Shown: positions 1 to 64,000 of the stretch, piece after piece
How the letters are laid out: every line of letters starts with the position of its first letter
How positions within the stretch are numbered: the stretch's first letter is position 1
Sequence record: OZ196212.1
Strand: one strand, 5' to 3'
Length of the DNA stretch: 64,000 bases
The notes under the pieces: model-generated
Seen by the model: the letters and a program-made list of their open reading frames with translations, nothing else
Databases searched by the model: none
Told to the model about the DNA's origin: nothing
Made by a program: the position numbers and the translations under genes

Positions 1-874
1 CCTGATCTTGATGCTTAGTGTTGCGCATAGCAGGTGCCATACGACTAGCAATAGTTTGCAAGTCAATTGGGATATCTAATGTACCAAGTGCGATACGAGC
101 AACGTCTGCCACTTCAGGCACACTATGATTCGCTGCGCCTTGCAAGCGTTCACGATATACACCGCGAGTTGCCGGGGTTAGAGCAGGCATCACCATTGGC
201 GTGTTCGGAACACGTTTCGCTGGTTTGTCTTCGATCCATTCAGCTTTCACTTCGTCGTGAAACTCTTCAAATCCCGGTACCATATCAGCCGTAACGATAA
301 TCGAGCGTGCAGTCGCGATGTCTGGTTCTTTAGACATTTGAGCAGCTAGAATATTGATAGTCTTTTCTTCAGACTCAAGTAGCTTATCGGTATTGTATCC
401 CGGTTTGTTGATAACGAAGAAGCTGAAATCTTCAGCCATTTCATGATCGCCAACGTTTAGAATCTTAGTTGTTTCACAGCCGTAGCGTAGTTTCTTGAAT
501 AGCGTTTTGATACGCATATCGAACATCTTGCCACTGCCTTTCTTTTGTACGCGCATTGATACAGCGTTTGCACGAACTTTCAGCATGAATTCTTGAACAA
601 GTTTAACCAACGTTTCTTGGAACTTTTGTTGATCACCCATATCACGAATAGTTAATCCGCCTTTTTTACCGCGCATTGCAGTAACAGTACAGAACCAAGC
701 GCGTTTAGTACGGTCGCCTAGCCCCGATTTTGTTTTACTTGTAAACGTGACAACGACATCTTTGGTCTCACCAGCCATATCGATGACAAAGTAACGATTG
801 ACTTTGGTCGAGCGAGCCGGGTAGTAGTTATAAGTTGAAGTTGCTGTCTCATTTAATTCTTGAAATCCAATCAT
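1..874 (-). CDS. Alt-like internal head protein, N-terminal part (runs off the window edge)
   Basis: Hand-translated open frame from ATG 874 to position 1, absent from the ORF track: MIGFQELNETATSTYNYYPARS...; LNE cleavage-like leader; loose resemblance to the T4 Alt N-terminal region; CATAAATA upstream. Catalytic domain not visible. Confidence 0.5.
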   Translation of the reverse strand, partial: MIGFQELNETATSTYNYYPARSTKVNRYFVIDMAGETKDVVVTFTSKTKSGLGDRTKRAWFCTVTAMRGKKGGLTIRDMGDQQKFQETLVKLVQEFMLKVRANAVSMRVQKKGSGKMFDMRIKTLFKKLRYGCETTKILNVGDHEMAEDFSFFVINKPGYNTDKLLESEEKTINILAAQMSKEPDIATARSIIVTADMVPGFEEFHDEVKAEWIEDKPAKRVPNTPMVMPALTPATRGVYRERLQGAANHSVPEVADVARIALGTLDIPIDLQTIASRMAPAMRNTKHQDQ

Positions 875-906
875 TTTTTAGACTCGCCTTATTGAAAATA
901 TACCTG

Positions 907-914
907 TATTTATG
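907..914 (-). promoter_or_regulatory. T4-type late promoter variant CATAAATA
   Basis: 1 mismatch to TATAAATA, 32 bp upstream of ATG 874. Confidence 0.6.
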
Positions 915-966
915 AGAGTGCATTAACACCCATCTAGAACTATTTAAACTTTTTTTACGAAAGTGG

Positions 967-1014
967 TTGCGTCGAATTCAAAATACGCCTAATATCTCTA
1001 CATCGAAACGAAAC
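967..1014 (+). promoter_or_regulatory. sigma70-like early promoter
   Basis: TTGCGT-17-TAATAT followed by ATCGAAACGAAAC. Confidence 0.7.
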
Positions 1015-1038
1015 ACACTAATCACAAGAGAGAAAATT

Positions 1039-1557
1039 ATGACTAAACTTAACGATCAGACTGCTACTAACGCTCAAATCGCTGAATTCTACGGTATGAC
1101 TCTTGACCCATCGGGTATGCCTTACGCACTTGACGCGAAATCACGTCGTCATTACATCACTGATTTGCGTTCAAAGTTTCGTAAAGAAGCAGCTAAGAAG
1201 ACTTCACGCAAAGTAGCTACTGCGACTCGTAAAATTGAATTACCAAGCGCAGAAGAGCATTTAGCGATGCTGAACACTGATTTCACTGAACATCAATGGT
1301 TCATTCGCGAATCTCAGCCGGGTCTTGATATCTCAGAACTTGGTTTACGCTTCTACTTCATCGGTGGTGCTAACATTCATCAACTGAACATTCGCACAAA
1401 ACACTTCTCAAACAAAGAGTTAGAGAATTTCTATGCGAACAAGAAGATTCTGAAAGGTCACAAGGGTACTGGTTCAGTCACAATTGGCTCTCTTTCATAC
1501 GAAGAAGTTGTTCAAATCGCACAAGATATGATTGAAAAGTCAGAAAGTGTGATTTAA
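1039..1557 (+). CDS. hypothetical early protein
   Basis: ORF; start moved to ATG 1039 behind GAGAG. Confidence 0.75.
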   Translation: MTKLNDQTATNAQIAEFYGMTLDPSGMPYALDAKSRRHYITDLRSKFRKEAAKKTSRKVATATRKIELPSAEEHLAMLNTDFTEHQWFIRESQPGLDISELGLRFYFIGGANIHQLNIRTKHFSNKELENFYANKKILKGHKGTGSVTIGSLSYEEVVQIAQDMIEKSESVI

Positions 1558-1575
1558 GTCACGAAAAAGTAGTGT

Positions 1576-1611
1576 TCGGGTATTGACAGTAACATCGAAA
1601 TACCCGATAAT
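1576..1611 (+). promoter_or_regulatory. early promoter inside a 9-bp inverted repeat
   Basis: TTGACA-17-GATAAT; arms tcgggtatt 1576-1584 / aatacccga 1599-1607. Confidence 0.75.
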
Positions 1612-1656
1612 AAACACATCAAGACGACATAGACAACTACTTAAAGAGAGAACATT

Positions 1657-2475
1657 ATGACTATCACTAAAATTCAAATCGAAACTATCGCACAAGACTT
1701 AATGAGCGGCAACAACGCAATGGGACGCGACCTTATTTCTGAAGGTTGGACATTCGGTTGGTCAACTCGTAAAGCTGCACTTGGTGATTGTTCTTACCGT
1801 GACCGTCATATTCGTCTTTCTTCAGTGTTTCTAAATGCACGTACGCTAGATGAGCAAATCAACACAATCACACACGAAATGGCTCACGCTATCGCATGGA
1901 CTGATTTCAACGAGCGTGGTCACGGTGCAACTTGGAAACGTGTTCATCGTCAACTAGGTGGTACTGCGGAACGTTGTTCTTCAGTTTCTAACCCTGACGC
2001 TCTTCCTGATGCAAAATACACTGTGTTTTTCATCAACGCAAACGACGAAATCGAAGTTGTTCAAACTACAGACCGTCGCACTAAGAAATTTCAACCGCAA
2101 TACATCAAGTCAATCTACTTGCGTGGTCGTAAGTCTGAGACTGAAGGTAAAATTCGTTGTGTAGCAACTGCGACATTCAACGCAATCAAAGCTGACTTAG
2201 AAGCTTCTAAAGAGCCTAAAGCTGAAGTTGCACCTGCTCCAGTAGCTGCTCCTAAGAAAGAAGAGAAAGCAGCACCTGCACCTGCTAAGAAAGTAACTGC
2301 ACGTGGTGAAGCAGCTCGTGGTCAAATCGCTGCTAAAGCAATCGCAACGCTTGATTTCACTGACGTATCATTTGAACAACGTGGCAAATACAAAGACTGG
2401 TACATTCTTGCAACTGTTAAAGGCGAGAAATTCGAACAGCGTCTAGACAGCTTCAAAAAGAAAAACAACTTTTAA
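1657..2475 (+). CDS. SprT-like zinc metalloprotease
   Basis: LGDCSY..IRLS, HEMAH, RGHGATWK motifs; Pro/Ala/Lys linker. Confidence 0.85.
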   Translation: MTITKIQIETIAQDLMSGNNAMGRDLISEGWTFGWSTRKAALGDCSYRDRHIRLSSVFLNARTLDEQINTITHEMAHAIAWTDFNERGHGATWKRVHRQLGGTAERCSSVSNPDALPDAKYTVFFINANDEIEVVQTTDRRTKKFQPQYIKSIYLRGRKSETEGKIRCVATATFNAIKADLEASKEPKAEVAPAPVAAPKKEEKAAPAPAKKVTARGEAARGQIAAKAIATLDFTDVSFEQRGKYKDWYILATVKGEKFEQRLDSFKKKNNF

Positions 2476-2493
2476 GATTTACGAGTAGAGCAT

Positions 2494-2514
2494 AGCCCCG
2501 AAAGGGGCTTTTTT
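2494..2514 (+). terminator. intrinsic terminator
   Basis: agcccc-GAAA-ggggct plus T6. Confidence 0.9.
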
Positions 2515-2520
2515 AGGTTT

Positions 2521-2597
2521 GAGCGGAATTATTCCGTCTCATCTTAGTAGTATTAGTGATCTTCGAGATATTCGAGTAATTAGGGGTATTAGTTTAG
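2521..2597. repeat. 9-bp-periodic cassette, copy 1
   Basis: ATTCCGTCTCATCTTAGTAG at 2531-2550 (identical at 46932-46951); TT(A/C)G at 2544, 2553, 2562, 2571, 2580, 2589. Confidence 0.9.
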
Positions 2598-2621
2598 AAC
2601 CACCGCGAATCGTCGTATAAT
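2593..2621 (+). promoter_or_regulatory. sigma70-like promoter, GTTTA class
   Basis: TTTAGA-17-TATAAT. Confidence 0.65.
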
Positions 2622-2639
2622 ACACGTCGAGGTGATGAA

Positions 2640-2882
2640 ATGATAACAATCTACACAATTCCTAACTGTGACGGTTGCCGACATGCAATCGCACTCTGTA
2701 AGTTCAAGAAAATCCCTTTCGAAGAAATATCCTTAGATTCTCAGTCTAAAATCGATGCACTTCACCAACGTCTTGGCGGCAATCGAAACATTCGAGTCCC
2801 GTTAGCTGTTGACTCTGACGACACGTATATCGGTCACTTACCAGAGCTTAAACAGTACGTTGATAGCAAGCTGTATAAATAG
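2640..2882 (+). CDS. glutaredoxin
   Basis: YTIPNCDGC (CxxC), VP motif, 80 aa. Confidence 0.85.
   Translation: MITIYTIPNCDGCRHAIALCKFKKIPFEEISLDSQSKIDALHQRLGGNRNIRVPLAVDSDDTYIGHLPELKQYVDSKLYK
2874..2881 (+). promoter_or_regulatory. T4 late promoter TATAAATA
   Basis: perfect consensus upstream of gp24-like gene. Confidence 0.85.
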
Positions 2883-2939
2883 AAGAAACACGCAAATACT
2901 CTCCGCTGAAATGCGGCAATAAATTAAAGGAACGAACAA

Positions 2940-3839
2940 ATGACTGTATCTATCGGTAACGGTTTACCAGACATTGTTACAGTTCAGAAACGACTATATC
3001 CGCTTATCTTTACGGAAATTGTGTCTGAACAACCAACAAAACAGCCAATCGCGACTGCGTACGGCTTTAAAGCTATCAAAGACACTGACGATTCAAGTGG
3101 CTGGGAGCAGTGGAAATTCTCGCTTGACCGTTGGTCTGCGACTGCCGAAGCAACAAAGCTAAAAACTGATATCTCTCTTGAAGCAATTCAAGACATGGAA
3201 GCACTTGGGCTTGGCACTGACTTAATCGTTGACTCACTGGCTGATCAAGCGGCAGATGACATCAACACGAATATCATCACTGCACTGAACGCGATTTCAA
3301 CGCTTGGCACTGCGGTTAGCGTTAACTCAACAACTGGTAAATTCAACAAAGGTCGTGAGCTGTATGCTCTTGCACACGTCGAAGCTGCTAAACTTGAAAA
3401 AGAGACTGGTTGCCAGGGTTCGTACATCGTAGCGGGCGGAGAGACATTTGGTCTAATCGTTGGTTCTGGTATGGCGAAACGCATTGGTGAATCGAACGTT
3501 TATAAATTAGACTCTGGTCTTAAACTTGTTCATGACAAGTACGCAACGTCTGAATACTTCACGGTTGGCGTTAAGAAAGAAATGTCTGATTTCGAAATCT
3601 CAAGTCTGATCTTCAGCCCGTACAATTTCGATGGCGAAACTGGTGGCGGTATTGCTTATCAGCACGAAGGGCAAGACCCTAAGACATTCAACCCAATCTT
3701 CGCGATTATCGCACGATACGCACTGACAGTTGCACCGCTTGAATCTGATCAAACGGGCGCTAGTGATATCGATTGGGACGATCTTGGTGACAAGGCTAAC
3801 AGTTCTAAGCTATCAGCAACATTTGCCGTAACGCTATAG
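2940..3839 (+). CDS. 24: capsid vertex protein gp24-like, short form
   Basis: LIFTEIVSEQPTKQPIATAYGFK, KLKTDISLEAIQDMEA, ADDIN, RYAL match T4 gp24/gp23 blocks. Confidence 0.8.
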   Translation: MTVSIGNGLPDIVTVQKRLYPLIFTEIVSEQPTKQPIATAYGFKAIKDTDDSSGWEQWKFSLDRWSATAEATKLKTDISLEAIQDMEALGLGTDLIVDSLADQAADDINTNIITALNAISTLGTAVSVNSTTGKFNKGRELYALAHVEAAKLEKETGCQGSYIVAGGETFGLIVGSGMAKRIGESNVYKLDSGLKLVHDKYATSEYFTVGVKKEMSDFEISSLIFSPYNFDGETGGGIAYQHEGQDPKTFNPIFAIIARYALTVAPLESDQTGASDIDWDDLGDKANSSKLSATFAVTL

Positions 3840-3847
3840 GGTGACAC

Positions 3848-4369
3848 ATGAAAACACATTATGTAGATAATAAAGCTCTATACGCATCGATTTGCGAATG
3901 GAAAGAAGAAATGAAGAACGCTGAAGAAGGCGTTTTCGTGCCAGTCCCTGATTTTGTGGCAGTTAGTATCATGAAAATCAGCGAGAACTTGACCCGTCGT
4001 TACAACTTTAGCAATTACACGCAGCCGTGGAAAGAAGAAATGGTTGGCGATGCGATTGAGCATTGCTTACGCTACGTGAAGAACTTCGACACTGAGCGAT
4101 TCAAAAACCCACACGCGTATATCACTCGTATCTGTTTCAATGCATTCGTGCAGCGTATCAAGAAAGAACGCCAAGATACAGCGATTAAATATAAAGTATT
4201 CTTGTCTGATTCGTCAAACTACACCGTTGAGGGTGAAGACGTTGATTTCGACTTCATGCAGCAAATGCTAGAACGCGTGAACTCATTCGACGAATCTCGC
4301 AAATCAAACAAATCTGAATCTGCCCCTAGCAAGAAAGACGATTCGAACTTACAAAAATTTTACGATTAA
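3848..4369 (+). CDS. 55: late-transcription sigma factor gp55
   Basis: HYVDNK, YNFSNYTQPWKEEM, KNPHAYIT..CFNAFVQRIKKE. Confidence 0.97.
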   Translation: MKTHYVDNKALYASICEWKEEMKNAEEGVFVPVPDFVAVSIMKISENLTRRYNFSNYTQPWKEEMVGDAIEHCLRYVKNFDTERFKNPHAYITRICFNAFVQRIKKERQDTAIKYKVFLSDSSNYTVEGEDVDFDFMQQMLERVNSFDESRKSNKSESAPSKKDDSNLQKFYD

Positions 4370-4378
4370 GGAATTAAC

Positions 4379-5815
4379 ATGTTAGGTACCTTTGACTCAT
4401 TTCTGAGTGAAAATCGCCGTCAAACTCAGGGTGGTAAAATCTACCCTAAGTTTGGTCAAGTATTTGTTGAGCTAGGCACAGCTTCTACCGACTTCAGCAA
4501 AGAAAAGGGCGTTGAAACAACTATCGGTATGATGGAAAAAGCGAATGAGCTTAAAACTATCATGCAAACTAAACTATTCGAAGACAGCAACGTTGACCAC
4601 ACTAAATTCGACATGAATCTAAGTGAAAACGTTTCAGTTATCAACTTGCTAATGGAAGAAGAATTCCTAGCATGTAAGCCGACTGAACTTGCGCAACTAA
4701 AGTCAATGACCACTGTGTCTGAAGCTCGTTTGCCAAGTCTTGTCGTGAAAGGCGGTGAACTTACGACTATCGTTAGCGAAGCAACTAAGCTTGGTTACAA
4801 AAAGTCTGATATTCACGTGATCTTCCCGATGGCTGAAATGAAAATCGAACTTGCTGACAGCGACAAGCTAGTGGTTGAAGCACTATCGTTTGATGGACGT
4901 ACAGCTACTGAAATTCTGGCAATGGGTTCTCGCATTCAACTTGGCGACGTTTACGTAGTGAGCGAGTCCGTTGAGTCGAACGCTGACGTGCTAGGTCTTG
5001 AAGAGATTCGCATCAATCGCATGACGCTTGGCGCTCTTAACCGTCACGTTATGAACTGCTTTGTTGTTAAAGAAGCGGCTGAAACGTCATACGCGCACGC
5101 TGCGGTTAAAGAAATCACTGATCGCCCTGCGCTATCAGGCTTCAAAGCATACGATTTGAAACCAAACGTGACTATGCTTGAACATGCACAAAACGCATTC
5201 TCAAAAGACATTGCTAAAGCTCCGCTTTCTGCAACTGCATGGGAAAAGCTTGTTGATGTGAAAGAAGTGTATTTCGACAATGGTTGGAAACTGAAGCACA
5301 ACAACACAAGTCTTGTTCTAACAAACGCTGAAAACGCTATGCGTCATGGTCGTGTTTGTGAAGAATATCGTGTTGAACTGTCTGAGGCAGGTTATCCGCT
5401 TCTTGATATGATCGCGATGATGGAACGCAATGAAGAAATTCGTTGGGACTGTGCTTCGTTTGCTAAACACATGATGAAATTCGACGGTGCTATCACCCCA
5501 GAACGTCAATCTGTGACAGCATTTACGACTGAATCAGCTTCTAATCGCGTATTCCACCCGCATGTGATGTCTGACCTACGTCCAGTTACTGAAGCGGCAG
5601 ACGACGTTGACAGCTTGATTCGTGCTATCGCGAATGATCAGTTCAGTTCATTCAAGATCAGTCAAGCATTCTCTGAGCAGATGCTAGACCAAGAAACGCT
5701 TTACTCTATGATGGAATCAATCGTTTCTGAAGGCATCGACGTTGACGCTGATGGTGATTTGATCACGTTCAAAGTGAACGCGACTCAGTACCACATTCAA
5801 CTAGATATTAAGTAG
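4379..5815 (+). CDS. hypothetical protein with internal-protein-like leader; possible degenerate P-loop fold
   Basis: MLGTFDSFLSE leader; IYPKFGQV and LGYKKSDIHV recall a phage P-loop kinase-like family, but no GxxxxGK. Confidence 0.6.
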   Translation: MLGTFDSFLSENRRQTQGGKIYPKFGQVFVELGTASTDFSKEKGVETTIGMMEKANELKTIMQTKLFEDSNVDHTKFDMNLSENVSVINLLMEEEFLACKPTELAQLKSMTTVSEARLPSLVVKGGELTTIVSEATKLGYKKSDIHVIFPMAEMKIELADSDKLVVEALSFDGRTATEILAMGSRIQLGDVYVVSESVESNADVLGLEEIRINRMTLGALNRHVMNCFVVKEAAETSYAHAAVKEITDRPALSGFKAYDLKPNVTMLEHAQNAFSKDIAKAPLSATAWEKLVDVKEVYFDNGWKLKHNNTSLVLTNAENAMRHGRVCEEYRVELSEAGYPLLDMIAMMERNEEIRWDCASFAKHMMKFDGAITPERQSVTAFTTESASNRVFHPHVMSDLRPVTEAADDVDSLIRAIANDQFSSFKISQAFSEQMLDQETLYSMMESIVSEGIDVDADGDLITFKVNATQYHIQLDIK

Positions 5816-5821
5816 GGTCAA

Positions 5822-6472
5822 ATGGCTAAATCATTAAACGATTTTCTGACTGAAGTTCAGAAATATAGCTCGGCAGCTACATCTATTCGCGGTAAAGAAG
5901 TTGCCGCGTTAGTTAAACTGTTCAAAGCGGGCATGTTTGTACCGGGTGGCACTGCGCTAGATTACGGTGCGGGTAAGTACGGTCGTAATGCTGAATACTT
6001 ACGTGGCGAGGGTGTTCGCACTTACGCATACGACAAGTTCAACGGTACATCGGCAGACGGTTGGGTTGACGTGAGTCTAACAATCCCAGCGGGTCAAATG
6101 TTCGATACGTCGTTCACGTCGTACGTTCTGAACGTAGTTCCACAAGAAGTCGAAGCTGAAATCATTCGCGAGATTGAATCACTTACGACTGGTAAAGTGT
6201 TCCACATTACACGTGGTTCTGACATCACTCAAACGGTATTCAACGTTATCAGTGGTAAGTCTAAGAACGCAGTGATGATGGAATTCCTTGAAACTGAGCA
6301 ACCAGATTTGTACGCTCAAGTTCAAGCAGGTGAAAACTTGAAAGCAGTAGCTAAAGAGATCGCGACTCGCGGTGTCGTTACAGCTAAAGACAGTTTCCAA
6401 CGCATTCCTGACCTTTCTCAGTACGGTTACAAACGTTCTGGTTCTGGTGCATCGATGGTGTGGACAAAATAA
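5822..6472 (+). CDS. class I SAM-dependent methyltransferase with internal-protein-like leader
   Basis: ALDYGAGK motif I, acidic YAYD, TSYVLNVV; MAKSLNDFLTE leader. Confidence 0.8.
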   Translation: MAKSLNDFLTEVQKYSSAATSIRGKEVAALVKLFKAGMFVPGGTALDYGAGKYGRNAEYLRGEGVRTYAYDKFNGTSADGWVDVSLTIPAGQMFDTSFTSYVLNVVPQEVEAEIIREIESLTTGKVFHITRGSDITQTVFNVISGKSKNAVMMEFLETEQPDLYAQVQAGENLKAVAKEIATRGVVTAKDSFQRIPDLSQYGYKRSGSGASMVWTK

Positions 6473-6488
6473 TTTCGATTATTTCAAT

Positions 6489-6543
6489 AAAAGGGTTGCT
6501 TCGGCAACCCTTTTTGCGTATTATAGCTATATCGAAACGAAAC
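6489..6543 (+). promoter_or_regulatory. combined terminator / early promoter
   Basis: aaaagggttgc-TTCG-gcaaccctttt; TTGCTT(6496)-17-TATTAT(6519); ATCGAAACGAAAC at 6531. Confidence 0.85.
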
Positions 6544-6603
6544 GACTGTTTAATACGTCATCAATCTGTTTTATACTATGAATCTACTTGAGAGAACAAT
6601 ATT

Positions 6604-7050
6604 ATGATCTATATTCAAACTAGCAACATCCTATCTGACGACACTCTTGGCTTTGCGCTTGGTGGTGCCCCTCGTCTCGATACTTTGCCAGAAAAAGAAC
6701 GCAATAATGTTCTTCTCAAAGCACTCGAAATCAAACTATATGAACGTCTGCCGTCAACTGCTGTATTCGATCATCTACTTCAAAACTCTATCCCGTTCAT
6801 CGCGATTCTGAGCGATATCGAAGAAATTGCTATGCAGCAATCGATTTGGTTCGAAGCAATTTCGAAGAACAAAGGTATCGATATCATGTACACTGCGATG
6901 TCTGACGTTGAACACAGCGAAGACACGATGCTAATTGCTGAAGATCGCGACGCTCTAATTCGTCAAGGTCAAGCAGGTGGTCGTATTCTACCATTTAGCA
7001 CAGAAACGCAGATGCCATTCATCATCGAGACGCTTAACTTACCTCAATAA
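6604..7050 (+). CDS. hypothetical protein
   Basis: ORF with RBS behind two promoters. Confidence 0.8.
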   Translation: MIYIQTSNILSDDTLGFALGGAPRLDTLPEKERNNVLLKALEIKLYERLPSTAVFDHLLQNSIPFIAILSDIEEIAMQQSIWFEAISKNKGIDIMYTAMSDVEHSEDTMLIAEDRDALIRQGQAGGRILPFSTETQMPFIIETLNLPQ

Positions 7051-7059
7051 GGAATCATA

Positions 7060-7434
7060 ATGCAAGAACAGACACCATTAGCTCAAGACACTGACATCGG
7101 CGAAGCAGTCGCTGACCCTGAAGTTCTTGAGTATCTTGAAAAGCTAAAGCAGCATCGCCAAGAAACTATCGAACGCGAAGCTAATCGTCGCATCAAGAAA
7201 AACAAGCGTGAGATTAAACGTCTGCACAAACACGCTCAGGAATGTCTAATCAGTGACAATAAAGACGGTTACATTTATGCTATCGGTAAGCTGCGTAAAC
7301 TAACTGGTCATGTTGTCGGTGATGATGTGCTTGAAACTCTATGGCAAACAAGTCGTGAGCAAGTACAAAAGATCGCTGCTTCATTCGCTGAAGCTCAAGC
7401 AAACTTGCCTGAAGGGCAAAATTTCAGTCAATAG
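7060..7434 (+). CDS. T4 a-gt.4-like conserved protein
   Basis: IKKNKREIKRLHKHA..YIYAIGKLR..LW.TSREQ. Confidence 0.75.
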   Translation: MQEQTPLAQDTDIGEAVADPEVLEYLEKLKQHRQETIEREANRRIKKNKREIKRLHKHAQECLISDNKDGYIYAIGKLRKLTGHVVGDDVLETLWQTSREQVQKIAASFAEAQANLPEGQNFSQ

Positions 7435-7441
7435 GTGATAC

Positions 7442-7897
7442 ATGAACATCAAGTCAGGCGCTGGTTATCCAGCCAGTGCTTTGTCTAACTTCGCACCTCA
7501 TTCATTCACACTGGATGGGGTTGAATGCGCGTCTATGGAAGGGTTTCTTCAGTCTTTGAAGTTCAAAAACCCTGAAATGCAACGTGAAGTCTGCAAACTA
7601 GTAGGCAAAGTTGCTAAAGCACGCGGTGCAAAGAAGAACTGGCAACGCACTCAAACTCTATATTGGCAAGGTGTGCCGATTCAACGTGCTTCTGATGGCT
7701 ATCAGACGTTGCTTGATGATGCATACGCTGCATTAGCTCAGAACGAGAAATTCAAGCGTGCATTACTCGCGACTGGTAAAGCTACTCTTACTCACTCTAT
7801 CGGGCGTAAGAAGCAATCTGAGACGGTTCTAACGGTACAAGAGTTCTGTAGTCGTCTAACTGACATTCGCGACTTTCTTCAAGGGGTAGAATCATGA
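7442..7897 (+). CDS. NADAR-domain protein (T4 gp30.3-like)
   Basis: LSNFAPHSFTLDGVECASMEGFLQSLKF; ALLATG. Confidence 0.9.
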   Translation: MNIKSGAGYPASALSNFAPHSFTLDGVECASMEGFLQSLKFKNPEMQREVCKLVGKVAKARGAKKNWQRTQTLYWQGVPIQRASDGYQTLLDDAYAALAQNEKFKRALLATGKATLTHSIGRKKQSETVLTVQEFCSRLTDIRDFLQGVES

Positions 7898-8400
7898 GAA
7901 TGACAAATCTTCGATTAGCCTTGAATTCAGTGTTTAAATCGCGTAAAGAAAAGCCTATTCTATATCTCGACATGGACAATGTACTCGTTGATTTTCAGAG
8001 TGGTATTGATTCTCTCTCAATGTGGGAAAAGCATCAATATGATGGCAAATACGACGAATGTCCGGGAATCTTCGCGAACATGAAACCGTATGCAGGTGCT
8101 GTTGCAGCGTTTCTAGCACTGTCTGATCACTTTGACGTGTATATTCTGTCAACTGCTCCGTGGGAAAACCCGGGTGCATGGCAAGATAAGCGCAATTGGG
8201 TTCAGCGTTATCTAGGTGAACGCGCTCATAAGCGTTTGATTCTGTCGCATAACAAAAATCTGAACTTCGGTCATTATCTCGTCGATGATCGCACCGCGAA
8301 TGGTGCAGGCGAGTTCATGGGCGAACATATTCACTTTGGCACTGACAAATTCCCTGATTGGTCGTCTGTTGTGTCATATCTTTTGAAGGAAATAGAATGA
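7894..8400 (+). CDS. 5'(3')-deoxyribonucleotidase, HAD family
   Basis: YLDMDNVLVDF, ILSTAPW, DKRNWV, LVDDR. Confidence 0.9.
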   Translation: MRMTNLRLALNSVFKSRKEKPILYLDMDNVLVDFQSGIDSLSMWEKHQYDGKYDECPGIFANMKPYAGAVAAFLALSDHFDVYILSTAPWENPGAWQDKRNWVQRYLGERAHKRLILSHNKNLNFGHYLVDDRTANGAGEFMGEHIHFGTDKFPDWSSVVSYLLKEIE

Positions 8401-9437
8401 AAGTAGCACTTTTAGGCGATTTACATATCGGGGTGCGCGATGATGACTTGTGGATTCAAGATTATCAACGTAAATTCTTTGACTTTATGTTTGCTGAACT
8501 TGAGCATCGCGGTGTTAAAGATCTCGTTCAACTAGGTGACTGGTTTGACGTGCGTCGTGGCGCGACTCAAGAAACATTGATGTTTCAACGAACGTATCTT
8601 AACGACATGTTAGCAGGCATCAATACGCACGTGCTTGTTGGTAACCATGACATGCACTTACGTGAGCGCATCGTACCGAACACGCCATACGAAGTATTGA
8701 GCATCGTTCCTGACGTTACGATTTACGAACACCCGCGAACAGTTGTGTTTGGTGATGTTGCAATCGACATTATCCCGTGGATTTGTAAAGAGAATGAAGC
8801 TGAAATCGCTGAGTTCATCGAAAACACGACAAGCGAATACTGCGTTGGTCACTTTGAGCTGAACGGCTTTGAGTTCCACAAGGGTCAGAAAGCAACGGGC
8901 TGTCTTGATTCGAGCTTCTTGAAAGGTTACAAGCAAGTTTGGTCTGGTCACTTTCACACGCAATCTGAAGCGGGTAATATCAAGTATCTTGGTACACCGT
9001 ACACGCTGACGCTTGCAGATGCTGATGATAAGCGCGGATTCTTCTTGTTTGACACAGAAACGCACGAAATGGAGTTCATTGAGAACCCAGATTGCTGGCA
9101 CACTAAGCTGTACTACGACGCGAACACGTTCGACACGAAGACGATTGACAGCTACGCGAACAAGAACGTTAAGATCATCGTTGAACGTCGCTCTAGTGAC
9201 TCGCGTGACTTGTCGTTTGATGTAGTCGAAGATCGTATCGCTAACATTGCTCATGCTTGTGACACGCTCGATGAGCTTGAAATCAAGAAAGACATGGCAG
9301 AAGACTTCAAAGACATCAAAGATATCGACGATTATGTTGGCGATTACGCTGACACGCTTGAAGAATCGACTGAAGTCAAGAACAAGGTCAAAGCGATCTT
9401 TAGTTCTCTGCGTGCTGAAGCGATGGAGAATGCTTGA
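8397..9437 (+). CDS. 47: recombination nuclease gp47 (Mre11-like)
   Basis: GDLHIG, LGDWFD, VGNHD, GHFE, SGHFH; start at ATG 8397. Confidence 0.95.
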   Translation: MKVALLGDLHIGVRDDDLWIQDYQRKFFDFMFAELEHRGVKDLVQLGDWFDVRRGATQETLMFQRTYLNDMLAGINTHVLVGNHDMHLRERIVPNTPYEVLSIVPDVTIYEHPRTVVFGDVAIDIIPWICKENEAEIAEFIENTTSEYCVGHFELNGFEFHKGQKATGCLDSSFLKGYKQVWSGHFHTQSEAGNIKYLGTPYTLTLADADDKRGFFLFDTETHEMEFIENPDCWHTKLYYDANTFDTKTIDSYANKNVKIIVERRSSDSRDLSFDVVEDRIANIAHACDTLDELEIKKDMAEDFKDIKDIDDYVGDYADTLEESTEVKNKVKAIFSSLRAEAMENA

Positions 9438-9664
9438 TGTCTGACTTAAAACCATGTAAAGTATGTGGCTGCAAGCCGTATGTGCATGAGACGAATATCC
9501 ATGCACATGGCACAGCATTTCGCGGGTGGGTTGTTGAGTGTACTTTTGACGAAGAAGACTATCGCAATCCACCAAAAGTACCGCCGTATGTCGACCATAC
9601 GTTGGAGATTTACGGTGCGACTCAAGAAGAAGCAACCGAACGTTGGGAGCAGCTAAATGATTAA
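9437..9664 (+). CDS. Lar-like zinc-ribbon protein
   Basis: LKPCKVCG N-terminus and A..RW.Q.N C-terminus. Confidence 0.55.
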   Translation: MSDLKPCKVCGCKPYVHETNIHAHGTAFRGWVVECTFDEEDYRNPPKVPPYVDHTLEIYGATQEEATERWEQLND

Positions 9665-11894
9665 ATTCAAAAGCGTCACTTACAGCAACATTATGTCAGT
9701 CGGTAATACGCCGATTACAGTTGAGTTGGACAAGTTCAACAAGACACTGATCACTGGTACTAATGGTGCGGGTAAATCGACGTACATCGAAGCAGTTTGT
9801 TTTGCGTTATACGGCAAGCCGTTTCGTAACATCAAAAAGACTCAGATTGTCAATGCAGTCAACAAGAAAAAGCTTCTTGTTGAGATTGAGTTTCAAGATA
9901 AAAAGCACTTGTACAAAATCGTGCGTGGCATCAAGCCGAACAAATTCGAAATCTACAAAGATGGCGATTTGATTCTGCAAGAAGCTGCGGTCGCTGATTA
10001 CCAAGATATGCTTGAAAAGAACATCTTGCAGATGAGTTTGAGCACATTCAAACAAATCGCTGTGCTAGGTACGGCTGGTTTCACGCCATTCATGCTTTTA
10101 CCCGCTGCGAAGCGTCGTGAAATCGTGGAAGACTTGCTTGATATCGGTATCTTCAGTGACATGGCATCGTTGAACAAAGTCGCGTTGAAAGACTTGAACA
10201 CGAAGATCACTGACATCGAAGCAGATATCGAACGTCGCATGGGCGAACTTCGTCTACACGTCGAATTCCAGAAAGAGCAGAAAGACAATCGCGATGGTGA
10301 TTTGGCTCAACTGGTTAGTCGTAAAGCTGAAGCTGAGACGCAAATTGCTCCACTAGCGTCTGCTATGTCTCATCTTGAAGACCAGATCAGCGGTGATAGC
10401 ACGATTCTTCGTGACTTGAAAACCAAGCTTGCTGAAGCTCTTGAAACTGCGAGTGCAGAACAAGCGAAAGAACTGTCCGAACTTGATGCTGAACATCGTT
10501 CGAATAAGGCTGAGATCCATGCGGGCTTTGAAAAAGAAGTGTCTGAGCTGAAAGCCAAGCATACGTCTGAGCAAGATGCAACTGATGCACTACACGAATC
10601 TGACTTACTTGAGTTTGACCGTGTTCAAGCGGAAGCATTGTCTACATTTGACGGTGAAACTGAAAAGAACACACCAGAAGACGCAGACACTGATCAGATT
10701 GCGGCTGACACATCAATGATGTTCAGCAACAAAAAAGAGATCGATCAGCTCAAGACGAACAAAAAATTCTTCGAAGAGAACGGTGACTGCGAGTGTTCAA
10801 CTTGTAAGCAAACAATCTCGTCTGATTTCGCTCAGAATGTCATCGACATGGCAGATCAGCGCATTGAAACGCTGACAGCCGAGACGAAATCACTTGTAGA
10901 CGCGATTCGCACCGCTCAAGACAAAGCTAAAGCACGTAAAGCGTACTTGACAGATCGTTCGACTGAACGTTCGGGTTTAGAAGCAACGCAGCGTACAGAG
11001 CGTTCTACGTTCGTTAACGAACAGTCAACTGAACGTCAGACAATCGCACGTAAGCAGCAAGAAGAAATGAACACCTTTGTTGGTGATGTGCAGAACCCTG
11101 CAATTCGTCTTCTGAATGAGACACAATCGAAAGCGCGTGCTGACATTGTAGCTCAACATGCTGAGTTCAACGCGAATATCACTAAAGGTGATGCGTCTGC
11201 GCGTGAAGAACTGACTGCGAACATCGGTAAGGACAAAGCTGAACTTGCTACTATTGTCGCAAAAGAAGAGGCTTTGAACAAAGCAATTGCTACTATTGTC
11301 GCAGATATCGCAGATGTTGAGGCGAAAGCAGCAACTGAAGACCGTTCTGACCTTATCAAAGAGCAAACGGCTGAGATTAAGCGTGTTAAAGCGGGTCTAG
11401 CTGTAGATCTTCAGACTAAACACTGTCGCGGTATCGTGGCAACGTTGTTGAAAGACGATGGCGTGAAGTCGATGATTGTTAAACAGTACATCCCGATGAT
11501 TAACAAGTACATCAACGAATACTTGAAGACTATGAACGCGAACTACAACTTCGTTCTAGACGAAGAGTTCAACGAGACTATCAAATCTCGTGGTCGTGAT
11601 GACTTCAGTTACACGTCGTTTTCTCAAGGTGAGCGATGCCGTATTGACTTAGCGTTACTATTCGCGTTCCGTGACTTGGTAAGCGCACGTACGGGTTCAA
11701 TGACCAACTTGCTTGTACTCGATGAGGTGTTCGATTCTGCTGCTGATACAGATGGCGTAGATTCAATTAACCAGATTCTTAGCACAATCAAAGACAACGT
11801 GTTTATTATCTCACACAGTGAGAAGCATGAGCAAAGCATGTTCGATAAGCACATTCGATTCACCAAGAAAGGCAACTTCACTAAGGAAGTCTAA
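9657..11894 (+). CDS. 46: recombination ATPase gp46 (Rad50/SbcC-like)
   Basis: GTNGAGKS, CSTC zinc hook, FSQGE signature, LVLDE, IISH. Confidence 0.97.
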   Translation: MIKFKSVTYSNIMSVGNTPITVELDKFNKTLITGTNGAGKSTYIEAVCFALYGKPFRNIKKTQIVNAVNKKKLLVEIEFQDKKHLYKIVRGIKPNKFEIYKDGDLILQEAAVADYQDMLEKNILQMSLSTFKQIAVLGTAGFTPFMLLPAAKRREIVEDLLDIGIFSDMASLNKVALKDLNTKITDIEADIERRMGELRLHVEFQKEQKDNRDGDLAQLVSRKAEAETQIAPLASAMSHLEDQISGDSTILRDLKTKLAEALETASAEQAKELSELDAEHRSNKAEIHAGFEKEVSELKAKHTSEQDATDALHESDLLEFDRVQAEALSTFDGETEKNTPEDADTDQIAADTSMMFSNKKEIDQLKTNKKFFEENGDCECSTCKQTISSDFAQNVIDMADQRIETLTAETKSLVDAIRTAQDKAKARKAYLTDRSTERSGLEATQRTERSTFVNEQSTERQTIARKQQEEMNTFVGDVQNPAIRLLNETQSKARADIVAQHAEFNANITKGDASAREELTANIGKDKAELATIVAKEEALNKAIATIVADIADVEAKAATEDRSDLIKEQTAEIKRVKAGLAVDLQTKHCRGIVATLLKDDGVKSMIVKQYIPMINKYINEYLKTMNANYNFVLDEEFNETIKSRGRDDFSYTSFSQGERCRIDLALLFAFRDLVSARTGSMTNLLVLDEVFDSAADTDGVDSINQILSTIKDNVFIISHSEKHEQSMFDKHIRFTKKGNFTKEV

Positions 11895-12367
11895 TGAAAC
11901 TGATACCGGTTCAAATCGACTACCAAGACGATATTTACAAAATGGCGAAATATCTCTTGGCTAACGATGGTCATCCGGATTCACTTGAGACGAAGATCGG
12001 GCGCTTTATGCTCGGTCGAGCGACTGGTCACACTTCAGCAATGCAAGCAACTGCTAGTCGCTTGCGTGCTGAGGGCTATCGCGTCACTGAAGTGTATCTG
12101 AATCAGCATATGATGACGGATTCTATTCGAAATTCGCATCACCCACACCCTGATATGTGTATGACATATGGTCATTTAATTGACCGTGGCTTTTCGGCTT
12201 CGGCTTTACGTAGTCGATGCTCACATGATATTTCCGATATCATCTTGTTTGACACATATTCATTTGCAGAACAACGCATTCCGAATCTGTCGGCAAAGGT
12301 GGAAGAATTCATGTACATCTTGCACAGACATTATCATAAAAGAACTGCGTTTTTCTTCATTCAGTAA
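11894..12367 (+). CDS. hypothetical protein
   Basis: ORF coupled to gp46 stop. Confidence 0.7.
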   Translation: MKLIPVQIDYQDDIYKMAKYLLANDGHPDSLETKIGRFMLGRATGHTSAMQATASRLRAEGYRVTEVYLNQHMMTDSIRNSHHPHPDMCMTYGHLIDRGFSASALRSRCSHDISDIILFDTYSFAEQRIPNLSAKVEEFMYILHRHYHKRTAFFFIQ

Positions 12368-12368
12368 G

Positions 12369-12397
12369 TTTAGACACTTAAATAGCTGTGTTATTAT
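12369..12397 (+). promoter_or_regulatory. sigma70-like promoter, GTTTA class
   Basis: TTTAGA-17-TATTAT. Confidence 0.7.
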
Positions 12398-12422
12398 AGC
12401 GCAGCTACTGAGGAAACAACGC

Positions 12423-12635
12423 ATGACTACTTTAGATAATCATATTACAACGCCCGACATTAAACATTGGGTGATAATTGATAACTTCCGTGGTGAAGAA
12501 AAGATCTTGCCCGAAGTGCAATTAATCGAAGCTTTCGGCGAAGAACGTTGGCGAAAGATTACGTCTGGTTTAGACGACTATTTCAAAGCATACGAGTATA
12601 ACTACGAATATACTGAGCGTGGCTTTAAACTCTAA
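12423..12635 (+). CDS. small protein, gp45.2-like by position
   Basis: 70 aa from ATG 12423 behind GAGGA; lies between 46 and 45. Confidence 0.6.
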   Translation: MTTLDNHITTPDIKHWVIIDNFRGEEKILPEVQLIEAFGEERWRKITSGLDDYFKAYEYNYEYTERGFKL

Positions 12636-12669
12636 TTGAACAAAACATCATACATTTGAAGGTAAAATA

Positions 12670-13335
12670 ATGAAACTTAACAAATCTACAATTGAAGTGC
12701 TAAAAAACTTTGCTGGCATCAACAACGGCATGGTTATCCACGCGGGCACTCGTCTACGTACTCAAGATAACTTGAACAAGCAAATCGCTTATGCAGACAT
12801 CGAAGACACGTTCCCTGCTGAATTTGCAGTATACGATCTTGGTGAGTTTCTAAGCGCAATCAACTTGCTTGATAACGCTGAACTTGACTTCCAAGAAAAA
12901 TACGTTGTCGTTACTGGCGATGGTGGCACGAAACTGACGTTCCAATATGCAAACGCTGAGTTTGTAACTGAAGCACCAGAGAAAGTGAACTTCCCTGATG
13001 ATCTTACTGGCGGTGCTGAGTTTGACCTTAAAGGTGAAGATCTACAGCGCGTTAAGAAAGCATCGGCAACACTTGGTCTGTCTGATATCTGTGTACGCAC
13101 GACTGCGGGTTCAACTGCGGTTACTCTATCTGCGACTGACGCGCAAGGTTCGAGCAAGCACAAATTCGAAATCAACGTTGGTACTGCTGACGAGGCAATC
13201 GAATACGAGTTCTTCTTCAAATCTGAGCGACTAAACATCGTTGACCAAGACTACAAAGTTTCTATTCACCCAGCGGGTATTTCTCGCTTCTTGGGTCTAT
13301 CGCTTGAATACTTCATTGCTACTGAAGCACTGTAA
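12670..13335 (+). CDS. 45: sliding clamp gp45
   Basis: MKLNKSTIEVLKNFAGIN, FAVYDLGEFL, YFIATE. Confidence 0.95.
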   Translation: MKLNKSTIEVLKNFAGINNGMVIHAGTRLRTQDNLNKQIAYADIEDTFPAEFAVYDLGEFLSAINLLDNAELDFQEKYVVVTGDGGTKLTFQYANAEFVTEAPEKVNFPDDLTGGAEFDLKGEDLQRVKKASATLGLSDICVRTTAGSTAVTLSATDAQGSSKHKFEINVGTADEAIEYEFFFKSERLNIVDQDYKVSIHPAGISRFLGLSLEYFIATEAL

Positions 13336-13397
13336 TTTAAGTTAAGTGTCGGGCTTAATCGCCCCTTTTTTGAAAATTTTATTATGGGAAACAAGCA

Positions 13398-14348
13398 ATG
13401 AATTTTGATGCAAAAGAGCTACTTTGGGAACAAAAATACCGTCCACAAACAATCAAAGAGTGTGTTTTACCAGAACGCGTTCGTGAACACTTCACGACAA
13501 TGATTGAGAAGAACGAACTTCCGAACATGCTTCTAGCGAGTTCTTCACCGGGTACTGGTAAGACTACAGTAGCGCGTGCATTACTTGCCGATTTGGGTTA
13601 CGATGTTCTATTCGTTAACGCGTCTTCAAGTCGTGGTATTGGTCTAGTTCAGACTGACTTACCGGCGTTCTGTTCAACTGTTTCATTCTCGGGCAAGCCT
13701 AAAGCGGTAATTCTTGATGAGGCAGATAACTTGACTGCTGATGCACAGAAAGCATTACGTGGTTTGATTGAGCAGTTCAGCAAAAACGTACGTTTTGTTC
13801 TAACGTGTAACTACCCACAGAAAATCATCACACCGATTCGTTCGCGTCTACAGACTTTCGAGTTTGTCTATGACAAAACCGAGCAGCTATCGTGTGTCAA
13901 GCAGATGATTATCCGCTCTATGGGCATTTGTAAAAACGAAGGCATCACTGTAACGAACGCTGCTGTGCTTAAAGAGCTAGTTAAGCGTAACTACCCTGAT
14001 AACCGTGCAACCGTCGTAGCGTTGCAGAACTACGCACGTAAAGGTGTGATTGATGAGGGTATCTTGTCAGAAATCACAGCGAACGACGATATTTCAGAAA
14101 TGATTGCAGCACTGAAATCGAAAGACTTCAAATCTGTGCGCGGTCTGATTCCGAAATACTCTGGTGACATCGCGGGCTTCTTGCACAATCTTTACAAAGC
14201 GGCTTACACTGATCTTGATGGTAACAGCATTGCGATGTTCATTCAGATTGTCGGTGAAGCGAACAACAACGCGACCACGTGTGTTGATACTGAAATTTTG
14301 CTTGCGTACACGCTTGTGCAAATCATGCTTGAATGTACTTTCGTATAG
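13398..14348 (+). CDS. 44: clamp loader large subunit gp44
   Basis: LWEQKYRP, SPGTGKT, ILDEAD, IRSR. Confidence 0.97.
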   Translation: MNFDAKELLWEQKYRPQTIKECVLPERVREHFTTMIEKNELPNMLLASSSPGTGKTTVARALLADLGYDVLFVNASSSRGIGLVQTDLPAFCSTVSFSGKPKAVILDEADNLTADAQKALRGLIEQFSKNVRFVLTCNYPQKIITPIRSRLQTFEFVYDKTEQLSCVKQMIIRSMGICKNEGITVTNAAVLKELVKRNYPDNRATVVALQNYARKGVIDEGILSEITANDDISEMIAALKSKDFKSVRGLIPKYSGDIAGFLHNLYKAAYTDLDGNSIAMFIQIVGEANNNATTCVDTEILLAYTLVQIMLECTFV

Positions 14349-14357
14349 GGAATTATC

Positions 14358-14843
14358 ATGGACATCTTTGAACTATTAGCGAAAGGCGAAGAAGCTGAAG
14401 CGAAACAAGCCGAAGATGACGCAGCATACGAAGCAGAAATGAAAGCGGCGAAAGTGAAAAAGCTATCGCCATTTGATTTTCTGAACAGCATTTACATGAA
14501 AGAGCGCATCGGTGGCGAACAGGTATCGCAGTATCAACCATTCATGGTGAATCGCGGTATGTCTAACGGCATCGATACGATTGTACACGCGTATATCATG
14601 GATCAATGCGGTAGTAAGCTACCGAAAGATATGCAGTACGACTACATGTATCACGCAGTTCGTAAAGGCAAGCGTTACAACAAGTGGGCGAAAGAAACGA
14701 AGTACGATTCAGTTGACATGATCATGGAAGTCTATGATTTGAACAAACAGAAAGCAATCGACGTGCTTCATCGACTAACAGAACAAGAACTATTGGATTT
14801 GACTGAATGGTTTGAGTCACGAACCGGGGGCTTAACTCGCTAA
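14358..14843 (+). CDS. 62: clamp loader small subunit gp62
   Basis: SPFDFLNSI, YQPFMVNRGMS, KRYNKWAK; synteny. Confidence 0.9.
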   Translation: MDIFELLAKGEEAEAKQAEDDAAYEAEMKAAKVKKLSPFDFLNSIYMKERIGGEQVSQYQPFMVNRGMSNGIDTIVHAYIMDQCGSKLPKDMQYDYMYHAVRKGKRYNKWAKETKYDSVDMIMEVYDLNKQKAIDVLHRLTEQELLDLTEWFESRTGGLTR

Positions 14844-14877
14844 TAAATATGTTTTTATTATGCAGTTGAGACTACAC

Positions 14878-15267
14878 ATGGACATTATTAACAAACTTGA
14901 AATCAAATTGCCAGATGATGATGCATTCTTGAAGATTCGCGAGACTCTTACAAGAATCGGCATCGCAAACAACAAAACCAACACGCTGTACCAATCGTGT
15001 CATATTCTTCAGAAACGCGGTGTTTACTATCTCGTACACTTCAAAGAGCTTCTAGCTCTTGACGGTCGATGCGTAGAGATCACGGCTGAAGACATTGAGC
15101 GTCGTAATAACATTGCGAAGCTACTTGAAGACTGGAGCTTGTGCAGCATTGCGCATCCCGAGTCTCACGAGTTCACGGGCGACAACAAATTCCGTGTTAT
15201 CTCGTATCGTGATTCGAAAAACTGGGAATTGCGTTACAAGTATCGCATAGGCGCTCCTGTCACTTAG
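14878..15267 (+). CDS. regA: translational repressor RegA
   Basis: FLKIRETLTRIGIA..LYQSCHILQKRG.YY.VHFKELLALDG. Confidence 0.97.
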   Translation: MDIINKLEIKLPDDDAFLKIRETLTRIGIANNKTNTLYQSCHILQKRGVYYLVHFKELLALDGRCVEITAEDIERRNNIAKLLEDWSLCSIAHPESHEFTGDNKFRVISYRDSKNWELRYKYRIGAPVT

Positions 15268-15886
15268 ACTTGCAATTGTCAAAGTGGTGACGTGTCATCG
15301 CGCCGCCTTTTTTGCCTTGCTTTTCGCAATGCGGGCATGTGACAACAGGGAGATTCAAAAGAGCTTCGCTTATTTTCTGTGAGTGCTCTTTTGATTTTGA
15401 GACGCCTTTTCGTGATTTTGACATTTTTTCTTTTGTTGCATCACTGGTCGGTTCTCTATTCTCCCATGCTTTTTTAAGATTTTCACGATGTTCGTCGCTA
15501 AATGGGCCGCGCACGATTCCTGTCAGGGTTTGGGATATGGCTTTTGCATGAGCTTCGCGTGCATAACGATAACTATGGGAATTATGTCTCTTATCGTTAG
15601 CTAGTCGATTCCATGCATGTGCCATTTTGTTATTGTTATAAATTTTAAATAAGAGCCAGTGGACTAAGAAGTGTTCTCTTGCAGTGAGTATTACAAGATT
15701 GCTCTTATCTTCTGAATCAATGTCAAATACGTAATCATCACGTTCGATATTCTTGCTATATCTACACATAGACTTGGGTGATATGTGGTGAATTTCTACG
15801 TAGACTGGTGCAGTTGACTTTGTCCATGCTCTTTCTAACGCTCGATTTATAATCTCGTCGTGTATTCTTTTGTAATTCATATGCAT
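15260..15886 (-). mobile_element. free-standing HNH homing endonuclease (NUMOD3 repeats)
   Basis: EIHHISPK..NLVILTAREHFLVH; TKEKMSKSRKG-type repeats; CPHC; antisense, overlapping the regA stop. Confidence 0.88.
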
Positions 15887-15904
15887 TCTTAAATGGTTTC
15901 TTTG

Positions 15905-15912
15905 TATTTATA
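15905..15912 (-). promoter_or_regulatory. T4 late promoter TATAAATA
   Basis: perfect consensus upstream of HNH gene. Confidence 0.85.
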
Positions 15913-15949
15913 ACGGACAAGTCGAGAATTCGTGTTTTGTGAGGAATAT

Positions 15950-16471
15950 ATGAACAACGAACGTTTTCAAGAACTATTACAATTCGGTGGCGAATTCGAA
16001 GCTGCCGTTGAGCCGAAGATCGCAAGGGTATTCTGTCATGCAGACCCGATGGCGATGCTTATCAATACGGCTACATCAAAAACAGATGACAAGCATGGGC
16101 GTGGTCAACGTCTGATGTTCTGTCAAGACACATCCGCAAGCTATATGCTACCAGACGTATTTGTTTTCAGTAAAGGAAAGCAGTTCTGCGTCGAAATCAA
16201 GTGTAAAAAGCGATTCTACCGCTATTCTGATGGCAAACTGTATGCTGTTATCGACACGTACAAGGTGCTTGAGTACCTAGAAGCCGTCGAAAAGATGGGG
16301 TTTGATGGTATTTACTATGTATTCGGTGACGAAGAGACTCGTGCAGTCTATTTTGCTCAAACTGAGCAGTCGATTGACATCATTATCGATGAATTCAGAG
16401 AATACAAGAACCCGAAAGGTCAGTTCAAAGCATGGGCAATCGACGAATTACATTCTCTAGGGAAATGGTAG
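15950..16471 (+). CDS. PD-(D/E)xK nuclease-like protein
   Basis: LPDVFVFSKGKQFCVEIK; start ATG 15950 behind GAGGA. Confidence 0.65.
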   Translation: MNNERFQELLQFGGEFEAAVEPKIARVFCHADPMAMLINTATSKTDDKHGRGQRLMFCQDTSASYMLPDVFVFSKGKQFCVEIKCKKRFYRYSDGKLYAVIDTYKVLEYLEAVEKMGFDGIYYVFGDEETRAVYFAQTEQSIDIIIDEFREYKNPKGQFKAWAIDELHSLGKW

Positions 16472-16500
16472 TTTAACAGCTAAACAACGCGTGATAGCAT
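16472..16500 (+). promoter_or_regulatory. sigma70-like promoter, GTTTA class, upstream of gene 43
   Basis: TTTAAC-17-TAGCAT. Confidence 0.6.
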
Positions 16501-16530
16501 ACATACATCAAACACTTGTGAAGGAATAAT

Positions 16531-19080
16531 ATGTTTTACACATCTATCGAACGAATCGGCTCTAATCTCTGCGAACGCTACATCGATGACGACGGGCTAG
16601 AACATGCTCGTAAAGTCAAGTATGAACCGACTCTGTTCATTCACTGTAACGAAGAAACTGGTTACAAAGACATCTATGGTCGTCACTGTCGTCCTAAGCT
16701 ATTCGACACGATGGGCGATGCAAGTAAGTACATCAAAGAAACCAAACAATTCAACGAAGTGTTAGGCATGGACGATTTCGTCGTGACTTACATTTCAGAC
16801 CAGTACAAAACACGTGAATTCGACATGAATCGCATTCGCATCGCGAATATCGATATCGAAACACCGTCTGTTGAGTTCCCAGAAGCTGCGCACGCACCTG
16901 TGCCAATTACTTCAATCGGTCACTACGACAACATCGATGACAAGTTCTACGTTTACGGTATTCCGTCGAACACTGAGTGGTCACGCGAGAGTTCAATCGT
17001 TAAGCCCGAGCTGCTTGAAAAGACTGTGTACATTCGCTGTGCGACTGAGAAAGAGCTACTAGTCAAGTATCTTCAGTTCTGGCGTGAGAAAACACCTGCA
17101 ATCGTGACTGGCTGGAACATTGAATCGTTCGATATGCCGTACATCGTGAATCGTTACAAGAAAGTTCTCGGTGAAAAAGCGATGCGTGCTCTATCACCAT
17201 GGGGTAAAGTGAACATCACGAACACTGTGAACGATTACGGTCAAGAAATCTGTAAAGTGAACATTCTTGGCGTGTCTGAACTCGATTATCTTCAACTGTA
17301 CAAGAAATTCACGTACACAACTCGCCCGTCGTATCGTCTAGATTACATCGGTGAAGTTGAGTTGAAAGAAAACAAGGTTGAATTCGAACAAGCGAACTAT
17401 CTTGAGTTTTACGAGCAAGATTACCAGAACTTCATCGACTATCAGATTCAAGATGTTAACTTGGTTAAGCGCCTCGACGAGAAGCTTCAACTGATGCTTT
17501 TGACAATCTCACTTGCGTACTACGCGGGCATCAACTATCAGACGGTACTTGGTACAATCAAGCCGTGGGATGCAATCATTTTCAACTCGCTTAAAGCTGA
17601 GAAGAAAGTCGTTCCGATGATGCGCTCTCACGAGGGTGGTCGATTCATGGGTGCGTTCGTTAAAGCTCCGCAGATTGGTTATCATCGCGGCATTGGCTCT
17701 TTCGATTTAACGTCACTTTACCCGTCGATCATTCGTGAATGTAACATTTCACCAGAGACAATTGTCGGTCAGCTTGACTACAACGGTACTCTTGAAGATC
17801 GCATCGACAAGATTGTTGATTACGCAGTGTCTTTCCCTGCTGATAATCTGTCGAACAGCGCGAACGGTATGCAATATCGCAAAGACGTGCGTGGTGTAAT
17901 CCCAGTCGAAATCGAAAAAGTATTCTTTCAGCGTAAAGCGAACAAGAAGAAGTCATTCGAGTTCGAGCAGCTTGCGATGGACATTCAGAAGAAAATCGAC
18001 GAAGAGGGTGGTGATGATGCACTAATCTCTGAACTAGCTGAAGCGAAACACCAAGCGAAGATTTACGACGTACAGCAAATGGCTCGTAAGATTCTTATCA
18101 ACTCACTTTATGGTGCGTTAGGTAACGAATACTTCCGATTCTACGACTTGCGCAATGCTGAAGCTGTAACAGCATACGGTCAGCTTTCAATCAAATGGGT
18201 AGCGCGTGACGTGAACATTTGGCTGAACAAGATGTGTAAGACGACTGACAAAGATTACGTGATTTACGGTGATACCGATTCAATTTACGTTAACTTCGAT
18301 CCTCTGCTTGAGATTCTTGGAATCAATAAGCTTGAGGGTGACGCGTACACTGACAAGTTCAGCAAAGTATGTGAGACAGTCGAAGCGAAAGTTATCAACC
18401 CGTCTTACGATGCACTGCACAAGTACATGAACACGTATGAACGTCAGATGTTCATGGATCGCGAAGTTCTAGCACGTACTGGCTTCTTTATCGCGAAAAA
18501 GCGTTATGCGCTTGACGTACAAGATAATGAGGGCATTCGTAAGCCGAAGCTGAAGATCATGGGTATTGAGACTCAACGTAGTTCAACGCCACCGCTTGCA
18601 CAGAAAGGTCTCAAAGAGTCGATTCGTTTGATTCTTCAAGATGGTCAAGACGCGTTGCAAGCATACGTGAAAACGTATGAGACTGAGTTCAAGAAAGCTC
18701 CGTATCAAGAAATCTCGTTCGTGTCTAGTGCAAACAACATGGCGAAATACTCAGATACGAAAGGTAACCCAGGTAAGGGCTGTCCGGGTCACGTTAAAGG
18801 CGCGTTGTACTACAACAAACTCGCTGAAGAGCATGGCTTTGACAAGATCAACGAGGGCGACAAAATCGCTGTTGTGTTCTTGACGCGTAACAAGCACGGC
18901 ATTGACCGTATCGCTTACCCGTCTGGTGGTCGTTTGCCTGATGCACTTGAATATCTAACTGCGCACATCGATTACAATCGACTGTACGACGACAAGTTTG
19001 TGAAACCACTGAACGCGATTTCTGAAGCGATCAAGTGGGACTACAAGAAAACGATAACTTTGGAGAGTTTCTTTGGGTAA
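16531..19080 (+). CDS. 43: family B DNA polymerase gp43
   Basis: [39 protein letters not shown]; uninterrupted. Confidence 0.99.
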
Positions 19081-19357
19081 TGTAGACGGCATCGCGTTTG
19101 ACGAAGACACGCGAATCATAGACATCGAGGACGGGGCTTTGCCCGTCTTCGTGACCGAAACACCGGTAACGCAAATCAACGAATACAAAGTATGCAACGA
19201 TTGGGTGTTAGATATCGAGTCGTGGCATGTAGGCGATGAAGTTGTGAAGATTACGCTTGGTAATAAAAAGGCAACGTACATGGGAATCGAGCATCCCGCG
19301 AATGTTCTCATCGACAAAGCGCAACTGAAATCATTCTTGCAAGATTTGTTGAAATAA
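19073..19357 (+). CDS. hypothetical protein (TTG start)
   Basis: GGAG 7 nt before TTG; overlaps the gp43 stop. Confidence 0.65.
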
Positions 19358-19360
19358 CGA

Positions 19361-19391
19361 TTGACAGTGTATAGTTTCGGCTATACACTGT
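19361..19391 (+). promoter_or_regulatory. promoter inside a hairpin
   Basis: TTGACA-17-TACACT; arms acagtgtatag 19364-19374 / ctatacactgt 19381-19391 around tTTCGg. Confidence 0.8.
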
Positions 19392-19418
19392 TATTAACTT
19401 AATTGAGAGGATAAAATC

Positions 19419-20579
19419 ATGAAACAACTGACTACTACAAAATTATATGCTGCTCTAGTAGCACTTTCTGCGGGTGATGCGGAAGGCAAGTTCTTTTACA
19501 ATGACTTCGTGACACCGCTTGGTGAGCACATGCGTGTATTCAGCTACCACATTGCATCGTACAGCGATTGGCTATTAGATGGTGCTATCGAATCACGCGG
19601 TATCGTGTTTCAACACGATGGTGCAGGTAACATGATTCGTATCGTATCTCGTCCGATGGAGAAGTTCTTCAACTTGTTCGAGAACCCGTTTACGATGGGA
19701 CTTGACTTGACCACGACTGAATCTTTGTTCGATAAAGCCGATGGTTCACTGATCAGCACGTACTTGACTGGTGAAAACTTCGCGTTCCACTCGAAAACGT
19801 CCACCCTCCCCTCTCTCTCCCTCTCTTCTCCTCTCTCTCTCAAGCAACCAGAGAACCGCGATCTGTGGGAATTCTGTGATGATTTATCTCAAGCAGGTTA
19901 CACAGTGAACATGGAATGGGTTGCACCGAACAACCGAATCGTACTTGAGTACCCAGAAGCACGCTTGATCATCTTGAACATTCGTGACAATGAAACTGGT
20001 GAGTACATGGCATTTGCTGACATCCCCGTTGTTGCGTTTCAGCGCATTGCACGATGGGTTGTTGACGAATATGACCCTGCTCAAGCACATGCACCAGACT
20101 TTGTTGAGAAGTTGAAAGCTCAGAAAGGCATCGAAGGCATGATCGGTCGTCTTACGTCTGGTCAGTCATACAAAATCAAAACTCAATGGTACGTTGATCT
20201 GCACTCGCAGAAAGACTCAGTGAATGTTCCGAAGAAGTTGGTAACGACTATCTTGAACAACAACCATGATGATCTGTATGCATTGTTCGCAGATGACAAG
20301 CCGACTATCGAGCGTATTCGCGAGTTCGAATCGCATGTTGTACAGCTTGTGCGTTCATCATGGGACTCTGTTCGTGAGTTTTACGTCGCGAATCGTGGTG
20401 CTGAACGTAAAGACTTTGCTATCGCGGGTCAGAAAGCACTTAAACCGTGGGAATTTGGTGTGGCTATGAAAGCATATCAGAATCAAACGATGGAAGGCGT
20501 ACACGAAATGCTAATCGATGTTTACTTGCGTAAGCCAGAGTTAGCAGTACCAGAGAAATACTTGAACGAGGGTAAGTAA
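19419..20579 (+). CDS. rnlA: RNA ligase 1
   Basis: KADGSLI, EWVAPNNRIVLEY, EGMI, KIKTQWY. Confidence 0.95.
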   Translation: MKQLTTTKLYAALVALSAGDAEGKFFYNDFVTPLGEHMRVFSYHIASYSDWLLDGAIESRGIVFQHDGAGNMIRIVSRPMEKFFNLFENPFTMGLDLTTTESLFDKADGSLISTYLTGENFAFHSKTSTLPSLSLSSPLSLKQPENRDLWEFCDDLSQAGYTVNMEWVAPNNRIVLEYPEARLIILNIRDNETGEYMAFADIPVVAFQRIARWVVDEYDPAQAHAPDFVEKLKAQKGIEGMIGRLTSGQSYKIKTQWYVDLHSQKDSVNVPKKLVTTILNNNHDDLYALFADDKPTIERIREFESHVVQLVRSSWDSVREFYVANRGAERKDFAIAGQKALKPWEFGVAMKAYQNQTMEGVHEMLIDVYLRKPELAVPEKYLNEGK

Positions 20580-20839
20580 TGCAACACTTTGTTTTTCAAA
20601 ACGGTAAGCCTGTGCAAACAGGCGACCCGAACGAATTCATGAGTAAAATGCCTGCATTCTTAAAAGAATTGCAGAAGCGGTTAGACGCAGACCCACGCGG
20701 TGGTAAAATCATCTACGCGGGTCCGGCTAAAGCTGATAACTTGACTGGTATCGACGTTGAGATTGAAGACAAGAACGGGAAAGTGTCTAAGTTCTTCATC
20801 AATCCGTATCAGCAATCGTTTTACACTGTGTTCGGGTAG
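20579..20839 (+). CDS. hypothetical protein
   Basis: coupled ORF. Confidence 0.75.
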   Translation: MQHFVFQNGKPVQTGDPNEFMSKMPAFLKELQKRLDADPRGGKIIYAGPAKADNLTGIDVEIEDKNGKVSKFFINPYQQSFYTVFG

Positions 20840-20840
20840 C

Positions 20841-20848
20841 AATAAATA
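20841..20848 (+). promoter_or_regulatory. late promoter variant AATAAATA
   Basis: directly upstream of the spanin pair. Confidence 0.7.
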
Positions 20849-20878
20849 CTCCTGTATTATTTGATATGGGAGTAAAAC

Positions 20879-21262
20879 ATGTTTGCAAAATACAAAATCT
20901 ACATTGGCTTTGCTGCTATACTCGTCGCAGTATTGACCATCGGGTATCTAAAACTCGAAAACTCAAGTCTTGAGAAGAGCATTGCGGAGCAAACTGCCAC
21001 GATAGAACGACTAACTGACGATAAAACTCGCTTAGAGCACGTCATTTCTGATAAGGATGACACTATTGATCAGTGGCAATCTGTCTATCTTGAACAGTCT
21101 GTTTACCGCAAAGCACTTCAGACGGAGCTTGATGAAAAGACTGGCGAACTGAGACGATATCGTGATCGTCAAGATGTCGTGTTTCAAAAGCCAGGTTTAG
21201 TTCAGATCAAAGAGCAAAAAGCTCTTGATAAGTTTTTCAACGAGGTGCGCAGTGAAAAGTAG
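20879..21262 (+). CDS. inner-membrane spanin (PseT.3/Rz-like)
   Basis: N-terminal TM plus coiled coil; synteny. Confidence 0.8.
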   Translation: MFAKYKIYIGFAAILVAVLTIGYLKLENSSLEKSIAEQTATIERLTDDKTRLEHVISDKDDTIDQWQSVYLEQSVYRKALQTELDEKTGELRRYRDRQDVVFQKPGLVQIKEQKALDKFFNEVRSEK

Positions 21263-21587
21263 ACTACTAATAATCATCATTGCGGTCATGGCGCTAGTTG
21301 GATGTGGCTCGACACCCGACCCCGTGATAGTTTACGAAACCAATGAAATCGTGCATCCCTCAATGCCATCCCCTCCGCCAAATCCCGGTGTTAGAATTCT
21401 CGTTTTGACTACTGAGACTATCGAAGACAAGCAAGCATATATCGGCTTTACGTATAACGAATGGTTGAAATTTGCCGAATGGATGCACACGTACAAGACT
21501 TACAACAAAGATTTACGTCATGTGATTGAGTTGTATAAAGGTCAAGACCAATCTCTACAGGAAGAAGAGGTGAAAGAAAGTGATTGA
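21252..21587 (+). CDS. outer-membrane spanin lipoprotein (PseT.2/Rz1-like)
   Basis: GTG start behind GAGGTG; lipobox LVGC; Pro-rich. Confidence 0.8.
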   Translation: MKSRLLIIIIAVMALVGCGSTPDPVIVYETNEIVHPSMPSPPPNPGVRILVLTTETIEDKQAYIGFTYNEWLKFAEWMHTYKTYNKDLRHVIELYKGQDQSLQEEEVKESD

Positions 21588-21717
21588 GTTGTTTTATGTC
21601 ATAATGTTGATTGTGGCAATACTCGGATTATTCGCTTTCGGGTATATGATCGAAGCATGTATTCAACGTGCGGCTGATTCGTATAATCGAGTGCTACAAG
21701 AGTTAAATAAAAAATAA
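21580..21717 (+). CDS. small single-pass membrane protein (45 aa)
   Basis: hand-translated MIELFYVIMLIVAILGLFAFGYMIEA... Confidence 0.6.
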   Translation: MIELFYVIMLIVAILGLFAFGYMIEACIQRAADSYNRVLQELNKK

Positions 21718-21721
21718 TCAT

Positions 21722-21776
21722 AAAAGGGTTGCTTCGGCAGCCCTTTTTGCGTATTATAGCTCTATCGAAACGAAAG
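21722..21776 (+). promoter_or_regulatory. combined terminator / early promoter
   Basis: gggttgc-TTCG-gcagccc-T5; TTGCTT-17-TATTAT; ATCGAAACGAAAG. Confidence 0.85.
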
Positions 21777-21786
21777 AGAGAACATT

Positions 21787-22095
21787 ATGATTGAATTTAA
21801 GCGCGTTAACATGGGTTCTAATCAATATCCACTTTACGTATACGATTCAATTGATGAGTGTGCGTCTGAAGACGTGTTAGACGCTCTGACTGATACAAAC
21901 TTCAAAGACCGTCTAACTGGCAAACGTTTTCATAAGTTTCGTGTTGCAAAAACACACATTGAATCTGGTTGGTGCATTCGAGTAAGTGATCCCGAGAACT
22001 TCTGCAAATTCATCATCACTGATACTGGCTTCAAAACCAAGAAAGCAGCTATTTCATACATCAATCTATGGTACGTAAACGTGAGAGAAGCATAA
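21787..22095 (+). CDS. hypothetical protein
   Basis: ORF after early promoter. Confidence 0.75.
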   Translation: MIEFKRVNMGSNQYPLYVYDSIDECASEDVLDALTDTNFKDRLTGKRFHKFRVAKTHIESGWCIRVSDPENFCKFIITDTGFKTKKAAISYINLWYVNVREA

Positions 22096-22520
22096 TGAAC
22101 GAACTAAAACAACTAACCCAAGAAGCACGCATTCAATTTGACCAATACGGTATGATTCATACCGAGCTTACAAGCGATTTGATTGACGCAATCGAGAACG
22201 TATGCGCTACAGCACCGATTATTCGCTCTGTACGTCAAACTATCGAGTCTTTCGGTGCTGTAACAGCAACTGTGGTGCGTGAAGTGATTGAACTCTCTGA
22301 AGAGATTACAAGCGACTCTAGAAGCGTGCGCTATTTCGAGTCTGAGCGTATTGCGATGGCGTATGCTGAGATCGTTGAAGGGCTTACGCCAGTCGTGACC
22401 GTAGCTGAAGTTGTTCAAAGCGAAGAAAACGATAAGTTTTTTATTCGTTTAAATGTTTATGGTACTATCTCTGATGTGCTAAAATCTTCTGACTTAATGA
22501 AAACCGTAGAGGTAATATAA
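22095..22520 (+). CDS. hypothetical protein
   Basis: start ATG 22095 coupled to upstream stop. Confidence 0.75.
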   Translation: MNELKQLTQEARIQFDQYGMIHTELTSDLIDAIENVCATAPIIRSVRQTIESFGAVTATVVREVIELSEEITSDSRSVRYFESERIAMAYAEIVEGLTPVVTVAEVVQSEENDKFFIRLNVYGTISDVLKSSDLMKTVEVI

Positions 22521-23422
22521 TGAAAGTGATTGTAACAGTTGGTGTACCTGCTTCGGGTAAAACAACATGGGCAGAACAGTTCTGTGCAAAAACTGGCGCA
22601 GTGAACGTGAACCGTGATGACGCTCGTCAAGAGCTATTCGGTCCCTTCAAATGGGGTGAATACACGTTCAAAAAAGCTCAAGAAGAGCTTGTGACTAAAG
22701 TCAACAAAGACAAAGCATTGCTTGCACTGAGCAAAGGCAAGAGCGTCGTGATCTCTGATACGAACTTGAACCCTGAGTATCGTCAAGTGTGGAAGTCTAT
22801 CGCTGACCAATTTGATGCTGAATATGAAGAAAAGCTTTTTCATATCAACTTCGACGAAGCACATAAGCGCGATGAAGCACGTGAAATGACAGTTGGCAAG
22901 AAAATTCTAACTAACATGCTTCAAAACTACCATCGCATGAACCGCGACTTAATCATTGCACACTTCAAAGAGTTGCTTGAGAAGCAGTGGGCTATGTGTG
23001 ATCAGCTTGTTGTATTGAGCGACATCGATGGTACAGTGGCAGAAATGCATAAAGGCGTTAAAGGCAAGCGTTCACCATTTGAGTGGAAGCGTGTTGGTGA
23101 AGATACACCACGTAAAAACGTGCTGTACGCACTAGACGCATTAGCAAAAGACTACGCTGTGTGGTTCATGAGCGGTCGTGACGGTTCATGTGAGCCAGAG
23201 ACAGAAGCATGGTTACTTGAACATGCACCGTTCTACACGGGTCTTGTGATGCGTGCTCCAAGCGATTCACGCCCAGACTGGGTAATCAAACTAGAATTGA
23301 TGTACAATCTAGCACTACACGGTATCAAGCCGCTTGTTATGTTCGATGACCGTGATCAAGTAGTAAACACTTTGCGCGAAGTTGGCGTTGAAGTATGGCA
23401 AGTTCAACCAGGTAATTTTTAG
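22520..23422 (+). CDS. pseT: polynucleotide 5'-kinase / 3'-phosphatase
   Basis: GVPASGKT, RDD, SDTN, DIDGT, SGRD, FDDR. Confidence 0.97.
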   Translation: MKVIVTVGVPASGKTTWAEQFCAKTGAVNVNRDDARQELFGPFKWGEYTFKKAQEELVTKVNKDKALLALSKGKSVVISDTNLNPEYRQVWKSIADQFDAEYEEKLFHINFDEAHKRDEAREMTVGKKILTNMLQNYHRMNRDLIIAHFKELLEKQWAMCDQLVVLSDIDGTVAEMHKGVKGKRSPFEWKRVGEDTPRKNVLYALDALAKDYAVWFMSGRDGSCEPETEAWLLEHAPFYTGLVMRAPSDSRPDWVIKLELMYNLALHGIKPLVMFDDRDQVVNTLREVGVEVWQVQPGNF

Positions 23423-23431
23423 AGGTAAAAC

Positions 23432-23809
23432 ATGGAATTAGCGTTAATTGTAACATTCATCGTTGTGTGTGCTGTAATCGTGATGGTCGCAAAGCGCCCG
23501 ACGAAATCTAAACTATCAGCGGGTCGACCAGCGCCTGATTTACGCTCACTGAAACATCGTGAGCAAGCAGAATCGATTCGAATGATGTCGAATGCGCCGC
23601 ATCGACCAAGCAATCGCCAATCACTAGGTCGTCAGTCGCGACGTGACAACACAGATGACGCGCTATCTGCTGCGATCTTTGTTGATTCGATGACTCGCTC
23701 AGAGCCAACGCGTACTGAAACGTCGTTCCCGTCTAGCACTGGCTCGTACAGCTACAGTGGTGATTCTGGCTCTAGCTCAAGTGACTCTAGCTCAGGTGGT
23801 GATGACTAA
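23432..23809 (+). CDS. membrane-anchored protein with Ser/Gly tail
   Basis: N-terminal TM; low-complexity C-terminus. Confidence 0.75.
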   Translation: MELALIVTFIVVCAVIVMVAKRPTKSKLSAGRPAPDLRSLKHREQAESIRMMSNAPHRPSNRQSLGRQSRRDNTDDALSAAIFVDSMTRSEPTRTETSFPSSTGSYSYSGDSGSSSSDSSSGGDD

Positions 23810-24303
23810 TGATTGTATCTGAACTTCGTGGTGACTTAGTTGCCACGTTAAAGAAAGCGATTGACACAGATGTTAGTCGCCCGTTTTTCATGGCTCAGGG
23901 CTGTAACTGCTTTGTGACGCAAGGTAGCGGCATCGCGGGTCAACTGCGCTCTGTTCCTGCTGTGTATCAAGCTGACGTTGACTACGGTCGCGAGGGTGAC
24001 ATCACGAAGCTCGGTGAAATGTCTGTTGCAGTATGGGAAGATCGTGCTGCTGTATTCAACTTGTATACTCAGTACCACTATGGGGCGGGTGTTCGTCAAG
24101 TCGATTACTGTGCAGTGAAAGAATCTGTGCGTGAAATGTGTCGTTATCTTGAAGGCGTGAACGCACCTGTATTCGTTCCGTTGATTGGTGCAGGTCTTGC
24201 AGGCGGTGAATGGGATTTGATTCGCGCTTGTATTGACAAAGCAAGCGGCAAGACGCGTATTATCGTTGTTCACTTTGAACAAGACAAAATCCTAGACTGG
24301 TGA
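23809..24303 (+). CDS. macrodomain protein (T4 Tk.4-like)
   Basis: AQGCNCF..GSGIAG, NLYTQ, PLIGAGLAGG. Confidence 0.9.
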   Translation: MIVSELRGDLVATLKKAIDTDVSRPFFMAQGCNCFVTQGSGIAGQLRSVPAVYQADVDYGREGDITKLGEMSVAVWEDRAAVFNLYTQYHYGAGVRQVDYCAVKESVREMCRYLEGVNAPVFVPLIGAGLAGGEWDLIRACIDKASGKTRIIVVHFEQDKILDW

Positions 24304-24307
24304 TAAA

Positions 24308-24457
24308 ATGGAAGCGTACGTTGTATTAGGTATCTGCGTCGTTATTGCGATTGTTGCTGCTAATTCTCTCATGAAAATGATTGACAGACACGAGCAAATG
24401 CGTGTTAAGATGATGCATAAAGCAATTCAAGCACGAGCGAGGAAGAGACTGCCATGA
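24308..24457 (+). CDS. small membrane protein (49 aa)
   Basis: hand-translated MEAYVVLGICVVIAIVAANS... Confidence 0.6.
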   Translation: MEAYVVLGICVVIAIVAANSLMKMIDRHEQMRVKMMHKAIQARARKRLP

Positions 24458-24678
24458 GCTTTGAAACCAACAAGAAATTAGCTGAAGCGTTTGACGCTTG
24501 GCGTGTGGTGCCGAGATTATTGGTTGCAATGTACTGCTACTTGCTGTATTTTACTGCTATGTGGTTCATGGGTCTACCAGATCCAAGTGGCACGCAATCT
24601 GCATTTGTATCGACGATTGTCGGTGCAGGTGCTGCAATTTTCGGCTTATATACTAAGTCTGGTAAGAATCAAGAATAG
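24454..24678 (+). CDS. two-TM membrane protein, possibly holin-like
   Basis: WRVVPRLL..WFM..Q..VGAGAAIFGLY. Confidence 0.6.
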   Translation: MSFETNKKLAEAFDAWRVVPRLLVAMYCYLLYFTAMWFMGLPDPSGTQSAFVSTIVGAGAAIFGLYTKSGKNQE

Positions 24679-24687
24679 GAACATAGC

Positions 24688-25068
24688 ATGATTAACAACG
24701 AAATTTTAAAGCCAGTTTTCGAAACAATCGATATTACTGACCCGAACAACGTAATCTCAATTGAGGTTATGAACGACGAGATTAGCAGCGACGACTTCGA
24801 CAACTTCATCGAATACTGCGTTGAAGCTGAAATCAACGAACGCAAAACACAGTTCGCGGGCTACTTTAGCGGTGATTTTCTAGTTCTAGGTATTGCAGAA
24901 GAGCGTTTTAGCTTCTTTCAAACACTAGACACCGAAACTCTATTGAACGAAGACGCAGCAAATAACGCGTTTGACGCGCACATCGAAGCATTTGTTCAAT
25001 GGTACACTGAGAAAGTGTCTGAGTTCTTTGTAATTAAAGACGTTGAGTTGAATGTCGAAACTGTCTAA
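24688..25068 (+). CDS. acidic hypothetical protein
   Basis: ORF with RBS. Confidence 0.75.
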   Translation: MINNEILKPVFETIDITDPNNVISIEVMNDEISSDDFDNFIEYCVEAEINERKTQFAGYFSGDFLVLGIAEERFSFFQTLDTETLLNEDAANNAFDAHIEAFVQWYTEKVSEFFVIKDVELNVETV

Positions 25069-25071
25069 ATA
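25064..25071 (+). promoter_or_regulatory. late promoter variant TCTAAATA
   Basis: 31 bp before ATG 25103. Confidence 0.6.
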
Positions 25072-25102
25072 ACAGAATGACACACAACAAAATGGTAAAC
25101 TA

Positions 25103-26791
25103 ATGAAACTTAAACTTTTTGAGAATTTTTATCAAGAAGTGCGACTTGATGAGATTAGCGACCGCGCTAACATCGACATCGATTGGGATTTCGGTGACGA
25201 GAACGGTAGCACCGATTCGACTGCAAACTTCACCGCGGGTGGCGAGAAATTCGACGTTAGTGTTGATGAGAGCAATCCCGGGTACTTCACCGTAACGTTC
25301 CAAAACTCTGGCGGTTATTCGCAAACTGGTAAGCAAGGGCATGGCGCTGCTGCTGTTTTCTCTGGCGTATTGACGTGTTTACGTGAATTCACCGAGCATT
25401 ACGAATCAGTAATGGACAAGAAGCCGTATAGCTTTGACTTCTCTGCCGCGTATGAGCTACCACAGAATCACCCACAAGCACGTCTTGCAGGTCGTCGCCA
25501 AGAAGCGTTTGAACTTCCGCTTGATGAGAAGAAAAAGCTATTGAAAGACTTGATCAGTCGCCCGATGCTTTACTACTCTCTATCGCTGACGTTTGGTAAA
25601 GAACAAGGTTATTCTACGCATATGCATGACCGACTGTTGACTCATTTGGCAGGTAACGCCAACGATTTCCGTTCAGTTCGTAAGAACGTGACGCGCAATA
25701 TCGTAGCAATGGACGACGCTCAAGTTGACAAAGCACTGCGCGAAGCAAGTGGCTCAGTGTCGTTCACTCTAACGAATGATCATGAACGACCAAGCGACTA
25801 TGACTCACCATTTGGTCAAGCGTCACTTGAAGACCACATTGATGACGCGAGTCAATATGAAGTCGAAGAGTGGATTAACGAGGGTCGTGAAGACGAAATC
25901 ATTGAGCACGCAGACTGGCAGACGCTTGTTCGTATCGCTACGTGGGGTTTGATGCACGATGAGCTGATTTACCACGATGATTCAGACGTTCGTTGGGCTG
26001 TGGTTAAAGCAGATTACGAGTACGGTGATAAACTAGCCGAATCACCAGAATGGGAGCATCGTAAAGAAGCTGCTGAAAATGGCTTTATGATCTATCAACT
26101 TGTAGTCGATGACGACGAAGATGTTCGTGAAGCTGCATGGGATTGGGCGTTTGAAAGCGAAGACTCTGATCAACGCATTGAATATGCGAAGAACGTTGAC
26201 TCTACGCTTGGTCGCTCACATCTTGAAGACGTAATGGATCGCATGATTGACGACTCAGACGACTACGAAGACCATGTTTTTGTAGCTGAACACGGTTGGC
26301 GACTTGAAGAACTGGTCGACAACGGTGACGAAGATGTTCGTGAAGCTGCGATGAACTGGTACTTCAACAACGAAGATTCAACCGATGCGGTAAGCAACAT
26401 CATGAGTCACAGCGACGTGTTCGGTGACGAGAACTTGTCATACATCATGAACGGTAACTTCGGCCCATACGCTGAAGAAAAGGCGATTGAAATGGCGAAA
26501 GAAGCTGACTTAGATGTTTCTGAGTGGGTGACTGAAGCAACAATCACTGATTACACGCTGCATGATGAAGTAGACGAAGCAACTTCCGTAGATGTTGAGG
26601 TAATCGACTCTGATGGCAGTGAGTTTGAAGTCACAGTGACATACGAAGCTGACACGACGTACACAGTGAACGACACCACTCGCGGTAAAGTCGAGACATT
26701 CGACGAGTTCAGCGGTGTGTTTGAGTTCTTCAAAGACGAATATGGCATTGAGCTAGACGACCACAGTGAAGTCTACGATCATTTGACATAA
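25103..26791 (+). CDS. acidic protein with HEAT-like repeats and internal-protein-like leader
   Basis: MKLKLFENFYQEVRLDE leader; DEDVREAA twice. Confidence 0.8.
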   Translation: MKLKLFENFYQEVRLDEISDRANIDIDWDFGDENGSTDSTANFTAGGEKFDVSVDESNPGYFTVTFQNSGGYSQTGKQGHGAAAVFSGVLTCLREFTEHYESVMDKKPYSFDFSAAYELPQNHPQARLAGRRQEAFELPLDEKKKLLKDLISRPMLYYSLSLTFGKEQGYSTHMHDRLLTHLAGNANDFRSVRKNVTRNIVAMDDAQVDKALREASGSVSFTLTNDHERPSDYDSPFGQASLEDHIDDASQYEVEEWINEGREDEIIEHADWQTLVRIATWGLMHDELIYHDDSDVRWAVVKADYEYGDKLAESPEWEHRKEAAENGFMIYQLVVDDDEDVREAAWDWAFESEDSDQRIEYAKNVDSTLGRSHLEDVMDRMIDDSDDYEDHVFVAEHGWRLEELVDNGDEDVREAAMNWYFNNEDSTDAVSNIMSHSDVFGDENLSYIMNGNFGPYAEEKAIEMAKEADLDVSEWVTEATITDYTLHDEVDEATSVDVEVIDSDGSEFEVTVTYEADTTYTVNDTTRGKVETFDEFSGVFEFFKDEYGIELDDHSEVYDHLT

Positions 26792-26794
26792 AGA

Positions 26795-26830
26795 AAAGGG
26801 TTGACTTCGGTCAGCCCTTTCGTGTATTCT
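26795..26830 (+). promoter_or_regulatory. combined terminator / promoter
   Basis: gggttgac-TTCG-gtcagccc; TTGACT-18-TATTCT. Confidence 0.75.
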
Positions 26831-26859
26831 ACGTATAGAAATTCAAAAGAGCGAAAATT

Positions 26860-27120
26860 ATGATTACTGATTTGACTGAAATCTTCATCAACATGAATGA
26901 TGAAAACTACGATGCAGATACAACACTTGACATCGTGAAAAAAGCAATCGACCGCGACGACGTTGACGGTGTGATGTTAGCATTCACTCAAGGTGTATCT
27001 GTGTTTATTGAAGAAATCACCAACCCCGAACTTGATCTAGCGCAATACGAAGAATTCGTTGTGTCTAATCTTGAGAAAGTGCTTGGCGATAAAATGGGCG
27101 AGATTGAATTCATTTTCTAA
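26860..27120 (+). CDS. acidic hypothetical protein
   Basis: ORF with RBS. Confidence 0.75.
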   Translation: MITDLTEIFINMNDENYDADTTLDIVKKAIDRDDVDGVMLAFTQGVSVFIEEITNPELDLAQYEEFVVSNLEKVLGDKMGEIEFIF

Positions 27121-27128
27121 GGTAAATT

Positions 27129-27782
27129 ATGCTACTTGAAAACTACATTAAACGAGCAATGCAAGAGTATTGCTCCATTTTCCCGACTCGCTTCTCAGTG
27201 CTCGACCATCTATTTGCTGTCAACGGCAATGGTATTCGTTTAGACGAAGATGGTTTTATGGCTGAACGCGATGACACGCTACTTGCTGACGACTTGATCA
27301 TAGAAGCCGTGAACGACCATCACAGTCACGCGATTGATGTGACTGAAAAGATGATCAATTCACTCGAAGAAGAACACCCTGATGGTGAGTTCAGTGTCGC
27401 AATCGAGAAGATGCGCAGACGTGTAGACGTGCGCAAAGAAAAGCGTGCAGCACAGCTAGAGCGTCTGCGTGACATTGACAGCGCGTACAAAGAAGATCCC
27501 GATTTCAGCGACATTCACGTATATGGTTGGGGTAGCGACAAGCAATTCATACCATTTTACATGATGCTTGACTCGAAGTATGACGATCTCATTGAACAGC
27601 TTGAATACTTCAGCGAATGCATCAAGAAAGCTGAGATTCCGCCAGAAGTTGACTCAGATGACTTGATGGCGAATTATCAGCACGATTCTATCGTTGGTTG
27701 GAAACAAGTCGGCGTTGAGCACCTTGATGTCGAGATTTACAAGCTGAAACAAGCAAAAATCAAAGAAAAATATCATCAATAG
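27129..27782 (+). CDS. hypothetical protein
   Basis: ORF with RBS. Confidence 0.8.
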   Translation: MLLENYIKRAMQEYCSIFPTRFSVLDHLFAVNGNGIRLDEDGFMAERDDTLLADDLIIEAVNDHHSHAIDVTEKMINSLEEEHPDGEFSVAIEKMRRRVDVRKEKRAAQLERLRDIDSAYKEDPDFSDIHVYGWGSDKQFIPFYMMLDSKYDDLIEQLEYFSECIKKAEIPPEVDSDDLMANYQHDSIVGWKQVGVEHLDVEIYKLKQAKIKEKYHQ

Positions 27783-27840
27783 TGTTTAATCTCATGTGTT
27801 CTGTGCATATAATGTACAAAACACAACGAGAGATTATATA

Positions 27841-28056
27841 ATGGCACATTACGATTGTAGACACTGTGGCGAGTTTGGTTGCTTCGGTGAGTGTAAAACT
27901 GAAGAAAACCAAGCAGCGAAACGCGCAGAAGAAGCACGCCTTGCACTTGCTAATAAATGGAAAGCTGTCTTGCAAAAAGAAGAAAAGCGTATCTCTGACT
28001 TAGAAAAAGCACGGGCATTTTTCTTACTTCATGACGAAAAAGGCAACATGAAATGA
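27841..28056 (+). CDS. hypothetical protein (CxxC..C..C, coiled coil)
   Basis: start ATG 27841; TTTAAT-17-TATAAT upstream. Confidence 0.7.
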   Translation: MAHYDCRHCGEFGCFGECKTEENQAAKRAEEARLALANKWKAVLQKEEKRISDLEKARAFFLLHDEKGNMK

Positions 28057-28430
28057 GACACAAGCATTCAGTTCATGCGATGATGAACATGATCAATTAC
28101 ATGAGTTCGCAATTTGTAACGGGTTCTACTTTTCTGGGGTTCTTGCCAGTCACGGCAGCCAACGATTCTTGGGGCACTGTTGTTCCCGGGAGTGACCATC
28201 GTTGGTGTGCCGTTCATTTTTTTGAAGAAGAGCAGTTAGAAACGCGTTCAGATGAAGAAGAAACAGAACAAAAGCGTATTGACAAAGGTCTTACGTGGTT
28301 GATGGTGTTTTATGGCGTTGATAACACATCGTACATGAAAAGATTCAAAACACGTGAACATTTGCTTGACTGGTGGTACAGTCATGATGTACTATTCAGC
28401 ACAGATGGATTACTTTACTACAATAGCTGA
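28053..28430 (+). CDS. hypothetical protein
   Basis: ATGA overlap. Confidence 0.75.
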   Translation: MRHKHSVHAMMNMINYMSSQFVTGSTFLGFLPVTAANDSWGTVVPGSDHRWCAVHFFEEEQLETRSDEEETEQKRIDKGLTWLMVFYGVDNTSYMKRFKTREHLLDWWYSHDVLFSTDGLLYYNS

Positions 28431-28439
28431 GAACATATT

Positions 28440-29048
28440 ATGAACGTGACCGAAACGCTACGAGCTTTGAACCTACTGAACAACTCTATATACACTGAAA
28501 TCGTGAATGAAGACATGAAGCCGAACATTCTTTCAGTGTACAACGAAATGAAAAAGATTACCGAATACGGTAATGAAGTGTGGTATGGTGATGCTGACGT
28601 GTACGTGAGCATTGAAGAAGCATATGAAGCGTATGGTGACAAGTACGACGTGCTTATCATTCGCAACGTAGTGTCATGCAGTGACATGCCGTATGTTATT
28701 GCTATCATCAACACTGAGACGAATTACATCCCGATTTGTAAAGTTGTTGCACCACGCGGCAAGAAAAACAACTTCACATTTGGGGATCATCGCGATTGGG
28801 ATGAGCACGGTCTTGACACGCTACGAGATCACAACTGGTCATTCGGTTATGAAGATCTGCGCGATGACGGTCTAGTGTTTGAATTGAGTTCTGTGTGGGC
28901 TGAAATCAAGAGAGATAAAGCGTACAACGGTTGGTCTCAGTACAGTTCTGGTTGTGGTTTTCATGTTGAATACTTGCTGTACGCACAGCGTGAGATTCAA
29001 TACGCATTTCAGATGATTTGTGATATGAAAGATTACACGATTGAATAG
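28440..29048 (+). CDS. hypothetical protein
   Basis: ORF. Confidence 0.75.
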   Translation: MNVTETLRALNLLNNSIYTEIVNEDMKPNILSVYNEMKKITEYGNEVWYGDADVYVSIEEAYEAYGDKYDVLIIRNVVSCSDMPYVIAIINTETNYIPICKVVAPRGKKNNFTFGDHRDWDEHGLDTLRDHNWSFGYEDLRDDGLVFELSSVWAEIKRDKAYNGWSQYSSGCGFHVEYLLYAQREIQYAFQMICDMKDYTIE

Positions 29049-29052
29049 ACCT

Positions 29053-29078
29053 AAAAAAGCCCCTTAATCGGGGCTTTT
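29053..29078. terminator. bidirectional terminator
   Basis: aaaagcccc-ttaatc-ggggctttt between convergent genes. Confidence 0.85.
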
Positions 29079-29083
29079 GTCGT

Positions 29084-30139
29084 TTATGAGCGGTAGATTA
29101 CGTGATCTCGTCCCATCGCATCCCATGTACCAAGATGCATTCCGTTCTTGACTGCGTCCATGAGCGATGCATTGTCACGAATCGCTTCTTTCGGTAAACA
29201 CACTAGACCGCTTGTCTTCAGTGCAAGAAGTTCAAGCTCTTCCACCAATTCTTCGCCACGATTACCACTGTATTCAAAATGGCTAAACCAAAAGCCAATT
29301 TTGCCATATTTGCTATCAAGAACATAGTCAACATCAAAACCGCGCAACGCTCTTTTAAGGTCGCTCGGCTTGCCATTAAACTTGCGCTTCGTCTCGCTAT
29401 GTTCAGCACCAGCCCTTGAAATAAGTCGTTTCTTCTCTGCATCGCTAATATCATCCCATCCCACAAAGTTCTTCTTGAACTGATTCATCCATGCTTCACC
29501 GGTCATCGGGCTACTGTGGAACTTTTTCTTCGTATCTGCGATTGCCTGTGCATATCTCGCGTTAATCTCATGCGAATAGTTCTGATATTCCGCGTGTGTA
29601 GCTCTGTGACCGCTTTTAGCGTGATTAATGAAGTCTTTATCGATGTAAGCACGTTTGCGCCCTGAGTGGTCATACGTCCCGTCTGCATCGCTCGTGCTAA
29701 AGTCTTCAATATCGCCAGAACGCCAGTTATCATACGCATGTTGCAGTTCGTGAATGGCAGTTGAGATAATTGATTCTTTCTGCACTCTGAATTTCGGCAT
29801 GATTTGATCGACGCTAGTTATGCCAGTCAAGTTCACCACAAGCTCCAAATGCCCTGCTTCGTTCGCTGTTGGGTCATGCAAAGCACCATTCCATACGCCA
29901 AGCGTTGTTGGTGATGCGTTATCAAGCTTCAGATAAGCTATGATGCCCGCTTTTAGCAGTTCGTTGAACTCATCTTCGTCTGTGTGAATGCGAAGGTCTT
30001 TGGTATTGACTGCTAAGTTGTTCGGGTTGAACGGCTTGGTGTGTAAAGCGCGTTCAAGTTTGCGTTCTAGGTCATCAACGATTACTCTCGCTGCTTGTTC
30101 TAGCGCACGTTGTGAGGTAACACTTTCAATAATAATCAT
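29084..30139 (-). CDS. zincin-like metallopeptidase with short I-I-E leader
   Basis: HELQH plus downstream HEINAR; CCTAAATA upstream. Confidence 0.7.
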   Translation of the reverse strand: MIIIESVTSQRALEQAARVIVDDLERKLERALHTKPFNPNNLAVNTKDLRIHTDEDEFNELLKAGIIAYLKLDNASPTTLGVWNGALHDPTANEAGHLELVVNLTGITSVDQIMPKFRVQKESIISTAIHELQHAYDNWRSGDIEDFSTSDADGTYDHSGRKRAYIDKDFINHAKSGHRATHAEYQNYSHEINARYAQAIADTKKKFHSSPMTGEAWMNQFKKNFVGWDDISDAEKKRLISRAGAEHSETKRKFNGKPSDLKRALRGFDVDYVLDSKYGKIGFWFSHFEYSGNRGEELVEELELLALKTSGLVCLPKEAIRDNASLMDAVKNGMHLGTWDAMGRDHVIYRS

Positions 30140-30156
30140 CTTTTTTCTCGTAATGG

Positions 30157-30205
30157 TTGACTGTATTCTGTATTTAGGTTAGTATCTATCTCATCGAAAC
30201 GAAAC
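30157..30205. promoter_or_regulatory. + early promoter overlapping a - late promoter
   Basis: TTGACT-17-TAGTAT and ATCGAAACGAAAC on +; CCTAAATA at 30171-30178 on -. Confidence 0.7.
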
Positions 30206-30217
30206 ACGGAAAATATT

Positions 30218-30877
30218 ATGAAAAACTTAGAAGCACGCAAACTGATTCACAACACGTTCTACGAACAGCCATTTCAGTGTACAGTTGATATGGAAGTGAT
30301 GCGCGATAAAAAACAACCAATTGTTTTGCGCAAAGAGACTCCATACACGTTGTTCTTATTCAACGCAAAAAAGCGTGGTATGCGTTATCACTTCGGCGAT
30401 AGAGACCCGCAATACATATGTGACGTTGAACACGAGCCACGCGACATCATGGCACGTTTAATCATCGAAAAGCGTCGTCAATATGCTGCTTTGGTTTCAA
30501 TCCCGTGGGACAGCCACGAATATGACGTGCATGAGCCTGCAATTGCAATCATTCAGAAGATGATCACTAAGCCTAAACGCTTTCATGTTGCTGCTGCTAT
30601 TAACGAAACTATGTGTATCAGCCCAGCAAACTGCAAGATTGTGTTAGTTGACAAAGACACAGATGTGAAATTTGTCGCTGAGTATAATGGTCGTACTGGT
30701 TTTAGACTTTTACAACCAAGTGTATTTACAAGCGACGAAGCAACTGTTATAGTGAATTGCATGAACCAACTCATTAGTGATTCGCAAAAAGCGCGATGGG
30801 AACTTGAACAATCACGCAAAGAAGCACGCAAAAACAAACATCGTAACGAATTAATGCAACAATACTGCGGAGAATAA
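30218..30877 (+). CDS. hypothetical early protein
   Basis: ORF. Confidence 0.8.
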   Translation: MKNLEARKLIHNTFYEQPFQCTVDMEVMRDKKQPIVLRKETPYTLFLFNAKKRGMRYHFGDRDPQYICDVEHEPRDIMARLIIEKRRQYAALVSIPWDSHEYDVHEPAIAIIQKMITKPKRFHVAAAINETMCISPANCKIVLVDKDTDVKFVAEYNGRTGFRLLQPSVFTSDEATVIVNCMNQLISDSQKARWELEQSRKEARKNKHRNELMQQYCGE

Positions 30878-30880
30878 GAC

Positions 30881-31273
30881 ATGGCTTACCAAGTAATCAA
30901 CGGCAAACTACAGAAAATCAAGAAAGATAAACCACGCGACTACGACAAAGAGTGGAACAAGATGCAAGAAGTGTCGAAAGCGCAAGTTGAAATTCTTAAC
31001 CGCATTCGTGAGCGTGATGAAATCAACTCACTCGATACACGCCAACGCCATGAAGCGATGATTGAACTTGCTAAACGCAACGAGCGCAAAGGTAAGAAAG
31101 GCGGTGACTGTAACGTAACTCAGTGTCAAAACCCAGGTGCAAGCTCTTACAACACTGCTATGAGAGCGTATTACTGCGAGTCTTGTGCTCATGACATTTG
31201 GCAAGCAGGTCAACGTGACGGTCGCGACTTCATTCGCCCGACGCCTGATTACACTTACAAGTACGAGGGTTAA
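30881..31273 (+). CDS. hypothetical protein with Cys cluster
   Basis: CNVTQC...YCESCA. Confidence 0.75.
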   Translation: MAYQVINGKLQKIKKDKPRDYDKEWNKMQEVSKAQVEILNRIRERDEINSLDTRQRHEAMIELAKRNERKGKKGGDCNVTQCQNPGASSYNTAMRAYYCESCAHDIWQAGQRDGRDFIRPTPDYTYKYEG

Positions 31274-31276
31274 GCT

Positions 31277-31528
31277 ATGTGGGGGGATTTTGGAAATTTC
31301 TTATTGTTCATACTGTCATTGATGTACGCCATCTTTAACGTGATGGCGGGTGGTGCAGTAGTAATCACACTACTCGACCGTGAATGGTCTATCAAGCGAG
31401 TCTTGATGATGATTCTCGCGCCTATCGGTGCAGTTGGCGGGTTTTGTGTGGGGTTGATACTCGTAGCGGCTGGTTTTGTGTTTGACAAGCTTGTTGCTGT
31501 CGATTGGGATAAAAAGAGGAAGTTCTAA
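31277..31528 (+). CDS. two-TM membrane protein
   Basis: hydrophobic segments. Confidence 0.7.
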   Translation: MWGDFGNFLLFILSLMYAIFNVMAGGAVVITLLDREWSIKRVLMMILAPIGAVGGFCVGLILVAAGFVFDKLVAVDWDKKRKF

Positions 31529-31770
31529 TGAATGATTTTCTAATTGTAGTGTTTGTTATGTCACAAATATTTGCTACTGTAGGTGCAGCGATCATGTTCG
31601 CAATGGCACTTCACAAGGGCGAATACTCCATCTTAACTGTGATCGTGTGTGTATATGGCATCATTGGTACAGTATTCACGGGGATTGTATTATCGCTCAT
31701 TGCACTGTCAATCAAAATCGAAGAGTCTCGATTCTGGGAATTTATAACTAAACCAAGGAACATCAAATGA
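31528..31770 (+). CDS. two-TM membrane protein
   Basis: hydrophobic segments. Confidence 0.7.
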   Translation: MNDFLIVVFVMSQIFATVGAAIMFAMALHKGEYSILTVIVCVYGIIGTVFTGIVLSLIALSIKIEESRFWEFITKPRNIK

Positions 31771-32105
31771 GGCACGCAATTCTGCTAGATCACTTAACAC
31801 CGGGTGTTGTGACTGTACTCGAATACGTATATCGACCAGGGTTTCATGATCACCCGTCGCTTATTCACACTAACATTCGCACACGTTTGTTCTACGAAGC
31901 GAACATGGTAGCAATGCAAGCCTCTGACGGTAAGTATAAGCTTGTGAAGAATCGCTACGCAATCAACGCCGATCACGAAGCTATGCGATTCAGTAATATT
32001 ACTGCGATGATTCATTACATGAATGCATTTCTCGCAGAAGCTGAACAGCCATTAATCAAGCACATTGATTTCACGTGTACAACTACAGTAAGGGTACCGC
32101 TATGA
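31767..32105 (+). CDS. hypothetical protein
   Basis: coupled ORF. Confidence 0.7.
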   Translation: MRHAILLDHLTPGVVTVLEYVYRPGFHDHPSLIHTNIRTRLFYEANMVAMQASDGKYKLVKNRYAINADHEAMRFSNITAMIHYMNAFLAEAEQPLIKHIDFTCTTTVRVPL

Positions 32106-32386
32106 GCTTTGAACAAGTAACCGTAATCTATGCAGCTCACGTAACAGAGTGGGAAGCAGGGTGGGGAACACGTCCAGATGGCGTTGTTCTTGGTAAAACA
32201 GCGGCAGCCGTTGTTGCATGTGGTCAGCGAATGGAGGCAAATAAGTCGCCGTCTGGCTATGAGTACATCGGTGAAGTATTCGCACTGAAAGCAAACGAAG
32301 AAGGCATCAAGTTGCTGACTGACAAAACAGAAACTGAATCCGTATGGACTCAAGGGTCTGCAAGCAAATACGGCTCAAAACTATAG
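32102..32386 (+). CDS. hypothetical protein
   Basis: start ATG 32102; EWEAGWGTRPDG. Confidence 0.7.
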   Translation: MSFEQVTVIYAAHVTEWEAGWGTRPDGVVLGKTAAAVVACGQRMEANKSPSGYEYIGEVFALKANEEGIKLLTDKTETESVWTQGSASKYGSKL

Positions 32387-32393
32387 GTGAAAT

Positions 32394-32639
32394 ATGCGTA
32401 TTTCGACTATTCTGTTGATGTACACGCTAACAGCATGTACAATCGTAGATGAAGAGCTACGCATTGCAAACGAGCTTATTATCATTCGTATGGAAAACGA
32501 TAAGCCGAAAGTGCGCGTCGCTACTGGTCTGGAAGACTGCAAGTGGCGCGCAAAGGTCGAAGTTAACGATCTGAGTGACGGTGAACATGAGCTTCATCTT
32601 CAATGCGCAGTATCAACAAATTTAATCAAACCATATTAG
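32394..32639 (+). CDS. hypothetical protein, possible lipoprotein
   Basis: LTAC after short hydrophobic N-terminus. Confidence 0.6.
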   Translation: MRISTILLMYTLTACTIVDEELRIANELIIIRMENDKPKVRVATGLEDCKWRAKVEVNDLSDGEHELHLQCAVSTNLIKPY

Positions 32640-32647
32640 GAAATATC

Positions 32648-32890
32648 ATGGAACTACTATCATTTATCTTCGCAGCATCATTCTTTTTGGGCTTAGGCAT
32701 CATGGCACACTTGCCAATCAGTCTACGCTACAAGGCGGCTAAATTTCGCACTCTATGGGATGCAGCACCACGCCTAACACAATTAGGATTCGTCATTGGC
32801 TTTGTTGGTGTGATTGCATACTACATTGTGTTTTTTGTAGTATGTCAATGGACTAAGTTCTCTAACTCAGATTGGAATAACAAGCGATGA
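32648..32890 (+). CDS. membrane protein
   Basis: start ATG 32648; two hydrophobic segments. Confidence 0.7.
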   Translation: MELLSFIFAASFFLGLGIMAHLPISLRYKAAKFRTLWDAAPRLTQLGFVIGFVGVIAYYIVFFVVCQWTKFSNSDWNNKR

Positions 32891-33078
32891 GACAGCACGA
32901 ATTGCAAGAGTTGGTCGAGAAGCACAACTTCGATTTCGACATCGCGTGCAATGAGTATAACGAGACACGCTACCAAGTAGTGTGTCAAGGTAACGTTATA
33001 TTCGAATCATACAACGAATACTGCGTCGTATCGTTCTTAGAGGGCGTTCAGTGGGTACGTAAGGGATTCGAACTATGA
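32887..33078 (+). CDS. hypothetical protein
   Basis: ATGA overlaps at both ends. Confidence 0.7.
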   Translation: MRQHELQELVEKHNFDFDIACNEYNETRYQVVCQGNVIFESYNEYCVVSFLEGVQWVRKGFEL

Positions 33079-33251
33079 TTCTATTGTATTGCGAAGACGA
33101 AAATCAGTACATCGTACAGGTCGGGTGTGATGTGTGTATGCACCCGCGCAAAGATAAAGCAACTGACTTCAAGACTCGCGAGTGTGCGCAAGCGTACATT
33201 GACAAGTGGGAATTGTGGGAATTGTGGGAATGGGAGATTGTAGAATGTTGA
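33075..33251 (+). CDS. hypothetical protein (58 aa, WEL repeats)
   Basis: hand-translated; ends KWELWELWEWEIVEC. Confidence 0.6.
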   Translation: MILLYCEDENQYIVQVGCDVCMHPRKDKATDFKTRECAQAYIDKWELWELWEWEIVEC

Positions 33252-33544
33252 TCAATAAACGAATTGAGCAGCGACAAGCAAGCGATGCAGAGTTCGAGCA
33301 ATACAGACGCGGTCAAGCTGCGAGAAAGATCAGTGGTGAGCTGATTCGCAACTTGTCTGATGAAAAAGACACGTTCTTGGTCGCTACTTATGTGCTGTAC
33401 AAAGAGCACGATGTCGATATCGTTCGCAAGTTGCTACGTTACAATGGCATCAATGCGACCGTTAAAGTAGTGCCAGTTGTTGGTCAGTTGATGGACTGTT
33501 TGAACAAAATTCATGGAATCGGGTTTAGCGTCTGGGTTAAATAA
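33245..33544 (+). CDS. hypothetical protein
   Basis: start ATG 33245 behind GGAG. Confidence 0.7.
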   Translation: MLINKRIEQRQASDAEFEQYRRGQAARKISGELIRNLSDEKDTFLVATYVLYKEHDVDIVRKLLRYNGINATVKVVPVVGQLMDCLNKIHGIGFSVWVK

Positions 33545-33828
33545 TGATAGTTAATATTACTCATTCATCATTTGACATCTACATCGGACGCGGAACGCCA
33601 TTCGGGAATCCATTCAAAAGTGGGAAAGACGGCACTCGCAGCGAAGTTATTGCGCTTTATCGCGAGTGGTTACGCTTACAACTGCAAGACGACGAATTCA
33701 AAGCAATGTTTTTGAAGCTAAGAGGCAAGACATTGGGTTGTCATTGTAAACCCAAAGCGTGTCACGGCGATGTGATTTTAGAAGAACTTGATCGATTGAG
33801 TAGCCCATTGAACAACTTTATAGGTTAA
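33544..33828 (+). CDS. DUF4326-like protein
   Basis: YIGRGTPFGNPF..LRGKTLGCHCKP.ACHGDVI. Confidence 0.85.
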   Translation: MIVNITHSSFDIYIGRGTPFGNPFKSGKDGTRSEVIALYREWLRLQLQDDEFKAMFLKLRGKTLGCHCKPKACHGDVILEELDRLSSPLNNFIG

Positions 33829-33831
33829 ACT

Positions 33832-34125
33832 ATGAGAGAAGCAATCAACTTAATCAAAAACACCAAAATGAGCTACACGGACATAAGCCCATTTGGTGAA
33901 CCATCGCTGTACGTACACGCAGGTCATGATACTGTATTGAAAGTGACGTACACAGAAGACTGTTATTCGTTTTACGACTATCGCAGTCAATACTTGTATG
34001 AAGATCAAGACCTAGAAGATCTTGAGATTCACTTAAAATCAATCAATGTAGGTCTTGATGACGACTTGCCACTAAACGGCTTTGTTGACGAAGATACTAT
34101 ACCAGACGGAGTATTTCTTCAATGA
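33832..34125 (+). CDS. hypothetical protein
   Basis: ORF. Confidence 0.7.
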   Translation: MREAINLIKNTKMSYTDISPFGEPSLYVHAGHDTVLKVTYTEDCYSFYDYRSQYLYEDQDLEDLEIHLKSINVGLDDDLPLNGFVDEDTIPDGVFLQ

Positions 34126-34988
34126 AATTTAGCGAATATCAAACCGAGTTGAACGAAGCATTTGATCGCCCTGCACAAATCACAAAGCGAGACATGCAAG
34201 GGTCGCATTTCACACTTGGTGACACGCAATATCTAATCGAAATCTACCCAACGAGCGCACATGGAAATCAGAAAGCACTCGATGTATCGTTTCGCTCGAA
34301 GAAAGCAGGCGAACATCGCTATTCATACGGTTTGACCGGCGGCGATCCCAAAGATGCAATGACAGTATTTGCGACTGTAATCTCAGAGATTAAACGCGAA
34401 GTTGAGTTGCACCCCGAAATCGCAAAGGTTAAGTTCAGTGCATTTGAAGACTCAAATCGCGATGACGCAGCGAAACGAGCACGCTTGTACAAACGCATGG
34501 CTGAGAAGTTTGCAAAGCAACTTGGATATAAGCTGAACGTGTACGGTAGTGGCTCTGGTCAAGCGTATGTCATGGAAAAGATCGTAGAACTACCTGAACC
34601 GACTGGATATTCAAAGCAATGGGGTCAAGAAGAACTCGATTTGTATGAAATCAACGACTCTGCGGTCTGCAAAGTTATCGGGGCTGATACTGGTCAATGG
34701 TCACTTGCAAACGGAGCGAAGCTGATTCTAGCGCGTGGTAAAGTAACACTCACGACGGGTCCGATTCAGTCAGTTGATAGTTGGTGGGATGCGTTTCATG
34801 AGCTTGAGTGGTACAACGACGAAGAAGGCGAACAGTTCTACGACGATGAACAACGTATTTGCGAAGTCGCAGGTAAAATCTGGGTAATTGGTGATATGAC
34901 TATCACGATATGGCCTAATGCATCAACATTAGAGCGTGATGCTGAATTAGAGTTGACTAGCGCAACGCGAATGGCACTTGAATTCTAA
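34122..34988 (+). CDS. hypothetical protein with internal-protein-like leader
   Basis: MKFSEYQTELNE leader; TG..AMTVFATV..F.A..RARLY domain. Confidence 0.8.
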   Translation: MKFSEYQTELNEAFDRPAQITKRDMQGSHFTLGDTQYLIEIYPTSAHGNQKALDVSFRSKKAGEHRYSYGLTGGDPKDAMTVFATVISEIKREVELHPEIAKVKFSAFEDSNRDDAAKRARLYKRMAEKFAKQLGYKLNVYGSGSGQAYVMEKIVELPEPTGYSKQWGQEELDLYEINDSAVCKVIGADTGQWSLANGAKLILARGKVTLTTGPIQSVDSWWDAFHELEWYNDEEGEQFYDDEQRICEVAGKIWVIGDMTITIWPNASTLERDAELELTSATRMALEF

Positions 34989-34990
34989 TA

Positions 34991-35013
34991 AAAACCCCGA
35001 AAGGGGTTTTTTT
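34991..35013 (+). terminator. intrinsic terminator
   Basis: aaaacccc-GAAA-ggggtttt plus Ts. Confidence 0.9.
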
Positions 35014-35035
35014 AGGGCTGAATGAAAGAAAGTGG

Positions 35036-35083
35036 TTGCACGTAACTGATAAAATGCCTATTATAGCTCTATCGAAACGAAAC
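35036..35083 (+). promoter_or_regulatory. early promoter
   Basis: TTGCAC-17-TATTAT; ATCGAAACGAAAC. Confidence 0.8.
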
Positions 35084-35103
35084 AACGACCTCAAGGGGAA
35101 GTA

Positions 35104-35421
35104 ATGAACATCACTGGTAAAATGCATATCGAATGCACAGCGTTTGTATCTCTGCCGTGGAACAGTCGCAAAACGCACTGTCTTGTTGGTAAGATGTCAG
35201 AACACATGAACGAATCGTTCAACAATCGCGATGACGGTACAATTGAAACAAGCAACATCAATTACATTGACATCGTAGATGGCGTCGTGTACGCTATAAC
35301 TCACTCAAAGAGTCGTTACGAGCTAACAAACGTAACGGTCGAGCAAATCACCGAAATGGTTGAACGTCACAACTCACGTGACCAAGCACCAGTCATCGGT
35401 CTATTCACAAACGAATTTTAA
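35104..35421 (+). CDS. hypothetical protein
   Basis: ORF with RBS. Confidence 0.75.
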   Translation: MNITGKMHIECTAFVSLPWNSRKTHCLVGKMSEHMNESFNNRDDGTIETSNINYIDIVDGVVYAITHSKSRYELTNVTVEQITEMVERHNSRDQAPVIGLFTNEF

Positions 35422-35448
35422 TCACATTACTTTATTGAGAGAATTATT

Positions 35449-35781
35449 ATGAAAACACTAGTTAACTACACTGCTGCAATCGAACTAACTACTAAAACTT
35501 TCGCTGAGAACGGTCGTCTAAAAGGTCGCTTCTATGCGTCTCGTGTTGGTCACGAAGCTGGTGTCGAAGACAAGACCGCTCCTGTTAAGTCTTTCAAAGT
35601 GATTGACAATAAAGTATACGCTGAGACAGCATCAAGCGTGTTCCACGTTCGCAATCTGAACGGCACGTCGCTTGCTGAGTTCAACACACTGAATCTGCCA
35701 GTGTACGTGAAGAAAGCTGATCCGGTAATGGACGAGCTAATCAACACGATTGCAATGTCTAACGCGGCTGAACAGTCGTAA
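35449..35781 (+). CDS. hypothetical protein
   Basis: ORF with RBS. Confidence 0.75.
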   Translation: MKTLVNYTAAIELTTKTFAENGRLKGRFYASRVGHEAGVEDKTAPVKSFKVIDNKVYAETASSVFHVRNLNGTSLAEFNTLNLPVYVKKADPVMDELINTIAMSNAAEQS

Positions 35782-36236
35782 TGTTCCCGAAGAACTCGCA
35801 ATACTATGACTTGGTGTACCTAGAAATCGCCAAGACATTTGCAAAGAAGAGCACTTGCAGACAGAAGTCTGTAGGTGCGGTCATTGTCAAAAATGACAGA
35901 ATCATTTCACACGGTTACAATGGTGTTCCTGCGGGTATGACACATTGTAATCAAACAGAAGACTATGATGGTTTAACTCATCGACAATGGTCTGAAATTC
36001 ACGAAATACACGCTGAACAGAACGCGCTTTGCTATGCAGCACGCGCAGGTATATCGACTGAGGGCGCAACGATGTATTGCACAGCGTCTCCGTGTCATAA
36101 CTGCGCAAAACTGATTGTCGCTTCTGGTATCAAGATCTTAATTGTTGGCTCTGTCTATAGTGGTTCGCAAAAAGACTGGCATGTTTGGTTAGAACAGCGT
36201 GGCGTCACCGTAATTACTTTTGACGAATTTGTTTAA
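35781..36236 (+). CDS. cd: dCMP deaminase
   Basis: STCRQKSVGAVIV, HAEQNA, PCHNC. Confidence 0.92.
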   Translation: MFPKNSQYYDLVYLEIAKTFAKKSTCRQKSVGAVIVKNDRIISHGYNGVPAGMTHCNQTEDYDGLTHRQWSEIHEIHAEQNALCYAARAGISTEGATMYCTASPCHNCAKLIVASGIKILIVGSVYSGSQKDWHVWLEQRGVTVITFDEFV

Positions 36237-36283
36237 TATAAGTAATTCGGAATTACAATAGAGACTCAACAAGAGAGATTATT

Positions 36284-37219
36284 ATGAAAAGTACAATGTT
36301 TTTGAATAACATCACGTGCATCGATCATGCGTACGTAGATGAAAATGGTAAGATTAACGGCATGAGCTACAACTTGTGCGTAGAAATCGTTGGTGAAGTA
36401 GATGAAACCGAGCAAGTCGTTATCGACTTCAGCGGCTGCAAGAAAGCTATCAAGCATCTTGTCGATGAGTCCGAGCACGCGATTGATCACAGACTCGTGC
36501 TGATCAACGGCTACAGCGAATACGTAATGGGTGAAGTTGAGAATCGCGCACGCGTTCAAATCGATACACCGATCTTTGGTGCTGTTGCTACAGTTGACGA
36601 CTGGTATCAAGAAATCACTGACGTGACGCTGTTTGAAAATGAGCTGAACATCCCGTCAGATACGAAGTACATGAACTATGTCACCGAGTATCTTGAAGAA
36701 ATGCTGCTAACACAGCTCAAGAAGCTTGGTTATCCAGTCACACACGTCGCTGTAGAGCTTTCAGAGAGCTTTGACTTGCCATCTTGGGCAAACACTCACG
36801 TTGAGTTCAATTACGCTCACGGCTTGCGTTCTAGCTCGTCATACGGCTGTCAGAACATTGCACACGGTCACCGTTCGTTCATCGCAGTTGATTCGATGCT
36901 GAACAGTCGCGGTCGCAAGGTACTGAAGCAAATCGCTGAAGAAATGAGCGGCTACATCGTGTGGAATGAGAACTTGCAAAGCGAACACGAATTATCATAC
37001 ACGTCTGGTCGTGGTAACTTCTACATGTGTATTGACCCAGAAGAAATGGTCGTTATTCCAACTGAAACGACTGTTGAAAATCTAGCAGAATACATCAAGA
37101 ACACGTATCTTGATGAGCTTCAAAAGATTGGTGTTACTCGTATGTGGGTATCAGAGGGTCTTTCTAAAGGCGCTGTTGTAGATATTCAGCTTAACAAAGC
37201 TCTATATACAAAGCAGTAA
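36284..37219 (+). CDS. queD: QueD/PTPS-like, tandem domain
   Basis: VIDFS..K..DH, CQNIAHGH, TVENLA, VSEG. Confidence 0.8.
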   Translation: MKSTMFLNNITCIDHAYVDENGKINGMSYNLCVEIVGEVDETEQVVIDFSGCKKAIKHLVDESEHAIDHRLVLINGYSEYVMGEVENRARVQIDTPIFGAVATVDDWYQEITDVTLFENELNIPSDTKYMNYVTEYLEEMLLTQLKKLGYPVTHVAVELSESFDLPSWANTHVEFNYAHGLRSSSSYGCQNIAHGHRSFIAVDSMLNSRGRKVLKQIAEEMSGYIVWNENLQSEHELSYTSGRGNFYMCIDPEEMVVIPTETTVENLAEYIKNTYLDELQKIGVTRMWVSEGLSKGAVVDIQLNKALYTKQ

Positions 37220-37226
37220 TTAAAAG

Positions 37227-37255
37227 TTTAATAGCACGCACCGTCGTGCTATTAT
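37227..37255 (+). promoter_or_regulatory. promoter inside a 10-bp inverted repeat
   Basis: TTTAAT-17-TATTAT; arms taatagcacg 37229-37238 / cgtgctatta 37245-37254. Confidence 0.75.
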
Positions 37256-37280
37256 TCATTCTCACTAACAAGGAGCTACA

Positions 37281-37949
37281 ATGCTAGACAGAAACAAAAC
37301 AAATCCCGAGCTAGGTGCTCAGGTCGAAGCGCATCTTAAATCTATCGGGATGCACACGCCGACTGTTGATAACGGTTTATCTGACGAACAGAAGCGTGTA
37401 CTGCTTGAGAAACACTTCACAACAATCATGGAAACTCTAGGTCTCGACTTGAGCGACGATTCGCTTCAAGACACACCGAACCGATGGGCTAAAATGATGG
37501 TCAACGACTTAATGGCTGGTCTTTCATCGGATTTATTCCCGAAATGTACTGCTGTTGACAACAAAATGAACTACGATCAGATGGTTTGTGAAAAAGGCAT
37601 TAGCGTTCTATCGCAGTGTGAACATCACATTCAGACTATCGACGGGTTCGCGACTGTTGCTTACATTCCAAAACAGAAAGTTCTTGGTCTATCTAAAATG
37701 AATCGCATCGTTGAGTATTTCGCTCGTCGTCCGCAGATTCAAGAGCGTCTTACTGTTCAAATCGCTGAAGCACTCAAGTTCATTCTTGAAACTGACGACG
37801 TAGCGGTATTGATTGATGCTCGACACTACTGTGTGAAAGCACGTGGCGTTGAAGATAGCGGCTCAAGCACTGTCACAAGTCATCTATCAGGCGCATTTCG
37901 TAACGAGCCAGAAGCACGTGCGGAATTTATGTCTCTTTCACGAGGTTAA
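37281..37949 (+). CDS. folE: GTP cyclohydrolase I
   Basis: DTPNRWAKM, SQCEHH, GLSKMNRIV, QIQERLT, HYCVKARG. Confidence 0.97.
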   Translation: MLDRNKTNPELGAQVEAHLKSIGMHTPTVDNGLSDEQKRVLLEKHFTTIMETLGLDLSDDSLQDTPNRWAKMMVNDLMAGLSSDLFPKCTAVDNKMNYDQMVCEKGISVLSQCEHHIQTIDGFATVAYIPKQKVLGLSKMNRIVEYFARRPQIQERLTVQIAEALKFILETDDVAVLIDARHYCVKARGVEDSGSSTVTSHLSGAFRNEPEARAEFMSLSRG

Positions 37950-37952
37950 TGA

Positions 37953-39326
37953 ATGATCATTGAATACGTTATGTCTGCTACTGGTCACGCTCGACTAGGC
38001 GCAGCACATAAACTAATGGATAAGGTCGATACGACTTATCTTCGTGACATTCTGAACGCTGCACAGAATCAAGACGGTGTACACAAAATCAGTATGCTAT
38101 ACAACGCATACACTGAAAAGAAAGTTGGACATCAAATCAACGATCTCTTTGGCGATGCTGTGTACAAAGTTCACGTCGATTCTGGTGGTCTACAGATTGT
38201 CAACTTGGGTTTAGACAACACACCAGAGCTTCGTAAAGCAGTTTACGAGAATCAAGCAGAGTCCGGTGATATCGGCATGTGCTTTGATGAAATCCCGCTG
38301 CACAATGAAGCGAAAGGCGGTGGCGCTGCTCGTATCAACACGAAAGACAAAGTATTCATGACTGATTTAGCATATGATTACGGTGTCAAGACTGGTGAGA
38401 ACATTCGAGCACAGATCGAGACATACATCGAAACTGGCAGTAAGTGCAAACCATACATCATTCTTCAAGGTAACTCAGACGAAGACTTCTTGAACTTCAG
38501 TGACGGCATTATGTCGCAACTTGAAGGCGTTGAAGACTACATCGCGGGCTGTGCTGCTGCCGATACATGTATTGGTAATGGCGTTCGTGAGTCTATCGAC
38601 ATGATGAGCGTCATTCGTAAGCTGAATATTCCAGAAAAAGCTAAGAAATCAGTGCATATGCTTGGGGTTGGCTCTGTTAAGCGTCTATTACCCGCTGTTG
38701 CTCTTATTCGAAGCGGTTACTTTGGTGATGACTTTCATATCAGTTACGATTCGAGCACGCACACTGGTTGTTTGACGAATCGTGAGTACACGGACAAGCT
38801 TGGTCGACGCAAGAAGATCAGTGGTCACGGCATCATGAAAGGTGACGTTAAGCAGCGTTCACGTGAGCTTGATGACATGCTAGATGAAGTGTACGGTCGT
38901 TTCGGTCACGTGTTACCGCGTGAGAAAGAAGAGTTCAAAGAGTTCGCAACTCGCTTGTGGCTAAAAGAACTCGACAAAGAAACGATGACTGACGAAGATA
39001 TCGTGTTTGAAGTTGCGTGTAACTTGTGTATAATCTTATCTCAAGTGAACAACTTCCAAGCTATCATTTCTGAGACGTTTGATCTAAACACACCGAAAGT
39101 CGCTGACTTATCAGCATTCTTCGGTGGCACAGTTGAAGAGAAAGCACCGCAGAGTGGATTCATGCACTGGTCAAGCATTCGCAGACTAACAGTGCTTGAT
39201 AAGCTGCTTGATGTTGACACAATCGAAGAGTATGATCGCTGGCACGCGTCGTACGTTGATCGACTACCGTCGATGCGTATTCGTCGTGGCGTGACTGCTG
39301 ATTATCCAGATTTCAAAGTACAATAG
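37953..39326 (+). CDS. TGT-superfamily deazaguanine transglycosylase (DpdA/DpdA2-like)
   Basis: DSGGLQ, FDEIP, ILQG, HMLGVG, YDSS; no CxCxxC zinc motif. Confidence 0.8.
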   Translation: MIIEYVMSATGHARLGAAHKLMDKVDTTYLRDILNAAQNQDGVHKISMLYNAYTEKKVGHQINDLFGDAVYKVHVDSGGLQIVNLGLDNTPELRKAVYENQAESGDIGMCFDEIPLHNEAKGGGAARINTKDKVFMTDLAYDYGVKTGENIRAQIETYIETGSKCKPYIILQGNSDEDFLNFSDGIMSQLEGVEDYIAGCAAADTCIGNGVRESIDMMSVIRKLNIPEKAKKSVHMLGVGSVKRLLPAVALIRSGYFGDDFHISYDSSTHTGCLTNREYTDKLGRRKKISGHGIMKGDVKQRSRELDDMLDEVYGRFGHVLPREKEEFKEFATRLWLKELDKETMTDEDIVFEVACNLCIILSQVNNFQAIISETFDLNTPKVADLSAFFGGTVEEKAPQSGFMHWSSIRRLTVLDKLLDVDTIEEYDRWHASYVDRLPSMRIRRGVTADYPDFKVQ

Positions 39327-39354
39327 CGCCTACGGGCGCTCTTATGAGGTAAAC

Positions 39355-40266
39355 ATGAGTTCAAATTATGATCAAGTGTCGGCTATTGCTGCTGAACACT
39401 TAGGTAAAAAAGCAGGCGATTACAGTGATTTCGTCGATATTGATACAGTACGCCCCGATTTGCTAGTGCCAATCCCGCGTGAGCTGAATCGTACTGACTA
39501 CGACATCACTAATGAAACGTTCGTCGGCTTTGATACATGGCATGGCTTTGAAGTGTCAGCACTGACAGAACAAGGTCTACCCGTCTCTGGCATGGCGAAA
39601 GTCGTATACCCGAGCGATAGTCCGAACATCGTTGAAAGTAAGTCGATGAAACTGTACTGGAATAGCTTCAACATGGCTAAGATTGGTACTGATCGCAATG
39701 GCGTTATGCACGCTATCCAGGTTATTGCATCACGCGACTTGTCAACTATCATCGGTGCACCAGTTCAAGTGACGTTCTTCACTGAGCGCAACACGCATCC
39801 GCATGGTATGACTGGTTATGCTGAACTTGACAAGTACGTTTCTGATGAAGCAGTGTTCGATTCTGAGCAAGGTGCTGATGCTGATATTCTTGTCGCGTCG
39901 CACGTTAAGCGCATGAACGTGTTCACTCCGAATCTGCGTAGTAACTGTCGTGTTACACATCAACCCGATTTCGGTGATTTGTACATCTTCATGCAAGGTG
40001 AATCAACACCAACGGTTGATAGCTTAATGCAATACATCGTGTCTTTCCGTAAAGAGAATCACTTTCACGAAGAATGTGTGGAAATGATCTACAAAGCGTT
40101 GCAAGACAAGTTCAATCCAGACGATCTAATGGTCACAGCGTTGTATACGCGTCGTGGTGGTTGGAATATCTGTCCCGCTCGTGCGTCAAGCATTGAGCTG
40201 TTACCGTCGGCTCTAAGTAGTTCTGCGGTCTCGCACACTAACGGTTCTTGTTTATTCCGTCAGTAA
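39355..40266 (+). CDS. queF: preQ0 reductase, bimodular
   Basis: VESKSMKLYWNSF, NLRSNCRVTHQPDFG, FHEECVE, TRRGG. Confidence 0.95.
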   Translation: MSSNYDQVSAIAAEHLGKKAGDYSDFVDIDTVRPDLLVPIPRELNRTDYDITNETFVGFDTWHGFEVSALTEQGLPVSGMAKVVYPSDSPNIVESKSMKLYWNSFNMAKIGTDRNGVMHAIQVIASRDLSTIIGAPVQVTFFTERNTHPHGMTGYAELDKYVSDEAVFDSEQGADADILVASHVKRMNVFTPNLRSNCRVTHQPDFGDLYIFMQGESTPTVDSLMQYIVSFRKENHFHEECVEMIYKALQDKFNPDDLMVTALYTRRGGWNICPARASSIELLPSALSSSAVSHTNGSCLFRQ

Positions 40267-40322
40267 TAAGAGATATAATGAGCATTCAATAGTGAGTGCT
40301 CATATACTTGAGAGGTTATAAA

Positions 40323-41039
40323 ATGAAAGTAGTATCAGTTCTAAGCGGTGGCTTAGACTCAACAATCCTTACATACAAATTAGTAGACGAATACGGTGCC
40401 GACAATGTGTTTGCATTATCGTTCTTCTATGGTCAAAAGCAGTCAATTGAGCTAGAAAAAGCTAAGTTGACCTGTCAAAAGCTCGGTATCGAGCATCGTC
40501 TAATCGACATTTCATTTCTAGGTGATGTAGTTGCTCCAGTGTGTGCAAACATTGTCGGTAGTGATTTAGCAATGCCGACTATTCAAGACGTTCTAGGCGA
40601 CCCTCAGCCGCCAACTGAAGTCCCATATCGTAACATGCTGTTGAACACAGTAGCATTCAGCTTTGCGCAAGCTAACGGCTGTCAAGCTGTGTACACTGGT
40701 ATTCAAGTGCATGACGCATACGGTTACTGGGATTGCACACAAGATTTCTTAGATGGCATGAATCAGATTTCAAGTCTGAATCGTCAGCATGAGATTGCGC
40801 TTGTTGCACCATTTGCTCAGATGTCAAAAGCAGATGAAATCGCGATTGGTGTTAAGCTTGGCGTGCCGTTCGAAGATAGCTTAACGTGCTATGACCCGAA
40901 CGATGCAGGTGAAAGCTGCGGCAAATGCCCGTCATGTGCTGAACGCATCATGAACTTCGGCAAAGCAGGTATCAAAGACCCTGCACCGTACTCAGTAGAC
41001 GTGCCGTGGGATCAAGTGTTCGCTAAGGCAGGTGTTTAA
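40323..41039 (+). CDS. queC: preQ0 synthase
   Basis: SGGLDS, YGQK, VPYRN, Y.DC, TCY..CGKCPSC; start ATG 40323. Confidence 0.95.
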   Translation: MKVVSVLSGGLDSTILTYKLVDEYGADNVFALSFFYGQKQSIELEKAKLTCQKLGIEHRLIDISFLGDVVAPVCANIVGSDLAMPTIQDVLGDPQPPTEVPYRNMLLNTVAFSFAQANGCQAVYTGIQVHDAYGYWDCTQDFLDGMNQISSLNRQHEIALVAPFAQMSKADEIAIGVKLGVPFEDSLTCYDPNDAGESCGKCPSCAERIMNFGKAGIKDPAPYSVDVPWDQVFAKAGV

Positions 41040-41644
41040 TGTGCGGTCTATTCGCTGCGAAAACTAAAAAGGCGCTAGTTGAACTAGCGCAACATAACAT
41101 GCATCGTGGTTCACGTACGCACTCAGTGACTGGCATTAAAGGCGGTCATTTGTATGTCAATCGATATGACGGTGAGTTCAGTGCTGACAATGTACCAGAC
41201 GGGTATGACTTCTATATCTGTCACGTGCAAGCACCGACTAGTGCTCACGCAAAGGCACACCCCGCAGTTGTTTTACGCTCAGAGGGCAGACGTAACTTTG
41301 CATCATGCGTATGGCACAATGGCATTCTGAAAGACGACTACATGAAAAAGCAGCGATATGATTGGGACACCAGACACATCGCAGACACGTTCCCGCAATC
41401 GCTCGACGAGTACGATGGGACGGTTGCTTGTTTTTACTACGCACTGCGCGAATTAAGCGTGTTTCGTAATGAGATCAGTCCACTGTTCATGAGCGAAGAT
41501 GGCGATGCTTTCAGTAGCACACGAACAATCATAACTCCCGACGCACTTGAACCAAATAAAGTGTTTAACATCGACCTAACGTCGTTTAAAATGTCGCTTG
41601 TTAGAGAGTTCAAAACAGTAGAAAATCCATATTTCTTTTTATGA
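41039..41644 (+). CDS. stand-alone class II (Ntn) glutamine amidotransferase domain
   Basis: N-terminal MCGLF, HRG, HVQAPT, HP, WHNG; coupled to queC. Confidence 0.85.
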   Translation: MCGLFAAKTKKALVELAQHNMHRGSRTHSVTGIKGGHLYVNRYDGEFSADNVPDGYDFYICHVQAPTSAHAKAHPAVVLRSEGRRNFASCVWHNGILKDDYMKKQRYDWDTRHIADTFPQSLDEYDGTVACFYYALRELSVFRNEISPLFMSEDGDAFSSTRTIITPDALEPNKVFNIDLTSFKMSLVREFKTVENPYFFL

Positions 41645-41653
41645 GGTAACATC

Positions 41654-41941
41654 ATGATTGATACAAACATCGACGACTTGCTGAAGACTGGCATTGTCGA
41701 ATTCGAATTTGAAAAGGCTGATGGATCAGTCAAGACCGTGAAAGGCACGCGTGACTTGTCGTGTATCGCGGAAGAATTTCATCCGAAACCACGTCCAGTT
41801 AAGCTAGACGAAGACGGTAACGAAATCAAGTACGAAAAGACCGAGAAGCAGAAAGCGACTTGTGGTTACTTTGACGTTGACGCGCAAGGCTGGCGTTCGT
41901 TCAAGCGTGCAAATCTAATCAAAGTTGTTTCGTATGACTAA
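41654..41941 (+). CDS. WYL-like (DUF2693-type) SH3-fold protein
   Basis: FEFEKADGS..KGT..YFDVDAQGWRSF. Confidence 0.8.
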   Translation: MIDTNIDDLLKTGIVEFEFEKADGSVKTVKGTRDLSCIAEEFHPKPRPVKLDEDGNEIKYEKTEKQKATCGYFDVDAQGWRSFKRANLIKVVSYD

Positions 41942-42140
41942 CGCATCACTCGGTGCGTTTGCTAGAGTCGGCACTGCAATTATTCACGTCAAATCTGGCG
42001 GCGAATATGTAGTATTGCACGTCGGCAAAGCGAAAGTAAACGGTGAGTGGGTAGAAGCGATTACGTACACGAATCAAAACGGTGAAGTATTCACACGAAC
42101 AGTCGATGACTTTCGTGGATTCGAATTAGCACTAATCTAA
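41934..42140 (+). CDS. DUF1653-like protein
   Basis: HVKSGGEY.V...Y.N..GEVFTR...F. Confidence 0.7.
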   Translation: MTNASLGAFARVGTAIIHVKSGGEYVVLHVGKAKVNGEWVEAITYTNQNGEVFTRTVDDFRGFELALI

Positions 42141-42155
42141 TGTGAGAAATATATA

Positions 42156-42362
42156 ATGGCTACAGACAAAGAACTTGTTGATGAAGTAAACGACTACTGG
42201 ATTGGTTGGGATGGTCGTGGTGACAATCCCGTTGAGTACGATCTGGAACACGGTCCCATGCGTAAGAAAATGCGTGACTTCATCGAACGCAAGAAAGTAA
42301 CTGACCAACGCACGGCTGAATTTGAAGAAGTGCGCAACAAATATAAAAGGCGTGAAAAATGA
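42156..42362 (+). CDS. hypothetical protein
   Basis: ORF. Confidence 0.7.
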   Translation: MATDKELVDEVNDYWIGWDGRGDNPVEYDLEHGPMRKKMRDFIERKKVTDQRTAEFEEVRNKYKRREK

Positions 42363-42694
42363 CATTACAAGCATTTGCTCAAGGTGAGCAAGTTATTATC
42401 GATACTAAAGCAGTACGTGAGGGTGAAGAACTATTCTCCGCAGGTGGTATCGCACTAGGTCGAGCAACACAAGGTGAAGTGCCGCTACACGGTCGCGTTA
42501 TCTCTGTGGGTGATGAAGTAGACACAGATGTTATTGACGTTGGTGATTCAGTTCTGTTGCCTCAAGGCAATATGAAAAACGTTCCCGACCCACGTATCAT
42601 CAAGGGTGAAATCAAGCCAGATGCTGATGATCGCGAACTGTGGGTTCATACACACTACAAAAACATCGCAGTTGTATACCGCGACGAGGGCTAA
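42359..42694 (+). CDS. 31: head assembly co-chaperonin gp31 (GroES-like)
   Basis: GEQVII, GGIALG, GRVISVG, VGDSVLLP, VPDP, THYKNI. Confidence 0.92.
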   Translation: MTLQAFAQGEQVIIDTKAVREGEELFSAGGIALGRATQGEVPLHGRVISVGDEVDTDVIDVGDSVLLPQGNMKNVPDPRIIKGEIKPDADDRELWVHTHYKNIAVVYRDEG

Positions 42695-42696
42695 CA

Positions 42697-43101
42697 ATGA
42701 ACGACAATACACGTCTTATCGAAGTGACCGCAACTGGTCACTATAGCAACGCAACTGAGACACAAACGTGTTTCGTGACTACCGAGTTCATCGAGAAGTA
42801 CAGCGATGCAATCGACACATTCACATACTCGTTCCATGAGCTTGACGGCAAGCATTCAGAGACTGAAGCCGATATTCATATCGTTGAAGAAGTTAAAGAA
42901 ATGGCGCTATCATGGGCTGATTCACGCGGTGAGCATTGGGCGATTACTGAAGTAATGTTCGATCACATTCGCGGCTATGCTGATGAAGTTGATGAAGAAG
43001 ATTTCGCAGCGATGATTTCACTGAACGAAGACATGAACAACACGATTGAAGTACGCACGCGCACTGAAATCACAATCGGTACTGAAACAATTACCGTATA
43101 A
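42697..43101 (+). CDS. acidic hypothetical protein
   Basis: start ATG 42697. Confidence 0.75.
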   Translation: MNDNTRLIEVTATGHYSNATETQTCFVTTEFIEKYSDAIDTFTYSFHELDGKHSETEADIHIVEEVKEMALSWADSRGEHWAITEVMFDHIRGYADEVDEEDFAAMISLNEDMNNTIEVRTRTEITIGTETITV

Positions 43102-43107
43102 AACGAC

Positions 43108-43134
43108 AAAAGGGAGCTAATTGCTCCCTTTTTT
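43108..43134. terminator. bidirectional terminator
   Basis: aaaagggagc-taatt-gctccctttttt. Confidence 0.88.
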
Positions 43135-43138
43135 AGGT

Positions 43139-44119
43139 CTATTGTGACTGCTCTTCTGCAAGCCTCGCTTGATAATCAGCTTTCGATTCTGCTTCAATCA
43201 TGCTGTAGCCATTCAAACCCTCTGCACAATAACGTCTAAACGTCTCATGATTCAGACCCGCACCGTCAGACTTCGCACACGCTTGTACCGTTCCTGTGTG
43301 TTCTCTACCGTCAGGCGAGACATAACGACGAGGTCGTTTAGTGTTTTCAAGTGTCCACTTACCATCAATCTTGAGAATGTCACCTGAACGCAATCGCGAT
43401 AAGTGACTCGGGAAAAGCCCAAGTTCGATTGCCTGTTGATTCTGATTTGTAATCACTACCGTTTCATTAGTCTCAGTGTTCAGAATCGTGTACGGCTTCA
43501 CTACTCGATGCGCTTGACCTCTACGATGCGCTTCGCGTCGTTCTTCTGTCCATTCTGCCGGAGAGCGACCAATCTCCCAGCCACTGTCTAGATATTCTTG
43601 CACATCGTCAGGCGCAACATATTTGGTTCGTTGCCCGAGTTTATACATCACTTGATGGTCGACTGTGTGTTCGTTGTGAATGAAGTTGCTCTCCATTTCA
43701 AATCTGACCGCGTCTGACACATCTTCCCAACACGCGGCAGTGAAGTTACCACCACACTGTTTGTTCAGATACACGTCACTGCGAACAGCATCAAGTTCGA
43801 TTTGAAGCATCGCTTCAGCAAACAACGTCTTGCCCCATGAATCATGACAAGACACGATTCGAAACTCATCAATCACAATACCCTGTGCGTGCATTTCATT
43901 AACGTGCTTTGAACTACTAGTGTACGATCTCCAATTAGACTCGCGAAACGGCTTCTTTGGTAGCTTCTTGTATGATGCAGGCGTTCTCTTCATAGACACC
44001 CATATTTTCTTAGCACCTATATACTTTTTACCGTTACTCATTGTCAGTACATAGACAAAGCCTAGATATTGTTTAGGGTCGATTTCAAATTCACATACCC
44101 AATGACCATATTCAAACAT
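43139..44119 (-). mobile_element. Seg-like GIY-YIG endonuclease, probably homing
   Basis: GFVYVL..GKKYIGAK, ESNWRSYTSSS, YLNK; antisense; late promoter. Confidence 0.8.
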
Positions 44120-44149
44120 TTTCTTTCTCTTGTGTTATTTGTGTAATAG

Positions 44150-44157
44150 TATTTATA
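44150..44157 (-). promoter_or_regulatory. T4 late promoter TATAAATA
   Basis: perfect consensus. Confidence 0.85.
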
Positions 44158-44228
44158 ATTATGTATTTCATGTTTGACACAATACAGAAAGTATGTAATA
44201 ATTCAGAAGCACTTTGAAAGAGGAACGC

Positions 44229-44492
44229 ATGATGAAAACAACACAGTATCATCGAATATTGCTTGAAACACTCGCGATTGACTTTTTTAGCAACGTTGAA
44301 GTCTCGTACAGTGAAGACGGCAGCGAAACGTACACGTCTGGAACTACTAAGTTTCAGTTCAACGACGCGGTCGAAATCTGCATTATGACTAAAGCAGGTA
44401 CACCACTCAACACCACAGATGAGACGAAAATCGAAGTCGTCATCAATTCGTTATTAGAAAAAGCTCGTGAAGAGCGTTACATGGGAATTTAG
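44229..44492 (+). CDS. hypothetical protein
   Basis: start ATG 44229 behind GAGGA. Confidence 0.7.
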   Translation: MMKTTQYHRILLETLAIDFFSNVEVSYSEDGSETYTSGTTKFQFNDAVEICIMTKAGTPLNTTDETKIEVVINSLLEKAREERYMGI

Positions 44493-44496
44493 AAAC

Positions 44497-45483
44497 ATGT
44501 TTGTGAAATACAGATCATTGGAAAACAGCTACCGCCAGAAGTTCGTTGACAAATGTGCCGAGCTTGGCATCGATGAGTGGGTAGCACTTGAGAAACTACA
44601 CGGTGCGAACTTTGGTTTCATCGTAGCTGTAGACGAAACGGAACTCACTGTAGAAGCGTTCAAACGCACGTCAACGCTCGAAGCGAATGCGACGGGTGAT
44701 TACGACTTCTACGGCTGTACAGCTCTTGTAGAAGCACACAAGAGCAAAATGAAGCTAATCAGCGATTGGGTTTGGGGTCACTTGATGATTGAAGACGGTG
44801 AACCAGTCATCGTGTACGGTGAGCTTGCAGGTAAAGGCGTGCAGAAAGAAGTGAACTACGGTGAAAAAGACTTCTACGCGTTCGATATCTACTTGCCGAA
44901 GCGTGATCGCTATCTCGATTGGGATGACGTTCAAGCAGCATGTAAGTTCGCTGAAGTGAATACCACCAACGAAATCGCTCGTGGTAAACTTGACAAGCTA
45001 CTTGGCATCGACCCGCTGTTCCGTTCAACTCACACGCCGAAAGGTATCGAGGGTGAGAACTGGGCTGAGGGCTTCGTCGTTAAGCAACTGAAAAACGAAA
45101 AGCTATTCTCTACTGGTCAGCGTGCTATCTTGAAAGTGAAGAACGAACGCTTCAAAGAGAAGAAGAACAAAGCAGGCAAAGTACCAAAGGCACCTGTTCA
45201 ATACACTGAAGAGCAAGCGAAATTACACGCTGAAATGAGCCTGTATCTTACTGAAAATCGTCTGAAAAACGTTCTAAGTAAGTTAGAGACTGTTACACAG
45301 AAACAGTTCGGGATGGTCAGTGGATTGCTTCTAAAAGACGCGAAAGATGAGTTCGAGCGCGATGAGCGTGATGAAGTCTCTATCGTGCGCGACGATTGGG
45401 ATGTGATCAGACGTTCGTTGTCTAATCTAGCTAATGAAATCGTGAGAAAGAATTGGCTAAACATTCTCGATGGTGAGTTCTAG
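44497..45483 (+). CDS. rnlB: RNA ligase 2
   Basis: KYRSLEN, EKLHGANF, YGELAG, FDI, EGFVVK, KVKNERFKE. Confidence 0.95.
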   Translation: MFVKYRSLENSYRQKFVDKCAELGIDEWVALEKLHGANFGFIVAVDETELTVEAFKRTSTLEANATGDYDFYGCTALVEAHKSKMKLISDWVWGHLMIEDGEPVIVYGELAGKGVQKEVNYGEKDFYAFDIYLPKRDRYLDWDDVQAACKFAEVNTTNEIARGKLDKLLGIDPLFRSTHTPKGIEGENWAEGFVVKQLKNEKLFSTGQRAILKVKNERFKEKKNKAGKVPKAPVQYTEEQAKLHAEMSLYLTENRLKNVLSKLETVTQKQFGMVSGLLLKDAKDEFERDERDEVSIVRDDWDVIRRSLSNLANEIVRKNWLNILDGEF

Positions 45484-45503
45484 CACCCGAGAAAGGGGTT
45501 GCC

Positions 45504-45692
45504 TTGAAAAAGCGTCATATATTTCTATTGACGTGCGTGTGTGGAGCAATAGCATACTTCGCTGTGCTATTCTTCGCGGCATTATTGTACGCAGGTACAA
45601 TAGAATTTGCATTATCATTCGTGGTAATCGTATTCATCGCCTTGCTAAATATAGTAAGAGCTGAAATACAAAATAACGACAAAGCTCCGTAA
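45504..45692 (+). CDS. two-TM membrane protein
   Basis: hydrophobic ORF; start uncertain. Confidence 0.5.
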   Translation: MKKRHIFLLTCVCGAIAYFAVLFFAALLYAGTIEFALSFVVIVFIALLNIVRAEIQNNDKAP

Positions 45693-45704
45693 GGGGCTTT
45701 TTTT
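45681..45704 (+). terminator. intrinsic terminator
   Basis: agctcc-GTAA-ggggct plus T-run. Confidence 0.75.
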
Positions 45705-45718
45705 ATGCGAGAAGTAAA

Positions 45719-46312
45719 ATGAAAAAATTCAACGAGTTCGCGAAAGAACTGGAAGAAGCAGCAACTGACATCGTGTATCACGGTACGTCACTGAGTCGAG
45801 CTATTGAAATATTGTCTACTGACAAGTTCAGATTGAGTGATGCTAAAGGCAGTTGGTCAGATGACACAGACACTGAGATCAACCAGAAGCAAGGCAAAGA
45901 CAAGCGATACTACTTGTCAACTGCACGTAGTGCAACTAGCCCGTACATCAATGACCTAGACACGATGATTGACTCGACCACGGCTGACGTTCTCTTTGTC
46001 ATTGATGGTCGCAAGATTAGCCACAACCACAGAACGAAAGCAGTTGACTACGGTCGCGGTGAATATGCATCGGACTATGGTAATGAGCTTGAAGATCGCG
46101 TGTTCAGCAAAAAGCCAGTGATTGATAATGCCTCTAAGTACATCAAAGAAGCACACGTATGGAAGAAATTCTCTAGCAGTTCGTCACACGGCGAGTCGAT
46201 ACTAGAGAAGTTCCTATCTCAAGCAAAGAGAAAAGGGATTCGCGTGTGGGTGTATGATAATCAACGCGATTGGCAGTCTATGAACAAGAAAAGGGCTGTC
46301 TTCACTCAATAA
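45719..46312 (+). CDS. ADP-ribosyltransferase-fold protein with internal-protein-like leader
   Basis: VYHGTS, YLSTAR, NELEDR; MKKFNEFAKELEE leader. Confidence 0.65.
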   Translation: MKKFNEFAKELEEAATDIVYHGTSLSRAIEILSTDKFRLSDAKGSWSDDTDTEINQKQGKDKRYYLSTARSATSPYINDLDTMIDSTTADVLFVIDGRKISHNHRTKAVDYGRGEYASDYGNELEDRVFSKKPVIDNASKYIKEAHVWKKFSSSSSHGESILEKFLSQAKRKGIRVWVYDNQRDWQSMNKKRAVFTQ

Positions 46313-46321
46313 GAGAGCAAC

Positions 46322-46879
46322 ATGGCATTTTTGAATAGAAAAGAATTGGATACAAGTGAGATAACCGAAGCTGATATGCAATACGCGATTGCAGTGCAGA
46401 GTGTATGGATCAACAAGCGATACACAGCGATGATACCGAACTGTTTCACCACAGTGACACACGACAACGAAGCTGACTTGTATGGCATTCGACCAAGTGG
46501 TCTATGTGATGAGATTGAAATCAAGGTATCGAAAGCTGATTTCCGTATCGATGAGAAGAAAACAGTCAAAGTATTAGACGAAGCCGCACCAACACGTTGG
46601 AATCGATACACAGACGTTCTCAAACGCACAGCATTGACCGATGGCAACATGAGCAACTACTTCTGGTATGCTTTCCCTAAAGGGCTTGTAGACCACGCAG
46701 ACGTTCCAGATTGGGCAGGCATCATTGAAGTAGATGGCTTACTGAATGCTCATGAAGTAAGAATGCCAAAGCGACTTCATGGTAGAAAGCTGTCAATCGA
46801 AGAACAACTCAAGCAAATCAAGAAGCTTGGTTACCGATTCTGGAATCTAGTCAAGAAGAACAAATCAAAAGCCCCTTAA
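46322..46879 (+). CDS. MmcB-like PD-(D/E)xK nuclease-fold protein
   Basis: EADLYGI..EIEIKVSKADF..NYFWYAFP. Confidence 0.8.
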   Translation: MAFLNRKELDTSEITEADMQYAIAVQSVWINKRYTAMIPNCFTTVTHDNEADLYGIRPSGLCDEIEIKVSKADFRIDEKKTVKVLDEAAPTRWNRYTDVLKRTALTDGNMSNYFWYAFPKGLVDHADVPDWAGIIEVDGLLNAHEVRMPKRLHGRKLSIEEQLKQIKKLGYRFWNLVKKNKSKAP

Positions 46880-46892
46880 ATGGGGTTTTTTT
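46869..46892 (+). terminator. intrinsic terminator
   Basis: gcccc-ttaaat-ggggt plus T-run. Confidence 0.85.
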
Positions 46893-46920
46893 AGGTCTAG
46901 CGTTAGCGAAAGGAAATGGT

Positions 46921-46998
46921 GAGCCGGAAAAATTCCGTCTCATCTTAGTAGAATTAGTAGTTTTAGTGAAGTTAGTGGTATTAGAGATATTAGAAGTG
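46921..46998. repeat. 9-bp-periodic cassette, copy 2
   Basis: 20-bp anchor 46932-46951; TTAG at 46945, 46954, 46963, 46972, 46981, 46990. Confidence 0.9.
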
Positions 46999-47005
46999 AA
47001 TTAAT

Positions 47006-47047
47006 TCAACAAATTTGTTGACAACTCTGAATACTTGATGCTAATAT
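47006..47047 (+). promoter_or_regulatory. early promoter with a 16-bp palindrome over -35
   Basis: TCAACAAATTTGTTGA 47006-47021; TTGACA-18-TAATAT. Confidence 0.7.
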
Positions 47048-47086
47048 ACAGACTCTTGAAACGAAGAAGTATTTTTGTGAGGTTCT

Positions 47087-47620
47087 ATGAACATTAAAGA
47101 AGCTGAATCTGCACTGCAAGACATTGCACTGCTTTCTGCAAGCGAAGATGACGGTGATATTGCAGTTGTTGTATCTTGTGCGGGTATGAACAACTACTAC
47201 ACTGTGTGTCCGAGTGAGTTCAAGGACTTTTTGGACAACTATGAGGGCTTGAGTTATGTAGCTTTTGATTGGGTAGGCATCCCTGATGATCTGCAAGATG
47301 AAGAAATCGACTTTGACGGTCTACTAGCATGGTTCAATCTAGATGAATCGCAGCGTGAAATCTGCGAATGTCTCTACGATAACAACGTATGCATGTCTTA
47401 TGAAGACGCAGCCGAGAAAGTTGATGAATGTAACATCTTCAACGGCTCTGAAGAAGAGTACGCACAAGAAGTTGTGACTGAATTGATGGGTATCAATCTT
47501 GATGATATGCCAACAATAGTCAGCTCGAACATCAATTGGGGTGATGTGTTCATCGACTTAGACGCCGATGGTAATATTTACAAACTTGAACACGACAAGT
47601 TCTTAACGACGCAGTTCTAA
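47087..47620 (+). CDS. ArdA-like antirestriction DNA mimic
   Basis: very acidic; DWVGIP, G.EEEYAQE, SNINWGDVFIDL..G. Confidence 0.7.
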   Translation: MNIKEAESALQDIALLSASEDDGDIAVVVSCAGMNNYYTVCPSEFKDFLDNYEGLSYVAFDWVGIPDDLQDEEIDFDGLLAWFNLDESQREICECLYDNNVCMSYEDAAEKVDECNIFNGSEEEYAQEVVTELMGINLDDMPTIVSSNINWGDVFIDLDADGNIYKLEHDKFLTTQF

Positions 47621-47937
47621 TGTCTTTATTCGATGCAAATATGCGTGCTTTACCACAAGGCTATGAGTTCGTAGCGAACGTGCGCGGAACAGTTAAAGAG
47701 CTGTTGCCGCACGTTGAATCTGGTGATTACGTGCGCTGTAGAATGCTTGATGAGTGCGATAAAACGCCACGCGTTGAAATCATACTCAAATCAGGCAACG
47801 TTATTCTGCAAGAGACGCTTGGGCGATTCGATGGTTGGTTGACGTACGAGGGTCATATTGACCTAGTGACTGACTATCCGTACGAGCATATTCGTGCAGA
47901 AGCTGTTGAGTTTTTTAAAAGGTACGACAATGAGTAG
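47620..47937 (+). CDS. hypothetical protein
   Basis: coupled ORF. Confidence 0.7.
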   Translation: MSLFDANMRALPQGYEFVANVRGTVKELLPHVESGDYVRCRMLDECDKTPRVEIILKSGNVILQETLGRFDGWLTYEGHIDLVTDYPYEHIRAEAVEFFKRYDNE

Positions 47938-48505
47938 TACAAGCGGTAACGTCAACAAAGACGATTACTACGCTACGCCTGACTGGTTAGTTACTGAGTT
48001 CTTATTAGAATTCGAGACCAGAATACAACACGAACATGAGAAGAGCATGGCAGGAATGTATGTGCTTGACCCATCGTGTGGTGGCTGTAGCGAACATGAC
48101 GCTGCTTACCCTGTTGCATACAAAGACTTGTATCATGTTGACATCGACACGATGGACATTCGTGAAGACTCGCACGCTCAACGCGTGTGTAACTATCTCG
48201 AAACGCCAGTCGATATGAAGTATGATATGATCATGACTAATCCTCCATTTAGCTTATCAGTAGATTTTGCTGAAAAAGCGTTATCCGAAGTCGATGATGG
48301 TGGATATGTCGTGATGTTGCAACGATTAAACTGGTTAGGTAGCATTAAGCGCAAGCCGTTCTGGGACGAAGCTCCGTTAAGAGCAGTGCTTGTGCATCAC
48401 AGACGCCCGAGCTTTCACGGTACGAAAGGCACTGACTCGATTGAGTACGCGCACTTTGTATTCCAGAAAGGTTACACGGGTATAGCAGAGTTGATGGTTA
48501 TATAG
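47930..48505 (+). CDS. amino (N6-adenine-type) DNA methyltransferase
   Basis: DDYYATP, LDPSCGG, TNPPF, RLNWL, EYAHFVF. Confidence 0.85.
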   Translation: MSSTSGNVNKDDYYATPDWLVTEFLLEFETRIQHEHEKSMAGMYVLDPSCGGCSEHDAAYPVAYKDLYHVDIDTMDIREDSHAQRVCNYLETPVDMKYDMIMTNPPFSLSVDFAEKALSEVDDGGYVVMLQRLNWLGSIKRKPFWDEAPLRAVLVHHRRPSFHGTKGTDSIEYAHFVFQKGYTGIAELMVI

Positions 48506-48540
48506 CTATTACTCACATTGAAACGAACACGGACTAAACA

Positions 48541-48897
48541 ATGAACCAAGTGAATATTTCATCATGCAACGGCTCAGTAACAGTAAACGGGGTCAGTTAC
48601 AAAGGTAACAACGTATCAGTCAGCAACGGCAAAGTCGTTATTGATGGCGTTGCTCAAGGCGACGTAGCCGAATCAAAGAACATCGTGATTACCGTACAAG
48701 GTAACGTGGGTTCAGTTCAATCACCAGATGGTACTATCATCGTACACGGTGACGTATCTGGTGATGTTCAGTCAACTAATGGCGACATTGAAGCTGAGGG
48801 TGTGGGCGGTAACGTAACTACGACTAATGGCGATGTTGACTGTTGGGAAGTCGCAGGTGCTGTGACTACAACTAACGGTGATATCAATCACAAATAA
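48541..48897 (+). CDS. beta-solenoid repeat protein (DUF4097-like)
   Basis: repeated V.T.NGD(V/I) units. Confidence 0.75.
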   Translation: MNQVNISSCNGSVTVNGVSYKGNNVSVSNGKVVIDGVAQGDVAESKNIVITVQGNVGSVQSPDGTIIVHGDVSGDVQSTNGDIEAEGVGGNVTTTNGDVDCWEVAGAVTTTNGDINHK

Positions 48898-48906
48898 GGA
48901 ACGAAT

Positions 48907-49191
48907 ATGTCTGATAAAGACTTCTTTGGTCGCGTCATTAAAGACGGCGACTTTCTATACCGAGCGAAGAACGCAGGTCGTAGCTACACAACTGAGATCA
49001 TTCTAGTTGTTGATTGCCCTGATGGTAAGCGTCGCTACGTGGCAGTGACTGGTTACGGCAGCAATGCCAAGCTACCAACGCCGAGTCGTGCAATGATCGT
49101 CGATCCTAAACTAGTCGAGGTCAATTACAATCCAAATTACCTCAATGCGATTGAAAAAGCAATCACGATGAAAATTCAAAAAATCTCTTGA
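48907..49191 (+). CDS. hypothetical protein
   Basis: ORF with RBS. Confidence 0.7.
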   Translation: MSDKDFFGRVIKDGDFLYRAKNAGRSYTTEIILVVDCPDGKRRYVAVTGYGSNAKLPTPSRAMIVDPKLVEVNYNPNYLNAIEKAITMKIQKIS

Positions 49192-49238
49192 TCAACTGAC
49201 TTGAATAGTGTACACTGCTCGAAAAGAGGAGTGACACT

Positions 49239-49376
49239 ATGATAGAGAACATGATTCGAGATATGCTAGAGTCTGAAATTGATGTTGAAGACATTCTAGA
49301 AACCTTGACTGAAGAGTATGGCATGGACACTGCTGATGCAGTCGCAGCCATATGTGAAATAGATAATGAAACTTAG
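49239..49376 (+). CDS. small acidic protein (45 aa)
   Basis: hand-translated; GAGGAG RBS; TTGATC-17-TACACT upstream. Confidence 0.65.
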   Translation: MIENMIRDMLESEIDVEDILETLTEEYGMDTADAVAAICEIDNET

Positions 49377-49384
49377 AGACAAAT

Positions 49385-51496
49385 ATGATTATTCACACTC
49401 CTGATTCAACCGTACAAACGTCTGGTAAGATGCGTACGGCTGGTTTTAATATGAAAGCAAGTGCCAAAGGCTTTCGCATCATTTCAACAACGCTTTACAA
49501 AGATCCAATTCTAGCTATTGTGCGTGAGCTAACGTGTAATGGCTGGGATGCTCATCAAATGAATGGCAACAAAGACACGGCAATCGAAGTACACTTACCG
49601 AACCAGTTTGAACCTTGGTTCAGTGTGAAAGATTTCGGCTGTGGTATGTCTGATGATGATATCTTTGGCGTTTACACAACTGTTTTCGACTCAACGAAAG
49701 ACGACTCGAACGACGTTATTGGCGCAATGGGTCTTGGTTCAAAGACACCGTTCAGCTACAACAACGGTCAATCGTTTACTGTTAAGTCAGTCAAAGACGG
49801 TCTGAAAGCTGTGTACTCTGCATATCTTGATCGTGGTGAGCCTGCTATCACGTGTATGAACGAGCCTGCACCAACTGATGAACCAGATGGCGTAGAAGTT
49901 ATCGTTCCTGTGCGTAAAGAAGACTTCAGTCGCTTCAAAGACGCTGCAAACAGTGTAATGCCGTACTTCAAGTCGCCTGTTGTTGACACCAATATCGCGC
50001 TAGATAAACGCGAGTTCGTACACATGGATGGCTACTACACTGAGACGAAGACTTACCACTATCGTTCAACTAACGTGTACGCAGTGATGGGTAACGTTTG
50101 CTATCCGCTGAACTCTGGTTACATTGAAGGCATCAATGATGTGCGTAGCTACTTCAAGTCAAGTGATCTATACATTGAATTCGCTATCGGTGAGCTAGAT
50201 GTAAGTGCGTCACGTGAAGAGTTGCACTATGATGACCGTACAATCGAGAACATCAATACACGTGTCAATGAAATCAACGAAGGTTTCTTGAAACAGTCGC
50301 AAGATTGGGTCGATGAGCAGAACTTTAAGCATATCAGTGAAGCATGGCGCGCTTGTGATAATCGCTTCAGTGACGTGATCATGGGTAAGATGATGTTTGG
50401 CGATGTTAAAGTCAACACATATCGCGACCAAATTCAGCGTGAGTTCTTGATCGATGACAAGCGTGGGCTTGGTGGTAAGACAGTGATGTTCCGTCCAGAG
50501 TCAATGAACAAAGAGGGCGTTGCGCGTCGTACTGATTATCATCGTGCGTCTGACATTCTTGATGTGCGTCGCGACTTCGAAGCTAAACCAATCATGGTTG
50601 TTCACGATGACTTGAAGACTGGTGGTGTTAGCATTGTCAAAGAGTACGTTCGTCAAACTCGTAATGCTGTGTATTACCATCACGACGAGAAATACTCAAC
50701 GACTGGTACGATTCTGCTGTTGAAAGCGCGTCTGCGTGACAGTGAATACGTTGTGCTTAAAACGTCTGACTTGAAAGCTGACTACACGCCAGAGAAGAAG
50801 CCGAAGAGCAAGAACGCCAAACCAGTAGCGCGTACTGTTCAACTGTATCGCGTGACGATTGGTGAAGACGACGTGCGCTCGATTGATGTTCATGAGCTTG
50901 ATAAGAAAGTTCTACGTGAAGATGGTGTTCACTTCGTGAGCTTGTATCGTGACTACATCGAACGCAACATCGGTGATGAACATGGCATGGAATACAATCG
51001 CGGTGTTGGTCTTGTTGAAACGATCATGCGTCTGAAAAATCTTAAAGAAGTGTATATCGTGCGTCGTGGTGAGATTGAACACATCAAATCAAACAAGAAC
51101 GCGATTAATCTTTTCGATTTGAAGTTTAACAAGCGTGAAGTACGTAGTAAAATCGACTGGAAGACGTACACGATCACTGACAATCTACACGGGTGGCGTT
51201 GTGCGCTTAAATCTGCGTGGTACAATGATGCAGTGCGCGAGTGCTTCGGCTATGAACGTACCGAACACACATGCAACACAACTATCGACCGTTTGTGTTC
51301 TGAATTCCCAGTTATCAAGCAAGTGCGCGAAGCTGAGAAAGAAAAGCATTTAGCGAAACTGATGAAGATTCAAGAGAATCCGCGCTATCAGTTAGCATGG
51401 AACTTGATTGACAACTGCACGTCTAATTCAGATGCGCAACAACTAATGACCCTATTGAGAGGAAAACGTAATGGTAAACTTACCAATCGAAACTAA
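49385..51496 (+). CDS. rIIA: RIIA lysis-inhibition accessory protein
   Basis: GHKL-like RELTCNGWDAH, VKDFGCGMS, GAMGLGSKTPF, REELHYD. Confidence 0.95.
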   Translation: MIIHTPDSTVQTSGKMRTAGFNMKASAKGFRIISTTLYKDPILAIVRELTCNGWDAHQMNGNKDTAIEVHLPNQFEPWFSVKDFGCGMSDDDIFGVYTTVFDSTKDDSNDVIGAMGLGSKTPFSYNNGQSFTVKSVKDGLKAVYSAYLDRGEPAITCMNEPAPTDEPDGVEVIVPVRKEDFSRFKDAANSVMPYFKSPVVDTNIALDKREFVHMDGYYTETKTYHYRSTNVYAVMGNVCYPLNSGYIEGINDVRSYFKSSDLYIEFAIGELDVSASREELHYDDRTIENINTRVNEINEGFLKQSQDWVDEQNFKHISEAWRACDNRFSDVIMGKMMFGDVKVNTYRDQIQREFLIDDKRGLGGKTVMFRPESMNKEGVARRTDYHRASDILDVRRDFEAKPIMVVHDDLKTGGVSIVKEYVRQTRNAVYYHHDEKYSTTGTILLLKARLRDSEYVVLKTSDLKADYTPEKKPKSKNAKPVARTVQLYRVTIGEDDVRSIDVHELDKKVLREDGVHFVSLYRDYIERNIGDEHGMEYNRGVGLVETIMRLKNLKEVYIVRRGEIEHIKSNKNAINLFDLKFNKREVRSKIDWKTYTITDNLHGWRCALKSAWYNDAVRECFGYERTEHTCNTTIDRLCSEFPVIKQVREAEKEKHLAKLMKIQENPRYQLAWNLIDNCTSNSDAQQLMTLLRGKRNGKLTNRN

Positions 51497-52556
51497 GCAG
51501 TCTATTGTAAAAGCGTCAGCTAATGGCGTTACGCAGAAAGACAATGCGGCACAACACAGCACTTCGCCAACTACTGTTCGCCGTGTTCTCGCTGAACACC
51601 GCGAGGGTAAGTTTAGTCTTCAGACTGCGAAGAAAGTCGTTAAGCAACGCAAGGGGCGTAAAGAACAAACGCCAGATGAAGCAGCGGCATTCGCGAAGAA
51701 TCTAAGCAAATTGCTTGGTACTGAAGTGAAAACTACTAAGAAAGCAGAGAAAACACCTGCGCAGCAAGTGAAAGCTGCTAAGGAACGCAAGCCGTTAGCT
51801 GAAGCACAGATGAACAACGTTGCTGAAGCTGAGTTCGCATACGTTATCACACCAGTGAACGTGTCATTCAGTTTTGAAGGCGAAGCATACTCTGCTGACT
51901 TCACCGCGACGAACTACTCTAAGATTGTTGCAGCACTGATTGATAACGATGGTGCGAAAGCTGTATCGTTGCTTGATGTAGCGAAAGGCATCGAAGAGTT
52001 CATGCTTGGCAACGTAGTTGTTAAGGGTGGCGTTGTTAAGTATCGTGATCTAGACATCGACGGTGGCATGACTACTCGCATTCTAGAAGCGATGGAGCAA
52101 GGCGACCAGAAGCAAGTCACTAAGCTTGTGAAGTTCTTCGAGAATCTAATCAACAACCCGTCTCGTCGTGCTGTTGAAGAGCTGTATGGCTTCCTAGAAG
52201 CTGCTGACATCGAGCTTACCGACGATGGTCACTTCTTAGCATACAAGAAGATTCGCGATAACTGGAAAGATGTACACAGCAACACTATGTACAACAAACC
52301 GGGCATGACTGTGTGGATGCAACGTCATGACGTGAACGACGACAAAGACCAAACATGTTCTGCCGGTCTGCACGTGTGTTCTAAAGGTTATCTGAGCAGC
52401 TTTGGTGGTGCACGCACTATCATGTGTAAAGTGAACCCGCGTGATGTCGTGTCAGTACCGAGCGACTACAACAACACGAAACTTCGCTGTAATGAGTATC
52501 TGGTTCTGCATGAATTAGATCCAAATACACTGAAACCGCTCAAGGTTGAGAAGTAG
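51471..52556 (+). CDS. rIIB: RIIB protein
   Basis: FLAYKK, TCSAGLHVCS, KVNPRDVVSVP.DYN..KLR. Confidence 0.95.
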   Translation: MVNLPIETKQSIVKASANGVTQKDNAAQHSTSPTTVRRVLAEHREGKFSLQTAKKVVKQRKGRKEQTPDEAAAFAKNLSKLLGTEVKTTKKAEKTPAQQVKAAKERKPLAEAQMNNVAEAEFAYVITPVNVSFSFEGEAYSADFTATNYSKIVAALIDNDGAKAVSLLDVAKGIEEFMLGNVVVKGGVVKYRDLDIDGGMTTRILEAMEQGDQKQVTKLVKFFENLINNPSRRAVEELYGFLEAADIELTDDGHFLAYKKIRDNWKDVHSNTMYNKPGMTVWMQRHDVNDDKDQTCSAGLHVCSKGYLSSFGGARTIMCKVNPRDVVSVPSDYNNTKLRCNEYLVLHELDPNTLKPLKVEK

Positions 52557-52573
52557 ATCACAAAAACTATCAC

Positions 52574-52627
52574 AAAAGGGTTGCTTTGGCAACCCTTTTT
52601 GCGTATTATAGCTCTATCGAAACAAAC
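52574..52627 (+). promoter_or_regulatory. combined terminator / early promoter
   Basis: gggttgc-tttg-gcaaccc-T5; TTGCTT-17-TATTAT; ATCGAAACAAAC. Confidence 0.85.
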
Positions 52628-52640
52628 AAGAGAGAACATT

Positions 52641-52964
52641 ATGAACATCATGAATGCACAAGACCTGCGAATCGTTGAAGAACTTATCGAGCAGAAAGAC
52701 GCGACTGTTGTCGAAAAGTCTGACTATCGCGCTGCAATGGCATTTGCTTATGGTAGTATGTCTGCACCACAACGCGAGATCTTCAAGACTTATCATAGCC
52801 CTTACTTAGCTGAACGCTATGACATTGAATACTGCACTGATACGCAAGTAATCTTGCCGACTGGTCACTTGAAGACTGCAATCGCGTTCGTCAAAGACGT
52901 TCTACCAACGCAAGAAATTGATATTTTGAAGCGTGACTTTCAATTTGACTTAGGGATACTGTAA
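52641..52964 (+). CDS. hypothetical protein
   Basis: start ATG 52641. Confidence 0.75.
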   Translation: MNIMNAQDLRIVEELIEQKDATVVEKSDYRAAMAFAYGSMSAPQREIFKTYHSPYLAERYDIEYCTDTQVILPTGHLKTAIAFVKDVLPTQEIDILKRDFQFDLGIL

Positions 52965-53485
52965 TGAAACGAATACTAATAGCTGCGATGCTAGTTCTCG
53001 GACTAGCAGCGTGTGACAACAACACTGCAACGATACCGACTGCGTATCAAGAAGGCGTGCAGCCTATTGACAGTGAGTTTCCCGATAACTCTCTCGATGC
53101 TGGTGGTCTTGATTGGGCGCATGAAGCTGTAGAAGAGACTGATCATTCGTTTGATGAGTATGATGACAGTGATAGTGGATTTGATTGGGGAGACGCTGCG
53201 ATTGGTTTTGTAGCTGCTGAAGTGATTGACGATGTGTTTGATTCGAGTAGCAGCAAGACAACGACTAAAACAGTCTACGTGCCAGTGTCTGATACTAAGA
53301 GTACACAGCCAAAAGCAGTAACGACTAGCACGAAGTCTGTTGCACCGACGACTAAGAAAGTAGTTAAGCCAAAGGCGAAGACTAAACAATCTAAGCCAAA
53401 AGCGAAGAAGAAGAAATCTAAGTCTAAGAGCAAGCCACCTAAGAAGAAAAAGAAGAAAAAGAAAAAGAAGAAAAAGAAACGTTAA
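52964..53485 (+). CDS. lipoprotein with poly-lysine tail
   Basis: lipobox LAAC; ends K13-R. Confidence 0.8.
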   Translation: MKRILIAAMLVLGLAACDNNTATIPTAYQEGVQPIDSEFPDNSLDAGGLDWAHEAVEETDHSFDEYDDSDSGFDWGDAAIGFVAAEVIDDVFDSSSSKTTTKTVYVPVSDTKSTQPKAVTTSTKSVAPTTKKVVKPKAKTKQSKPKAKKKKSKSKSKPPKKKKKKKKKKKKKR

Positions 53486-53490
53486 GACCT

Positions 53491-53518
53491 AAAAAAGGGA
53501 GCTATATGCTCCCTTTTT
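53491..53518. terminator. bidirectional terminator
   Basis: aaaaagggagc-tatat-gctcccttttt. Confidence 0.88.
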
Positions 53519-53519
53519 G

Positions 53520-54080
53520 CTATTTCTTTTTAGCTGCAAGCGTTTTTGCACGCTTAGTTGCTGTTGATATAGCTTTTAGTTCTTTTTCCATCTTGGCTAA
53601 GTCGCTGACAAACTTCTCTGAGTTCTTGATGTCGCTACGCAGTGCGCCTTTCGATGTCGCGATGTCTAAATCGCTATTCAAGCTCGTACGAAGCTTGTGA
53701 GTCAAGAATGTCGCACGCTCGATGTCTTGCTCGAACTTAGCTACTTTCTTCGGCGTCACTTCAGTGTCTTTGCTTACCGATTGGTACTTTTCAATGCGCT
53801 TCATTAGCTTTTTCAGCTCTTTGTAGTCTTTACGTGCTTGACCGCCTGCGAACAACGCGCCACCAATCAAACCATTGATGCCCATACTAATTGCGCCCCA
53901 CGTTGCCAATGGAATTGCAAGAGCAAGACCGCCAGTAGCTGCACCTGCACCTGCTGCACCAAGAGCACCAATTGTTGCACCTGCAACTGCACCGGTAGCT
54001 GCTGCTCGTTTAGCCCATTGGCTGATTGTTGCCTCATCGAGTGGTTTTACTTCGAACTCGTCGAATGTTTTTAATTCCAT
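53520..54080 (-). CDS. glycine-zipper membrane-type protein with internal-protein-like leader
   Basis: MELKTFDEFEVKPLDE leader; long Gly/Ala hydrophobic segment; basic tail. Confidence 0.8.
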   Translation of the reverse strand: MELKTFDEFEVKPLDEATISQWAKRAAATGAVAGATIGALGAAGAGAATGGLALAIPLATWGAISMGINGLIGGALFAGGQARKDYKELKKLMKRIEKYQSVSKDTEVTPKKVAKFEQDIERATFLTHKLRTSLNSDLDIATSKGALRSDIKNSEKFVSDLAKMEKELKAISTATKRAKTLAAKKK

Positions 54081-54183
54081 GTGAATCCCTTATTAAAAGT
54101 GAGAGAGCGCGACCATCGAACCAATACTCGCAGTGACCGTGCGAAGAAACTCGGTCACACTCCCTCAAAACTGTGTTATATTA

Positions 54184-54191
54184 TATTTAGT
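54184..54191 (-). promoter_or_regulatory. late promoter variant ACTAAATA
   Basis: about 100 bp upstream of ATG 54080. Confidence 0.55.
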
Positions 54192-54311
54192 GACAACTAT
54201 TAATAAGAATGTCGTTTATAGCTCATTTAACTGAAAATAGTTGTTGATTAAAGTGTAAAAATGACGTACTATGACGTAAATCAATATGAACTGCTTAAAA
54301 AGGACACAATC

Positions 54312-54740
54312 ATGACATCTACATCAATTATGCGCGGCGCTAACACAGTTGTACGTGAGCTACAAATCTTCTCTGGTGACACATCAACTGTTGTAATTGG
54401 TGCGCCTGCGAGTGGCAAGAATGCAATGCTGCTTGGTATGTTAGCTCAACGCGGTGCTGAGAACTGCACATTTATCTGTACAGAAATGTATGCGCGTAAA
54501 GCCATCAACATGCTACCGCCAAAAGGTTTAGCTGTTCAATCAAATGCATCATTTGAGTCAATTGTCGGTGCTGTGTCGCGTGCGACTGCAAGCGAACGCG
54601 AGTTCATTGTCATTGAACATTTACCATCCAACCCACAGTTCGACGCTGTTGACGTACTAGAGTCAATCGTTCGAGCACATAATAAAAAACTAATCATCGG
54701 CATGCAAGCAGCACGCGATGGTATCACACGAGATCTATAA
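54312..54740 (+). CDS. small P-loop NTPase-like protein (RecA/DnaB-like fragment)
   Basis: GAPASGKN, FICTEM, IVIEHL; TTGATT-17-TACTAT upstream. Confidence 0.6.
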   Translation: MTSTSIMRGANTVVRELQIFSGDTSTVVIGAPASGKNAMLLGMLAQRGAENCTFICTEMYARKAINMLPPKGLAVQSNASFESIVGAVSRATASEREFIVIEHLPSNPQFDAVDVLESIVRAHNKKLIIGMQAARDGITRDL

Positions 54741-54741
54741 C

Positions 54742-55773
54742 ATGAATCAAGAACAAGTATTGTTTAAGAGTCTGTTCGGCTCTAGACTATATGGCACAGA
54801 CACGCCAGAGTCAGACACTGACTACAAAGAAGTCTACATGCCATCCGTAAAACGATTGCTTCGCGGGTTGGCTATCAAAAACAGTGCAGAATCAACGGGC
54901 GACGACTTCAGCACGAATGGCGCTGATGATGAAGACTACGAACGCATCCCTGTTCAAGTGTTCACTCGCGACTATCTAGCAGGTCAATCGTATGCATATG
55001 AGCTTGCTCACTACGCATTGCACGATGGCGTTGAAGTTGACCCAGCATTCCGTAAGCTATGTGCTGAACTTGTTGTGCGTTACTCTACTAGCAATGTGAA
55101 AGCAATGACTGGTTATGCAATGAGCCAAGCGCAGAAGTATGGCGTAAAAGGCACTCGACTGAACAGCATCATGCTATTTCAGAACGCGTTGCTGTATCAT
55201 CACACTGACGATAAGATGAAACTCGGTGACTGTCTTGAGCTATGTGAAGAGCTGTGGGCACTTGCTGCGAAAGACGAGAACATCGGTTTCGAATGGTATC
55301 GCGGTCCCACATCACGCACACCAGAGCAAGTGAAAGATCCTGCGTTCACTGTGTTAGGCAAAGTCAACGGTCTTGAAGTTACATTCGAAGAAGCGTTGCT
55401 GCGATGTGAGAAGCAAGCAGCCAAGTATGGTGCACGAGCTTATGCAGCACGAGCAGCGTCTGGCTCTGACTGGAAAGCTATCTCTCATGCTCTACGTGTG
55501 ATCGACCAAGCTATCGATATCTTGAACGGTAAGATGCTTGAGTTCCCACGCCCGTTAGCGTCGTTCTATCGCGATGTGAAAGCGGGTAAGTACAAATGGG
55601 AGTATGTGTCGAGCGTAATCACAGAACGATTAGAGACGCTTGCAGAAGCGCAAGAACGTACTGAATTGCAATCACACTCGCCGCAACTCGTTGAATCGTT
55701 CTATGAATGGCACGACGACTGGTTAGATGAGTTGTACTTTCCGTCAATTGAAAGCTTCAGCGACTTAGTATAA
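54742..55773 (+). CDS. Pol-beta-family nucleotidyltransferase (T4 NrdC.11-like)
   Basis: FGSRLYGTDTPESDTDYKE, KYGVKGTRL, DWKAISHA. Confidence 0.9.
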   Translation: MNQEQVLFKSLFGSRLYGTDTPESDTDYKEVYMPSVKRLLRGLAIKNSAESTGDDFSTNGADDEDYERIPVQVFTRDYLAGQSYAYELAHYALHDGVEVDPAFRKLCAELVVRYSTSNVKAMTGYAMSQAQKYGVKGTRLNSIMLFQNALLYHHTDDKMKLGDCLELCEELWALAAKDENIGFEWYRGPTSRTPEQVKDPAFTVLGKVNGLEVTFEEALLRCEKQAAKYGARAYAARAASGSDWKAISHALRVIDQAIDILNGKMLEFPRPLASFYRDVKAGKYKWEYVSSVITERLETLAEAQERTELQSHSPQLVESFYEWHDDWLDELYFPSIESFSDLV

Positions 55774-55776
55774 ATA
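55769..55776 (+). promoter_or_regulatory. T4 late promoter TATAAATA
   Basis: perfect consensus. Confidence 0.88.
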
Positions 55777-55804
55777 CAGTTAAACGAACAATGGAGTTTA
55801 ACAC

Positions 55805-56059
55805 ATGACAAAAGGTTTCAATGAATTTCACGCGAAAGGTGAAGTTAAGATTCAAGAGACTACACAAGAGTTCCACGAACGTGTAGTCAAGCACCGTAAA
55901 GTAGATGATGCACGCTACCCTGACCTATCTAAATCTGGTCTTGAGGGTCCGTACACAGACTTGAATGGTAAGGTATACTACTACGATTCTCGTGAGGGTA
56001 TGCATTACGATCCAGATACTGATCTCTACATTACAGCAAAAGACTTACGTTTACCGTAA
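55805..56059 (+). CDS. small late protein with internal-protein-like leader
   Basis: MTKGFNEF..IQE leader; GLEGPY..YYD..G.HYDPDTD. Confidence 0.8.
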   Translation: MTKGFNEFHAKGEVKIQETTQEFHERVVKHRKVDDARYPDLSKSGLEGPYTDLNGKVYYYDSREGMHYDPDTDLYITAKDLRLP

Positions 56060-56065
56060 TCAAAT

Positions 56066-56086
56066 AGCGCCTACGGGCGCTTTTTT
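56066..56086 (+). terminator. intrinsic terminator
   Basis: agcgcc-TACG-ggcgct plus Ts. Confidence 0.88.
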
Positions 56087-56100
56087 ATGGGAGAAAGGAA

Positions 56101-56472
56101 ATGTTCAACCCACGCGTGCTCGTGACAGGCGGGCGAAAGTATTCTAATCGAAAACTTGTTTATGCTGCACTCGACAAGCTGTATAATACTGATTACATTG
56201 GACGCATGACACTCATCGAGGGTGGTGCATTAGGTGCTGATAGACTTGCGCAAGATTGGGCTAATCAAGCGCACATCGATGTTGATCTCATGACGTGTGA
56301 AGCAGATTGGGATACACATGGGCTATCGGCTGGAATGCGTCGCAATACAGATATGGCAAAATTGAAACCCGACTTGTGTCTCGCGTTCTTGGGCGGACGT
56401 GGCACGCAGAATATGGTTGATATTTGTCGTGAGCGGCACATCAAAGTGCATATTATAGGCTGGAAATACTAA
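56101..56472 (+). CDS. SLOG-family protein (DUF2493/YspA-like)
   Basis: VLVTGGR, EGGALGAD, ADW, AG..RN, AF.GGRGT. Confidence 0.88.
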   Translation: MFNPRVLVTGGRKYSNRKLVYAALDKLYNTDYIGRMTLIEGGALGADRLAQDWANQAHIDVDLMTCEADWDTHGLSAGMRRNTDMAKLKPDLCLAFLGGRGTQNMVDICRERHIKVHIIGWKY

Positions 56473-56485
56473 TGAGGAACACATA

Positions 56486-57751
56486 ATGGGCTTGACATCA
56501 TGCCAACAAGGTGCACATGACAGATTTTTAGATGGTGAGGGTCACCTTACTATCTCAGGTCCCGCGGGCAGTGGTAAGACATTCTTAATGAAGAGTATTC
56601 TTGCATCGCTGAACGCAAAAGGCAAGAACGTTGCAATGGTAGCACCGACTCACCAAGCGAAGAACGTTCTGCATAAGATGACTGGTGAAGACGTTAGCAC
56701 GATTCACAGTCTATTGAAGATTCACCCAGACACATACGAAGACCAGAAGCATTTCAAACAAGCAGGTGAAGTTGAAGGTCTAGACGAAATCGATGTGCTT
56801 GTAGTTGAAGAAGCGAGTATGATCGACGATGATCTATACGACATCATGGGCAAGACGATGCCGCGCAAGTGTCGTATCTTAGGCGTTGGTGATAAGTTTC
56901 AGCTTCAACCAGTGAAACATGAGCCGGGAGTTATCTCACCGATGTTCACGCGCTTCGAAACATACGAAATGCATGAAGTTGTACGTCAAGCGAAAGACAA
57001 TCCACTGATTCAAGTAGCAACTGAAGTGCGAAATGGTCAATGGCTGCGTTCAAACTGGTCAAAAGAGCTTAAACAAGGTGTGCTTCGCGTGCCAAACGTG
57101 AATAAGATGCTTGATACTTACTTGAGTAAGGTCGAAACTGCTGAAGATTTGCTCGACTATCGCATTCTCTCGTACACTAATGACTGCGTTGATACATTCA
57201 ATGGCATCATTCGCGAACACGTGTACAACACGTCTGAGCCATTCATTCCCGGTGAGTATCTTGTAACACAGATGCCTGTCATGCATTCGAATGGTAAGTA
57301 TCCCGTTTGTGTGATCGATAACGGTGAGGTCGTTAAGATCTTAGACGTTAGACAGATCACAATCGATGGTCAGCTACCCAAAGTAGAGAACGAATCGTTC
57401 GACGTTGCGTGCTTGACTGTTGAGAAAGACGACGGCAATGTGTATGAGTTCAATGTCTTGTGGGATGACCTACAGAAAGAACGCTTTCAACGTTACTTGA
57501 TGGTCGCGGCTGGTCAGTACAAATCGATTCGTGGTAACACTAAACGATACTGGCGTGCGTTCTGGGGCTTAAAAGAGCAGATGATTGAAACTAAGTCTCT
57601 TGGTGCATCAACTGTGCATAAGTCACAAGGCACAACTGTGAAAGGCGTGTGTATCTACACGCAAGACATGGGCTACGCTGAACCAGAAATCGTACAGCAA
57701 CTTGCATATGTTGCACTGACTCGACCAACAAACTGGGCATTGTACAATTAA
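56486..57751 (+). CDS. dda: Dda DNA helicase (SF1B)
   Basis: GPAGSGKT, APTHQA, STIHS, VEEASM, GDKFQL, TVHKSQG, YVALTR. Confidence 0.95.
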   Translation: MGLTSCQQGAHDRFLDGEGHLTISGPAGSGKTFLMKSILASLNAKGKNVAMVAPTHQAKNVLHKMTGEDVSTIHSLLKIHPDTYEDQKHFKQAGEVEGLDEIDVLVVEEASMIDDDLYDIMGKTMPRKCRILGVGDKFQLQPVKHEPGVISPMFTRFETYEMHEVVRQAKDNPLIQVATEVRNGQWLRSNWSKELKQGVLRVPNVNKMLDTYLSKVETAEDLLDYRILSYTNDCVDTFNGIIREHVYNTSEPFIPGEYLVTQMPVMHSNGKYPVCVIDNGEVVKILDVRQITIDGQLPKVENESFDVACLTVEKDDGNVYEFNVLWDDLQKERFQRYLMVAAGQYKSIRGNTKRYWRAFWGLKEQMIETKSLGASTVHKSQGTTVKGVCIYTQDMGYAEPEIVQQLAYVALTRPTNWALYN

Positions 57752-57764
57752 TTCAAGAAAGTTC

Positions 57765-57806
57765 TTGACGTGGCGTTGAGATAAGCGTAATATCTATCTC
57801 AACGCC
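57765..57806 (+). promoter_or_regulatory. promoter with -10 in the loop of a 12-bp inverted repeat
   Basis: TTGACG-17-TAATAT; arms ggcgttgagata / tatctcaacgcc. Confidence 0.8.
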
Positions 57807-57831
57807 TAACAACACAACAAGAGAACAGATT

Positions 57832-58143
57832 ATGAAATTCAAAATGCCAAACTGGTTAGATAACATCGTCATCTTAGCTCAAGAAGCAAAAGATCATCCG
57901 AAGATCGCTATCACTGCTCTAGTAGCTGCAATCGCTCTCGGTTATGCTACTTACACACGTGCTCCTGCTATTGCATCATGTACGTGGAAAGCAACTGTAA
58001 GTCAATCAGTCGATTGGGACTTGTGGCGTCATAACATGTGGACGAACGAGTGTCAATACTACAATGGTAAGCGTTGGATTGCTCTAGACAAAGTAATGGA
58101 CGTTGGTGCAGGTGGTGACGAGCTAGAGGAGCTGAGTCAATGA
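57832..58143 (+). CDS. membrane-anchored hypothetical protein
   Basis: one TM; two Cys. Confidence 0.75.
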   Translation: MKFKMPNWLDNIVILAQEAKDHPKIAITALVAAIALGYATYTRAPAIASCTWKATVSQSVDWDLWRHNMWTNECQYYNGKRWIALDKVMDVGAGGDELEELSQ

Positions 58144-58592
58144 GCAACTTAGTTCAACTCACTGAATCATATTCAATCGAAGAGATTGAAGGGCTATTGC
58201 GCGAACGTAAACGTATGTCTACGTTCGACACTAACACGCTTGAAGCGTTCCCTGATAAAGCAGCACGAGTGATTAAACGCGCTCATCAATGCGAGACAGG
58301 CAACACTGTTCCGTATCTCGAAGAGTTCTATTGTGACATCATGCGTTCAGCATATGGTCAAGACTACTTCGATAAGCTTGAGGCACTGCATGGTGCAGCA
58401 TATCACTGCGGTCAACTGTCTAAGCAGACGTTGAAGCTTGTATCTGATTCTGACGTTGATGACATCACCGCTGAAGCTGAAGCATGGCTCAAGACACACT
58501 CAGGTGGCATGTTCAGCTCAACCAAGTCAGTTGCACGCAGTGCATACAAAGAAGCACTTGCAAACAAACGCGGACTCACGTTCTTTATGTGA
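58140..58592 (+). CDS. hypothetical protein
   Basis: ATGA overlap. Confidence 0.75.
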   Translation: MSNLVQLTESYSIEEIEGLLRERKRMSTFDTNTLEAFPDKAARVIKRAHQCETGNTVPYLEEFYCDIMRSAYGQDYFDKLEALHGAAYHCGQLSKQTLKLVSDSDVDDITAEAEAWLKTHSGGMFSSTKSVARSAYKEALANKRGLTFFM

Positions 58593-58682
58593 GAATCGCA
58601 ACAAAAATAGCACATTTTTGTGCTTTTTGTAACAAATACACGCTATTCTGTATAATCATCAAACAAATAAGAGTAAATAATT

Positions 58683-59441
58683 ATGAGTATTGCAACAACT
58701 TCAGGTCATCGCTTCGGTATGCTAGTTAAGTCAATCACGCAAGGTCTTGAAGGCACTGTGATTGGTATCACTCAATGTATCGCGGGCTGTGAGCTGCTAG
58801 AAGTTAACGTGCGTGATAAGAAAGGCGTAAGTCGCAATCATGTATTCAGTTCTAAGCTCGTTGAGATCATTAACAGCGACAAAGTATCTGAGTACGAAGC
58901 TATCTTCGCTAAGACTAATCACGACATGCCGATTCGCTTAGGCGATGAAGTGCGCGACACTGTATCAGATGAGCAAGGCATTGTTACTGAAATTCAGTAC
59001 CAAGTGAACACTGATCCAAACGTGCTAATGATCAAGAAGTGGAGCGAACACGAGACGAATCTTTATGCGTCTGCTCGTGTAGTGAGCTGTCACCCAACTG
59101 GTAAGTCTATTCATGACCAGATCATCAACAATCGCAACAAGCGTGAGCGTGATGAGCTGAAAGTGGAGCTTATGCAGAAAGCTGAGTGTCTAGCTACTGG
59201 TGCTACTGGTCTAGTGACTGCGATATTCAATCAGGCTAACGGAACAATCAGCGTTGGTATTCAGCCAGTGAGCCAAGAAGGCAAACTGCTTGATACGCAT
59301 TACACTGACATTGAATTAGTTCGTGTTGTCACTGAAGAGCCGAAAGAAACAGCTCCAACGAACGGTACGCACAAGAAGTCAGGTTGTATGCGTTCACATG
59401 AGCTATCTTCTTTGAAGAGCAGTGGCATACGCACTGCGTAA
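58683..59441 (+). CDS. protein with three tandem SH3/KOW-like repeats
   Basis: three (F/L)G..V....G..G.V..I units. Confidence 0.7.
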   Translation: MSIATTSGHRFGMLVKSITQGLEGTVIGITQCIAGCELLEVNVRDKKGVSRNHVFSSKLVEIINSDKVSEYEAIFAKTNHDMPIRLGDEVRDTVSDEQGIVTEIQYQVNTDPNVLMIKKWSEHETNLYASARVVSCHPTGKSIHDQIINNRNKRERDELKVELMQKAECLATGATGLVTAIFNQANGTISVGIQPVSQEGKLLDTHYTDIELVRVVTEEPKETAPTNGTHKKSGCMRSHELSSLKSSGIRTA

Positions 59442-59473
59442 TAACATGTAGTGCGAACCCAAGAGGTAAGCAC

Positions 59474-59929
59474 ATGAAATACATACTACCCATTGTCTTA
59501 ACGTCGTTTGCGTGCGGTGCGCACGTTCACGATGACTGGACAACAATACATCAAGTACACCCTGATACACATGAGATTGTACATCTAGCATCATCGCATA
59601 GTAATAATCGTGACGCTATGTTGACAATTCAGTGTGATAGACGCTTGACGTTGTACGAACTCGGCACTAACTTAAAGGGAGTACGCATCGAGAATGTTGA
59701 GTATTCGCTTGACTACGGTGAGTACGTTGATGTAAAATCATATACTGAAATGCTTGGCTATCGCTCTGTGTTTGTTCATACAATCACTGAACGTTCGTAC
59801 AGTCAAATCATTGCGCGTGATATACTCAGTTTCAAAGTGACAAGCGTCGAAGGCGAAACTGAAATATACACGTTTAGTCTCAATGGTGTTGATGAAGCAT
59901 ATCATACGCTAATGGATCTATGTGAGTGA
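59474..59929 (+). CDS. exported hypothetical protein
   Basis: signal-peptide-like N-terminus. Confidence 0.7.
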   Translation: MKYILPIVLTSFACGAHVHDDWTTIHQVHPDTHEIVHLASSHSNNRDAMLTIQCDRRLTLYELGTNLKGVRIENVEYSLDYGEYVDVKSYTEMLGYRSVFVHTITERSYSQIIARDILSFKVTSVEGETEIYTFSLNGVDEAYHTLMDLCE

Positions 59930-60444
59930 AAATCATCTTCTTAGACATCGATGGCGTGTTGAACAACGCGCTTGATGCCGATGAACATAAAGATGTTGAG
60001 CTGCGCGGAGAGTATCAGGGATTTTACTCACCGCGCTGTGTCTTACTTCTTAATGAAATCGTACAGAAAACTAATGCCAAAATCGTGCTGAGTAGCACGT
60101 GGCGTCACGGATTAACAATCGATGACGTAAATGAGTTATTCACTAACATGAATATTCATGCAGAGTGTGTTGGCATCACTCGTGACTTTAGTGAGCACAA
60201 ATGGTCGTTTCGTGGTAATGAAATCATCGATTACATTCAACGACACAAAGACGATCAATGCAGTAGTGAGTTTGTTTATCGTGATTACGTCATTTTAGAC
60301 GACGATACCGACATGTTACTGTGGCAAAAGAACAATTACATCAACTGTGACCCAGAGATTGGACTAACTGATCGAACTGTGTCAAAAGCAATCGCAGTGC
60401 TGAACAATTCTATTTGTACAGACACTGGACAAGAGTTTGCATAA
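59926..60444 (+). CDS. HAD phosphatase (HAD_SAK_2-like)
   Basis: FLDIDGVLN, VLSSTWR, VILDDD. Confidence 0.85.
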   Translation: MKIIFLDIDGVLNNALDADEHKDVELRGEYQGFYSPRCVLLLNEIVQKTNAKIVLSSTWRHGLTIDDVNELFTNMNIHAECVGITRDFSEHKWSFRGNEIIDYIQRHKDDQCSSEFVYRDYVILDDDTDMLLWQKNNYINCDPEIGLTDRTVSKAIAVLNNSICTDTGQEFA

Positions 60445-60479
60445 CAATTCAACTAACGACAACATATAGGGAGCCTATA

Positions 60480-61508
60480 ATGTCACATGCTATCTACATC
60501 GGACGCTTTCGTCCATTCCATAATGGTCATCTTTCTTCAATCATCGAAGCGTTCAACGCACTCAATCTTGACAAAATGACTGTCCTCATCGGCTCGTGTA
60601 ATCGCCATCGCTCACCAAAGAATCCATTTGTATTCGAAGAAGTGCGCGAAATGATTCAACGCAGTCTACCAGAAGCTATCGCGAACAAAGTAGTAATCAA
60701 ATCACTGTACGATCATTCTAACAATGACGTATGGGCAACTGAAGTGCGCGAGAAAGCACGTGGTGCGACTCACATCGTCGGCTTCGACAAAGACGCATCA
60801 AGCTTCTACTTGAAGATGTTCCCTGAGCTTAAATCGTTTGAGCCAACACCAACGCAAATCGGTGATGGTGTTCTAAGCGCATCATTCATTCGTGACTTAT
60901 ACGTCAGAGAAGTTCTGTTGCATAAAGCAAGAGCTACTACTATCTTACCAACTGGTACTATCGAAGTGCTCGACGAATGGACACTGACTGAAGCGTTCGC
61001 TGACATTCAAGCTGAGTACAACAAAGCCAACGAAGAAATCTTGAAGTTCGCTGACTACCCGTACAAAGATCACTTGAACATCGCGTGTGCTGATAACGTT
61101 GTGACGTGTGCAGGTCATGTGTTGCTTGGCGTTCGTAAGAACAACCCAGGTAAGGGCTGTCTTGCTATCCCGGGCGGTCATAAGTCTGAACACGAAACGT
61201 TCTTCGATGCTGCACTGCGTGAACTCGATGAAGAAACAAACATCAAAGTACCTGAAAAGGTTCTGCGTGGCTCTCTCAAAGCTGAGAAGATGTTTGATGA
61301 CCCAACACGCTCTTACCCTCACACTCGTATCACAATGGCATATCATATCGATATCGAAACTGATGCGAATGGTAAGTTCCCTCGCATCAAAGCAGGCGAC
61401 GATCTAGAGTCTGTGCATTGGGTACCACTGAGCGAAGTGCGTGAGCTACAACACAAAATGTATGATGATCACTACCAAATCATTCAACATTTCACTGGCA
61501 TTTACTAA
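60480..61508 (+). CDS. natV: bifunctional NMN adenylyltransferase / ADP-ribose Nudix hydrolase
   Basis: GRFRPFHNGH, KNPF; Nudix PGG..E...AALRELDEET; start ATG 60480. Confidence 0.93.
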   Translation: MSHAIYIGRFRPFHNGHLSSIIEAFNALNLDKMTVLIGSCNRHRSPKNPFVFEEVREMIQRSLPEAIANKVVIKSLYDHSNNDVWATEVREKARGATHIVGFDKDASSFYLKMFPELKSFEPTPTQIGDGVLSASFIRDLYVREVLLHKARATTILPTGTIEVLDEWTLTEAFADIQAEYNKANEEILKFADYPYKDHLNIACADNVVTCAGHVLLGVRKNNPGKGCLAIPGGHKSEHETFFDAALRELDEETNIKVPEKVLRGSLKAEKMFDDPTRSYPHTRITMAYHIDIETDANGKFPRIKAGDDLESVHWVPLSEVRELQHKMYDDHYQIIQHFTGIY

Positions 61509-61513
61509 GTCAG

Positions 61514-61557
61514 TTTAAAATCTCGTTGTGTTAGTGTACAATGCTAACACAACGAGA
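61514..61557 (+). promoter_or_regulatory. promoter with -10 in the loop of a 14-bp inverted repeat
   Basis: TTTAAA-17-TACAAT; arms tctcgttgtgttag / ctaacacaacgaga. Confidence 0.8.
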
Positions 61558-61566
61558 GGAGAAAAC

Positions 61567-62505
61567 ATGAAAATCGATTCGATTGCAAAAATCATCAAAG
61601 ACTTGGGTATGATATGCAAGACGCCATTTACATACAATGGCAATGTGTATCTACCAAAGACAATGAAGCTGCGTGGTGAAGTTCGACAAGGGTTCACTTG
61701 TCCTGCTATGTGCGGATCTTGCTGTGGGAATTGGTCTCTTGATTATATACCAGAAAAATATTTGAAGCATGACTCACTTGAGTCACTTCCACCACTCGCG
61801 TTAGTGTATGGGCAGAACTTCATCAAACGAACTGTCAATGTCAATGGCAAAGAGATTGAGTTCATAACTGACCCACAAGGCGATGACGTACCACAGCAAA
61901 CAAATAAGCCAGACGGGTGTCGGTATCTAAACAAAGAAGGGCGATGTGATATACATAACTTTGTGCTGTCAGGTCGTTACGGTCAACCATTCAGTTGTGA
62001 CTTTGAGATTATTCGATTCATATCACCACAAGGCGAGCCAGACGGCTATATTGAAAATGCTGAAAGCGTGTCTGAATACAATGTCAATCCATCAAACCGA
62101 ATGGGGCGCGTCAACACTGAGTATTATCGATATGCTCGACGCATGAAAGATATCAATGGCGAGCATCGCGACGATAAACCATTTGACCATCCTGACTATG
62201 ATGGCATGAGTGTTCAAGAAATCCCGGGACCAAAGTGTCGCATCACACCAATTGACCAAGACAGCATTGATGATGCTGTGCGCAAATTCAGTAGACTACT
62301 TGAATGGGCTGACTATCTTGGCATTGAAACATGGATCCCTGAAATGATTGAGTGGATTAAGAATGGCTCAAGTGATTCGCTAATCGTCAACGCGAAACGC
62401 TCAAGTAATCATGAGTCCATCGCTGCAATACCATTCGATGTTGAATACAATGATGGTAAGTTAGTCAAATCATCACAAATGATCGGATTATCTCAATTTT
62501 TATAA
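61567..62505 (+). CDS. YkgJ/CxxCxxCC-family Cys-cluster protein
   Basis: CPAMCGSCC, CRYL..GRCDIH..QPFSC; start ATG 61567. Confidence 0.7.
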   Translation: MKIDSIAKIIKDLGMICKTPFTYNGNVYLPKTMKLRGEVRQGFTCPAMCGSCCGNWSLDYIPEKYLKHDSLESLPPLALVYGQNFIKRTVNVNGKEIEFITDPQGDDVPQQTNKPDGCRYLNKEGRCDIHNFVLSGRYGQPFSCDFEIIRFISPQGEPDGYIENAESVSEYNVNPSNRMGRVNTEYYRYARRMKDINGEHRDDKPFDHPDYDGMSVQEIPGPKCRITPIDQDSIDDAVRKFSRLLEWADYLGIETWIPEMIEWIKNGSSDSLIVNAKRSSNHESIAAIPFDVEYNDGKLVKSSQMIGLSQFL

Positions 62506-62506
62506 T

Positions 62507-62542
62507 AAAAGGGTTGCTTCGTGCAGCCCTTTTCTGTATACT
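62507..62542 (+). promoter_or_regulatory. combined terminator / early promoter
   Basis: gggttgc-ttcgt-gcagccc-T4; TTGCTT-17-TATACT. Confidence 0.8.
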
Positions 62543-62571
62543 GAGCACATCAAAACAAAACAGAGAACATT

Positions 62572-63333
62572 ATGAGCAAACTTACATTCACTATGATGAC
62601 AAACGCAATCGTTGCACAGACAGACACGTTCAACGCACAAGACATTGCAAACCATGCAATCGATAACAACGCTGACATGTTCGAAGCGCGTCTTGCGAAG
62701 TGTGAAGGCGATGTTGCTGCAACAATCAAGCGAATCACTGCTCAAATATCAACTGACTTGCGTTTGAGTGTTCTCGATGGTGAGAAACTTCAAGTGTTAC
62801 TTGCTGATGAAGATCTTGAACTAGTCAAAGTTGGTAAAGGTAGATATCGCGCATCATCAATCGCATCCGATGCTGATTCAATTGAGTCTGATGATTCAAT
62901 TGAGTCTGATGAGTCTACTATCGAAACAGAAGAAGACACAGTTGAATTCAATCGCGCTGTTGTTATTCGCACTGCTGAACAACAAATGTCAAAAGCAGAC
63001 TTGAATCGAATCAAACAGCAAAAGAATGTTGGCGCTGATATCAACAACATCATGAAATGGAAGAACAGTGACTTAGCTCTTGAATGGGATCACGCTAAAG
63101 CATTAGCTGATGACGGCGAACACTCACCTAATAATGGTCAGCTTGTTTCTCGTCAGTATAACAGAACAAAGAACGCACGCTCTGAAAAGCGCAGAACATT
63201 TAAAAAGCAATGCGAATACATCATGCGCAATGTTGAATTCTACTTAGCTGATCGTTGGGTTGATGAAGAAGAATCTGAAATCATGATTCAAAACGTTAAA
63301 GCACGTCTTGCACTACTAGAAATCTACTACTAA
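62572..63333 (+). CDS. protein with C-terminal HNH-like nuclease motif
   Basis: EWDHAKALADDGEHSPNNGQLVSRQYNRTK. Confidence 0.65.
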   Translation: MSKLTFTMMTNAIVAQTDTFNAQDIANHAIDNNADMFEARLAKCEGDVAATIKRITAQISTDLRLSVLDGEKLQVLLADEDLELVKVGKGRYRASSIASDADSIESDDSIESDESTIETEEDTVEFNRAVVIRTAEQQMSKADLNRIKQQKNVGADINNIMKWKNSDLALEWDHAKALADDGEHSPNNGQLVSRQYNRTKNARSEKRRTFKKQCEYIMRNVEFYLADRWVDEEESEIMIQNVKARLALLEIYY

Positions 63334-63342
63334 GGATTACTC

Positions 63343-63693
63343 ATGAACAATCACGCTTATCGCATCAAAACTGAAATCCCTATGCTTGCTATCGAAGAAG
63401 GCGATGTCTTTGTGCAATCACCTTTCAATGGCAATCGCTATCAGTTAGTGCGTCAACCAAATCGTCCAACAACTGATATCAGTCTCATTCAACAATTCAG
63501 TCACTTGTATGATGAAATCTATGTGCCAGACACTGATATCCCTGAAGTGATTGCTAATTGGAAAGAACACGCTCAAGCTGAACACGATGTTAATTTGAAG
63601 CTCGTCGATAAACTGTATGAGCAAATCGATTTCATTCAATCGCAAATCACAGTAGCTCAAGATAAAGCACACAAAATGGCAGATTACCTATGA
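63343..63693 (+). CDS. hypothetical protein
   Basis: ORF with RBS. Confidence 0.75.
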   Translation: MNNHAYRIKTEIPMLAIEEGDVFVQSPFNGNRYQLVRQPNRPTTDISLIQQFSHLYDEIYVPDTDIPEVIANWKEHAQAEHDVNLKLVDKLYEQIDFIQSQITVAQDKAHKMADYL

Positions 63694-63959
63694 ACATAAA
63701 ACTACTCATTCGAAACGAAATCAAGAACAGCACGCAGAACTATGCGACTGTGTACGACATCATGGACGCTATTGTAACTAAGTACCCGCAAGCAGCTATC
63801 AACGATAGAGGTAAGTCGCTTGCTAATAGCACTGTGCGTCGCGAGATCAGTCGATTGCTCGATGAATCATGCAACTGGGAACGCTGTGGCGTTACTAAAA
63901 CTGGTCGCAAACTCTATGAGCGAATCAAATCAACTGACCTAAGCGAGTTCACACAATGA
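63690..63959 (+). CDS. hypothetical protein, possible winged-helix
   Basis: STVRREISRL helix then short beta hairpin. Confidence 0.65.
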   Translation: MNIKLLIRNEIKNSTQNYATVYDIMDAIVTKYPQAAINDRGKSLANSTVRREISRLLDESCNWERCGVTKTGRKLYERIKSTDLSEFTQ

Positions 63960-64000
63960 AACCATACGATTTAGTACACAAAATGCAGAAAGTTGTCAAC

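Follow-up and report, generated by a model that had tools for sequence, protein, structure and literature searches.

The 64,000-nucleotide stretch of record OZ196212.1 analysed here (the window) belongs to a KVP40-like (Schizotequatrovirus) Vibrio phage with approximately 100% identity to phages D480, D527 and K566. A first-pass annotation had proposed that nine genes dispersed along it begin with a short leader ending in (L/I)-x-E, and all nine open reading frames do start exactly with the leaders it quoted. The genes, referred to below by the position of their start, are as follows (a slash follows the last leader residue):

2..874, minus strand: N-terminal 291 codons of an Alt-like ADP-ribosyltransferase gene that runs off the window; leader MIGFQELNE/T
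4379..5815, plus strand: 478-aa acidic protein, function unassigned (PHROG 14490); leader MLGTFDSFLSE/N
5822..6472, plus strand: 216-aa SAM-methyltransferase-like protein (by PF13489 in homologues and orthologue annotation); leader MAKSLNDFLTE/V
25103..26791, plus strand: 562-aa protein, very acidic (net charge near -84), with leader MKLKLFENFYQEVRLDE/I, DUF6934-like N-domain and HEAT/armadillo-like repeats
29084..30139, minus strand: 351-aa HExxH protein; leader MIIIE/S (MIIFE in relatives)
34122..34988, plus strand: 288-aa protein with a DUF6934-like N-domain; leader MKFSEYQTELNE/AFDRP
45719..46312, plus strand: 197-aa basic protein, possible ART-superfamily (Tpt1-like) fold by AF2 and Foldseek; leader MKKFNEFAKELEE/A
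53520..54080, minus strand: 186-aa basic protein, Gly/Ala-rich and hydrophobic over about residues 26-80; leader MELKTFDEFEVKPLDE/A
55805..56059, plus strand: 84-aa protein; leader MTKGFNEFHAKGEVKIQE/T

As the first-pass annotation had cautioned, (L/I)-x-E alone is common: a loose rule ([LI]xE within the first 20 aa) selects 28 of the 108 window genes (26%) vs 18% of internal 20-aa windows and is for this reason uninformative. A strict motif, defined as aromatic residues at i and i+3 with an acid between them (i<=7) followed by [LIV]xE, occurs in 4379, 25103, 34122, 45719, 54080 and 55805, and relaxed matches are found in the Alt-like protein (FQEL) and 5822 (LNDF); 30139 is without an aromatic core in this phage. 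Genome-wide, the strict motif is present in 8 genes of 418-425 against 0.9-1.1 expected from shuffled N-termini, and none of 1000 composition-preserving shuffles attained 8, keeping in mind that the enrichment p-values are somewhat optimistic because the motif definition was refined after the candidates had been seen. Independent of that choice are the family comparisons and the positive control, in which the strict motif applied to T4 retrieves IPI, IPII and IPIII.

Across KVP40, F86 and 1.081.O, the leaders of 5822, 54080, 55805 and 25103 vary in sequence and length, and the orthologues retain the hydrophobic pair and the closing [LIV]xE. Orthologues of 5822 start with MKQFCNFLAE, MKTFNTFFETLHE or MSKKFDVFMESITPVAE, and those of 25103 with MKLFTEFYQE or MKKFRNFYSE; in KVP40 the orthologue of 54080 begins MELKTFDEFKNSDELKE/A and that of 55805 MQGFKDYFKKGEVKLQE/T, the latter with TATAAATA 31 nt upstream. 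In KVP40 and 1.081.O the conserved Alt leader reads MIGFQQL[TN]E, and that of 4379 is retained in KVP40 and F86, with E11 replaced by Ala in 1.081.O.

For three cargo domains, homologues were found both with and without a leader, and in two large families the conserved core begins directly after the leader Glu. In the methyltransferase-like family of 5822 (58 homologues, leader present or absent, many carrying PF13489), approximately 38 of 52 homologues have a 9-12-aa leader, e.g. MKQFSEFLSE/A, and about 12 of the 52 begin at the conserved core; a single leaderless copy lies on a PolA-type phage contig. In the DUF6934-like family, [LIVFM]xE directly precedes a conserved AFD(K/R)P in approximately 38 of 39 N-terminal members, and the leader types MKFSEY..L.E, MIIFE and MKTF[KQ][EQ][FY].xE are interchangeable. 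The N-terminal ~115 aa of 25103 are homologous to the N-domain of 34122 (hhalign 87%, E 4e-6), so the nine genes are not all otherwise unrelated, as had been claimed. One of three paralogues of 34122 elsewhere in the genome (D480 61121) reads MIIFE/AFSRP, linking the short MIIFE/MIIIE type of leader seen in 30139 to the DUF6934-like family junction. Because the clamp-loader protein gp62 begins MDIFE, MIIIE by itself is non-specific, and 30139 qualifies as a putative packaged protein only by comparison.

The six NNTAAATA sites reported earlier (907-914 on the minus strand, 2874, 25064, 30171-30178 minus, 54184-54191 minus and 55769) were all recovered, and together with neighbouring hairpins they form the following set:

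907..914, minus strand: late-promoter-like CATAAATA, lying 40 nt ahead of the Alt-like start (38-39 nt in KVP40 and 1.081.O)
2874..2881, plus strand: TATAAATA, upstream of gp24 (2940-3839)
25064..25071, plus strand: late-promoter-like TCTAAATA, 39 nt before 25103; KVP40 and F86 retain it
26795..26820, plus strand: terminator-like hairpin at the end of the 25103 cassette
29055..29078: terminator-like hairpin, bidirectional, separating 28440-29048 (plus) from 29084-30139 (minus)
30171..30178, minus strand: late-promoter-like CCTAAATA, 39 nt before 30139; KVP40, F86 and 1.081.O retain it at 37-38 nt
45644..45700, plus strand: GCTAAATA (45644-45651), then a terminator-like hairpin (45681-45700), both preceding 45719
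53492..53518: bidirectional terminator-like hairpin after 54080
54184..54191, minus strand: ACTAAATA, 111 nt upstream of 54080
55769..56081, plus strand: compact cassette of TATAAATA (55769-55776), the 84-aa gene (55805-56059) and a hairpin (56066-56081)

The proposed promoter-terminator cassettes are borne out downstream, with hairpins after 25103, 30139, 54080 and 55805, but not on the plus strand between 2881 and 6472, where no terminator-like site was found; the 2874 site could also drive gp55 (3848-4369; gp24 and gp55 are named from the KVP40 annotation), 4379 and 5822. The first-pass annotation was right to call two promoter links weak: no TAAATA or late-promoter-like site lies near 34122, and at 45719 the link is weak because the hairpin sits between site and gene. 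Promoter or site evidence is weaker for 4379, 34122 and 45719. NNTAAATAcag precedes the ATG by 36-40 nt in Alt, 25103, 30139 and 55805, and likewise in gp24 and the spanin gene. TAAATA is under-represented (22 observed vs 61.5 expected); it lies 12-125 nt upstream of 5 of 8 strict-motif genes vs 45 of 417 others (Fisher p 8e-4), a genome-wide co-occurrence of the kind the first-pass annotation had suggested looking for. An xATAAATA likewise lies just upstream of two metagenomic homologues that bear a leader, and one of these homologues adjoins an Inh-like gene.

The machinery for such leaders is encoded by the same phage. The record of the near-identical D480 contains portal, gp67-like, gp68-like, gp21-type protease, gp22 and gp23 genes, and the genome also encodes an 82-aa late-gene protein starting MKTLQEFLAE/A, which compares with the MKTYQEFIAE/A leader of IPII and IPIII in the T4 record. 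The T4 capsid targeting sequence (CTS) comprises 10 residues, of which 4 and 7 serve targeting and 8 and 10 processing; T4 gp21 cleaves after L/I-x-E, and Alt sheds a 7-residue propeptide (PMC9026906).

With respect to cargo, the predicted enzyme-rich payload is upheld only in part, and the functions are tentative. The Alt-like protein is assigned by homology (PHROG 802, E 7e-24; the D480 annotation agrees). The window's 5822 protein itself falls below the PF13489 threshold and is methyltransferase-like through its homologues, the 1.081.O orthologue being annotated as a SAM-dependent MTase. For 45719 the AF2 model (pLDDT 67; the leader a helix apart from the domain, at low confidence) gives yeast Tpt1 as best Foldseek match (E 8e-4), then SopF, and tentatively suggests an ART-superfamily fold; in its only distant homologue (P0003), precisely the 16-aa leader is missing. 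In the 30139 family, HELQH, HEINAR and E5 are invariant across 18 homologues, whose N-extensions differ in length; the AF2 model (pLDDT 82; residues 1-6 coil, then helix 7-33) has no fold match in the PDB, and the invariant E5 could belong simply to the fold. The suggestion of a DNA-mimic-like protein is unsupported, 25103 being an acidic HEAT/armadillo-like protein (its 1.081.O orthologue is annotated 'Armadillo-like helical') with a DUF6934-like N-domain, and 54080 has a Gly/Ala-rich hydrophobic stretch. Neither the 62-kDa acidic protein nor the hydrophobic one resembles the small internal proteins of T4.

Cumulatively, the strict-motif enrichment, the T4 control, the conserved junctions, the protease and the IP-like 82-aa protein give packaging good in silico support in most of the nine cases; these genes probably encode T4-type internal head proteins and are good candidates for proteins co-injected with the DNA. 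In this scheme, the leader, with hydrophobic or aromatic residues spaced like T4 CTS positions 4 and 7, would dock the protein on the scaffolding core during prohead assembly; the phage's gp21-type prohead protease would then cut after the Glu of the closing [L/I/V]-x-E, and the mature protein would stay enclosed in the head alongside the DNA, from where it could be ejected into the next host. The leader would be a portable module, joined here and in related metagenomic phages to unrelated cargo domains: the Alt-like ART, the methyltransferase-like, HExxH and DUF6934-like proteins (the last with or without an acidic HEAT tail), the possible Tpt1/ART-fold domain, the Gly-rich hydrophobic protein and the 84-aa protein. 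Many leader genes would be served by a late promoter of their own, frequently also by a terminator, within otherwise early regions. Motif presence, enrichment, conservation, modularity, late-site co-occurrence and the presence of protease and core genes were computed directly; from these we infer targeting, cleavage, virion retention, ejection and any counter-defence or takeover role.

Among other explanations, it is conceivable but unlikely that the leaders are true core-targeting and cleavage signals but several of the proteins are assembly or core accessories, like gp67, gp68 or Inh, rather than delivered effectors; such proteins would then be degraded or expelled at maturation, or kept in the head. 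In its favour, short leaders of this kind (MKFITE, MELLIE) also open the gp68-like and gp21 proteins of this phage, DUF6934-like paralogues and CTS-like genes adjoin Inh-like genes in the head accessory region, the large acidic 25103 looks less like an enzyme than like a scaffold or charge-balancing component, and T4 core proteins are cut to fragments that exit the head (PMC9026906). Against this, most candidates have a single N-terminal site whereas gp22 has many [LI]xE sites, several show enzyme-like signatures (HExxH, MTase motif I, ART-like fold), and Alt, the sole homologue of known behaviour, is ejected in T4. We regard it as improbable that the leader is an N-terminal helix with another shared role (binding of a chaperone, membrane or host target) or a propeptide silencing toxic enzymes, cleaved without relation to capsid entry: the detached helix modelled for 45719, the resemblance of several cargos to potentially toxic enzymes and a possibly membrane-active 54080 protein are compatible with it, but in length, spacing and closing site the leader agrees with the T4 CTS as established by experiment, it goes together with late promoters of the type usual for virion genes, and no result indicates an alternative shared partner. 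Very unlikely is a by-product of translation-start selection or chance with no packaging role, since A/U-rich early codons favouring Lys, Phe, Asn, Glu and Ile, a slight excess of F, L, I and K at N-termini over protein interiors, a hardly enriched loose rule and the chance MDIFE of gp62 are outweighed by own-composition shuffles yielding about 1 vs 8 observed, a Glu exactly at the core junction in two large families, leaders present or missing as a unit, and retrieval of the proven T4 internal proteins.

Packaging by a T4-like leader thus remains the preferred reading, and the set is composed of new members of a known mechanism, extending to at least seven further genes outside the window. 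The capsid targeting sequence of T4 IPI, IPII and IPIII (Mullaney & Black 1996; reviewed in PMC9026906 and PMC3012670) resembles these leaders in its length of about 10 residues, in the hydrophobic or aromatic character of positions 4 and 7, and in ending with [L/I]-x-E, the site cleaved by gp21; in both cases the unrelated mature parts have only the leader in common and the genes are scattered in variable regions. In contrast to the T4 proteins, most cargos here are far larger (22-62 kDa vs 8-20 kDa) and several are enzyme-like, the leaders span 5-18 aa in variable register, many genes come with a late promoter and terminator of their own, and packaging and cleavage are predicted from genes; for KVP40-like phages, the literature searched yielded neither a virion proteome nor N-terminal sequencing nor a transcript map. 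The Alt-like candidate, with its short leader ending in L-x-E and its late promoter, is a homologue (PHROG 802) of T4 Alt, a packaged and ejected RNA polymerase ADP-ribosyltransferase with known C-terminal processing; T4 Alt starts (M)MELITE/L rather than MIGFQELNE, and the comparison covers the N-terminal part in the window, the catalytic C-terminal part lying outside it.

Giant phiKZ-like phages carry many head-internal proteins, some of them enzymes, cut after Glu in S/A-x-E, and some are ejected (PMC9026906). The ejection and inner-body proteins of phiKZ, 201phi2-1 and SPN3US are likewise processed by a gp21-related prohead protease, but these phages are of a different lineage with a different P3 preference, and their propeptides are long and often multiply cut, with no short portable 10-residue leader defined. 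P1 DarB has methyltransferase and helicase domains. The Dar system, in which DarB and partners are packaged in the head, offers a parallel: a large enzyme-like protein enters the capsid by means of an N-terminal signal and travels with the DNA, which it protects. For targeting a reporter, 30 residues from the DarB N-terminus are enough (PMC9024508). Dar proteins have no sequence relation to the candidates, and their packaging is stepwise and helper-protein-dependent, with no Glu-specific signal removal described. A packaged methyltransferase-like protein in this phage would nevertheless be a functional analogue of P1 DarB.

Nine genes whose products begin with a short leader ending in Glu had been proposed, in the first-pass annotation, to encode otherwise unrelated effector proteins that are packaged in the virion and matured by protease. 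All nine starts are as quoted there, and an [L/I]-x-E site closes the leader in every one of the nine candidates, which are listed here with the leaders of orthologues in related phages.

Candidate genes, named by their start coordinate in the window (minus strand where indicated; ↓, predicted cleavage point)
874, minus strand, Alt-like protein; orthologue leader MIGFQQL[TN]E
4379, candidate cargo gene
5822, tentatively methyltransferase-like; orthologue leaders MKQFCNFLAE↓V, MKTFNTFFETLHE↓A and MSKKFDVFMESITPVAE↓G
25103, DUF6934-like N-domain; orthologue leaders MKLFTEFYQE... and MKKFRNFYSE...
30139, minus strand, HExxH-type protein; leader in all relatives MIIFE[SN]
34122, DUF6934-like N-domain
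45719, tentatively of ART-superfamily fold
54080, minus strand, candidate cargo gene; orthologue leader ...FDEFKNSDELKE↓A
55805, candidate cargo gene; orthologue leader MQGFKDYFKKGEVKLQE↓T

A loose rule, [LI]xE within the first 20 residues, was matched by 28 of the 108 genes in the window, as compared with 18% of 20-residue stretches from protein interiors, and was dropped as non-discriminating evidence. Because of this weakness, a stricter motif was modelled on the published T4 capsid targeting sequence (CTS), a 10-residue element in which residues 4 and 7 serve targeting and residues 8 and 10 processing (PMC9026906). The strict motif requires an aromatic residue at both i and i+3 (i ≤ 7) and an acidic one in the interval, followed by [LIV]xE within about 17 residues. 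It is present in six of the nine candidates; the Alt-like protein and 5822 fit a hydrophobic/aromatic pair with Leu at one position, and 30139 fits only in relatives (MIIFE). In several leaders the register of the pair is displaced by 1-2 residues relative to CTS positions 4 and 7. Genome-wide, with the D480 genome outside the window also taken in, eight genes carried the strict motif; internal rates predict 1.5, and shuffles that preserved the composition of each N-terminus gave about 1.0, none of them (0/1000) reaching eight. For most of the nine candidates, the observation is real and non-random. A gene at 15950-16471 (MNNERFQELLQ...) was considered as a tenth candidate and excluded, its closing site not being kept in orthologues. 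The clamp-loader gene gp62 (14358-14843) starts MDIFE, resembling the short MIIFE-type leader by chance, so that this short pattern cannot serve as a diagnostic criterion by itself.

Applied unchanged to T4, the strict-motif script returned five of 259 genes: the internal head proteins IPI, IPII and IPIII, together with gp61.1 and gp24.2. The leader of T4 Alt is shorter, (M)MELITE↓L, in agreement with the 7-residue Alt propeptide described in a review (PMC9026906). The start of gp61.1 (54 aa; NC_000866 18966-19130, minus strand; L013), MKTFKEFIKE↓D, and that of gp24.2 (NC_000866 109650-109928, minus strand; L014), MEQYDLYENESF...LRE, are both CTS-like, and neither protein is among the known internal proteins as listed.

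The window shares 99-100% identity with phages D480, D527 and K566, which come from seawater and oysters, and belongs to a KVP40-like (Schizotequatrovirus-type) Vibrio phage; the host of the near-identical isolate 6E35.1a is Vibrio crassostreae. In orthologues from KVP40, F86 and 1.081.O the letters of the leaders drift while the pattern persists, and the closing [L/I]-x-E is kept with a single exception, the 4379 orthologue of 1.081.O, in which Glu is replaced by Ala. For 45719 only two homologues were found, the distant one beginning exactly where the leader ends. Further, the 5822 family comprises 58 homologues, many with PF13489, and of the 52 alignable members about 38 carry a leader of 9-12 residues ending in [LIVFM]xE (e.g. 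MKQFSEFLSE↓A, MKLRDFLTE↓D) and about 12 begin at the conserved core. One leaderless copy lies on a 190-kb PolA-type phage contig, and CATAAATA is found 17 nt ahead of one copy that bears a leader. The DUF6934-like domain of 34122, which has three paralogues, is N-terminal in 39 of 93 representatives, and in about 38 of these 39 [LIVFM]xE lies directly before the conserved AFD(K/R)P. In this family leaders span 5-14 residues, and several types, among them MIIFE.. and MKTFQEFFTE, stand in for one another; one leader-bearing gene adjoins an Inh-like gene and has GATAAATA upstream. In the HExxH family of 30139, E5 is invariant behind N-terminal extensions of varying length, one of which is MKFTEYTIITE↓N. 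The Glu thus abuts the conserved core in two families (5822 and DUF6934-like), and leader-core junctions across families fit the prediction of a cleavable, transferable address label.

The description of the nine as otherwise unrelated did not hold throughout, since the N-terminal ~115 residues of 25103 share homology with the DUF6934-like domain (hhalign 87%, E = 4e-6). A similar relationship for the N-terminal region of the Alt-like protein was unsupported (hhalign 2%, E = 0.024). Metagenomic proteins of 800-1470 aa (P0086, P0091, P0092, P0097, P0098) also carry 3-7 internal repeats of the DUF6934-like domain found in the 34122 family, in some cases together with GNAT acetyltransferase domains.

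The gene content of the window (the Alt-like gene, gp24, gp55, genes 47, 46, 45, 44 and 62, regA, gene 43, rnlA, pseT, cd, a 7-deazaguanine-type gene cluster, rIIA/B and dda) agrees with its earlier description as an early/replication region, and the six late-promoter-like NNTAAATA sites reported within it were all found, with terminator-like hairpins closing four of the cassettes. On both strands of the whole window the hexamer TAAATA occurs 22 times against 61.5 expected from base composition, a scarcity as would be expected if misplaced late promoters were selected against, and around half of these sites closely precede a same-strand gene. A well-placed NNTAAATAcag stands 36-40 nt before the ATG of the Alt-like gene, 25103, 30139 and 55805, and comparable distances are seen for gp24, for a spanin gene and for two homing endonuclease genes. 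On the minus strand, each of the window's five genes has a site of this type. Moreover, leader motif and promoter are associated genome-wide: five of the eight strict-motif genes have their own TAAATA, as compared with 45 of 417 others (p = 8e-4).

Among the other candidates, 4379 and 5822 have no TAAATA of their own; they lie downstream of gp24 and gp55. Between the gp24 promoter and these two genes no terminator-like site was seen, and they could possibly be transcribed by read-through from that promoter. By motif, late-promoter evidence is weak for 54080, where the site is 111 nt away, and for 45719; near 34122 a search for TAAATA revealed none. The promoter link had already been called weak for 34122 and 45719, and we concur, the latter having a hairpin in between. 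This strong terminator-like hairpin (45681-45700) is situated 18 nt before the 45719 start, downstream of the nearest TAAATA. A missing or weak TAAATA is not disqualifying, because T4 ipII and ipIII lack one within 80 nt. Two further features of the region were observed. The homing endonuclease genes at 15260-15886 and 43139-44119 (both minus strand) appear to be late-transcribed, since a perfect TATAAATA precedes each of them by 26-38 nt (at 15912 and 44157). The head vertex gene gp24 (2940-3839) encodes only 299 aa, versus 427 aa in T4. It has moved out of the head gene cluster to a place immediately before gp55 and possesses a TATAAATA of its own at 2874; the KVP40 annotators remarked that it 'may contain an internal deletion'.

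The head machinery lies outside the window: D480 is annotated with a gp67-like protein, a gp68-like scaffold protein, a gp21-type head maturation protease (6680-7315), gp22 and gp23, of which the gp68-like protein starts MKFITE and gp21 starts MELLIE. Also outside the window, D480 (OZ195777.1) contains seven further genes with CTS-like leaders, most with TAAATA upstream. They include an 82-aa late gene that starts MKTLQEFLAE↓A, almost the T4 IPII/IPIII leader, and sits among tRNA genes near 57A and 57B, corresponding to the position of T4 ipI, as well as a gene whose 368-aa product weakly matches a PARP domain.

Genes with CTS-like leaders in D480 outside the window
17549-18145, minus strand, late gene, MIEFLTE
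19241-19726, minus strand, late gene
61121-61981, late gene, MIIFE↓AFSRP
137772-138482, late gene
190331-191437, late gene, MKKLNTFMEELQALNE, weak PARP-domain match
209948-210172, minus strand, late gene, MSDKTFDQFMSQLDE
214498-214746, minus strand, CTS-like gene

GenBank records and PHROGs call the candidate proteins hypothetical or of unknown function, and Pfam, PDB-sequence and PADLOC searches returned nothing above threshold (for 30139 no Pfam match; for 45719 no Pfam or PDB sequence match). The product of 874, of which only the N-terminal part, without the catalytic residues, falls within the window, is by homology an Alt-like ADP-ribosyltransferase (PHROG 802, E = 6.8e-24, residues 5-239), as the D480 annotation agrees. 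The 5822 protein is tentatively methyltransferase-like (Methyltransf_23): it is itself below threshold against PF13489 (E = 0.098), its 1.081.O orthologue reaches E = 8e-5 (22.8 bits; cut-off 27), about 20 family members have a precomputed match, and a motif-I-like LDYGAGKYG is present. An AF2 model of 45719, of moderate quality and built on three sequences (pLDDT 67.5, pTM 0.71), tentatively suggests an ART-superfamily (Tpt1-KptA) fold, the best PDB match in Foldseek being Tpt1 (7yw4; E = 8e-4, target TM 0.67) and the second SopF (E = 0.5). In 30139, HELQH and a second motif, HEINAR, are invariant in 18 homologues, and a PDB fold search with a pLDDT-82 model gave no match better than E = 0.16. 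A second HExxH-type candidate is found at 1657-2475, a 272-aa gene on the early strand without a leader, whose 1.081.O orthologue is annotated as SprT-like (zincin) family. For 25103, earlier described as DNA-mimic-like, only the negative charge fits (net about -84); its sequence points to HEAT/armadillo-like repeats after the DUF6934-like N-domain. The 54080 protein has a hydrophobic Gly/Ala-rich stretch and a basic tail.

Cumulatively, the mechanism first proposed is the best explanation for most of the nine, with packaging, cleavage and ejection predicted from the leaders. The mechanism is that known in T4; new are the larger, partly enzyme-like predicted cargos. Literature searches on KVP40-type virion proteomics, on the CTS in KVP40 and on DUF6934 yielded nothing relevant, and no paper describing these proteins was found in the literature searched, the account of the KVP40 genome by Miller et al. 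(2003) lying outside its scope. A broader reading, which we consider conceivable and rather doubtful, is that in KVP40-like phages and many uncultured relatives the T4-type leader may be a general address label, turning arbitrary genes into head-loaded, protease-trimmed cargo, with at least a dozen proteins per virion, including enzymes (the methyltransferase-like protein, the ART-fold proteins and the HExxH hydrolase), that would act in the host before phage gene expression.

Against host defences, a phage acts first through the proteins it injects. The hosts of this phage group are Vibrio species of aquaculture settings, and DNA modification genes of 7-deazaguanine type are carried by the group. 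In the window, a 7-deazaguanine/queuosine-type cluster (37281-41644; gene names from the 1.081.O and D480 annotations) comprises a folE-like GTP cyclohydrolase and tRNA-guanine transglycosylase-like, QueF-like reductase, QueC and aminohydrolase-like genes. The cluster suggests hypermodified phage DNA, which would make injected anti-restriction proteins plausible. The capsid-targeting tag is in use for loading foreign proteins into T4 heads, and the present leaders, if they work as in T4, would supply natural variants of it. If the predictions are true, the leader and its Glu junction would be a sequence signature for mining injected effectors in genomes and metagenomes, and a cheap search for such proteins in other T4-like phages; two new widespread cargo families would be the DUF6934-like proteins, characterized by E↓AFD(K/R)P at the junction, and those Methyltransf_23-like proteins that bear a leader. 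To our knowledge, the injected proteins of T4 are only a handful, namely IPI (against GmrSD), Alt and IPIII (target unknown). If the leaders act as in T4, the first-minute effectors of the KVP40-like group would be far more numerous than these and more enzyme-like.

Follow-up and report, generated by a model that had tools for sequence, protein, structure and literature searches.

What is the run of 9-bp repeats that lies in front of an nrdH-like gene in a T4-type Vibrio phage, and what might act on it? The DNA comes from Vibrio phage D527 (OZ196212.1, 254,106 bp), a KVP40-like T4-type phage. The window is the whole stretch of 64,000 nucleotides that we analyzed, and its coordinates become those of the D527 record on adding 62,000. 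By megablast, positions 1600-3900 of the window matched D527 at 100% identity, and the related phages matched included KVP40 at ~74%. The repeats are flanked by a 272-aa ORF (1657-2475) and an nrdH-like glutaredoxin gene (2640-2882), after which come the gene 24 and gene 55 homologues. An initial annotation of the locus had described a terminator, a 10-mer, a 20-mer, six repeat units and a promoter, and we found this layout as described in the sequence at 2494-2621 (Table 1). The 20-mer had been taken as an anchor. It is present, and a search of the window returned a second, exact occurrence (0 expected in shuffles), but the 10-mers at 2521-2530 and 2531-2540 form the two arms of an imperfect palindrome, so the supposed anchor is not a unit of its own. 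It combines the 3' arm of a hairpin, an ATC linker and the start of unit 1. The exact 9-bp period over six units was borne out: a six-unit TTMG pattern (at most one mismatch) occurred only at 2544 and 46945 in the window and in 0 of 100 shuffles. The second of these positions belongs to another full copy, which sits between an ORF at 46322-46879 and a promoter at 47018-47047. Other window repeats reported by TRF were GTGGGAATT (2.9 copies, 33206-33247), a lysine-codon-rich 27-bp plus 15-bp repeat (53365-53479) and an 18-bp unit with a 9-bp sub-period (2.2 copies, 62874-62916).

Table 1. Coordinates of the features described in the text; positions refer to the window unless another record is named.
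Feature	Position	Strand	Evidence or detail
Intrinsic terminator of the upstream gene (ORF 1657-2475)	2494..2515	+	6-bp G+C stem, then T run
Imperfect hairpin/palindrome, GAG-CGGAA / TTA loop / TTCCG-T-CTC	2521..2540	+	27-copy alignment, covariation, folding
Hairpin 5' arm, GAGCGGAATT	2521-2530	+	sequence
Hairpin 3' arm, ATTCCGTCTC	2531-2540	+	sequence
20-mer "anchor"	2531-2550	+	exact second occurrence at 46932-46951
Linker ATC, hairpin to array	2541..2543	+	invariant in alignment
Six contiguous 9-bp units, TTAG core; units 3 and 4 TTCG in the D527 lineage	2544..2597	+	pattern search, alignment
Sigma-70/T4-early-like promoter of the nrdH-like gene, TTTAGA-17-TATAAT; -35 overlaps unit 6	2593..2621	+	
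Annotated 33-aa CDS VPHD527_0095 over the cassette, judged spurious	2519..2620	+	GenBank
Upstream box of the second window copy, AGCG-N2-AGCGA	46899..46909	+	
Second full copy	46921..46998	+	21-nt hairpin 46921-46941, ATC, six TTAG units 46945-46998
CDS over cassettes, D527 record coordinates	22539-22700, 64519-64620, 160540-160629, 221928-222047, 247879-248052		second = window 2519-2620
C-GAA-G mini-hairpin element of the islands	L261:9484-9541, L265:9436-9492, L266:9195-9251		

GenBank places a 33-aa CDS over the repeats, at a spot where the initial annotation had seen no credible ORF. We rejected this CDS because its constrained positions lack synonymous variation. The would-be codons include TTA but never TTG or CTN, and AGT, AGA and AGG but never AGC; fixed bases occupy would-be wobble positions. 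A one-base difference in hairpin length among the copies moves the upstream frame, so that the copies differ in frame. The absence of a credible ORF therefore holds despite the database entry. At least five of the six D527 copies are annotated as small hypothetical CDS in OZ196212.1, and these calls are almost certainly false.

A search for the TTAG period in the full genome and in relatives, which had been suggested as a check, revealed a fixed family with five or six copies per phage genome. Each member, hereafter called the cassette, is a non-coding element of ~80 bases in which a small hairpin is followed by six 9-base TTAG repeats. There are exactly six cassettes in D527, exactly six in KVP40, six in VH7D and five in the outgroup F86, where the copy at the lipoprotein gene is missing and leaves a 90-kb gap. 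With blastn, about 50 KVP40-like phages each showed matches at six places in the genome. We built a covariance model on 27 copies and ran it over 760 kb; every copy scored 74-105 bits and nothing else exceeded 15.5 bits, leaving no extra or degenerate copies. The nrdH copy of D527 had the lowest score of the six in its genome (78.9 bits), and the second window copy scored 95.9 bits. The intergenic sites are syntenic: between gene 35 and uvsY, before nrdH, after the KVP40.0135 homologue, before the lipoprotein gene, between gene 3 and gene 1, and between gene 12 and wac. This set of sites is fixed across phages whose genes have diverged by ~25%. The orientation of the cassette is always that of the local genes (6/6 in D527, 6/6 in KVP40 and 5/5 in F86). 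Gaps between copies in D527 and KVP40 measure 26-61 kb, which is more even than chance in a minimum-gap test with six random points on a circle (P=0.009 and 0.006, respectively), although the two genomes are syntenic and the spacing result counts as one observation. GC skew did not switch at the copies. Anatomy, copy number, synteny, orientation and spacing were all read directly from the genomes.

We aligned 27 copies, comprising 162 units and 1458 array bases, to examine the parts of the cassette. The hairpin of the family is 21 nt long, with a core stem of CGGAA/TTCCG and an AAA loop; the nrdH copy of D527 is 1 nt shorter. The sequence TCATC, formed by TC and the ATC linker (columns 20-24), is invariant in all 27 copies. 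Stem pairs 6-16 and 7-15 switch from G-C to C-G in 3-4 of the 27, and CCCAA/TTGGG replaces CGGAA/TTCCG in three. In the nrdH copy of F86, all five core pairs are closed by way of T.G and G.T, and the stem folds on the sense strand only. Across the alignment, 84.8% of stem cells are paired, against 79.8% in shuffles (matched by 0 of 500) and 34-53% when the partner was slid. Changes on both sides of the stem account for eight cells, a number that 0 of 500 shuffles reached. The stem is genuine and is maintained through compensatory changes, a covariation visible in the alignment itself. RNAalifold kept the hairpin alone in its consensus and left the array unpaired; single copies can pair UUAG with UUAG through wobble pairs, but the consensus fold of the array has no structure. 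Most copies also have an upstream box, AGCG-N1-2-AGCG with the family form AGCGAAGCGA, located 10-45 nt 5' of the hairpin; the nrdH copies, that of D527 included, lack this box. Searched for separately in D527, the hairpin occurs within cassettes only, and the exact AGCGAAGCG box occurs three times, twice in cassettes. No covariance model of Rfam 15 matched the cassette, even at E values up to 10.

The initial annotation had held that only a TT(A/C)G phase is conserved in the units, which proved too narrow. Positions 1-4 read TTAG in 157-162 of the 162 units, the remainder follows the preferences T>A, R, R, W and A, and all nine positions carry information, for a unit consensus of TTAG-T-R-R-W-A. 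Unit-specific identity persists between copies and species (unit 3, for example, is mostly TTAGTGAAG), and the unit count is always exactly six. The 54-bp array is 75% A+T across the family, compared with 56% for the genome. C is nearly absent, at 21 of 1458 bases (1.4%) against 21% genome-wide, and the G:C ratio at variable positions is 185:18, an asymmetry between the strands that was counted directly. TTCG units occur only in D527, K566 and K567, and all six units are TTAG in the sister clade (D482 and its relatives). The two groups differ by five substitutions within 14 bp, with otherwise identical flanks. By this comparison, the nrdH copy of D527 is evidently a derived variant and TTAG is the canonical core. 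The clustered substitutions look like a conversion patch or a selected change. The patch (window 2553-2579) creates a GATC, two TCGA sites and a perfect local 9-bp TTCGAG duplication, and the 380 bp of flank around it are otherwise nearly identical to the D482 clade.

We compared the surroundings of the copies. An intrinsic terminator precedes four of the six D527 cassettes but not the KVP40 0135 copy or the lipoprotein copy. A T4-early-like (sigma-70-like) promoter lies directly downstream of five of the six, and unit 6 overlaps its -35 in two. The distance from the end of the array to the -10 depends on the copy (~19, 21, 32, 44 and 45 nt). The lipoprotein copy has neither terminator nor promoter, and the gene that follows takes its GGAG and ATG from units 5-6. 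At the KVP40 0135 copy, the hairpin overlaps the stop codon of that gene. These two copies are certainly transcribed, because one holds the Shine-Dalgarno sequence and start codon of a gene and the other contains a stop codon in its hairpin. Since the promoter distance is variable and the flanks are absent at some copies, the terminator and promoter are neighbors of the element and not parts of it.

We searched for the cassette outside the phages. An IMG/VR scan with the specific pattern returned only KVP40 and VH7D, and looser periodic patterns returned only unrelated tandem repeats. A plasmid collection held no match to the cassette. A bacterial collection with one genome per species gave two chance matches only, because its representative genomes lack the island described here. 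In a metagenome scan, we found the cassette at 94% identity over 84 bp to a D527 copy on contigs otherwise unlike any phage; the matches on L246 and L249 were discarded as chance matches. The complete element is a 13-15 kb island in the M32 carboxypeptidase gene of Vibrio and Photobacterium chromosomes (L254, a JGI 3300000888 contig, and L261-L270; for example, L261:4400-16200). Its genes code for a large serine recombinase, an Xre-type regulator, a small resolvase, backbone proteins and a protein of 325-349 aa, and a variable cargo slot holds Thoeris, restriction-modification or GmrSD systems. Homologues of the 345-aa island protein are found in V. alginolyticus, V. parahaemolyticus, V. cholerae, V. 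fluvialis, V. vulnificus, V. cyclitrophicus, V. splendidus, V. lentus and Photobacterium. The L261 insert is flanked by a 22-bp direct repeat. Two backbone proteins (L254:3275-3838 and L254:14132-14365) showed weak matches to PHROGs 16422 and 15749, families of unknown function with full-length matches to KVP40.0372 and KVP40.0297.

A 1.3-kb non-coding region of the island contains TATAAATA promoters of the T4 late type, clustered mini-hairpins with GAA loops, a tract rich in pyrimidines and iterons that are 11, 22 or 44 bp apart, in helical phase. The sequence of the iterons varies together with the N-terminal part of the neighboring 345-aa-type protein, and iterons beside such a gene have the architecture of an origin with a predicted initiator. 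Because the 345-aa protein has no match in Pfam or PHROG, and its AlphaFold model (pLDDT 69.5) no fold match in the PDB, the initiator label comes solely from this covariation. All island types have, beside the iterons, an element of ~58 nt made of consecutive C-GAA-G mini-hairpins (AGCGAAGCGA, GCCGAAGGC and GGGCGAAGCCC). GCGAAGC is an unusually stable DNA mini-hairpin. The AGCGAAGCG box of the island element also heads most phage cassettes.

Exactly one cassette is present in nine of 11 related islands, scoring 78-101 bits and located in the 1.3-kb iteron region. It lies 750-1130 bp upstream of the 325-349-aa gene and is co-oriented with it, and it occurs independently of the iteron or Rep-like type. 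The cassette-bearing islands, identified directly in chromosomes and contigs, span six or more species. In several of them the hairpin has decayed, with CCGCATCATC and the array intact. The island copy sits between divergent late-type promoters, and no consensus promoter reads into it. The leaders in L263 and L270 match the leader of the D527 wac copy, and the island copies resemble different phage copies. The two islands that have no cassette kept the late-type promoter and encode VapE-like (helicase-primase) and AAA proteins. VapE is found in no cassette-bearing island (9/0 against 0/2, Fisher 0.018), an anticorrelation that is only suggestive since the 11 islands are related. Clamps resembling gp45 are encoded in three islands, and in a comparison with all phages they match those of KVP40-like phages best; one island has a gene for a gp44-like clamp loader. 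The gp45-like proteins are 39-58% identical to the phage clamp (window 12670-13332 compared with L254:12208-13245, L264:13560-14243 and L268:11476-12225) and could act as decoys or hijacking factors. One clamp homologue has an insertion of ~125 aa between its two halves. Overall, the islands look like satellites or parasites, or like defence islands, tuned to KVP40-like T4-type phages. The closest comparison is with satellites that copy cis sites of their helper, such as P4 with its cos and late promoters and PLE of Vibrio cholerae; the islands are much like PLE (PMC9410903) in combining a large serine recombinase, an iteron origin with an initiator-like gene, helper-type late promoters and defence cargo. 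Unlike in P4 and PLE, the element found in both island and phage is not a known cos or pac site and not an activator site, a T4-type phage would be the helper, and satellite status is something we infer.

Five or six evenly spaced copies in each KVP40-like phage examined, together with one in parasite-like islands, make it very probable that the cassette is a site on which phage machinery acts, most likely in DNA replication. Our preferred interpretation, held tentatively, is that the cassette may be a strand-specific loading site for the phage replisome or for a polymerising protein, an origin-like unwinding element that satellite-like islands would have copied. We favor a replication or replisome role because of the even spacing, the position at uvsY, and an A+T-rich, asymmetric array next to a structured nucleation point, and because the cassette is placed in the islands' origin region and exchanged there with a helicase-primase gene. 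Several points count against an origin-like site: GC skew shows no switch, F86 has lost a copy, island hairpins can be degenerate, the islands have iterons of their own, and two copies are transcribed. Satellites more usually take packaging or promoter signals than origins from their helper, which also counts against it.

The cassette would work when the DNA is opened. Its 54-base array, poor in C and 75% A+T, would be easily unwound and would present a structure-free single strand. The hairpin and the invariant TCATC would then nucleate a phage factor that reads six 9-base steps, and this predicted factor would recruit the T4-type replisome (helicase, primase and clamp). Given the co-orientation with genes and the pairing on the sense strand, the top strand would be the one read in the open duplex. 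The five or six even copies would represent defined initiation or replisome-loading sites that fire in the direction of transcription, and phage-dependent Vibrio islands would keep one copy beside their own iteron origin to capture the helper replisome. In this scheme, we infer that the cassette acts as a single strand, that it has a protein partner and that it functions in replication.

The initial annotation had also suggested an origin or a loading site for a protein with a 9-nt step, by analogy with promoter-primed R-loops of T4 and with DnaA-trio elements. The fixed copies and the islands support a non-coding, cis-acting cassette that is probably a loading site with a 9-base step, but both analogies fell away. 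T4 origins share no motif, ori(uvsY) is the same as oriF, and in oriF and oriG a promoter fires into an unwinding element (PMC3016281). The KVP40-like sites resemble oriF (uvsY) and oriG (34) in being multi-copy, in pairing an A+T-rich stretch with a promoter and in being co-directional with transcription, and one cassette is located at the uvsY promoter region. The A+T-rich stretch of ~50 bp typical of these origins has its counterpart in the array (54 bp, 75%), but no promoter runs into a downstream element. Beside the cassette, the neighboring promoter is downstream of the array and directs transcription away from it. Four of the six copies come after a terminator, so it is not evident how a nearby promoter would give rise to an R-loop. 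The cassette also differs from oriF and oriG in being one sequence family at all sites, in its hairpin and exact 9-bp repeats, and in having the array upstream of the promoter; with the promoter on the wrong side, it is not built like these origins (PMC3016281). T4 oriE contains 12-nt repeats at one locus, and their role is unknown (PMC3016281). Like oriE and plasmid iteron origins, the cassette has evenly spaced direct repeats in a non-coding region of origin type. Plasmid iterons, however, are 17-22 bp long, in helical phase and beside a rep gene, as are the islands' own iterons, whereas the cassette consists of contiguous 9-mers.

The cassette is reminiscent of DnaA-trio elements in having a strand-specific array rich in TAG, which a polymerising protein is proposed to read in single-stranded form. 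Its first five triplets are NAN, mostly TAG; of 17 triplets, a mean of 12.2 fit NAN and 7.8 fit TA(G/A), and runs of at least three consecutive NAN trios are present. In contrast to the trio system, only every third triplet is fixed, which makes the step nine and not three. The DnaA-trio system needs a DnaA box within about 16 bp (PMC8287927). No DnaA box (up to two mismatches) was found within -48 to +58 in any of the 27 copies, so the cassette is not a DnaA-trio module.

A role in RNA is plausible but, in our judgment, less likely than one in replication. In read-through or operon transcripts, the sense-strand hairpin and six unstructured UUAG repeats could be bound by a ring-shaped or polymerising RNA-binding protein that controls translation, processing or termination at the boundaries of transcription units. 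The orientation is always that of transcription, the wobble pairs can form only on the sense strand, the array has little C and stays unpaired in the consensus fold, and the unit count is fixed at six. Two copies are necessarily transcribed, through the lipoprotein GGAG/ATG and the KVP40 0135 stop codon. Precedents exist in TRAP, which binds 11 (G/U)AG repeats (PMC3064811), and HutP, which binds six UAG repeats (PMC2425495). As in those systems, a repeated (U/G)AG at fixed spacing in unstructured RNA would match the number of subunits in a ring (six for HutP), and the array can overlap a ribosome-binding site. TRAP and HutP arrays have spacers of 2-4 nt and occur in 5' leaders (PMC3064811, PMC2425495), whereas the cassette has a period of nine and most copies come after terminators. 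Four of six copies lie between a strong terminator and the next promoter and are expected to be poorly transcribed, and the island copy between divergent late-type promoters is entered by no consensus promoter. Even spacing around the genome would be unexpected for gene-specific RNA control, and the Rfam search returned no family.

We consider it less likely again that the cassette is an operator array recognized as duplex DNA. A phage or host protein would coat six head-to-tail 9-bp sites to activate, repress or insulate the adjacent T4-early-like promoter, for example in place of a MotA-type middle mode, and the islands would use the array to sense infection. MetJ, omega and ParR-type proteins recognize short direct repeats that follow one another without gaps at a fixed period, and satellites such as P4 have activator sites in common with their helper. 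Five of six copies have a sigma-70-like promoter directly downstream, with the -35 overlapped by unit 6 in two, and information is present at 9/9 unit positions. The variable distance from array to -10 (~19 to 45 nt) fits this proposal poorly, as do the lipoprotein copy, which has no promoter, and the presence of only six sites when promoters number in the dozens. It would leave the even spacing and the stem covariation unexplained, and recognition of a duplex needs no one-strand excess of G over C.

An explanation based on packaging is improbable. The small terminase subunit would recognize the cassettes as pac-like sites that point in the direction of transcription, and the island copy would direct packaging into helper capsids. 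A cos or pac site is the cis element most often common to satellites and helpers, the single copy per island has a defined orientation, and periodic repeats fit a ring-shaped TerS. However, packaging in T4-type phages essentially does not depend on sequence, and it would be unusual for a genome to have six sites. The cassette is missing from two islands that have the same late-type promoters, and packaging does not explain a wobble hairpin on the sense strand.

We give least credence to a selfish or recombinational module without a dedicated function, a mobile intergenic cassette like the PeSLs described for the nt-1/KVP40 pair (PMC4122927), kept up by gene conversion among copies and traded between phages and islands: the position between terminators and promoters (PMC4122927), the likeness of copies within a genome, the island copies that resemble different phage copies (the L263/L270 leader being that of D527 wac), the 22-bp direct repeat around the L261 insert and the clustered substitutions in the D527 copy fit it, but the number and positions of cassettes are fixed across phages ~25% apart in their genes, the TTAG phase, unit count and TCATC are invariant while variable positions drift, and no extra or degenerate copies are found in the phages even as the element persists in islands of six or more species. 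PeSLs are intergenic composites of a stem-loop and an early-type promoter, and the flanks of the cassette fit this description. They are numerous, lie in hyperplastic regions and include a promoter and terminator; the core of the cassette is distinct and is limited to 5-6 syntenic sites. The operator, packaging and selfish-module explanations are each less likely than the replication role or the RNA role.

A replisome-loading site can be developed into a more specific scheme, about which we are doubtful. KVP40-like phages, unlike T4, would mark their genome with a dedicated, sequence-defined loading site that is read as a single strand. A phage protein, acting as a six-step polymer or hexamer, would start replication or clamp loading there, and a widespread family of Vibrio islands would have pirated the site in place of a helicase-primase of their own. 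The element is absent from the nt-1/KVP40 PeSL, phi-pp2, phi-Grn1/St2 and Schizotequatrovirus papers and from a review of T4 relatives; a prior mention in the 2003 KVP40 genome paper is possible.

Recognition of the cassette corrects the spurious small CDS annotations that cover it, up to six per genome. Origin choice in T4-type phages is listed among unsolved problems (PMC3016281), and a genus with one short, conserved, multi-copy element makes the question of where these phages start replication directly testable. The element also ties the broad-host-range KVP40-like phages to a previously unrecognized family of Vibrio and Photobacterium islands with defence and clamp or clamp-loader genes. 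It thus provides an entry point to what may be a satellite-helper system of T4-type phages and to the cis signal that such a system may exploit.

Follow-up and report, generated by a model that had tools for sequence, protein, structure and literature searches.

The locus described here raises the question of why a Vibrio phage should encode a small methyltransferase behind the gene for a head vertex protein, and in which cell that enzyme does its work. The window, namely the entire 64-kb stretch of DNA that was analyzed, comes from record OZ196212.1, the 254-kb genome of the KVP40-like Vibrio phage D527. From the letters of the gene, the protein had originally been predicted to be either an enzyme injected at entry or a late enzyme that methylates a 7-deazaguanine derivative. 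The internal-protein pathway of T4 is the textbook case of phage proteins delivered together with DNA, and its natural cargo consists of a few small proteins and Alt. Schizotequatroviruses are under development for use against Vibrio in aquaculture. The analysis presented here suggests that the D527 protein is an active class I S-adenosylmethionine (SAM)-dependent methyltransferase (MTase), and that it is probably carried as cargo by a pathway of the T4 internal-protein type.

Transcription unit and neighboring genes

Listed in Table 1 are the features of the window that bear on the gene. The closely spaced genes of the unit encode a gp24-like protein, gp55, a 478-residue protein homologous to KVP40.0065, and the MTase. 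The unit is predicted to be transcribed late, from the consensus-matching box TATAAATA, which is conserved in position in KVP40 and the distantly related 1.081.O. Further upstream, and just preceded by a terminator hairpin at positions 2494-2509, lies a pre-late promoter-like element that is also kept in KVP40 and 1.081.O and that probably drives the unit before the late phase as well. The terminator that follows the MTase gene was overlooked by the automatic scan and was found by inspection of the sequence. It is kept in KVP40, and in 1.081.O the stem differs yet still pairs. The original placement of the gene at the end of a late operon thus agrees with the promoter box, the tight packing of the genes, and the hairpin with its T-run.

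Table 1 Features of the D527 window relevant to the methyltransferase gene
Feature	Position	Strand	Basis and remarks
Alt-like ADP-ribosyltransferase, C-terminal part	2..874	-	OZ196212.1 annotation; gene extends upstream of the window
Pre-late promoter-like element, GTTTAAC/GTTTAGA-N17-TATAAT	~2594..2621	+	Consensus scan; 5' of nrdH; putative function
T4-type late promoter box, TATAAATA	2874..2881	+	Exact match; 58 nt 5' of the gene 24 homologue
gp24-like head vertex protein, 299 aa	2940..3839	+	First late gene of the unit; Pfam Gp23, E 9e-43; KVP40 annotation gene 24
gp55 late sigma factor	3848..4369	+	phrog_234, E 2e-57; weak Sigma70_r2 match; KVP40 annotation gene 55
478-aa acidic protein (KVP40.0065 homologue)	4379..5815	+	phrog_14490; pI 4.9
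MTase gene (P0001; KVP40.0066 homologue)	5822..6472	+	phrog_14016; 216 aa; open ORF; class I SAM-dependent methyltransferase
Capsid-targeting-like leader, MAKSLNDFLTE	5822..5854	+	Residues 1-11; predicted prohead-protease cut after E11 (L-T-E)
Motif I, LDYGAGK (SAM-binding glycine loop)	5957..5977	+	Residues 46-52; alignment A1; TehB-like motif I-II match
Motif II, YAYD	6023..6034	+	Residues 68-71; acidic D71 closes strand 2
Motif IV region, SYVLNVVP	6119..6142	+	Residues 100-107; family signature, also in polyvalent-protein modules
Intrinsic terminator	6489..6515	+	11-bp G+C-rich stem, TTCG loop, T-run; 17 nt 3' of the MTase stop

The 478-residue protein is confined to KVP40-like phages and had no match in Pfam, NCBIfam, or the atlas. 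According to the OZ196212.1 annotation, a head maturation protease and scaffolding proteins are encoded beside the portal and the major head protein. The Alt-like protein begins with MIGFQELNE, which contains the sequence L-x-E.

Fold and sequence motifs of the methyltransferase

The AlphaFold model of the MTase has a pLDDT of 90.7 and displays the α/β Rossmann-like architecture with the central sheet of the class I methyltransferases. The motifs LDYGAGK, YAYD, and SYVLNVV, on which the original prediction was built, fall at residues 46-52, 68-71, and 100-106. In alignment A1, Leu 46, Asp 47, Gly 49, Ala 50, and Gly 51 of motif I are invariant within the family, as are Leu 103, Asn 104, and Val 105 of the motif IV region. 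Indeed, the LDYGAGK stretch and Asp 71 do not vary across 48 sequences, and the FD...YVLNVVP motifs are likewise invariant. Judged from the model, the protein is a class I SAM-dependent methyltransferase in fold, with its SAM-binding motifs intact. With the Pfam model PF13489 (Methyltransf_23), the D527 protein alone scores 12.8 bits versus a cutoff of 27, and 40 of the 48 family members match at E values of 0.01 or less, the best being 6.6e-11.

The structures closest to the model are those of Htm, toxoflavin methyltransferase, TehB, and TPMT, all of which are small-molecule enzymes. The structural neighbors form a continuum in which none stands out, and DNA methylases are not among the top ones. 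As had been noted originally for the DPPY and NPPY motifs, a pattern search of the protein for [DNS]PP[YFWH] gave no match, and the 216-residue sequence contains no cysteine. DNA is probably not the target. Judged from the fold and motifs, the more likely acceptors are a nucleotide, a small nucleophile, an RNA base, or the side chain of a protein.

Like the MTase, the enzymes TehB, TPMT, and Htm and the halide methyltransferases are small single-domain class I proteins in the neighborhood of Methyltransf_23/11. The D527 protein, in contrast, scores far under every family cutoff, and the invariant His 128, Arg 131, Gln 193, and Arg 194, together with an N-terminal TSI motif, are specific to its own family. 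Against the NCBIfam equivalog model for TehB it reaches 13.9 bits versus a cutoff of 218, with a similarity of ~40 residues that covers motifs I-II only. TehB has an oxyanion site formed by histidine and arginine, which is not used as evidence here. The resemblance to the methyltransferase domain associated with DNA phosphorothioation loci, also part of the original prediction, is real in two relatives, which match TIGR04096 across motifs I-IV at E values of ~1e-6. It is weak, however, at 27 bits versus a cutoff of 150, and covers the SAM-binding region only (model positions 14-87 of 478). The D527 protein itself gave no match to TIGR04096 at E < 0.1, and no dnd genes are annotated in phage D527.

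The N-terminal leader

The leaders of T4 IPII and IPIII read MKTYQEFIAE, and those of the two IP-like proteins of D527 itself read MKTLQEFLAE and MKTLAEFLGE. In the T4 leader, positions 4 and 7 control targeting and positions 8 and 10 control processing (PMC9026906). The MTase leader fits the T4 internal-protein sequence at all four of these functional positions. At positions 4 and 7 there are leucine and phenylalanine in D527 and two phenylalanines in KVP40. Among eight orthologues, T4 positions 4, 7, 8, and 10 are occupied by Leu/Phe, Phe/Tyr, Leu, and Glu, respectively, and the remaining positions vary. The sequence L-T-E spans residues 9-11 of the MTase, and its leucine and glutamate are invariant among the orthologues of the KVP40 group. 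A substitution in T4 that corresponds to E11D stops processing and leaves targeting intact. After the predicted cut the mature enzyme would start at Val 12 (VQKYSSAATSIR).

Within the 64-kb window, the strict leader pattern matched only the MTase reading frame and its upstream neighbor. Candidate starts throughout the 254-kb genome were scored with a BLOSUM matrix built solely from the leaders of T4 IPI, IPII, and IPIII and of the two IP-like proteins of D527, and the MTase leader ranked fourth of 5,606 (z = 5.0). Of the seven genes with the highest scores, six have products in the particle proteome discussed below (P = 5e-4). Without the two genes whose leaders went into the matrix, the figure is four of five (P = 8e-3). 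From its sequence, the capsid-targeting-like leader that had first been noted is judged to be real and no chance match.

The leader also appears to be a separable module. A natural leaderless variant (L038) begins at the equivalent of residue 12, and the AlphaFold pLDDT falls below 50 at residues 1-5 and 13-20 of the D527 protein. Packaging of the MTase would depend on the leader, and the prohead protease would cleave at Glu 11. Note that the 478-residue neighbor begins with the leader-like sequence MLGTFDSFLSE, but its N-terminal conservation extends far past residue 11.

Presence in virus particles

Virion proteomics had been named as a check on the original prediction, and published data provide it. 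In the particle proteome of 6E351A, VP6E351A_0103 was detected with spectral counts of 31 and 79, which place it 22nd of 94, and it is listed there simply as hypothetical. By tblastn this protein is 100% identical to the D527 MTase. The same virions contain the gp24 orthologue at 90/145 counts and the Alt-like orthologue at 122/233. Expressed per residue, the counts are 0.255 for the MTase, 0.315 for the Alt-like protein, and 0.01-0.05 for cytoplasmic enzymes. The level of the identical protein in 6E351A particles is that of a structural protein.

The 6E351A particles were precipitated with PEG, without gradient purification, and the list, on which SSB, dUTPase, thymidylate synthase, and ligase appear, contains some enzymes of the cytoplasm with few counts. 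Such a preparation would be compatible with contamination by a late cytoplasmic protein made in large amounts, its likeness to a leader being coincidental. This explanation is nonetheless very unlikely, given that the MTase exceeds the contaminant enzymes 5-25-fold in counts per residue, that the leader score is an independent predictor of detection (P of about 5e-4 to 8e-3), and that the co-transcribed 478-residue protein and gp55 are both absent from the particle list (Table S4). The absence of the former, leader-like as it is, also indicates that such a sequence alone does not guarantee packaging. The leader and the identical protein in particles together make delivery into the host with the DNA probable.

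Related modules and comparison with known systems

The MTase orthologue is a core gene, found in 49 of 49 records, and the family was seen only on phage or viral DNA. A pattern-based scan of 185,579 species representatives, which divergent sequences could escape, found no cellular relatives. The family is mildly basic, with a median pI of 8.3. One member, in a T4-like phage of 317 kb, is without a leader. Methyltransferase modules related to it (hhalign probability 97.3-97.7%) form part of a 2,273-residue protein that also contains ART-PolyVal and of a 682-residue protein whose gene lies between those of a P22-type portal and coat. Only the homologues in L033 and L036 are parts of polyvalent proteins, which combine at least two different effector domains in a single chain. 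The MTase itself consists of a single domain and hence is no polyvalent protein.

With the T4 internal proteins the MTase shares a leader of ~10 residues, of the form MK-(T/S)-hydrophobic-x-(E/D)-F-(I/L)-x-E. Both also have a late promoter, are encoded in a genome with a gene for the prohead protease, and occur in particles. Whereas the T4 proteins are small, mostly basic non-enzymes, the D527 cargo is an enzyme of a family absent from T4 head proteins. Its leader has one additional residue after the initiator methionine, and for D527 both cleavage and ejection are predicted steps. T4 Alt, an ADP-ribosyltransferase that is packaged and then injected, offers a second comparison. Like the MTase it is an enzyme of the host-modifying type carried within a T4-like head, and its short propeptide at the N terminus ends in L-x-E. 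The Alt-like protein of D527 is encoded ~3.5 kb from the MTase and is of similar abundance per residue. The two enzymes differ, however, in that one transfers ADP-ribose from NAD and the other a methyl group from SAM, and their folds are unrelated.

The relatives of the module within polyvalent proteins, which share LDYGAGK and VLNVVP(E/D), are predicted to be delivered together with DNA (Iyer et al. 2017). The DNA methyltransferase of polyvalent proteins and of P1 DarB, on the other hand, belongs to another family: it is an N6-adenine enzyme of the EcoKI/TaqI type with an NPP(Y/F) motif and is fused to a helicase.

Proposed function

[quoted passage not shown] Late in infection, transcription from the TATAAATA promoter would supply the MTase along with gp24, gp55, and the 478-residue protein, and the 11-residue leader would dock it on the scaffolding core of the prohead. 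A gp21-type prohead protease would then cut after L-T-E11, such that an enzyme of ~22 kDa stays inside the head. In the next infection the enzyme would leave the head with the DNA and, with SAM of the host, modify a host-cell target by methylation ahead of any phage gene expression. Enzyme produced from the upstream pre-late promoter may carry on the same job. The injected enzyme of the original prediction is supported by a class I fold, a T4-CTS-like leader, an identical protein in particles, and homologous modules within polyvalent and head-module proteins; its cleavage and its ejection are still predictions. As for the target, we tentatively suggest, as a possibility well short of probable, that within the first seconds the ejected enzyme methylates a small molecule or a signaling nucleotide of the host, or else a protein of defense or of transcription or translation, and so disarms or rewires the host. 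It would then be an injected effector that works by methylation. By this proposal T4-like phages would have recruited the module for CTS-tagged proteins and, independently, other phages for polyvalent proteins, in which it is paired with ADP-ribosyltransferases.

If these proposals hold, the tag of the T4 pathway here carries an enzyme from an uncharacterized methyltransferase family, known in this analysis from phage and viral DNA only. The protein would be a concrete candidate, open to experiment, for a type of early host modification that is new. One enzyme module would join CTS tagging with polyvalent fusion, and head cargo of Schizotequatroviruses can be predicted from a simple score of the leader.

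A late enzyme that converts dPreQ1, or another 7-deazaguanine of the phage DNA, to a methylated form such as mdPreQ1 was the second reading offered originally. The DNA of 6E351A does contain dPreQ1 at 15% of dG, traces of mdPreQ1 occur in the relatives phi-Grn1 and phi-ST2, and the MTase gene lies behind a late promoter. The job is assigned, however, to DpdM, which in phiSM/VH7D is the dPreQ1 methyltransferase and has a DUF3109 fold with two Cys-based metal sites; the Cys-rich VH7D enzyme made mdPreQ1 in E. coli (PMC10516641). DpdM, too, is a methyltransferase of this phage group, and it works late on the DNA of the phage, yet the MTase differs from it in having a Rossmann fold and no cysteine. 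The MTase is also without a target-recognition domain or a (D/N/S)PP(Y/F) motif. Moreover, nt-1 encodes an orthologue, and the DpdA2 of nt-1 failed to insert preQ1 in a published assay (PMC10516641). QueC is absent from four phages with complete records and a family member, the VH7D control giving an E value of 9e-54. (Searches with PF11307 for DpdM and PF01702 for DpdA both failed on the VH7D positive control.) Methylation of 7-deazaguanine is accordingly most improbable, and this half of the original prediction is disfavored. A packaged and injected enzyme might instead act in cis on the entering phage DNA against restriction, as P1 DarB does. Injected DNA methylases are known from phage P1 and from polyvalent proteins, the MTase sits in the head beside the DNA, and TaqI is among its weak Foldseek matches, at rank 50. 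Its best structural neighbors are nonetheless small-molecule enzymes, and a mature form of ~205 residues has no NPP(Y/F) or DPPY motif, catalytic cysteine, target-recognition domain, or helicase partner. Given also that the DNA enzymes of polyvalent proteins form a separate family of the EcoKI/TaqI type, action in cis appears quite unlikely.

Two further alternatives are each unlikely, if less so than those concerning DNA. The enzyme could act only in the producing cell or in the assembling prohead, for example on head or internal proteins, its presence in virions being a by-product. Co-transcription with the vertex gene 24 and the availability of SAM in the producing cell would suit such a role, and the pre-late promoter-like element on the unit and the existence of a leaderless orthologue indicate that the MTase need not be delivered for its job. 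Conservation of the four functional leader positions among orthologues, however, implies selection on packaging. The abundance of the MTase in particles resembles that of the Alt-like enzyme, and homologous modules fused to an ART effector in polyvalent proteins are predicted to act after delivery. An RNA methyltransferase, whether packaged or not, that modifies a tRNA or rRNA base in connection with RNA repair or a takeover of translation is about as doubtful. The linkage to RNA ligase genes is inconsistent, the nearest being 38-70 kb away in three lineages and none being present in two complete genomes that carry the MTase. The protein has no RNA-binding domain, the family is only mildly basic, and the names given in the atlas are automatic. 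Delivery as head cargo is the preferred reading.

Promoters on the 5' sides of the distant homologues are mixed: the leader-bearing L017 gene has no late promoter within 160 nt, and upstream of the leaderless L024 gene there are a sigma-70-type box and a TATAAATA box. A conserved 220-residue partner encoded 5' of distant homologues was considered and rejected, in that two proteins of this length proved to be unrelated to one another and to the 478-residue protein. Across 26 loci the one recurrent neighbor is a SprT-like gene, which occurs at 4 of them.

The gene and its transcription unit

By sequence comparison, window positions 4379-7050 match Vibrio phage D527 (OZ196212.1; window position equals record position minus 62,000) at 100% identity and KVP40 at ~77%. 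D527 is a KVP40-like T4-type myovirus (Schizotequatrovirus), and its 254,106 bp genome was reassembled by combining pieces of the record with the window; there were no mismatches in the overlaps. The gene encodes P0001, a putative SAM-dependent methyltransferase (MTase). It is homologous to KVP40.0066 (80% identity), falls in phrog_14016, a family annotated as of unknown function, and was found in 49 of 49 matching Schizotequatrovirus records, being annotated as hypothetical in 48 and as a SAM-dependent methyltransferase in one. The atlas neighbours of the family are viral clusters, and scanning 185,579 species genomes for the signature motifs revealed no relatives in cellular genomes. Translation of the ORF and a pattern search bore out the motifs of the original prediction: LDYGAGK, YAYD, and SYVLNVV correspond to residues 46-52, 68-71, and 100-106, respectively, and there is no DPPY/NPPY-type motif ([DNS]PP[YFWH]) in the protein.

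The nrdH, 24-like, and 55 genes, the ORF for a 478-residue protein, and the MTase gene are tightly packed, with intergenic gaps of 6-10 nt. As had been proposed, the MTase gene is the last of a late-promoted unit, because a conserved late box and a conserved hairpin flank that unit. The terminator stem of 1.081.O differs in sequence from that of D527 and retains its pairing. The gene 55 product is needed before late promoters can work. Given that gene 55 sits inside this unit, that a promoter-like element lies upstream of nrdH, and that no terminator was found between this element and the MTase gene, the latter is probably also transcribed before late times. The region at 2494-2621 (+) consists of a terminator hairpin, TTAG repeats with a 9-bp period, and then the promoter-like element, an order kept in KVP40 and 1.081.O. 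In a 317-kb T4-like phage (L024:9900-9970, +), a sigma-70-type TTGACA-17-TATACT sequence and TATAAATA lie directly upstream of a leaderless family member, which suggests early plus late expression of that gene.

Locations of the features discussed (L-numbers denote further DNA loci; L007 is part of the D527 record)
Feature	Location	Strand	Basis or context
MTase gene	5822-6472	+	open ORF, 216 aa (P0001)
T4-type late box TATAAATA	2874-2881	+	sequence match; kept in KVP40 and distant phage 1.081.O
Strong hairpin with T-run	6489-6515	+	sequence; kept in KVP40 and 1.081.O
Promoter-like GTTTAAC-N17-TATAAT, upstream of nrdH	within 2494-2621	+	conserved sequence
Natural leaderless MTase	L038:4001-4615	+	KVP40-like metagenomic phage, synteny same as D527
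Small proteins, 74-82 aa, in or beside tRNA cluster	L007:42912-43160, 41962-42186, 38361-38585	-	D527 record 214912-215160, 213962-214186, 210361-210585
MTase domain then ART-PolyVal (E 3.6e-35), 2,273-aa ORF	L033:7757-14578	+	domain search
Weak LPD23 match and MTase domain, 682-aa ORF	L036:8414-10462	+	domain search

The N-terminal leader

The T4 internal head proteins (IPs) IPII and IPIII start with MKTYQEFIAE and IPI with MKTFKEF. The tRNA cluster of D527, the location of ipI in T4, encodes two small proteins starting with MKTLQEFLAE and MKTLAEFLGE. When scored with a BLOSUM62-based matrix built from only four leaders (those of the T4 IPs and these two proteins), the P0001 leader, MAKSLNDFLTE, ranked 4 among 5,606 candidate starts in the D527 genome (z = 5.0), and the start of the 478-residue protein, MLGTFDSFLSE, ranked 7 (z = 4.4). 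In T4 IPIII the first 10 residues are enough for packaging, with residues 4 and 7 functioning in targeting and residues 8 and 10 in processing (PMC9026906). Allowing for one extra residue after the Met, P0001 has Leu, Phe, Leu, and Glu at these positions. The KVP40-group orthologues have Leu/Phe, Phe/Tyr, Leu, and Glu, and vary at positions 3, 5, 6, and 9. A functional capsid-targeting sequence (CTS) with a putative (L/I)-x-E protease site would be expected to show this pattern, which is in keeping with the capsid-targeting-like leader originally predicted.

The leaderless MTase of L038 starts at the position matching residue 12 of P0001, and its start codon overlaps the stop codon of the upstream gene. 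The leader is thus a module that can be lost by itself, and its end falls at the predicted cleavage site. It is lineage-specific. A second MTase subfamily, in T4-like contexts, displays the leaders MKSFSEFITE and MKQFSEFLSE, and the leader is missing from the MTase copies of three complete non-T4 phages and one 317-kb T4-like phage.

Presence in phage particles

The virion proteomics proposed as a check on the prediction exist in published form. PEG-precipitated particles of the related phage 6E351A were analyzed by mass spectrometry (ISME J 2025, PMC12028318), and its protein MYOV011v1_p0106 (QZI87378.1, VP6E351A_0103) is 100% identical to P0001. This 24 kDa hypothetical protein was detected with 31 and 79 counts (Table S4, PMC12028318), a mean that ranks 22 of 94 proteins; a methyltransferase is not mentioned in that paper. 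The value of 0.255 counts per residue compares with 0.315, 0.393, and 0.432 for the Alt-like, gp24-like, and portal proteins, the structural comparators, and with 0.01-0.05 for the cytoplasmic SSB, dUTPase, NAMPT, and GTP cyclohydrolase. Plain carry-over of operon products is an unlikely source of the signal, because gp55 and the 478-residue protein, which share a transcript with the MTase, are absent from the 6E351A particle list.

The leader score predicts particle detection. Six of the top seven leader-matrix genes are represented in particles (_0394, _0391, _0380, _0103, _0188, and _0174; hypergeometric P about 5e-4), as are four of five once the two genes that had contributed leaders to the matrix are set aside (P about 8e-3). 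Detection extends to _0134, _0357, and _0019, leader-like proteins of lower rank. The Alt-like ART, with 122/233 counts, has the N-terminus MIGFQELNE, which includes an L-x-E. P0001 would add a new cargo to a delivery system already known, namely a phage-borne, uncharacterized class I MTase that carries a putative T4-type CTS and is present in particles. The injected enzyme of the original prediction is upheld with respect to its modeled fold, its leader, and its presence in particles; its leader-dependent packaging, cleavage, and ejection are putative.

Fold and possible substrates

A word search yielded 58 relatives, most of them metagenomic and many with Methyltransf_23. In A1, an alignment of 48 family sequences, the invariant residues are L46, D47, G49, A50, G51, R55, D71, P89, L103, N104, V105, H128, R131, G184, Q193, and R194, and the members match Methyltransf_23 (40/48), TehB (10/48), and Methyltransf_11 (9/48). 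The AlphaFold model calculated from A1 has a pLDDT of 90.7 and a pTM of 0.85, with residues 1-5 and 13-20 below 50. All PDB matches by Foldseek were class I MTases of low identity. The best solved relative by sequence is TehB, the match being confined to motif I-II (E 0.004). The suggested likeness to the dnd-associated MTase is real and shallow, and does not amount to family membership, because TIGR04096 matches only the SAM-binding part of two family members (E about 1e-6, far under cutoff) and does not match P0001 itself.

It had also been proposed that P0001 might be a late enzyme methylating a 7-deazaguanine derivative. The DNA of 6E351A contains dPreQ1 (PMC12028318) and that of relatives traces of mdPreQ1. 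Methylation of dPreQ1 to mdPreQ1 has been assigned to DpdM, a Cys-rich protein of the DUF3109 type whose role was validated in E. coli using the VH7D genes (PMC10516641). P0001 contains no cysteine, its fold is unrelated, and it has neither a TRD nor an amino-MTase motif. Moreover, an orthologue occurs in nt-1, where DpdA2 failed to insert preQ1 in an assay (PMC10516641), and QueC is absent from four complete phage records with P0001-family members (VH7D control, E 9e-54). Such a role for P0001 is thus highly improbable.

Because P0001 is devoid of cysteine, C5-pyrimidine chemistry is excluded on sequence grounds, and methylation of exocyclic amines in nucleic acids, or of glutamine, is made less likely by the absence of a (D/N/S)PP(Y/F) motif. 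A small or anionic substrate would fit both the fold neighbours and the putative pocket of invariant H128, R131, Q193, and R194, located after strands 5-7. An RNA-ligase gene lies within 10 kb of the MTase gene in four of nine lineages, and two complete genomes have no RNA ligase; this proximity is at most a weak hint of an RNA substrate. On the contig of P0016, a relative of P0001, the MTase is clustered with a T4 Rnl1-type RNA ligase, a TROVE (Ro-like) protein, and a Thg1-like enzyme in an RNA-repair-like neighbourhood. If P0001 is active, our rough prior holds a small molecule or nucleotide, and likewise a protein, to be a possible though doubtful substrate, RNA a slightly less probable one, and DNA the least likely.

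Other candidate head proteins and related modules

Two of the three small D527 proteins encoded in or beside the tRNA cluster (L007) are those with the near-canonical T4 leaders MKTLQEFLAE and MKTLAEFLGE, and orthologues of all three are in particles; D527 therefore likely uses them in place of the T4 IPs. A 197-residue protein starting MKKFNEFAKELEE (45719-46312, +; matrix rank 6; orthologue _0174, 12/17 counts) has nothing confident in Pfam, and a 186-residue protein starting MELKTFDEFEV...LDE (53520-54080, -; rank 5; _0188, 7/21 counts) is without a confident family. The 562-residue protein starting MKLKLFENFYQEVRLDE (25103-26791, +) matched no Pfam family, and its orthologue _0134 is abundant in particles (58/109 counts). 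A 367-residue protein starting MKKLNTFMEELQALNE (L007:18614-19717, +) shows a weak match to the PARP catalytic domain (E 0.007, below cutoff). Its orthologue _0357 has 18/4 counts in particles, and the protein may be a further packaged enzyme of the ART-like kind.

With a pI of 4.9, the 478-residue protein is acidic; it occurs only in KVP40-like phages and matched no family. Its leader-like start is unsupported as a CTS, because N-terminal conservation runs well beyond residue 11, the Glu is replaced by Ala in one orthologue, and the protein was not detected in particles.

Among 23 viral loci compared, L033 and L036 contain the MTase module inside large proteins. The L036 ORF lies directly between a P22-type portal gene (E 2e-117) and the scaffold/coat genes, after terminase. 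Profile comparison of both modules with A1 gave probabilities of 97.3-97.7% (E about 1e-11), and the LDYGAGK and VLNVVP(E/D) signatures are common to them and the P0001 family. For polyvalent proteins, delivery alongside the DNA has been predicted (PMC5512222). The MTase described in that paper is an NPP(Y/F) adenine DNA methylase, which differs in type from P0001; a P0001-type MTase is not described there. Whereas the ART and MTase are fused in L033, the analogous pair in D527, the Alt-like ART and P0001, is unfused, and both proteins are in particles.

Follow-up and report, generated by a model that had tools for sequence, protein, structure and literature searches.

A six-copy hairpin and phased TTAG-array cassette conserved in KVP40-like Vibrio phages

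The cassette described here is one of six members of an orientation-locked, non-coding module that is specific to KVP40-like T4-type Vibrio phages. It comprises a main stem-loop, an invariant linker and an array of 9 bp units that begin with TTAG, usually preceded by a mini-hairpin motif, and it is clearly functional. Among the roles considered, that of an unwinding or single-strand initiation signal, i.e. an origin-like element, was found to be the best single reading and is put forward tentatively.

Sequence data and analysis

The stretch of DNA that was analysed (64,000 nucleotides; referred to below as the window) corresponds to positions 62001–126000 of Vibrio phage D527 (OZ196212.1, 254,106 bp), to which it was matched by megablast with 100% identity. 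The close relatives of D527 found in the same way are about 18 oyster-farm isolates, and the identity to KVP40, phi-pp2, ValKK3, VH7D and others is approximately 74%. The D527 group belongs to the KVP40-like T4-type myoviruses (Schizotequatrovirus); nt-1 is a Mylasvirus. The remainder of the D527 record was scanned in separate pieces that were left unjoined, and no repaired, consensus or ancestral sequence was built.

The anatomy of the cassette was taken from an ungapped alignment (A2) of 29 copies and 85 columns. The covariance model was likewise derived from 29 cassette copies. The DnaA box, the T4 late-promoter octamer and the Mot-box core were used in their generally known forms unless quoted in the PeSL study, and matches to them are treated as leads only. 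The six copies in D527 are designated c1–c6; the window copy under study is c3, and c2 is the copy that an earlier reading of the window (the original prediction) had called cassette 1.

Layout of the window copies

The positions of the features are given in Table 1.

Table 1. Features of the window and the six cassette copies of D527. Positions are those of the window except where D527 is given.
Feature	Position	Strand	Description
Weak terminator-like hairpin	46870–46892	+	4–5 bp G+C stem, 6 nt loop, seven T; overlaps the stop codon of the upstream gene (46322–46879)
DNA mini-hairpin motif GCGTTAGC, GCGNNAGC class	46900–46907	+	Sense strand, accessory upstream module
GAGCCGGAAAA	46921–46931	+	11-mer preceding the 20-mer
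Main stem-loop	46921–46941	+	Up to 9 pairs, AAA loop; 3' arm within the shared 20-mer
TCATC linker	46940–46944	+	Joins stem-loop to array; invariant
Array of six 9 bp units	46945–46998	+	Each begins TTAG; 72% A+T, nearly C-free strand
Perfect 16 bp palindrome	47006–47021	+	D527-lineage-specific; outside the conserved cassette
Sigma70-type promoter	47018–47047	+	TTGACA 47018–47023, 18 nt spacer, TG-n-TAATAT (TAATAT 47042–47047)
Gene for a very acidic 177-aa protein	47087–47620	+	phrog_15771 (unknown function); context, outside the cis element
Cassette 1 (= c2)	2494–2621	+	Paralogous copy, upstream of the glutaredoxin gene (2640–2882)
Terminator of cassette 1	2494–2515	+	
Stem-loop of cassette 1	2521–2540	+	
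Array of cassette 1	2544–2597	+	
Promoter of cassette 1	2593–2621	+	
c1	D527 22640	−	Before uvsY
c2	D527 64544 (window 2544)	+	gp24 vertex gene upstream, glutaredoxin gene downstream
c3	D527 108945	+	Flagged cassette in the window
c4	D527 160570	+	Array runs into the start codon of a 229-aa gene
c5	D527 222017	−	Between the tail-tube gene and the dNMP kinase gene
c6	D527 247952	+	Tail collar fibre gene upstream, fibritin downstream

The original prediction had reported an identical 20-mer in c2 and c3, and this was confirmed: the 20-mer at 46932–46951 has a sole other match in the window at up to three mismatches (2531–2550), with none expected from shuffles. The six TTAG of c3 begin at the predicted positions 46945, 46954, 46963, 46972, 46981 and 46990. 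The phased four-TTAG pattern occurs nowhere else in the window (0.01 expected), and a period-9 array was called at 46945–46993 by Tandem Repeats Finder. The palindrome does overlap the −35 hexamer, as had been noted, and the extended −10 element of the c3 promoter was placed at 47039–47047 by the promoter scan. The gene downstream of c2 gave a Pfam Glutaredoxin match.

Other details of the prediction required correction. The terminator ahead of c3 is present as a small stem plus a T run but is weak, and it was not called by the terminator scan. The 11-mer GAGCCGGAAAA, supposed to recur in c2, has a single match; c2 has GAGCGGAATTA there. The two copies share their orientation, as claimed, but not the number of TTAG, since c2 has four TTAG and two TTCG in phase. 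Instead of only two cassettes there are six per genome. The palindrome and the terminator had been taken as parts of the cassette; both are lineage-specific and lie outside the conserved module. Among the orthologues of copy 3 that were examined, neither the left half of the palindrome nor the c3 terminator extends beyond D527 and K566, and the right half of the palindrome (the −35 region) alone is conserved. The stem, the linker and the first unit are under constraint, and this, rather than a recent duplication, accounts for the identity of the 20-mer within the window.

Small 'hypothetical protein' coding sequences have been auto-annotated over several cassettes: at 22539–22700, 160540–160629, 221928–222047 and 247879–248052 of D527, at 108952–109071 of K566 and at about 46900–47047 of the window. 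To judge from the array of the window copy, in which TAGs close one frame and the other two frames are without start codons, these calls are probably spurious.

Distribution and spacing of the copies

The covariance model gave exactly six matches in D527, with scores of between 76.7 bits (c2) and 106 bits; the next best match scored 14 bits. Each of the six copies has the orientation of the genes beside it, and KVP40 and VH7D carry the cassette at the same six loci as D527. A blastn search located it in about 50 related Vibrio phage records at 5–6 places per complete genome, copy numbers that for these genomes are counts of BLAST places alone; no credible blastn match was obtained outside related Vibrio phage records. 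When IMG/VR and the JGI metagenomes were searched with anchored patterns, only KVP40, VH7D and a few marine contigs were recovered. The anchored patterns replaced a generic phased five-TTAG pattern, which was abandoned because its matches in IMG/VR were unrelated coding repeats, mostly in giant-virus bins.

No family corresponding to the cassette was found in Rfam 15, in which the best scores were 15–16.5 bits with E above 3, far under the gathering scores. Nothing is annotated at the cassette in the KVP40 GenBank record. The cassette is not described in the PeSL study, which deals with nt-1 and KVP40, or in the study of the D527 collection; the original KVP40 genome paper (PMC180978) was not covered.

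Variant arrangements were seen outside D527. Four marine metagenome contigs contain a further type of cassette locus, with an extra GAA-loop hairpin between the mini-hairpin motif and the main stem-loop and with surroundings of little coding potential; in one of these contigs the main stem is broken by two mismatches. At the c5 locus of Vibrio phage 1.081.O (MG592456.1), two complete cassettes stand in tandem, 164 bp apart (locus positions 226–353 and 390–517), with seven TTAG units in the first and six in the second.

On the circular map of D527 the gaps between copies are 41.9, 44.4, 51.6, 61.4, 25.9 and 28.8 kb. By a post hoc test the spacing is more even than that of randomly placed copies: the smallest gap gave P = 0.009 and the variance P = 0.006. 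Such spacing could arise from recombinational loss of closely spaced direct repeats.

Array, linker and hairpins

Unit positions 1–4 are T, T, A and G in 96–100% of the units in alignment A2. Position 5 is T in 66% and A in 26%, position 6 is A in 51% and G in 46%, position 7 is A or G in 43% each, position 8 is T in 62% and A in 32%, and position 9 is A in 62% and T in 21%. The share of C at the spacer positions is 1.7%, compared with 21% genome-wide. The TCATC columns of the linker are identical in 29 of the 29 copies. The number of units, which the original prediction regarded as maintained, is so only roughly, arrays ranging from 5 to 7 units.

The arrays are 69–76% A+T and the stability of their 54 bp duplexes falls in the lowest 0.05–0.7% of the genome; for the c3 array, just 0.23% of genome windows are equally unstable. 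The possibility that the C-poor array yields an unusually unstructured RNA was ruled out by its folding energy, which lies between the 12th and 54th percentiles of genome windows.

In the main stem 88.9% of the cells are paired, compared with 36–55% when the partner is slid, and the stem was recovered by RNAalifold and by DNA folding alike. Two adjacent pairs are changed from G–C to C–G in KVP40 c5, VH7D c5 and VH7D c3; these compensatory changes probably derive from only one or two events. On the sense strand G–U pairs are frequent and A–C pairs are absent.

The mini-hairpin motif, GCGN(1-2)AGC, was counted on the sense strand of 22 of the 29 copies and on the antisense strand of none, D527 c1 falling outside the counting window although it has the motif, fused to a shortened stem-loop. 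The motif is usually situated 35–41 nt ahead of the linker. Its stem is constant and its loop has four variants: GAA, GCA, GTTA (in the window copy) and GTCA. Mini-hairpins of this class are extraordinarily stable as DNA and far less so as RNA (PMC13037366). In D527 c1 (22587–22671, − strand) the fusion results from a deletion joining the motif to the loop, which leaves a four-pair stem with a seven-A loop; the array and linker of this copy are intact despite the truncation.

Conservation and history

The 78 nt core of D527 is 72–94% identical to that of KVP40 or VH7D, whereas the identity at fourfold-degenerate sites of the gene immediately downstream is 27–51%. This difference indicates that the cassette is under purifying selection, with occasional gene conversion. 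The view of the original prediction that a selected cis element is involved, and not a recent duplication, was thus upheld by orthologues at the same loci; the conservation across related phages that it had proposed as a check was also found, with the phase and the invariant columns maintained. The family is old, since orthologous copies are on average closer to one another than paralogous copies (mean identity 0.87 versus 0.805).

Exchange between copies was observed as well. The c3 array of K566 (OZ196521.1 108624–109314, locus about 317–370) consists of c2-type units, including two TTCG, and its sequence makes a clear case for gene conversion or recombination between two copies that lie 44 kb from each other. 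Relative to D527, the K566 array is shorter by 24 bp, so that the left half of the palindrome is missing. The c3 and c5 copies of VH7D are 96% identical.

Promoters, terminators and neighbouring genes

In each of the three genomes examined in full, c1, c2, c5 and c6 come after a strong T-run intrinsic terminator. At a distance of 0–27 bp past the array, a sigma70-like promoter is located at c1, c2, c3, c5 and c6, the exception being VH7D c1, at which none was found. The c3 promoter is conserved in K566, F86, KVP40, nt-1 and VH7D, and is predicted to drive the gene at 47087–47620. Copy c4 lies inside an operon and has neither terminator nor promoter; its unit 5 is a Shine–Dalgarno sequence and the start codon is in unit 6. 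Between the upstream stop codon and the stem-loop there is no terminator at c4 in any genome, nor at c3 in KVP40, nt-1, VH7D or F86.

Within 400 bp upstream, no sigma70-like site was found at 16 of 18 copies; the remaining two, both of VH7D, have weak 9-of-12 matches that are not conserved. Nor was any late-type octamer found upstream, and the only Mot-box-like match is about 290–305 bp upstream of c5, in D527 and KVP40. The upstream promoter scan ruled out the cassette being a leader downstream of its own promoter. Past the linker of c6, a late-promoter-type octamer occurs at about 137 nt in all genomes (D527, KVP40 and VH7D), and in D527 a second one overlaps unit 6 (octamers at about 248000 and 248082 of the record); c6 therefore precedes both early-type and late-type fibritin promoters.

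Four of the six copies are situated where late structural genes end (gp35-like, gp24, the tail-tube gene and gp12), beside an embedded early-type promoter, and one of these four is directly upstream of uvsY. The flanking genes differ from locus to locus, with no known initiator gene among them. The nearest DnaA-box-like 9-mer is 2.3 kb off, and such boxes are about as numerous in the window as expected by chance; with none nearby, an origin dependent on host DnaA was ruled out. The D527 annotation includes genes for primase, a DnaB-like helicase, a helicase loader and SSB, a complete T4-type primosome. Homologues of AsiA and DsbA are present. A MotA-like activator was sought beside asiA and none was found: a 243-aa neighbour gave no informative match and a 97-aa neighbour, encoded directly after the AsiA anti-sigma gene (D527 194473–194766), is Tad2-like (Thoeris anti-defence 2; Pfam E = 1.7e-25).

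The gene downstream of c3 had been called ArdA-like. ArdA is absent from the matches of its product in Pfam, PHROGs and PDB sequences, and the resemblance is one of acidity alone (42 D+E versus 6 K+R, pI 4.05); action as a DNA mimic is conceivable. The gene follows a strong extended −10 promoter, and a DNA methyltransferase gene (47894–48505) comes two genes downstream of it. Its KVP40 orthologue is unannotated in AY283928.2. In the same region, the ORF at 48541–48897 gave a sub-threshold bactofilin-like match, and a 703-aa protein encoded downstream of the methyltransferase gene (49385–51496) has a GHKL (HATPase_c_3) ATPase domain.

Interpretation

The compensated stem together with the strand-specific, DNA-type mini-hairpin argues for a role in opened or single-stranded DNA, not in plain duplex. 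At the four loci where a strong terminator stands ahead of the cassette and the next promoter beyond it, a role in RNA is hard to sustain. In the mechanism that we favour, the module would act once the DNA has been opened. Melting of the A+T-rich array would come from negative supercoiling behind the adjacent promoter, and the opened sense strand would fold into its hairpins. The structured single strand might then be an entry or priming signal for the T4-type helicase loader, helicase and primase, with the invariant TTAG at 9 nt intervals forming the contact for a putative protein, and the six evenly spaced cassettes would be origin-like initiation sites.

This reading is the best single one on account of the extreme meltability of the array, the promoter firing away from it and so leaving negative supercoiling, the even dispersal with four copies beside late structural genes, the copy at uvsY (the place of T4 oriF) and the complete T4-type primosome. 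Our confidence is held low because the order found at the T4 R-loop origins, with the promoter upstream of the unwinding element, is not seen here, the T4 origins have no shared motif, and c4 is inside an operon. Copy c4, with its unit 5 as a ribosome-binding site, agrees no less well with a role in RNA or as an operator. The meltable array, even spacing, strand-specific mini-hairpins and uvsY copy are compatible with the term origin-like in the original prediction; against it, no DnaA box nearby, no adjacent initiator gene and no conserved promoter-like site upstream were found, and an origin role is not established. A wider proposal, which we regard as doubtful, is that KVP40-like phages mark their replication starts by a shared sequence-defined signal, namely six evenly spaced modules opened by supercoiling, with strand-specific DNA hairpins and phased TTAG contacts for a dedicated, possibly hexameric, loader or primase.

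It is possible, if rather improbable, that the array is instead a double-stranded operator or enhancer, at which a putative phage or host protein binds six head-to-tail 9 bp sites cooperatively and switches the adjacent early-type promoters on or off, acting at c4 as a roadblock inside the operon. Base preferences at all nine unit positions would alone account for the C-poor strand, and a regulatory site would be in keeping with a sigma70-like promoter after the array at five of the six loci, an orientation fixed relative to that promoter, and the presence of AsiA and DsbA homologues where no MotA-like activator was found. Such an operator leaves the compensated stem-loop and the strand-specific mini-hairpin motif unexplained and gives no reason for the even spacing; moreover, the −35 hexamer is not at a fixed distance from the array (0–27 bp), c4 has no promoter, and isolated 9 bp units show no enrichment in the rest of the genome (75 observed versus 146 ± 16 in block shuffles).

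An element acting in RNA is unlikely. In long transcripts the stem-loop and six UUAG would be a binding platform or processing site, for a putative multimeric RNA-binding protein or endoribonuclease, that governs the stability or translation of the neighbouring cistrons. With c1, c2, c5 and c6 enclosed between a strong intrinsic terminator and the next promoter, little RNA should contain the cassette, and there is no conserved promoter-like site within 400 bp upstream; the mini-hairpin motif is the DNA-stable and not the RNA-stable form, the array RNA is not unusually unstructured and Rfam gave no match. Transcripts could nevertheless be the target in so far as the sense-strand stem has G–U and no A–C pairs, the orientation is always that of transcription, no terminator separates the stop codon from the stem-loop at c4 or at c3 in the four phages named above, and the c4 array provides the Shine–Dalgarno sequence and start codon.

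The notion of a dispersed intergenic repeat kept by gene conversion, which mediates shuffling in the manner of a PeSL and is otherwise functionless, draws on the swapped K566 array, the near-identity of VH7D c3 and c5, the tandem duplicate in 1.081.O and the PeSL-mediated exchanges reported for nt-1 and KVP40 (PeSL study), but is very improbable given that the loci are stable group-wide with orthologues closer than paralogues, that phase and invariant columns are maintained, and that conservation between genomes is far above that of neutral sites, which conversion within a genome cannot produce.

Implications

A strongly conserved, group-limited module in six copies offers a concrete handle on the start of replication in T4-type phages beyond T4, and equally on how the early and middle programme of the KVP40 group is organised without a MotA-type activator. 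The cassette coordinates are directly checkable against maps of read depth, transcript ends and occupancy. They are also of relevance to annotation, in which automated pipelines set small 'hypothetical protein' genes on the arrays. If the proposal of a shared sequence-defined start signal is true, the cassette would represent the first origin motif shared within a T4-type phage, in contrast to T4, whose own origins have none in common.

Comparison with known systems

The origins of T4 have no common motif; they lie in late-gene regions with an embedded early-type promoter pattern, oriF being at uvsY (T4 review). The cassette is similar to the R-loop origins oriF (uvsY) and oriG (gene 34) in its several dispersed sites, mostly in late-gene regions, in its coupling to a promoter and in its easily unwound A+T-rich segment of about 50 bp; one copy is directly upstream of uvsY. 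Both oriF and oriG require a promoter upstream of the unwinding element (T4 review). That promoter is MotA-dependent and immediately upstream, with its transcript entering the element, whereas the array of the cassette is upstream of its promoter, which is therefore downstream and fires away. A further difference is that the T4 origins are without a sequence motif and the cassette copies are one sequence family.

The repeats of T4 oriE are likewise evenly spaced short direct repeats beside an early-type promoter, found at the same locus in relatives. They have a length of 12 nt (T4 review), compared with 9 in the cassette, and occur at one locus instead of six; the cassette has no adjacent repE-like genes, and its array is accompanied by hairpins. 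An evenly spaced cluster of direct repeats, here six 9 bp units, is also a feature of iteron origins, but no adjacent initiator gene or DnaA boxes were found with it. Plasmid iterons are 17–22 bp in length, and the cassette unit is shorter.

The omega heptads of pSM19035, ParR/parC and the MetJ met-boxes are operators or centromeres made of 5–10 tandem repeats of 7–11 bp and bound by small repressors. Like the cassette array, these are unspaced, head-to-tail short repeats abutting a promoter; unlike the cassette, they have no associated hairpins or strand-specific motifs. The RNA sites of TRAP and HutP are NAG repeats with 2–4 nt spacers, and HutP is a hexamer. Regularly spaced UAG triplets, six of them as for the HutP hexamer, are common to these sites and the cassette. 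The cassette differs in that its spacer is 6 nt, that it has no upstream promoter and is not in a promoter-downstream leader, and that it overlaps no terminator or antiterminator and, at c4 only, a ribosome-binding site.

The PeSL motifs of T4-like phages, which occur in nt-1 and KVP40, are also intergenic, combine a terminator-type stem-loop with an early promoter and undergo exchanges between copies. PeSLs are many, are situated in hyperplastic regions and are made up of an A+T-rich region, a promoter, a stem-loop and a ribosome-binding site (PeSL study). The cassette has a promoter and a preceding terminator at most loci, yet it occupies six fixed loci, of which four are in conserved core regions, and its mini-hairpin, stem-loop and phased TTAG array are absent from the PeSL description.

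Strand-specific stable DNA hairpins, including the mini-hairpin class GCGNAGC/GCGNNAGC, link the cassette to the complementary-strand origins of G4, St-1 and alpha3 and to plasmid ssiA. Mini-hairpin DNA recurs at these primase-dependent initiation sites, and the variant in the window, GCGTTAGC, is the one given for St-1 and alpha3 (PMC13037366). Signals of the G4/ssiA type work on genomes that are single-stranded or on displaced strands of plasmids and, unlike the cassette, lack a phased array of repeats. So far undescribed in the PeSL and D527 studies, the cassette is kin to the cis signals near promoters and origins in which phased repeats and hairpins are combined.
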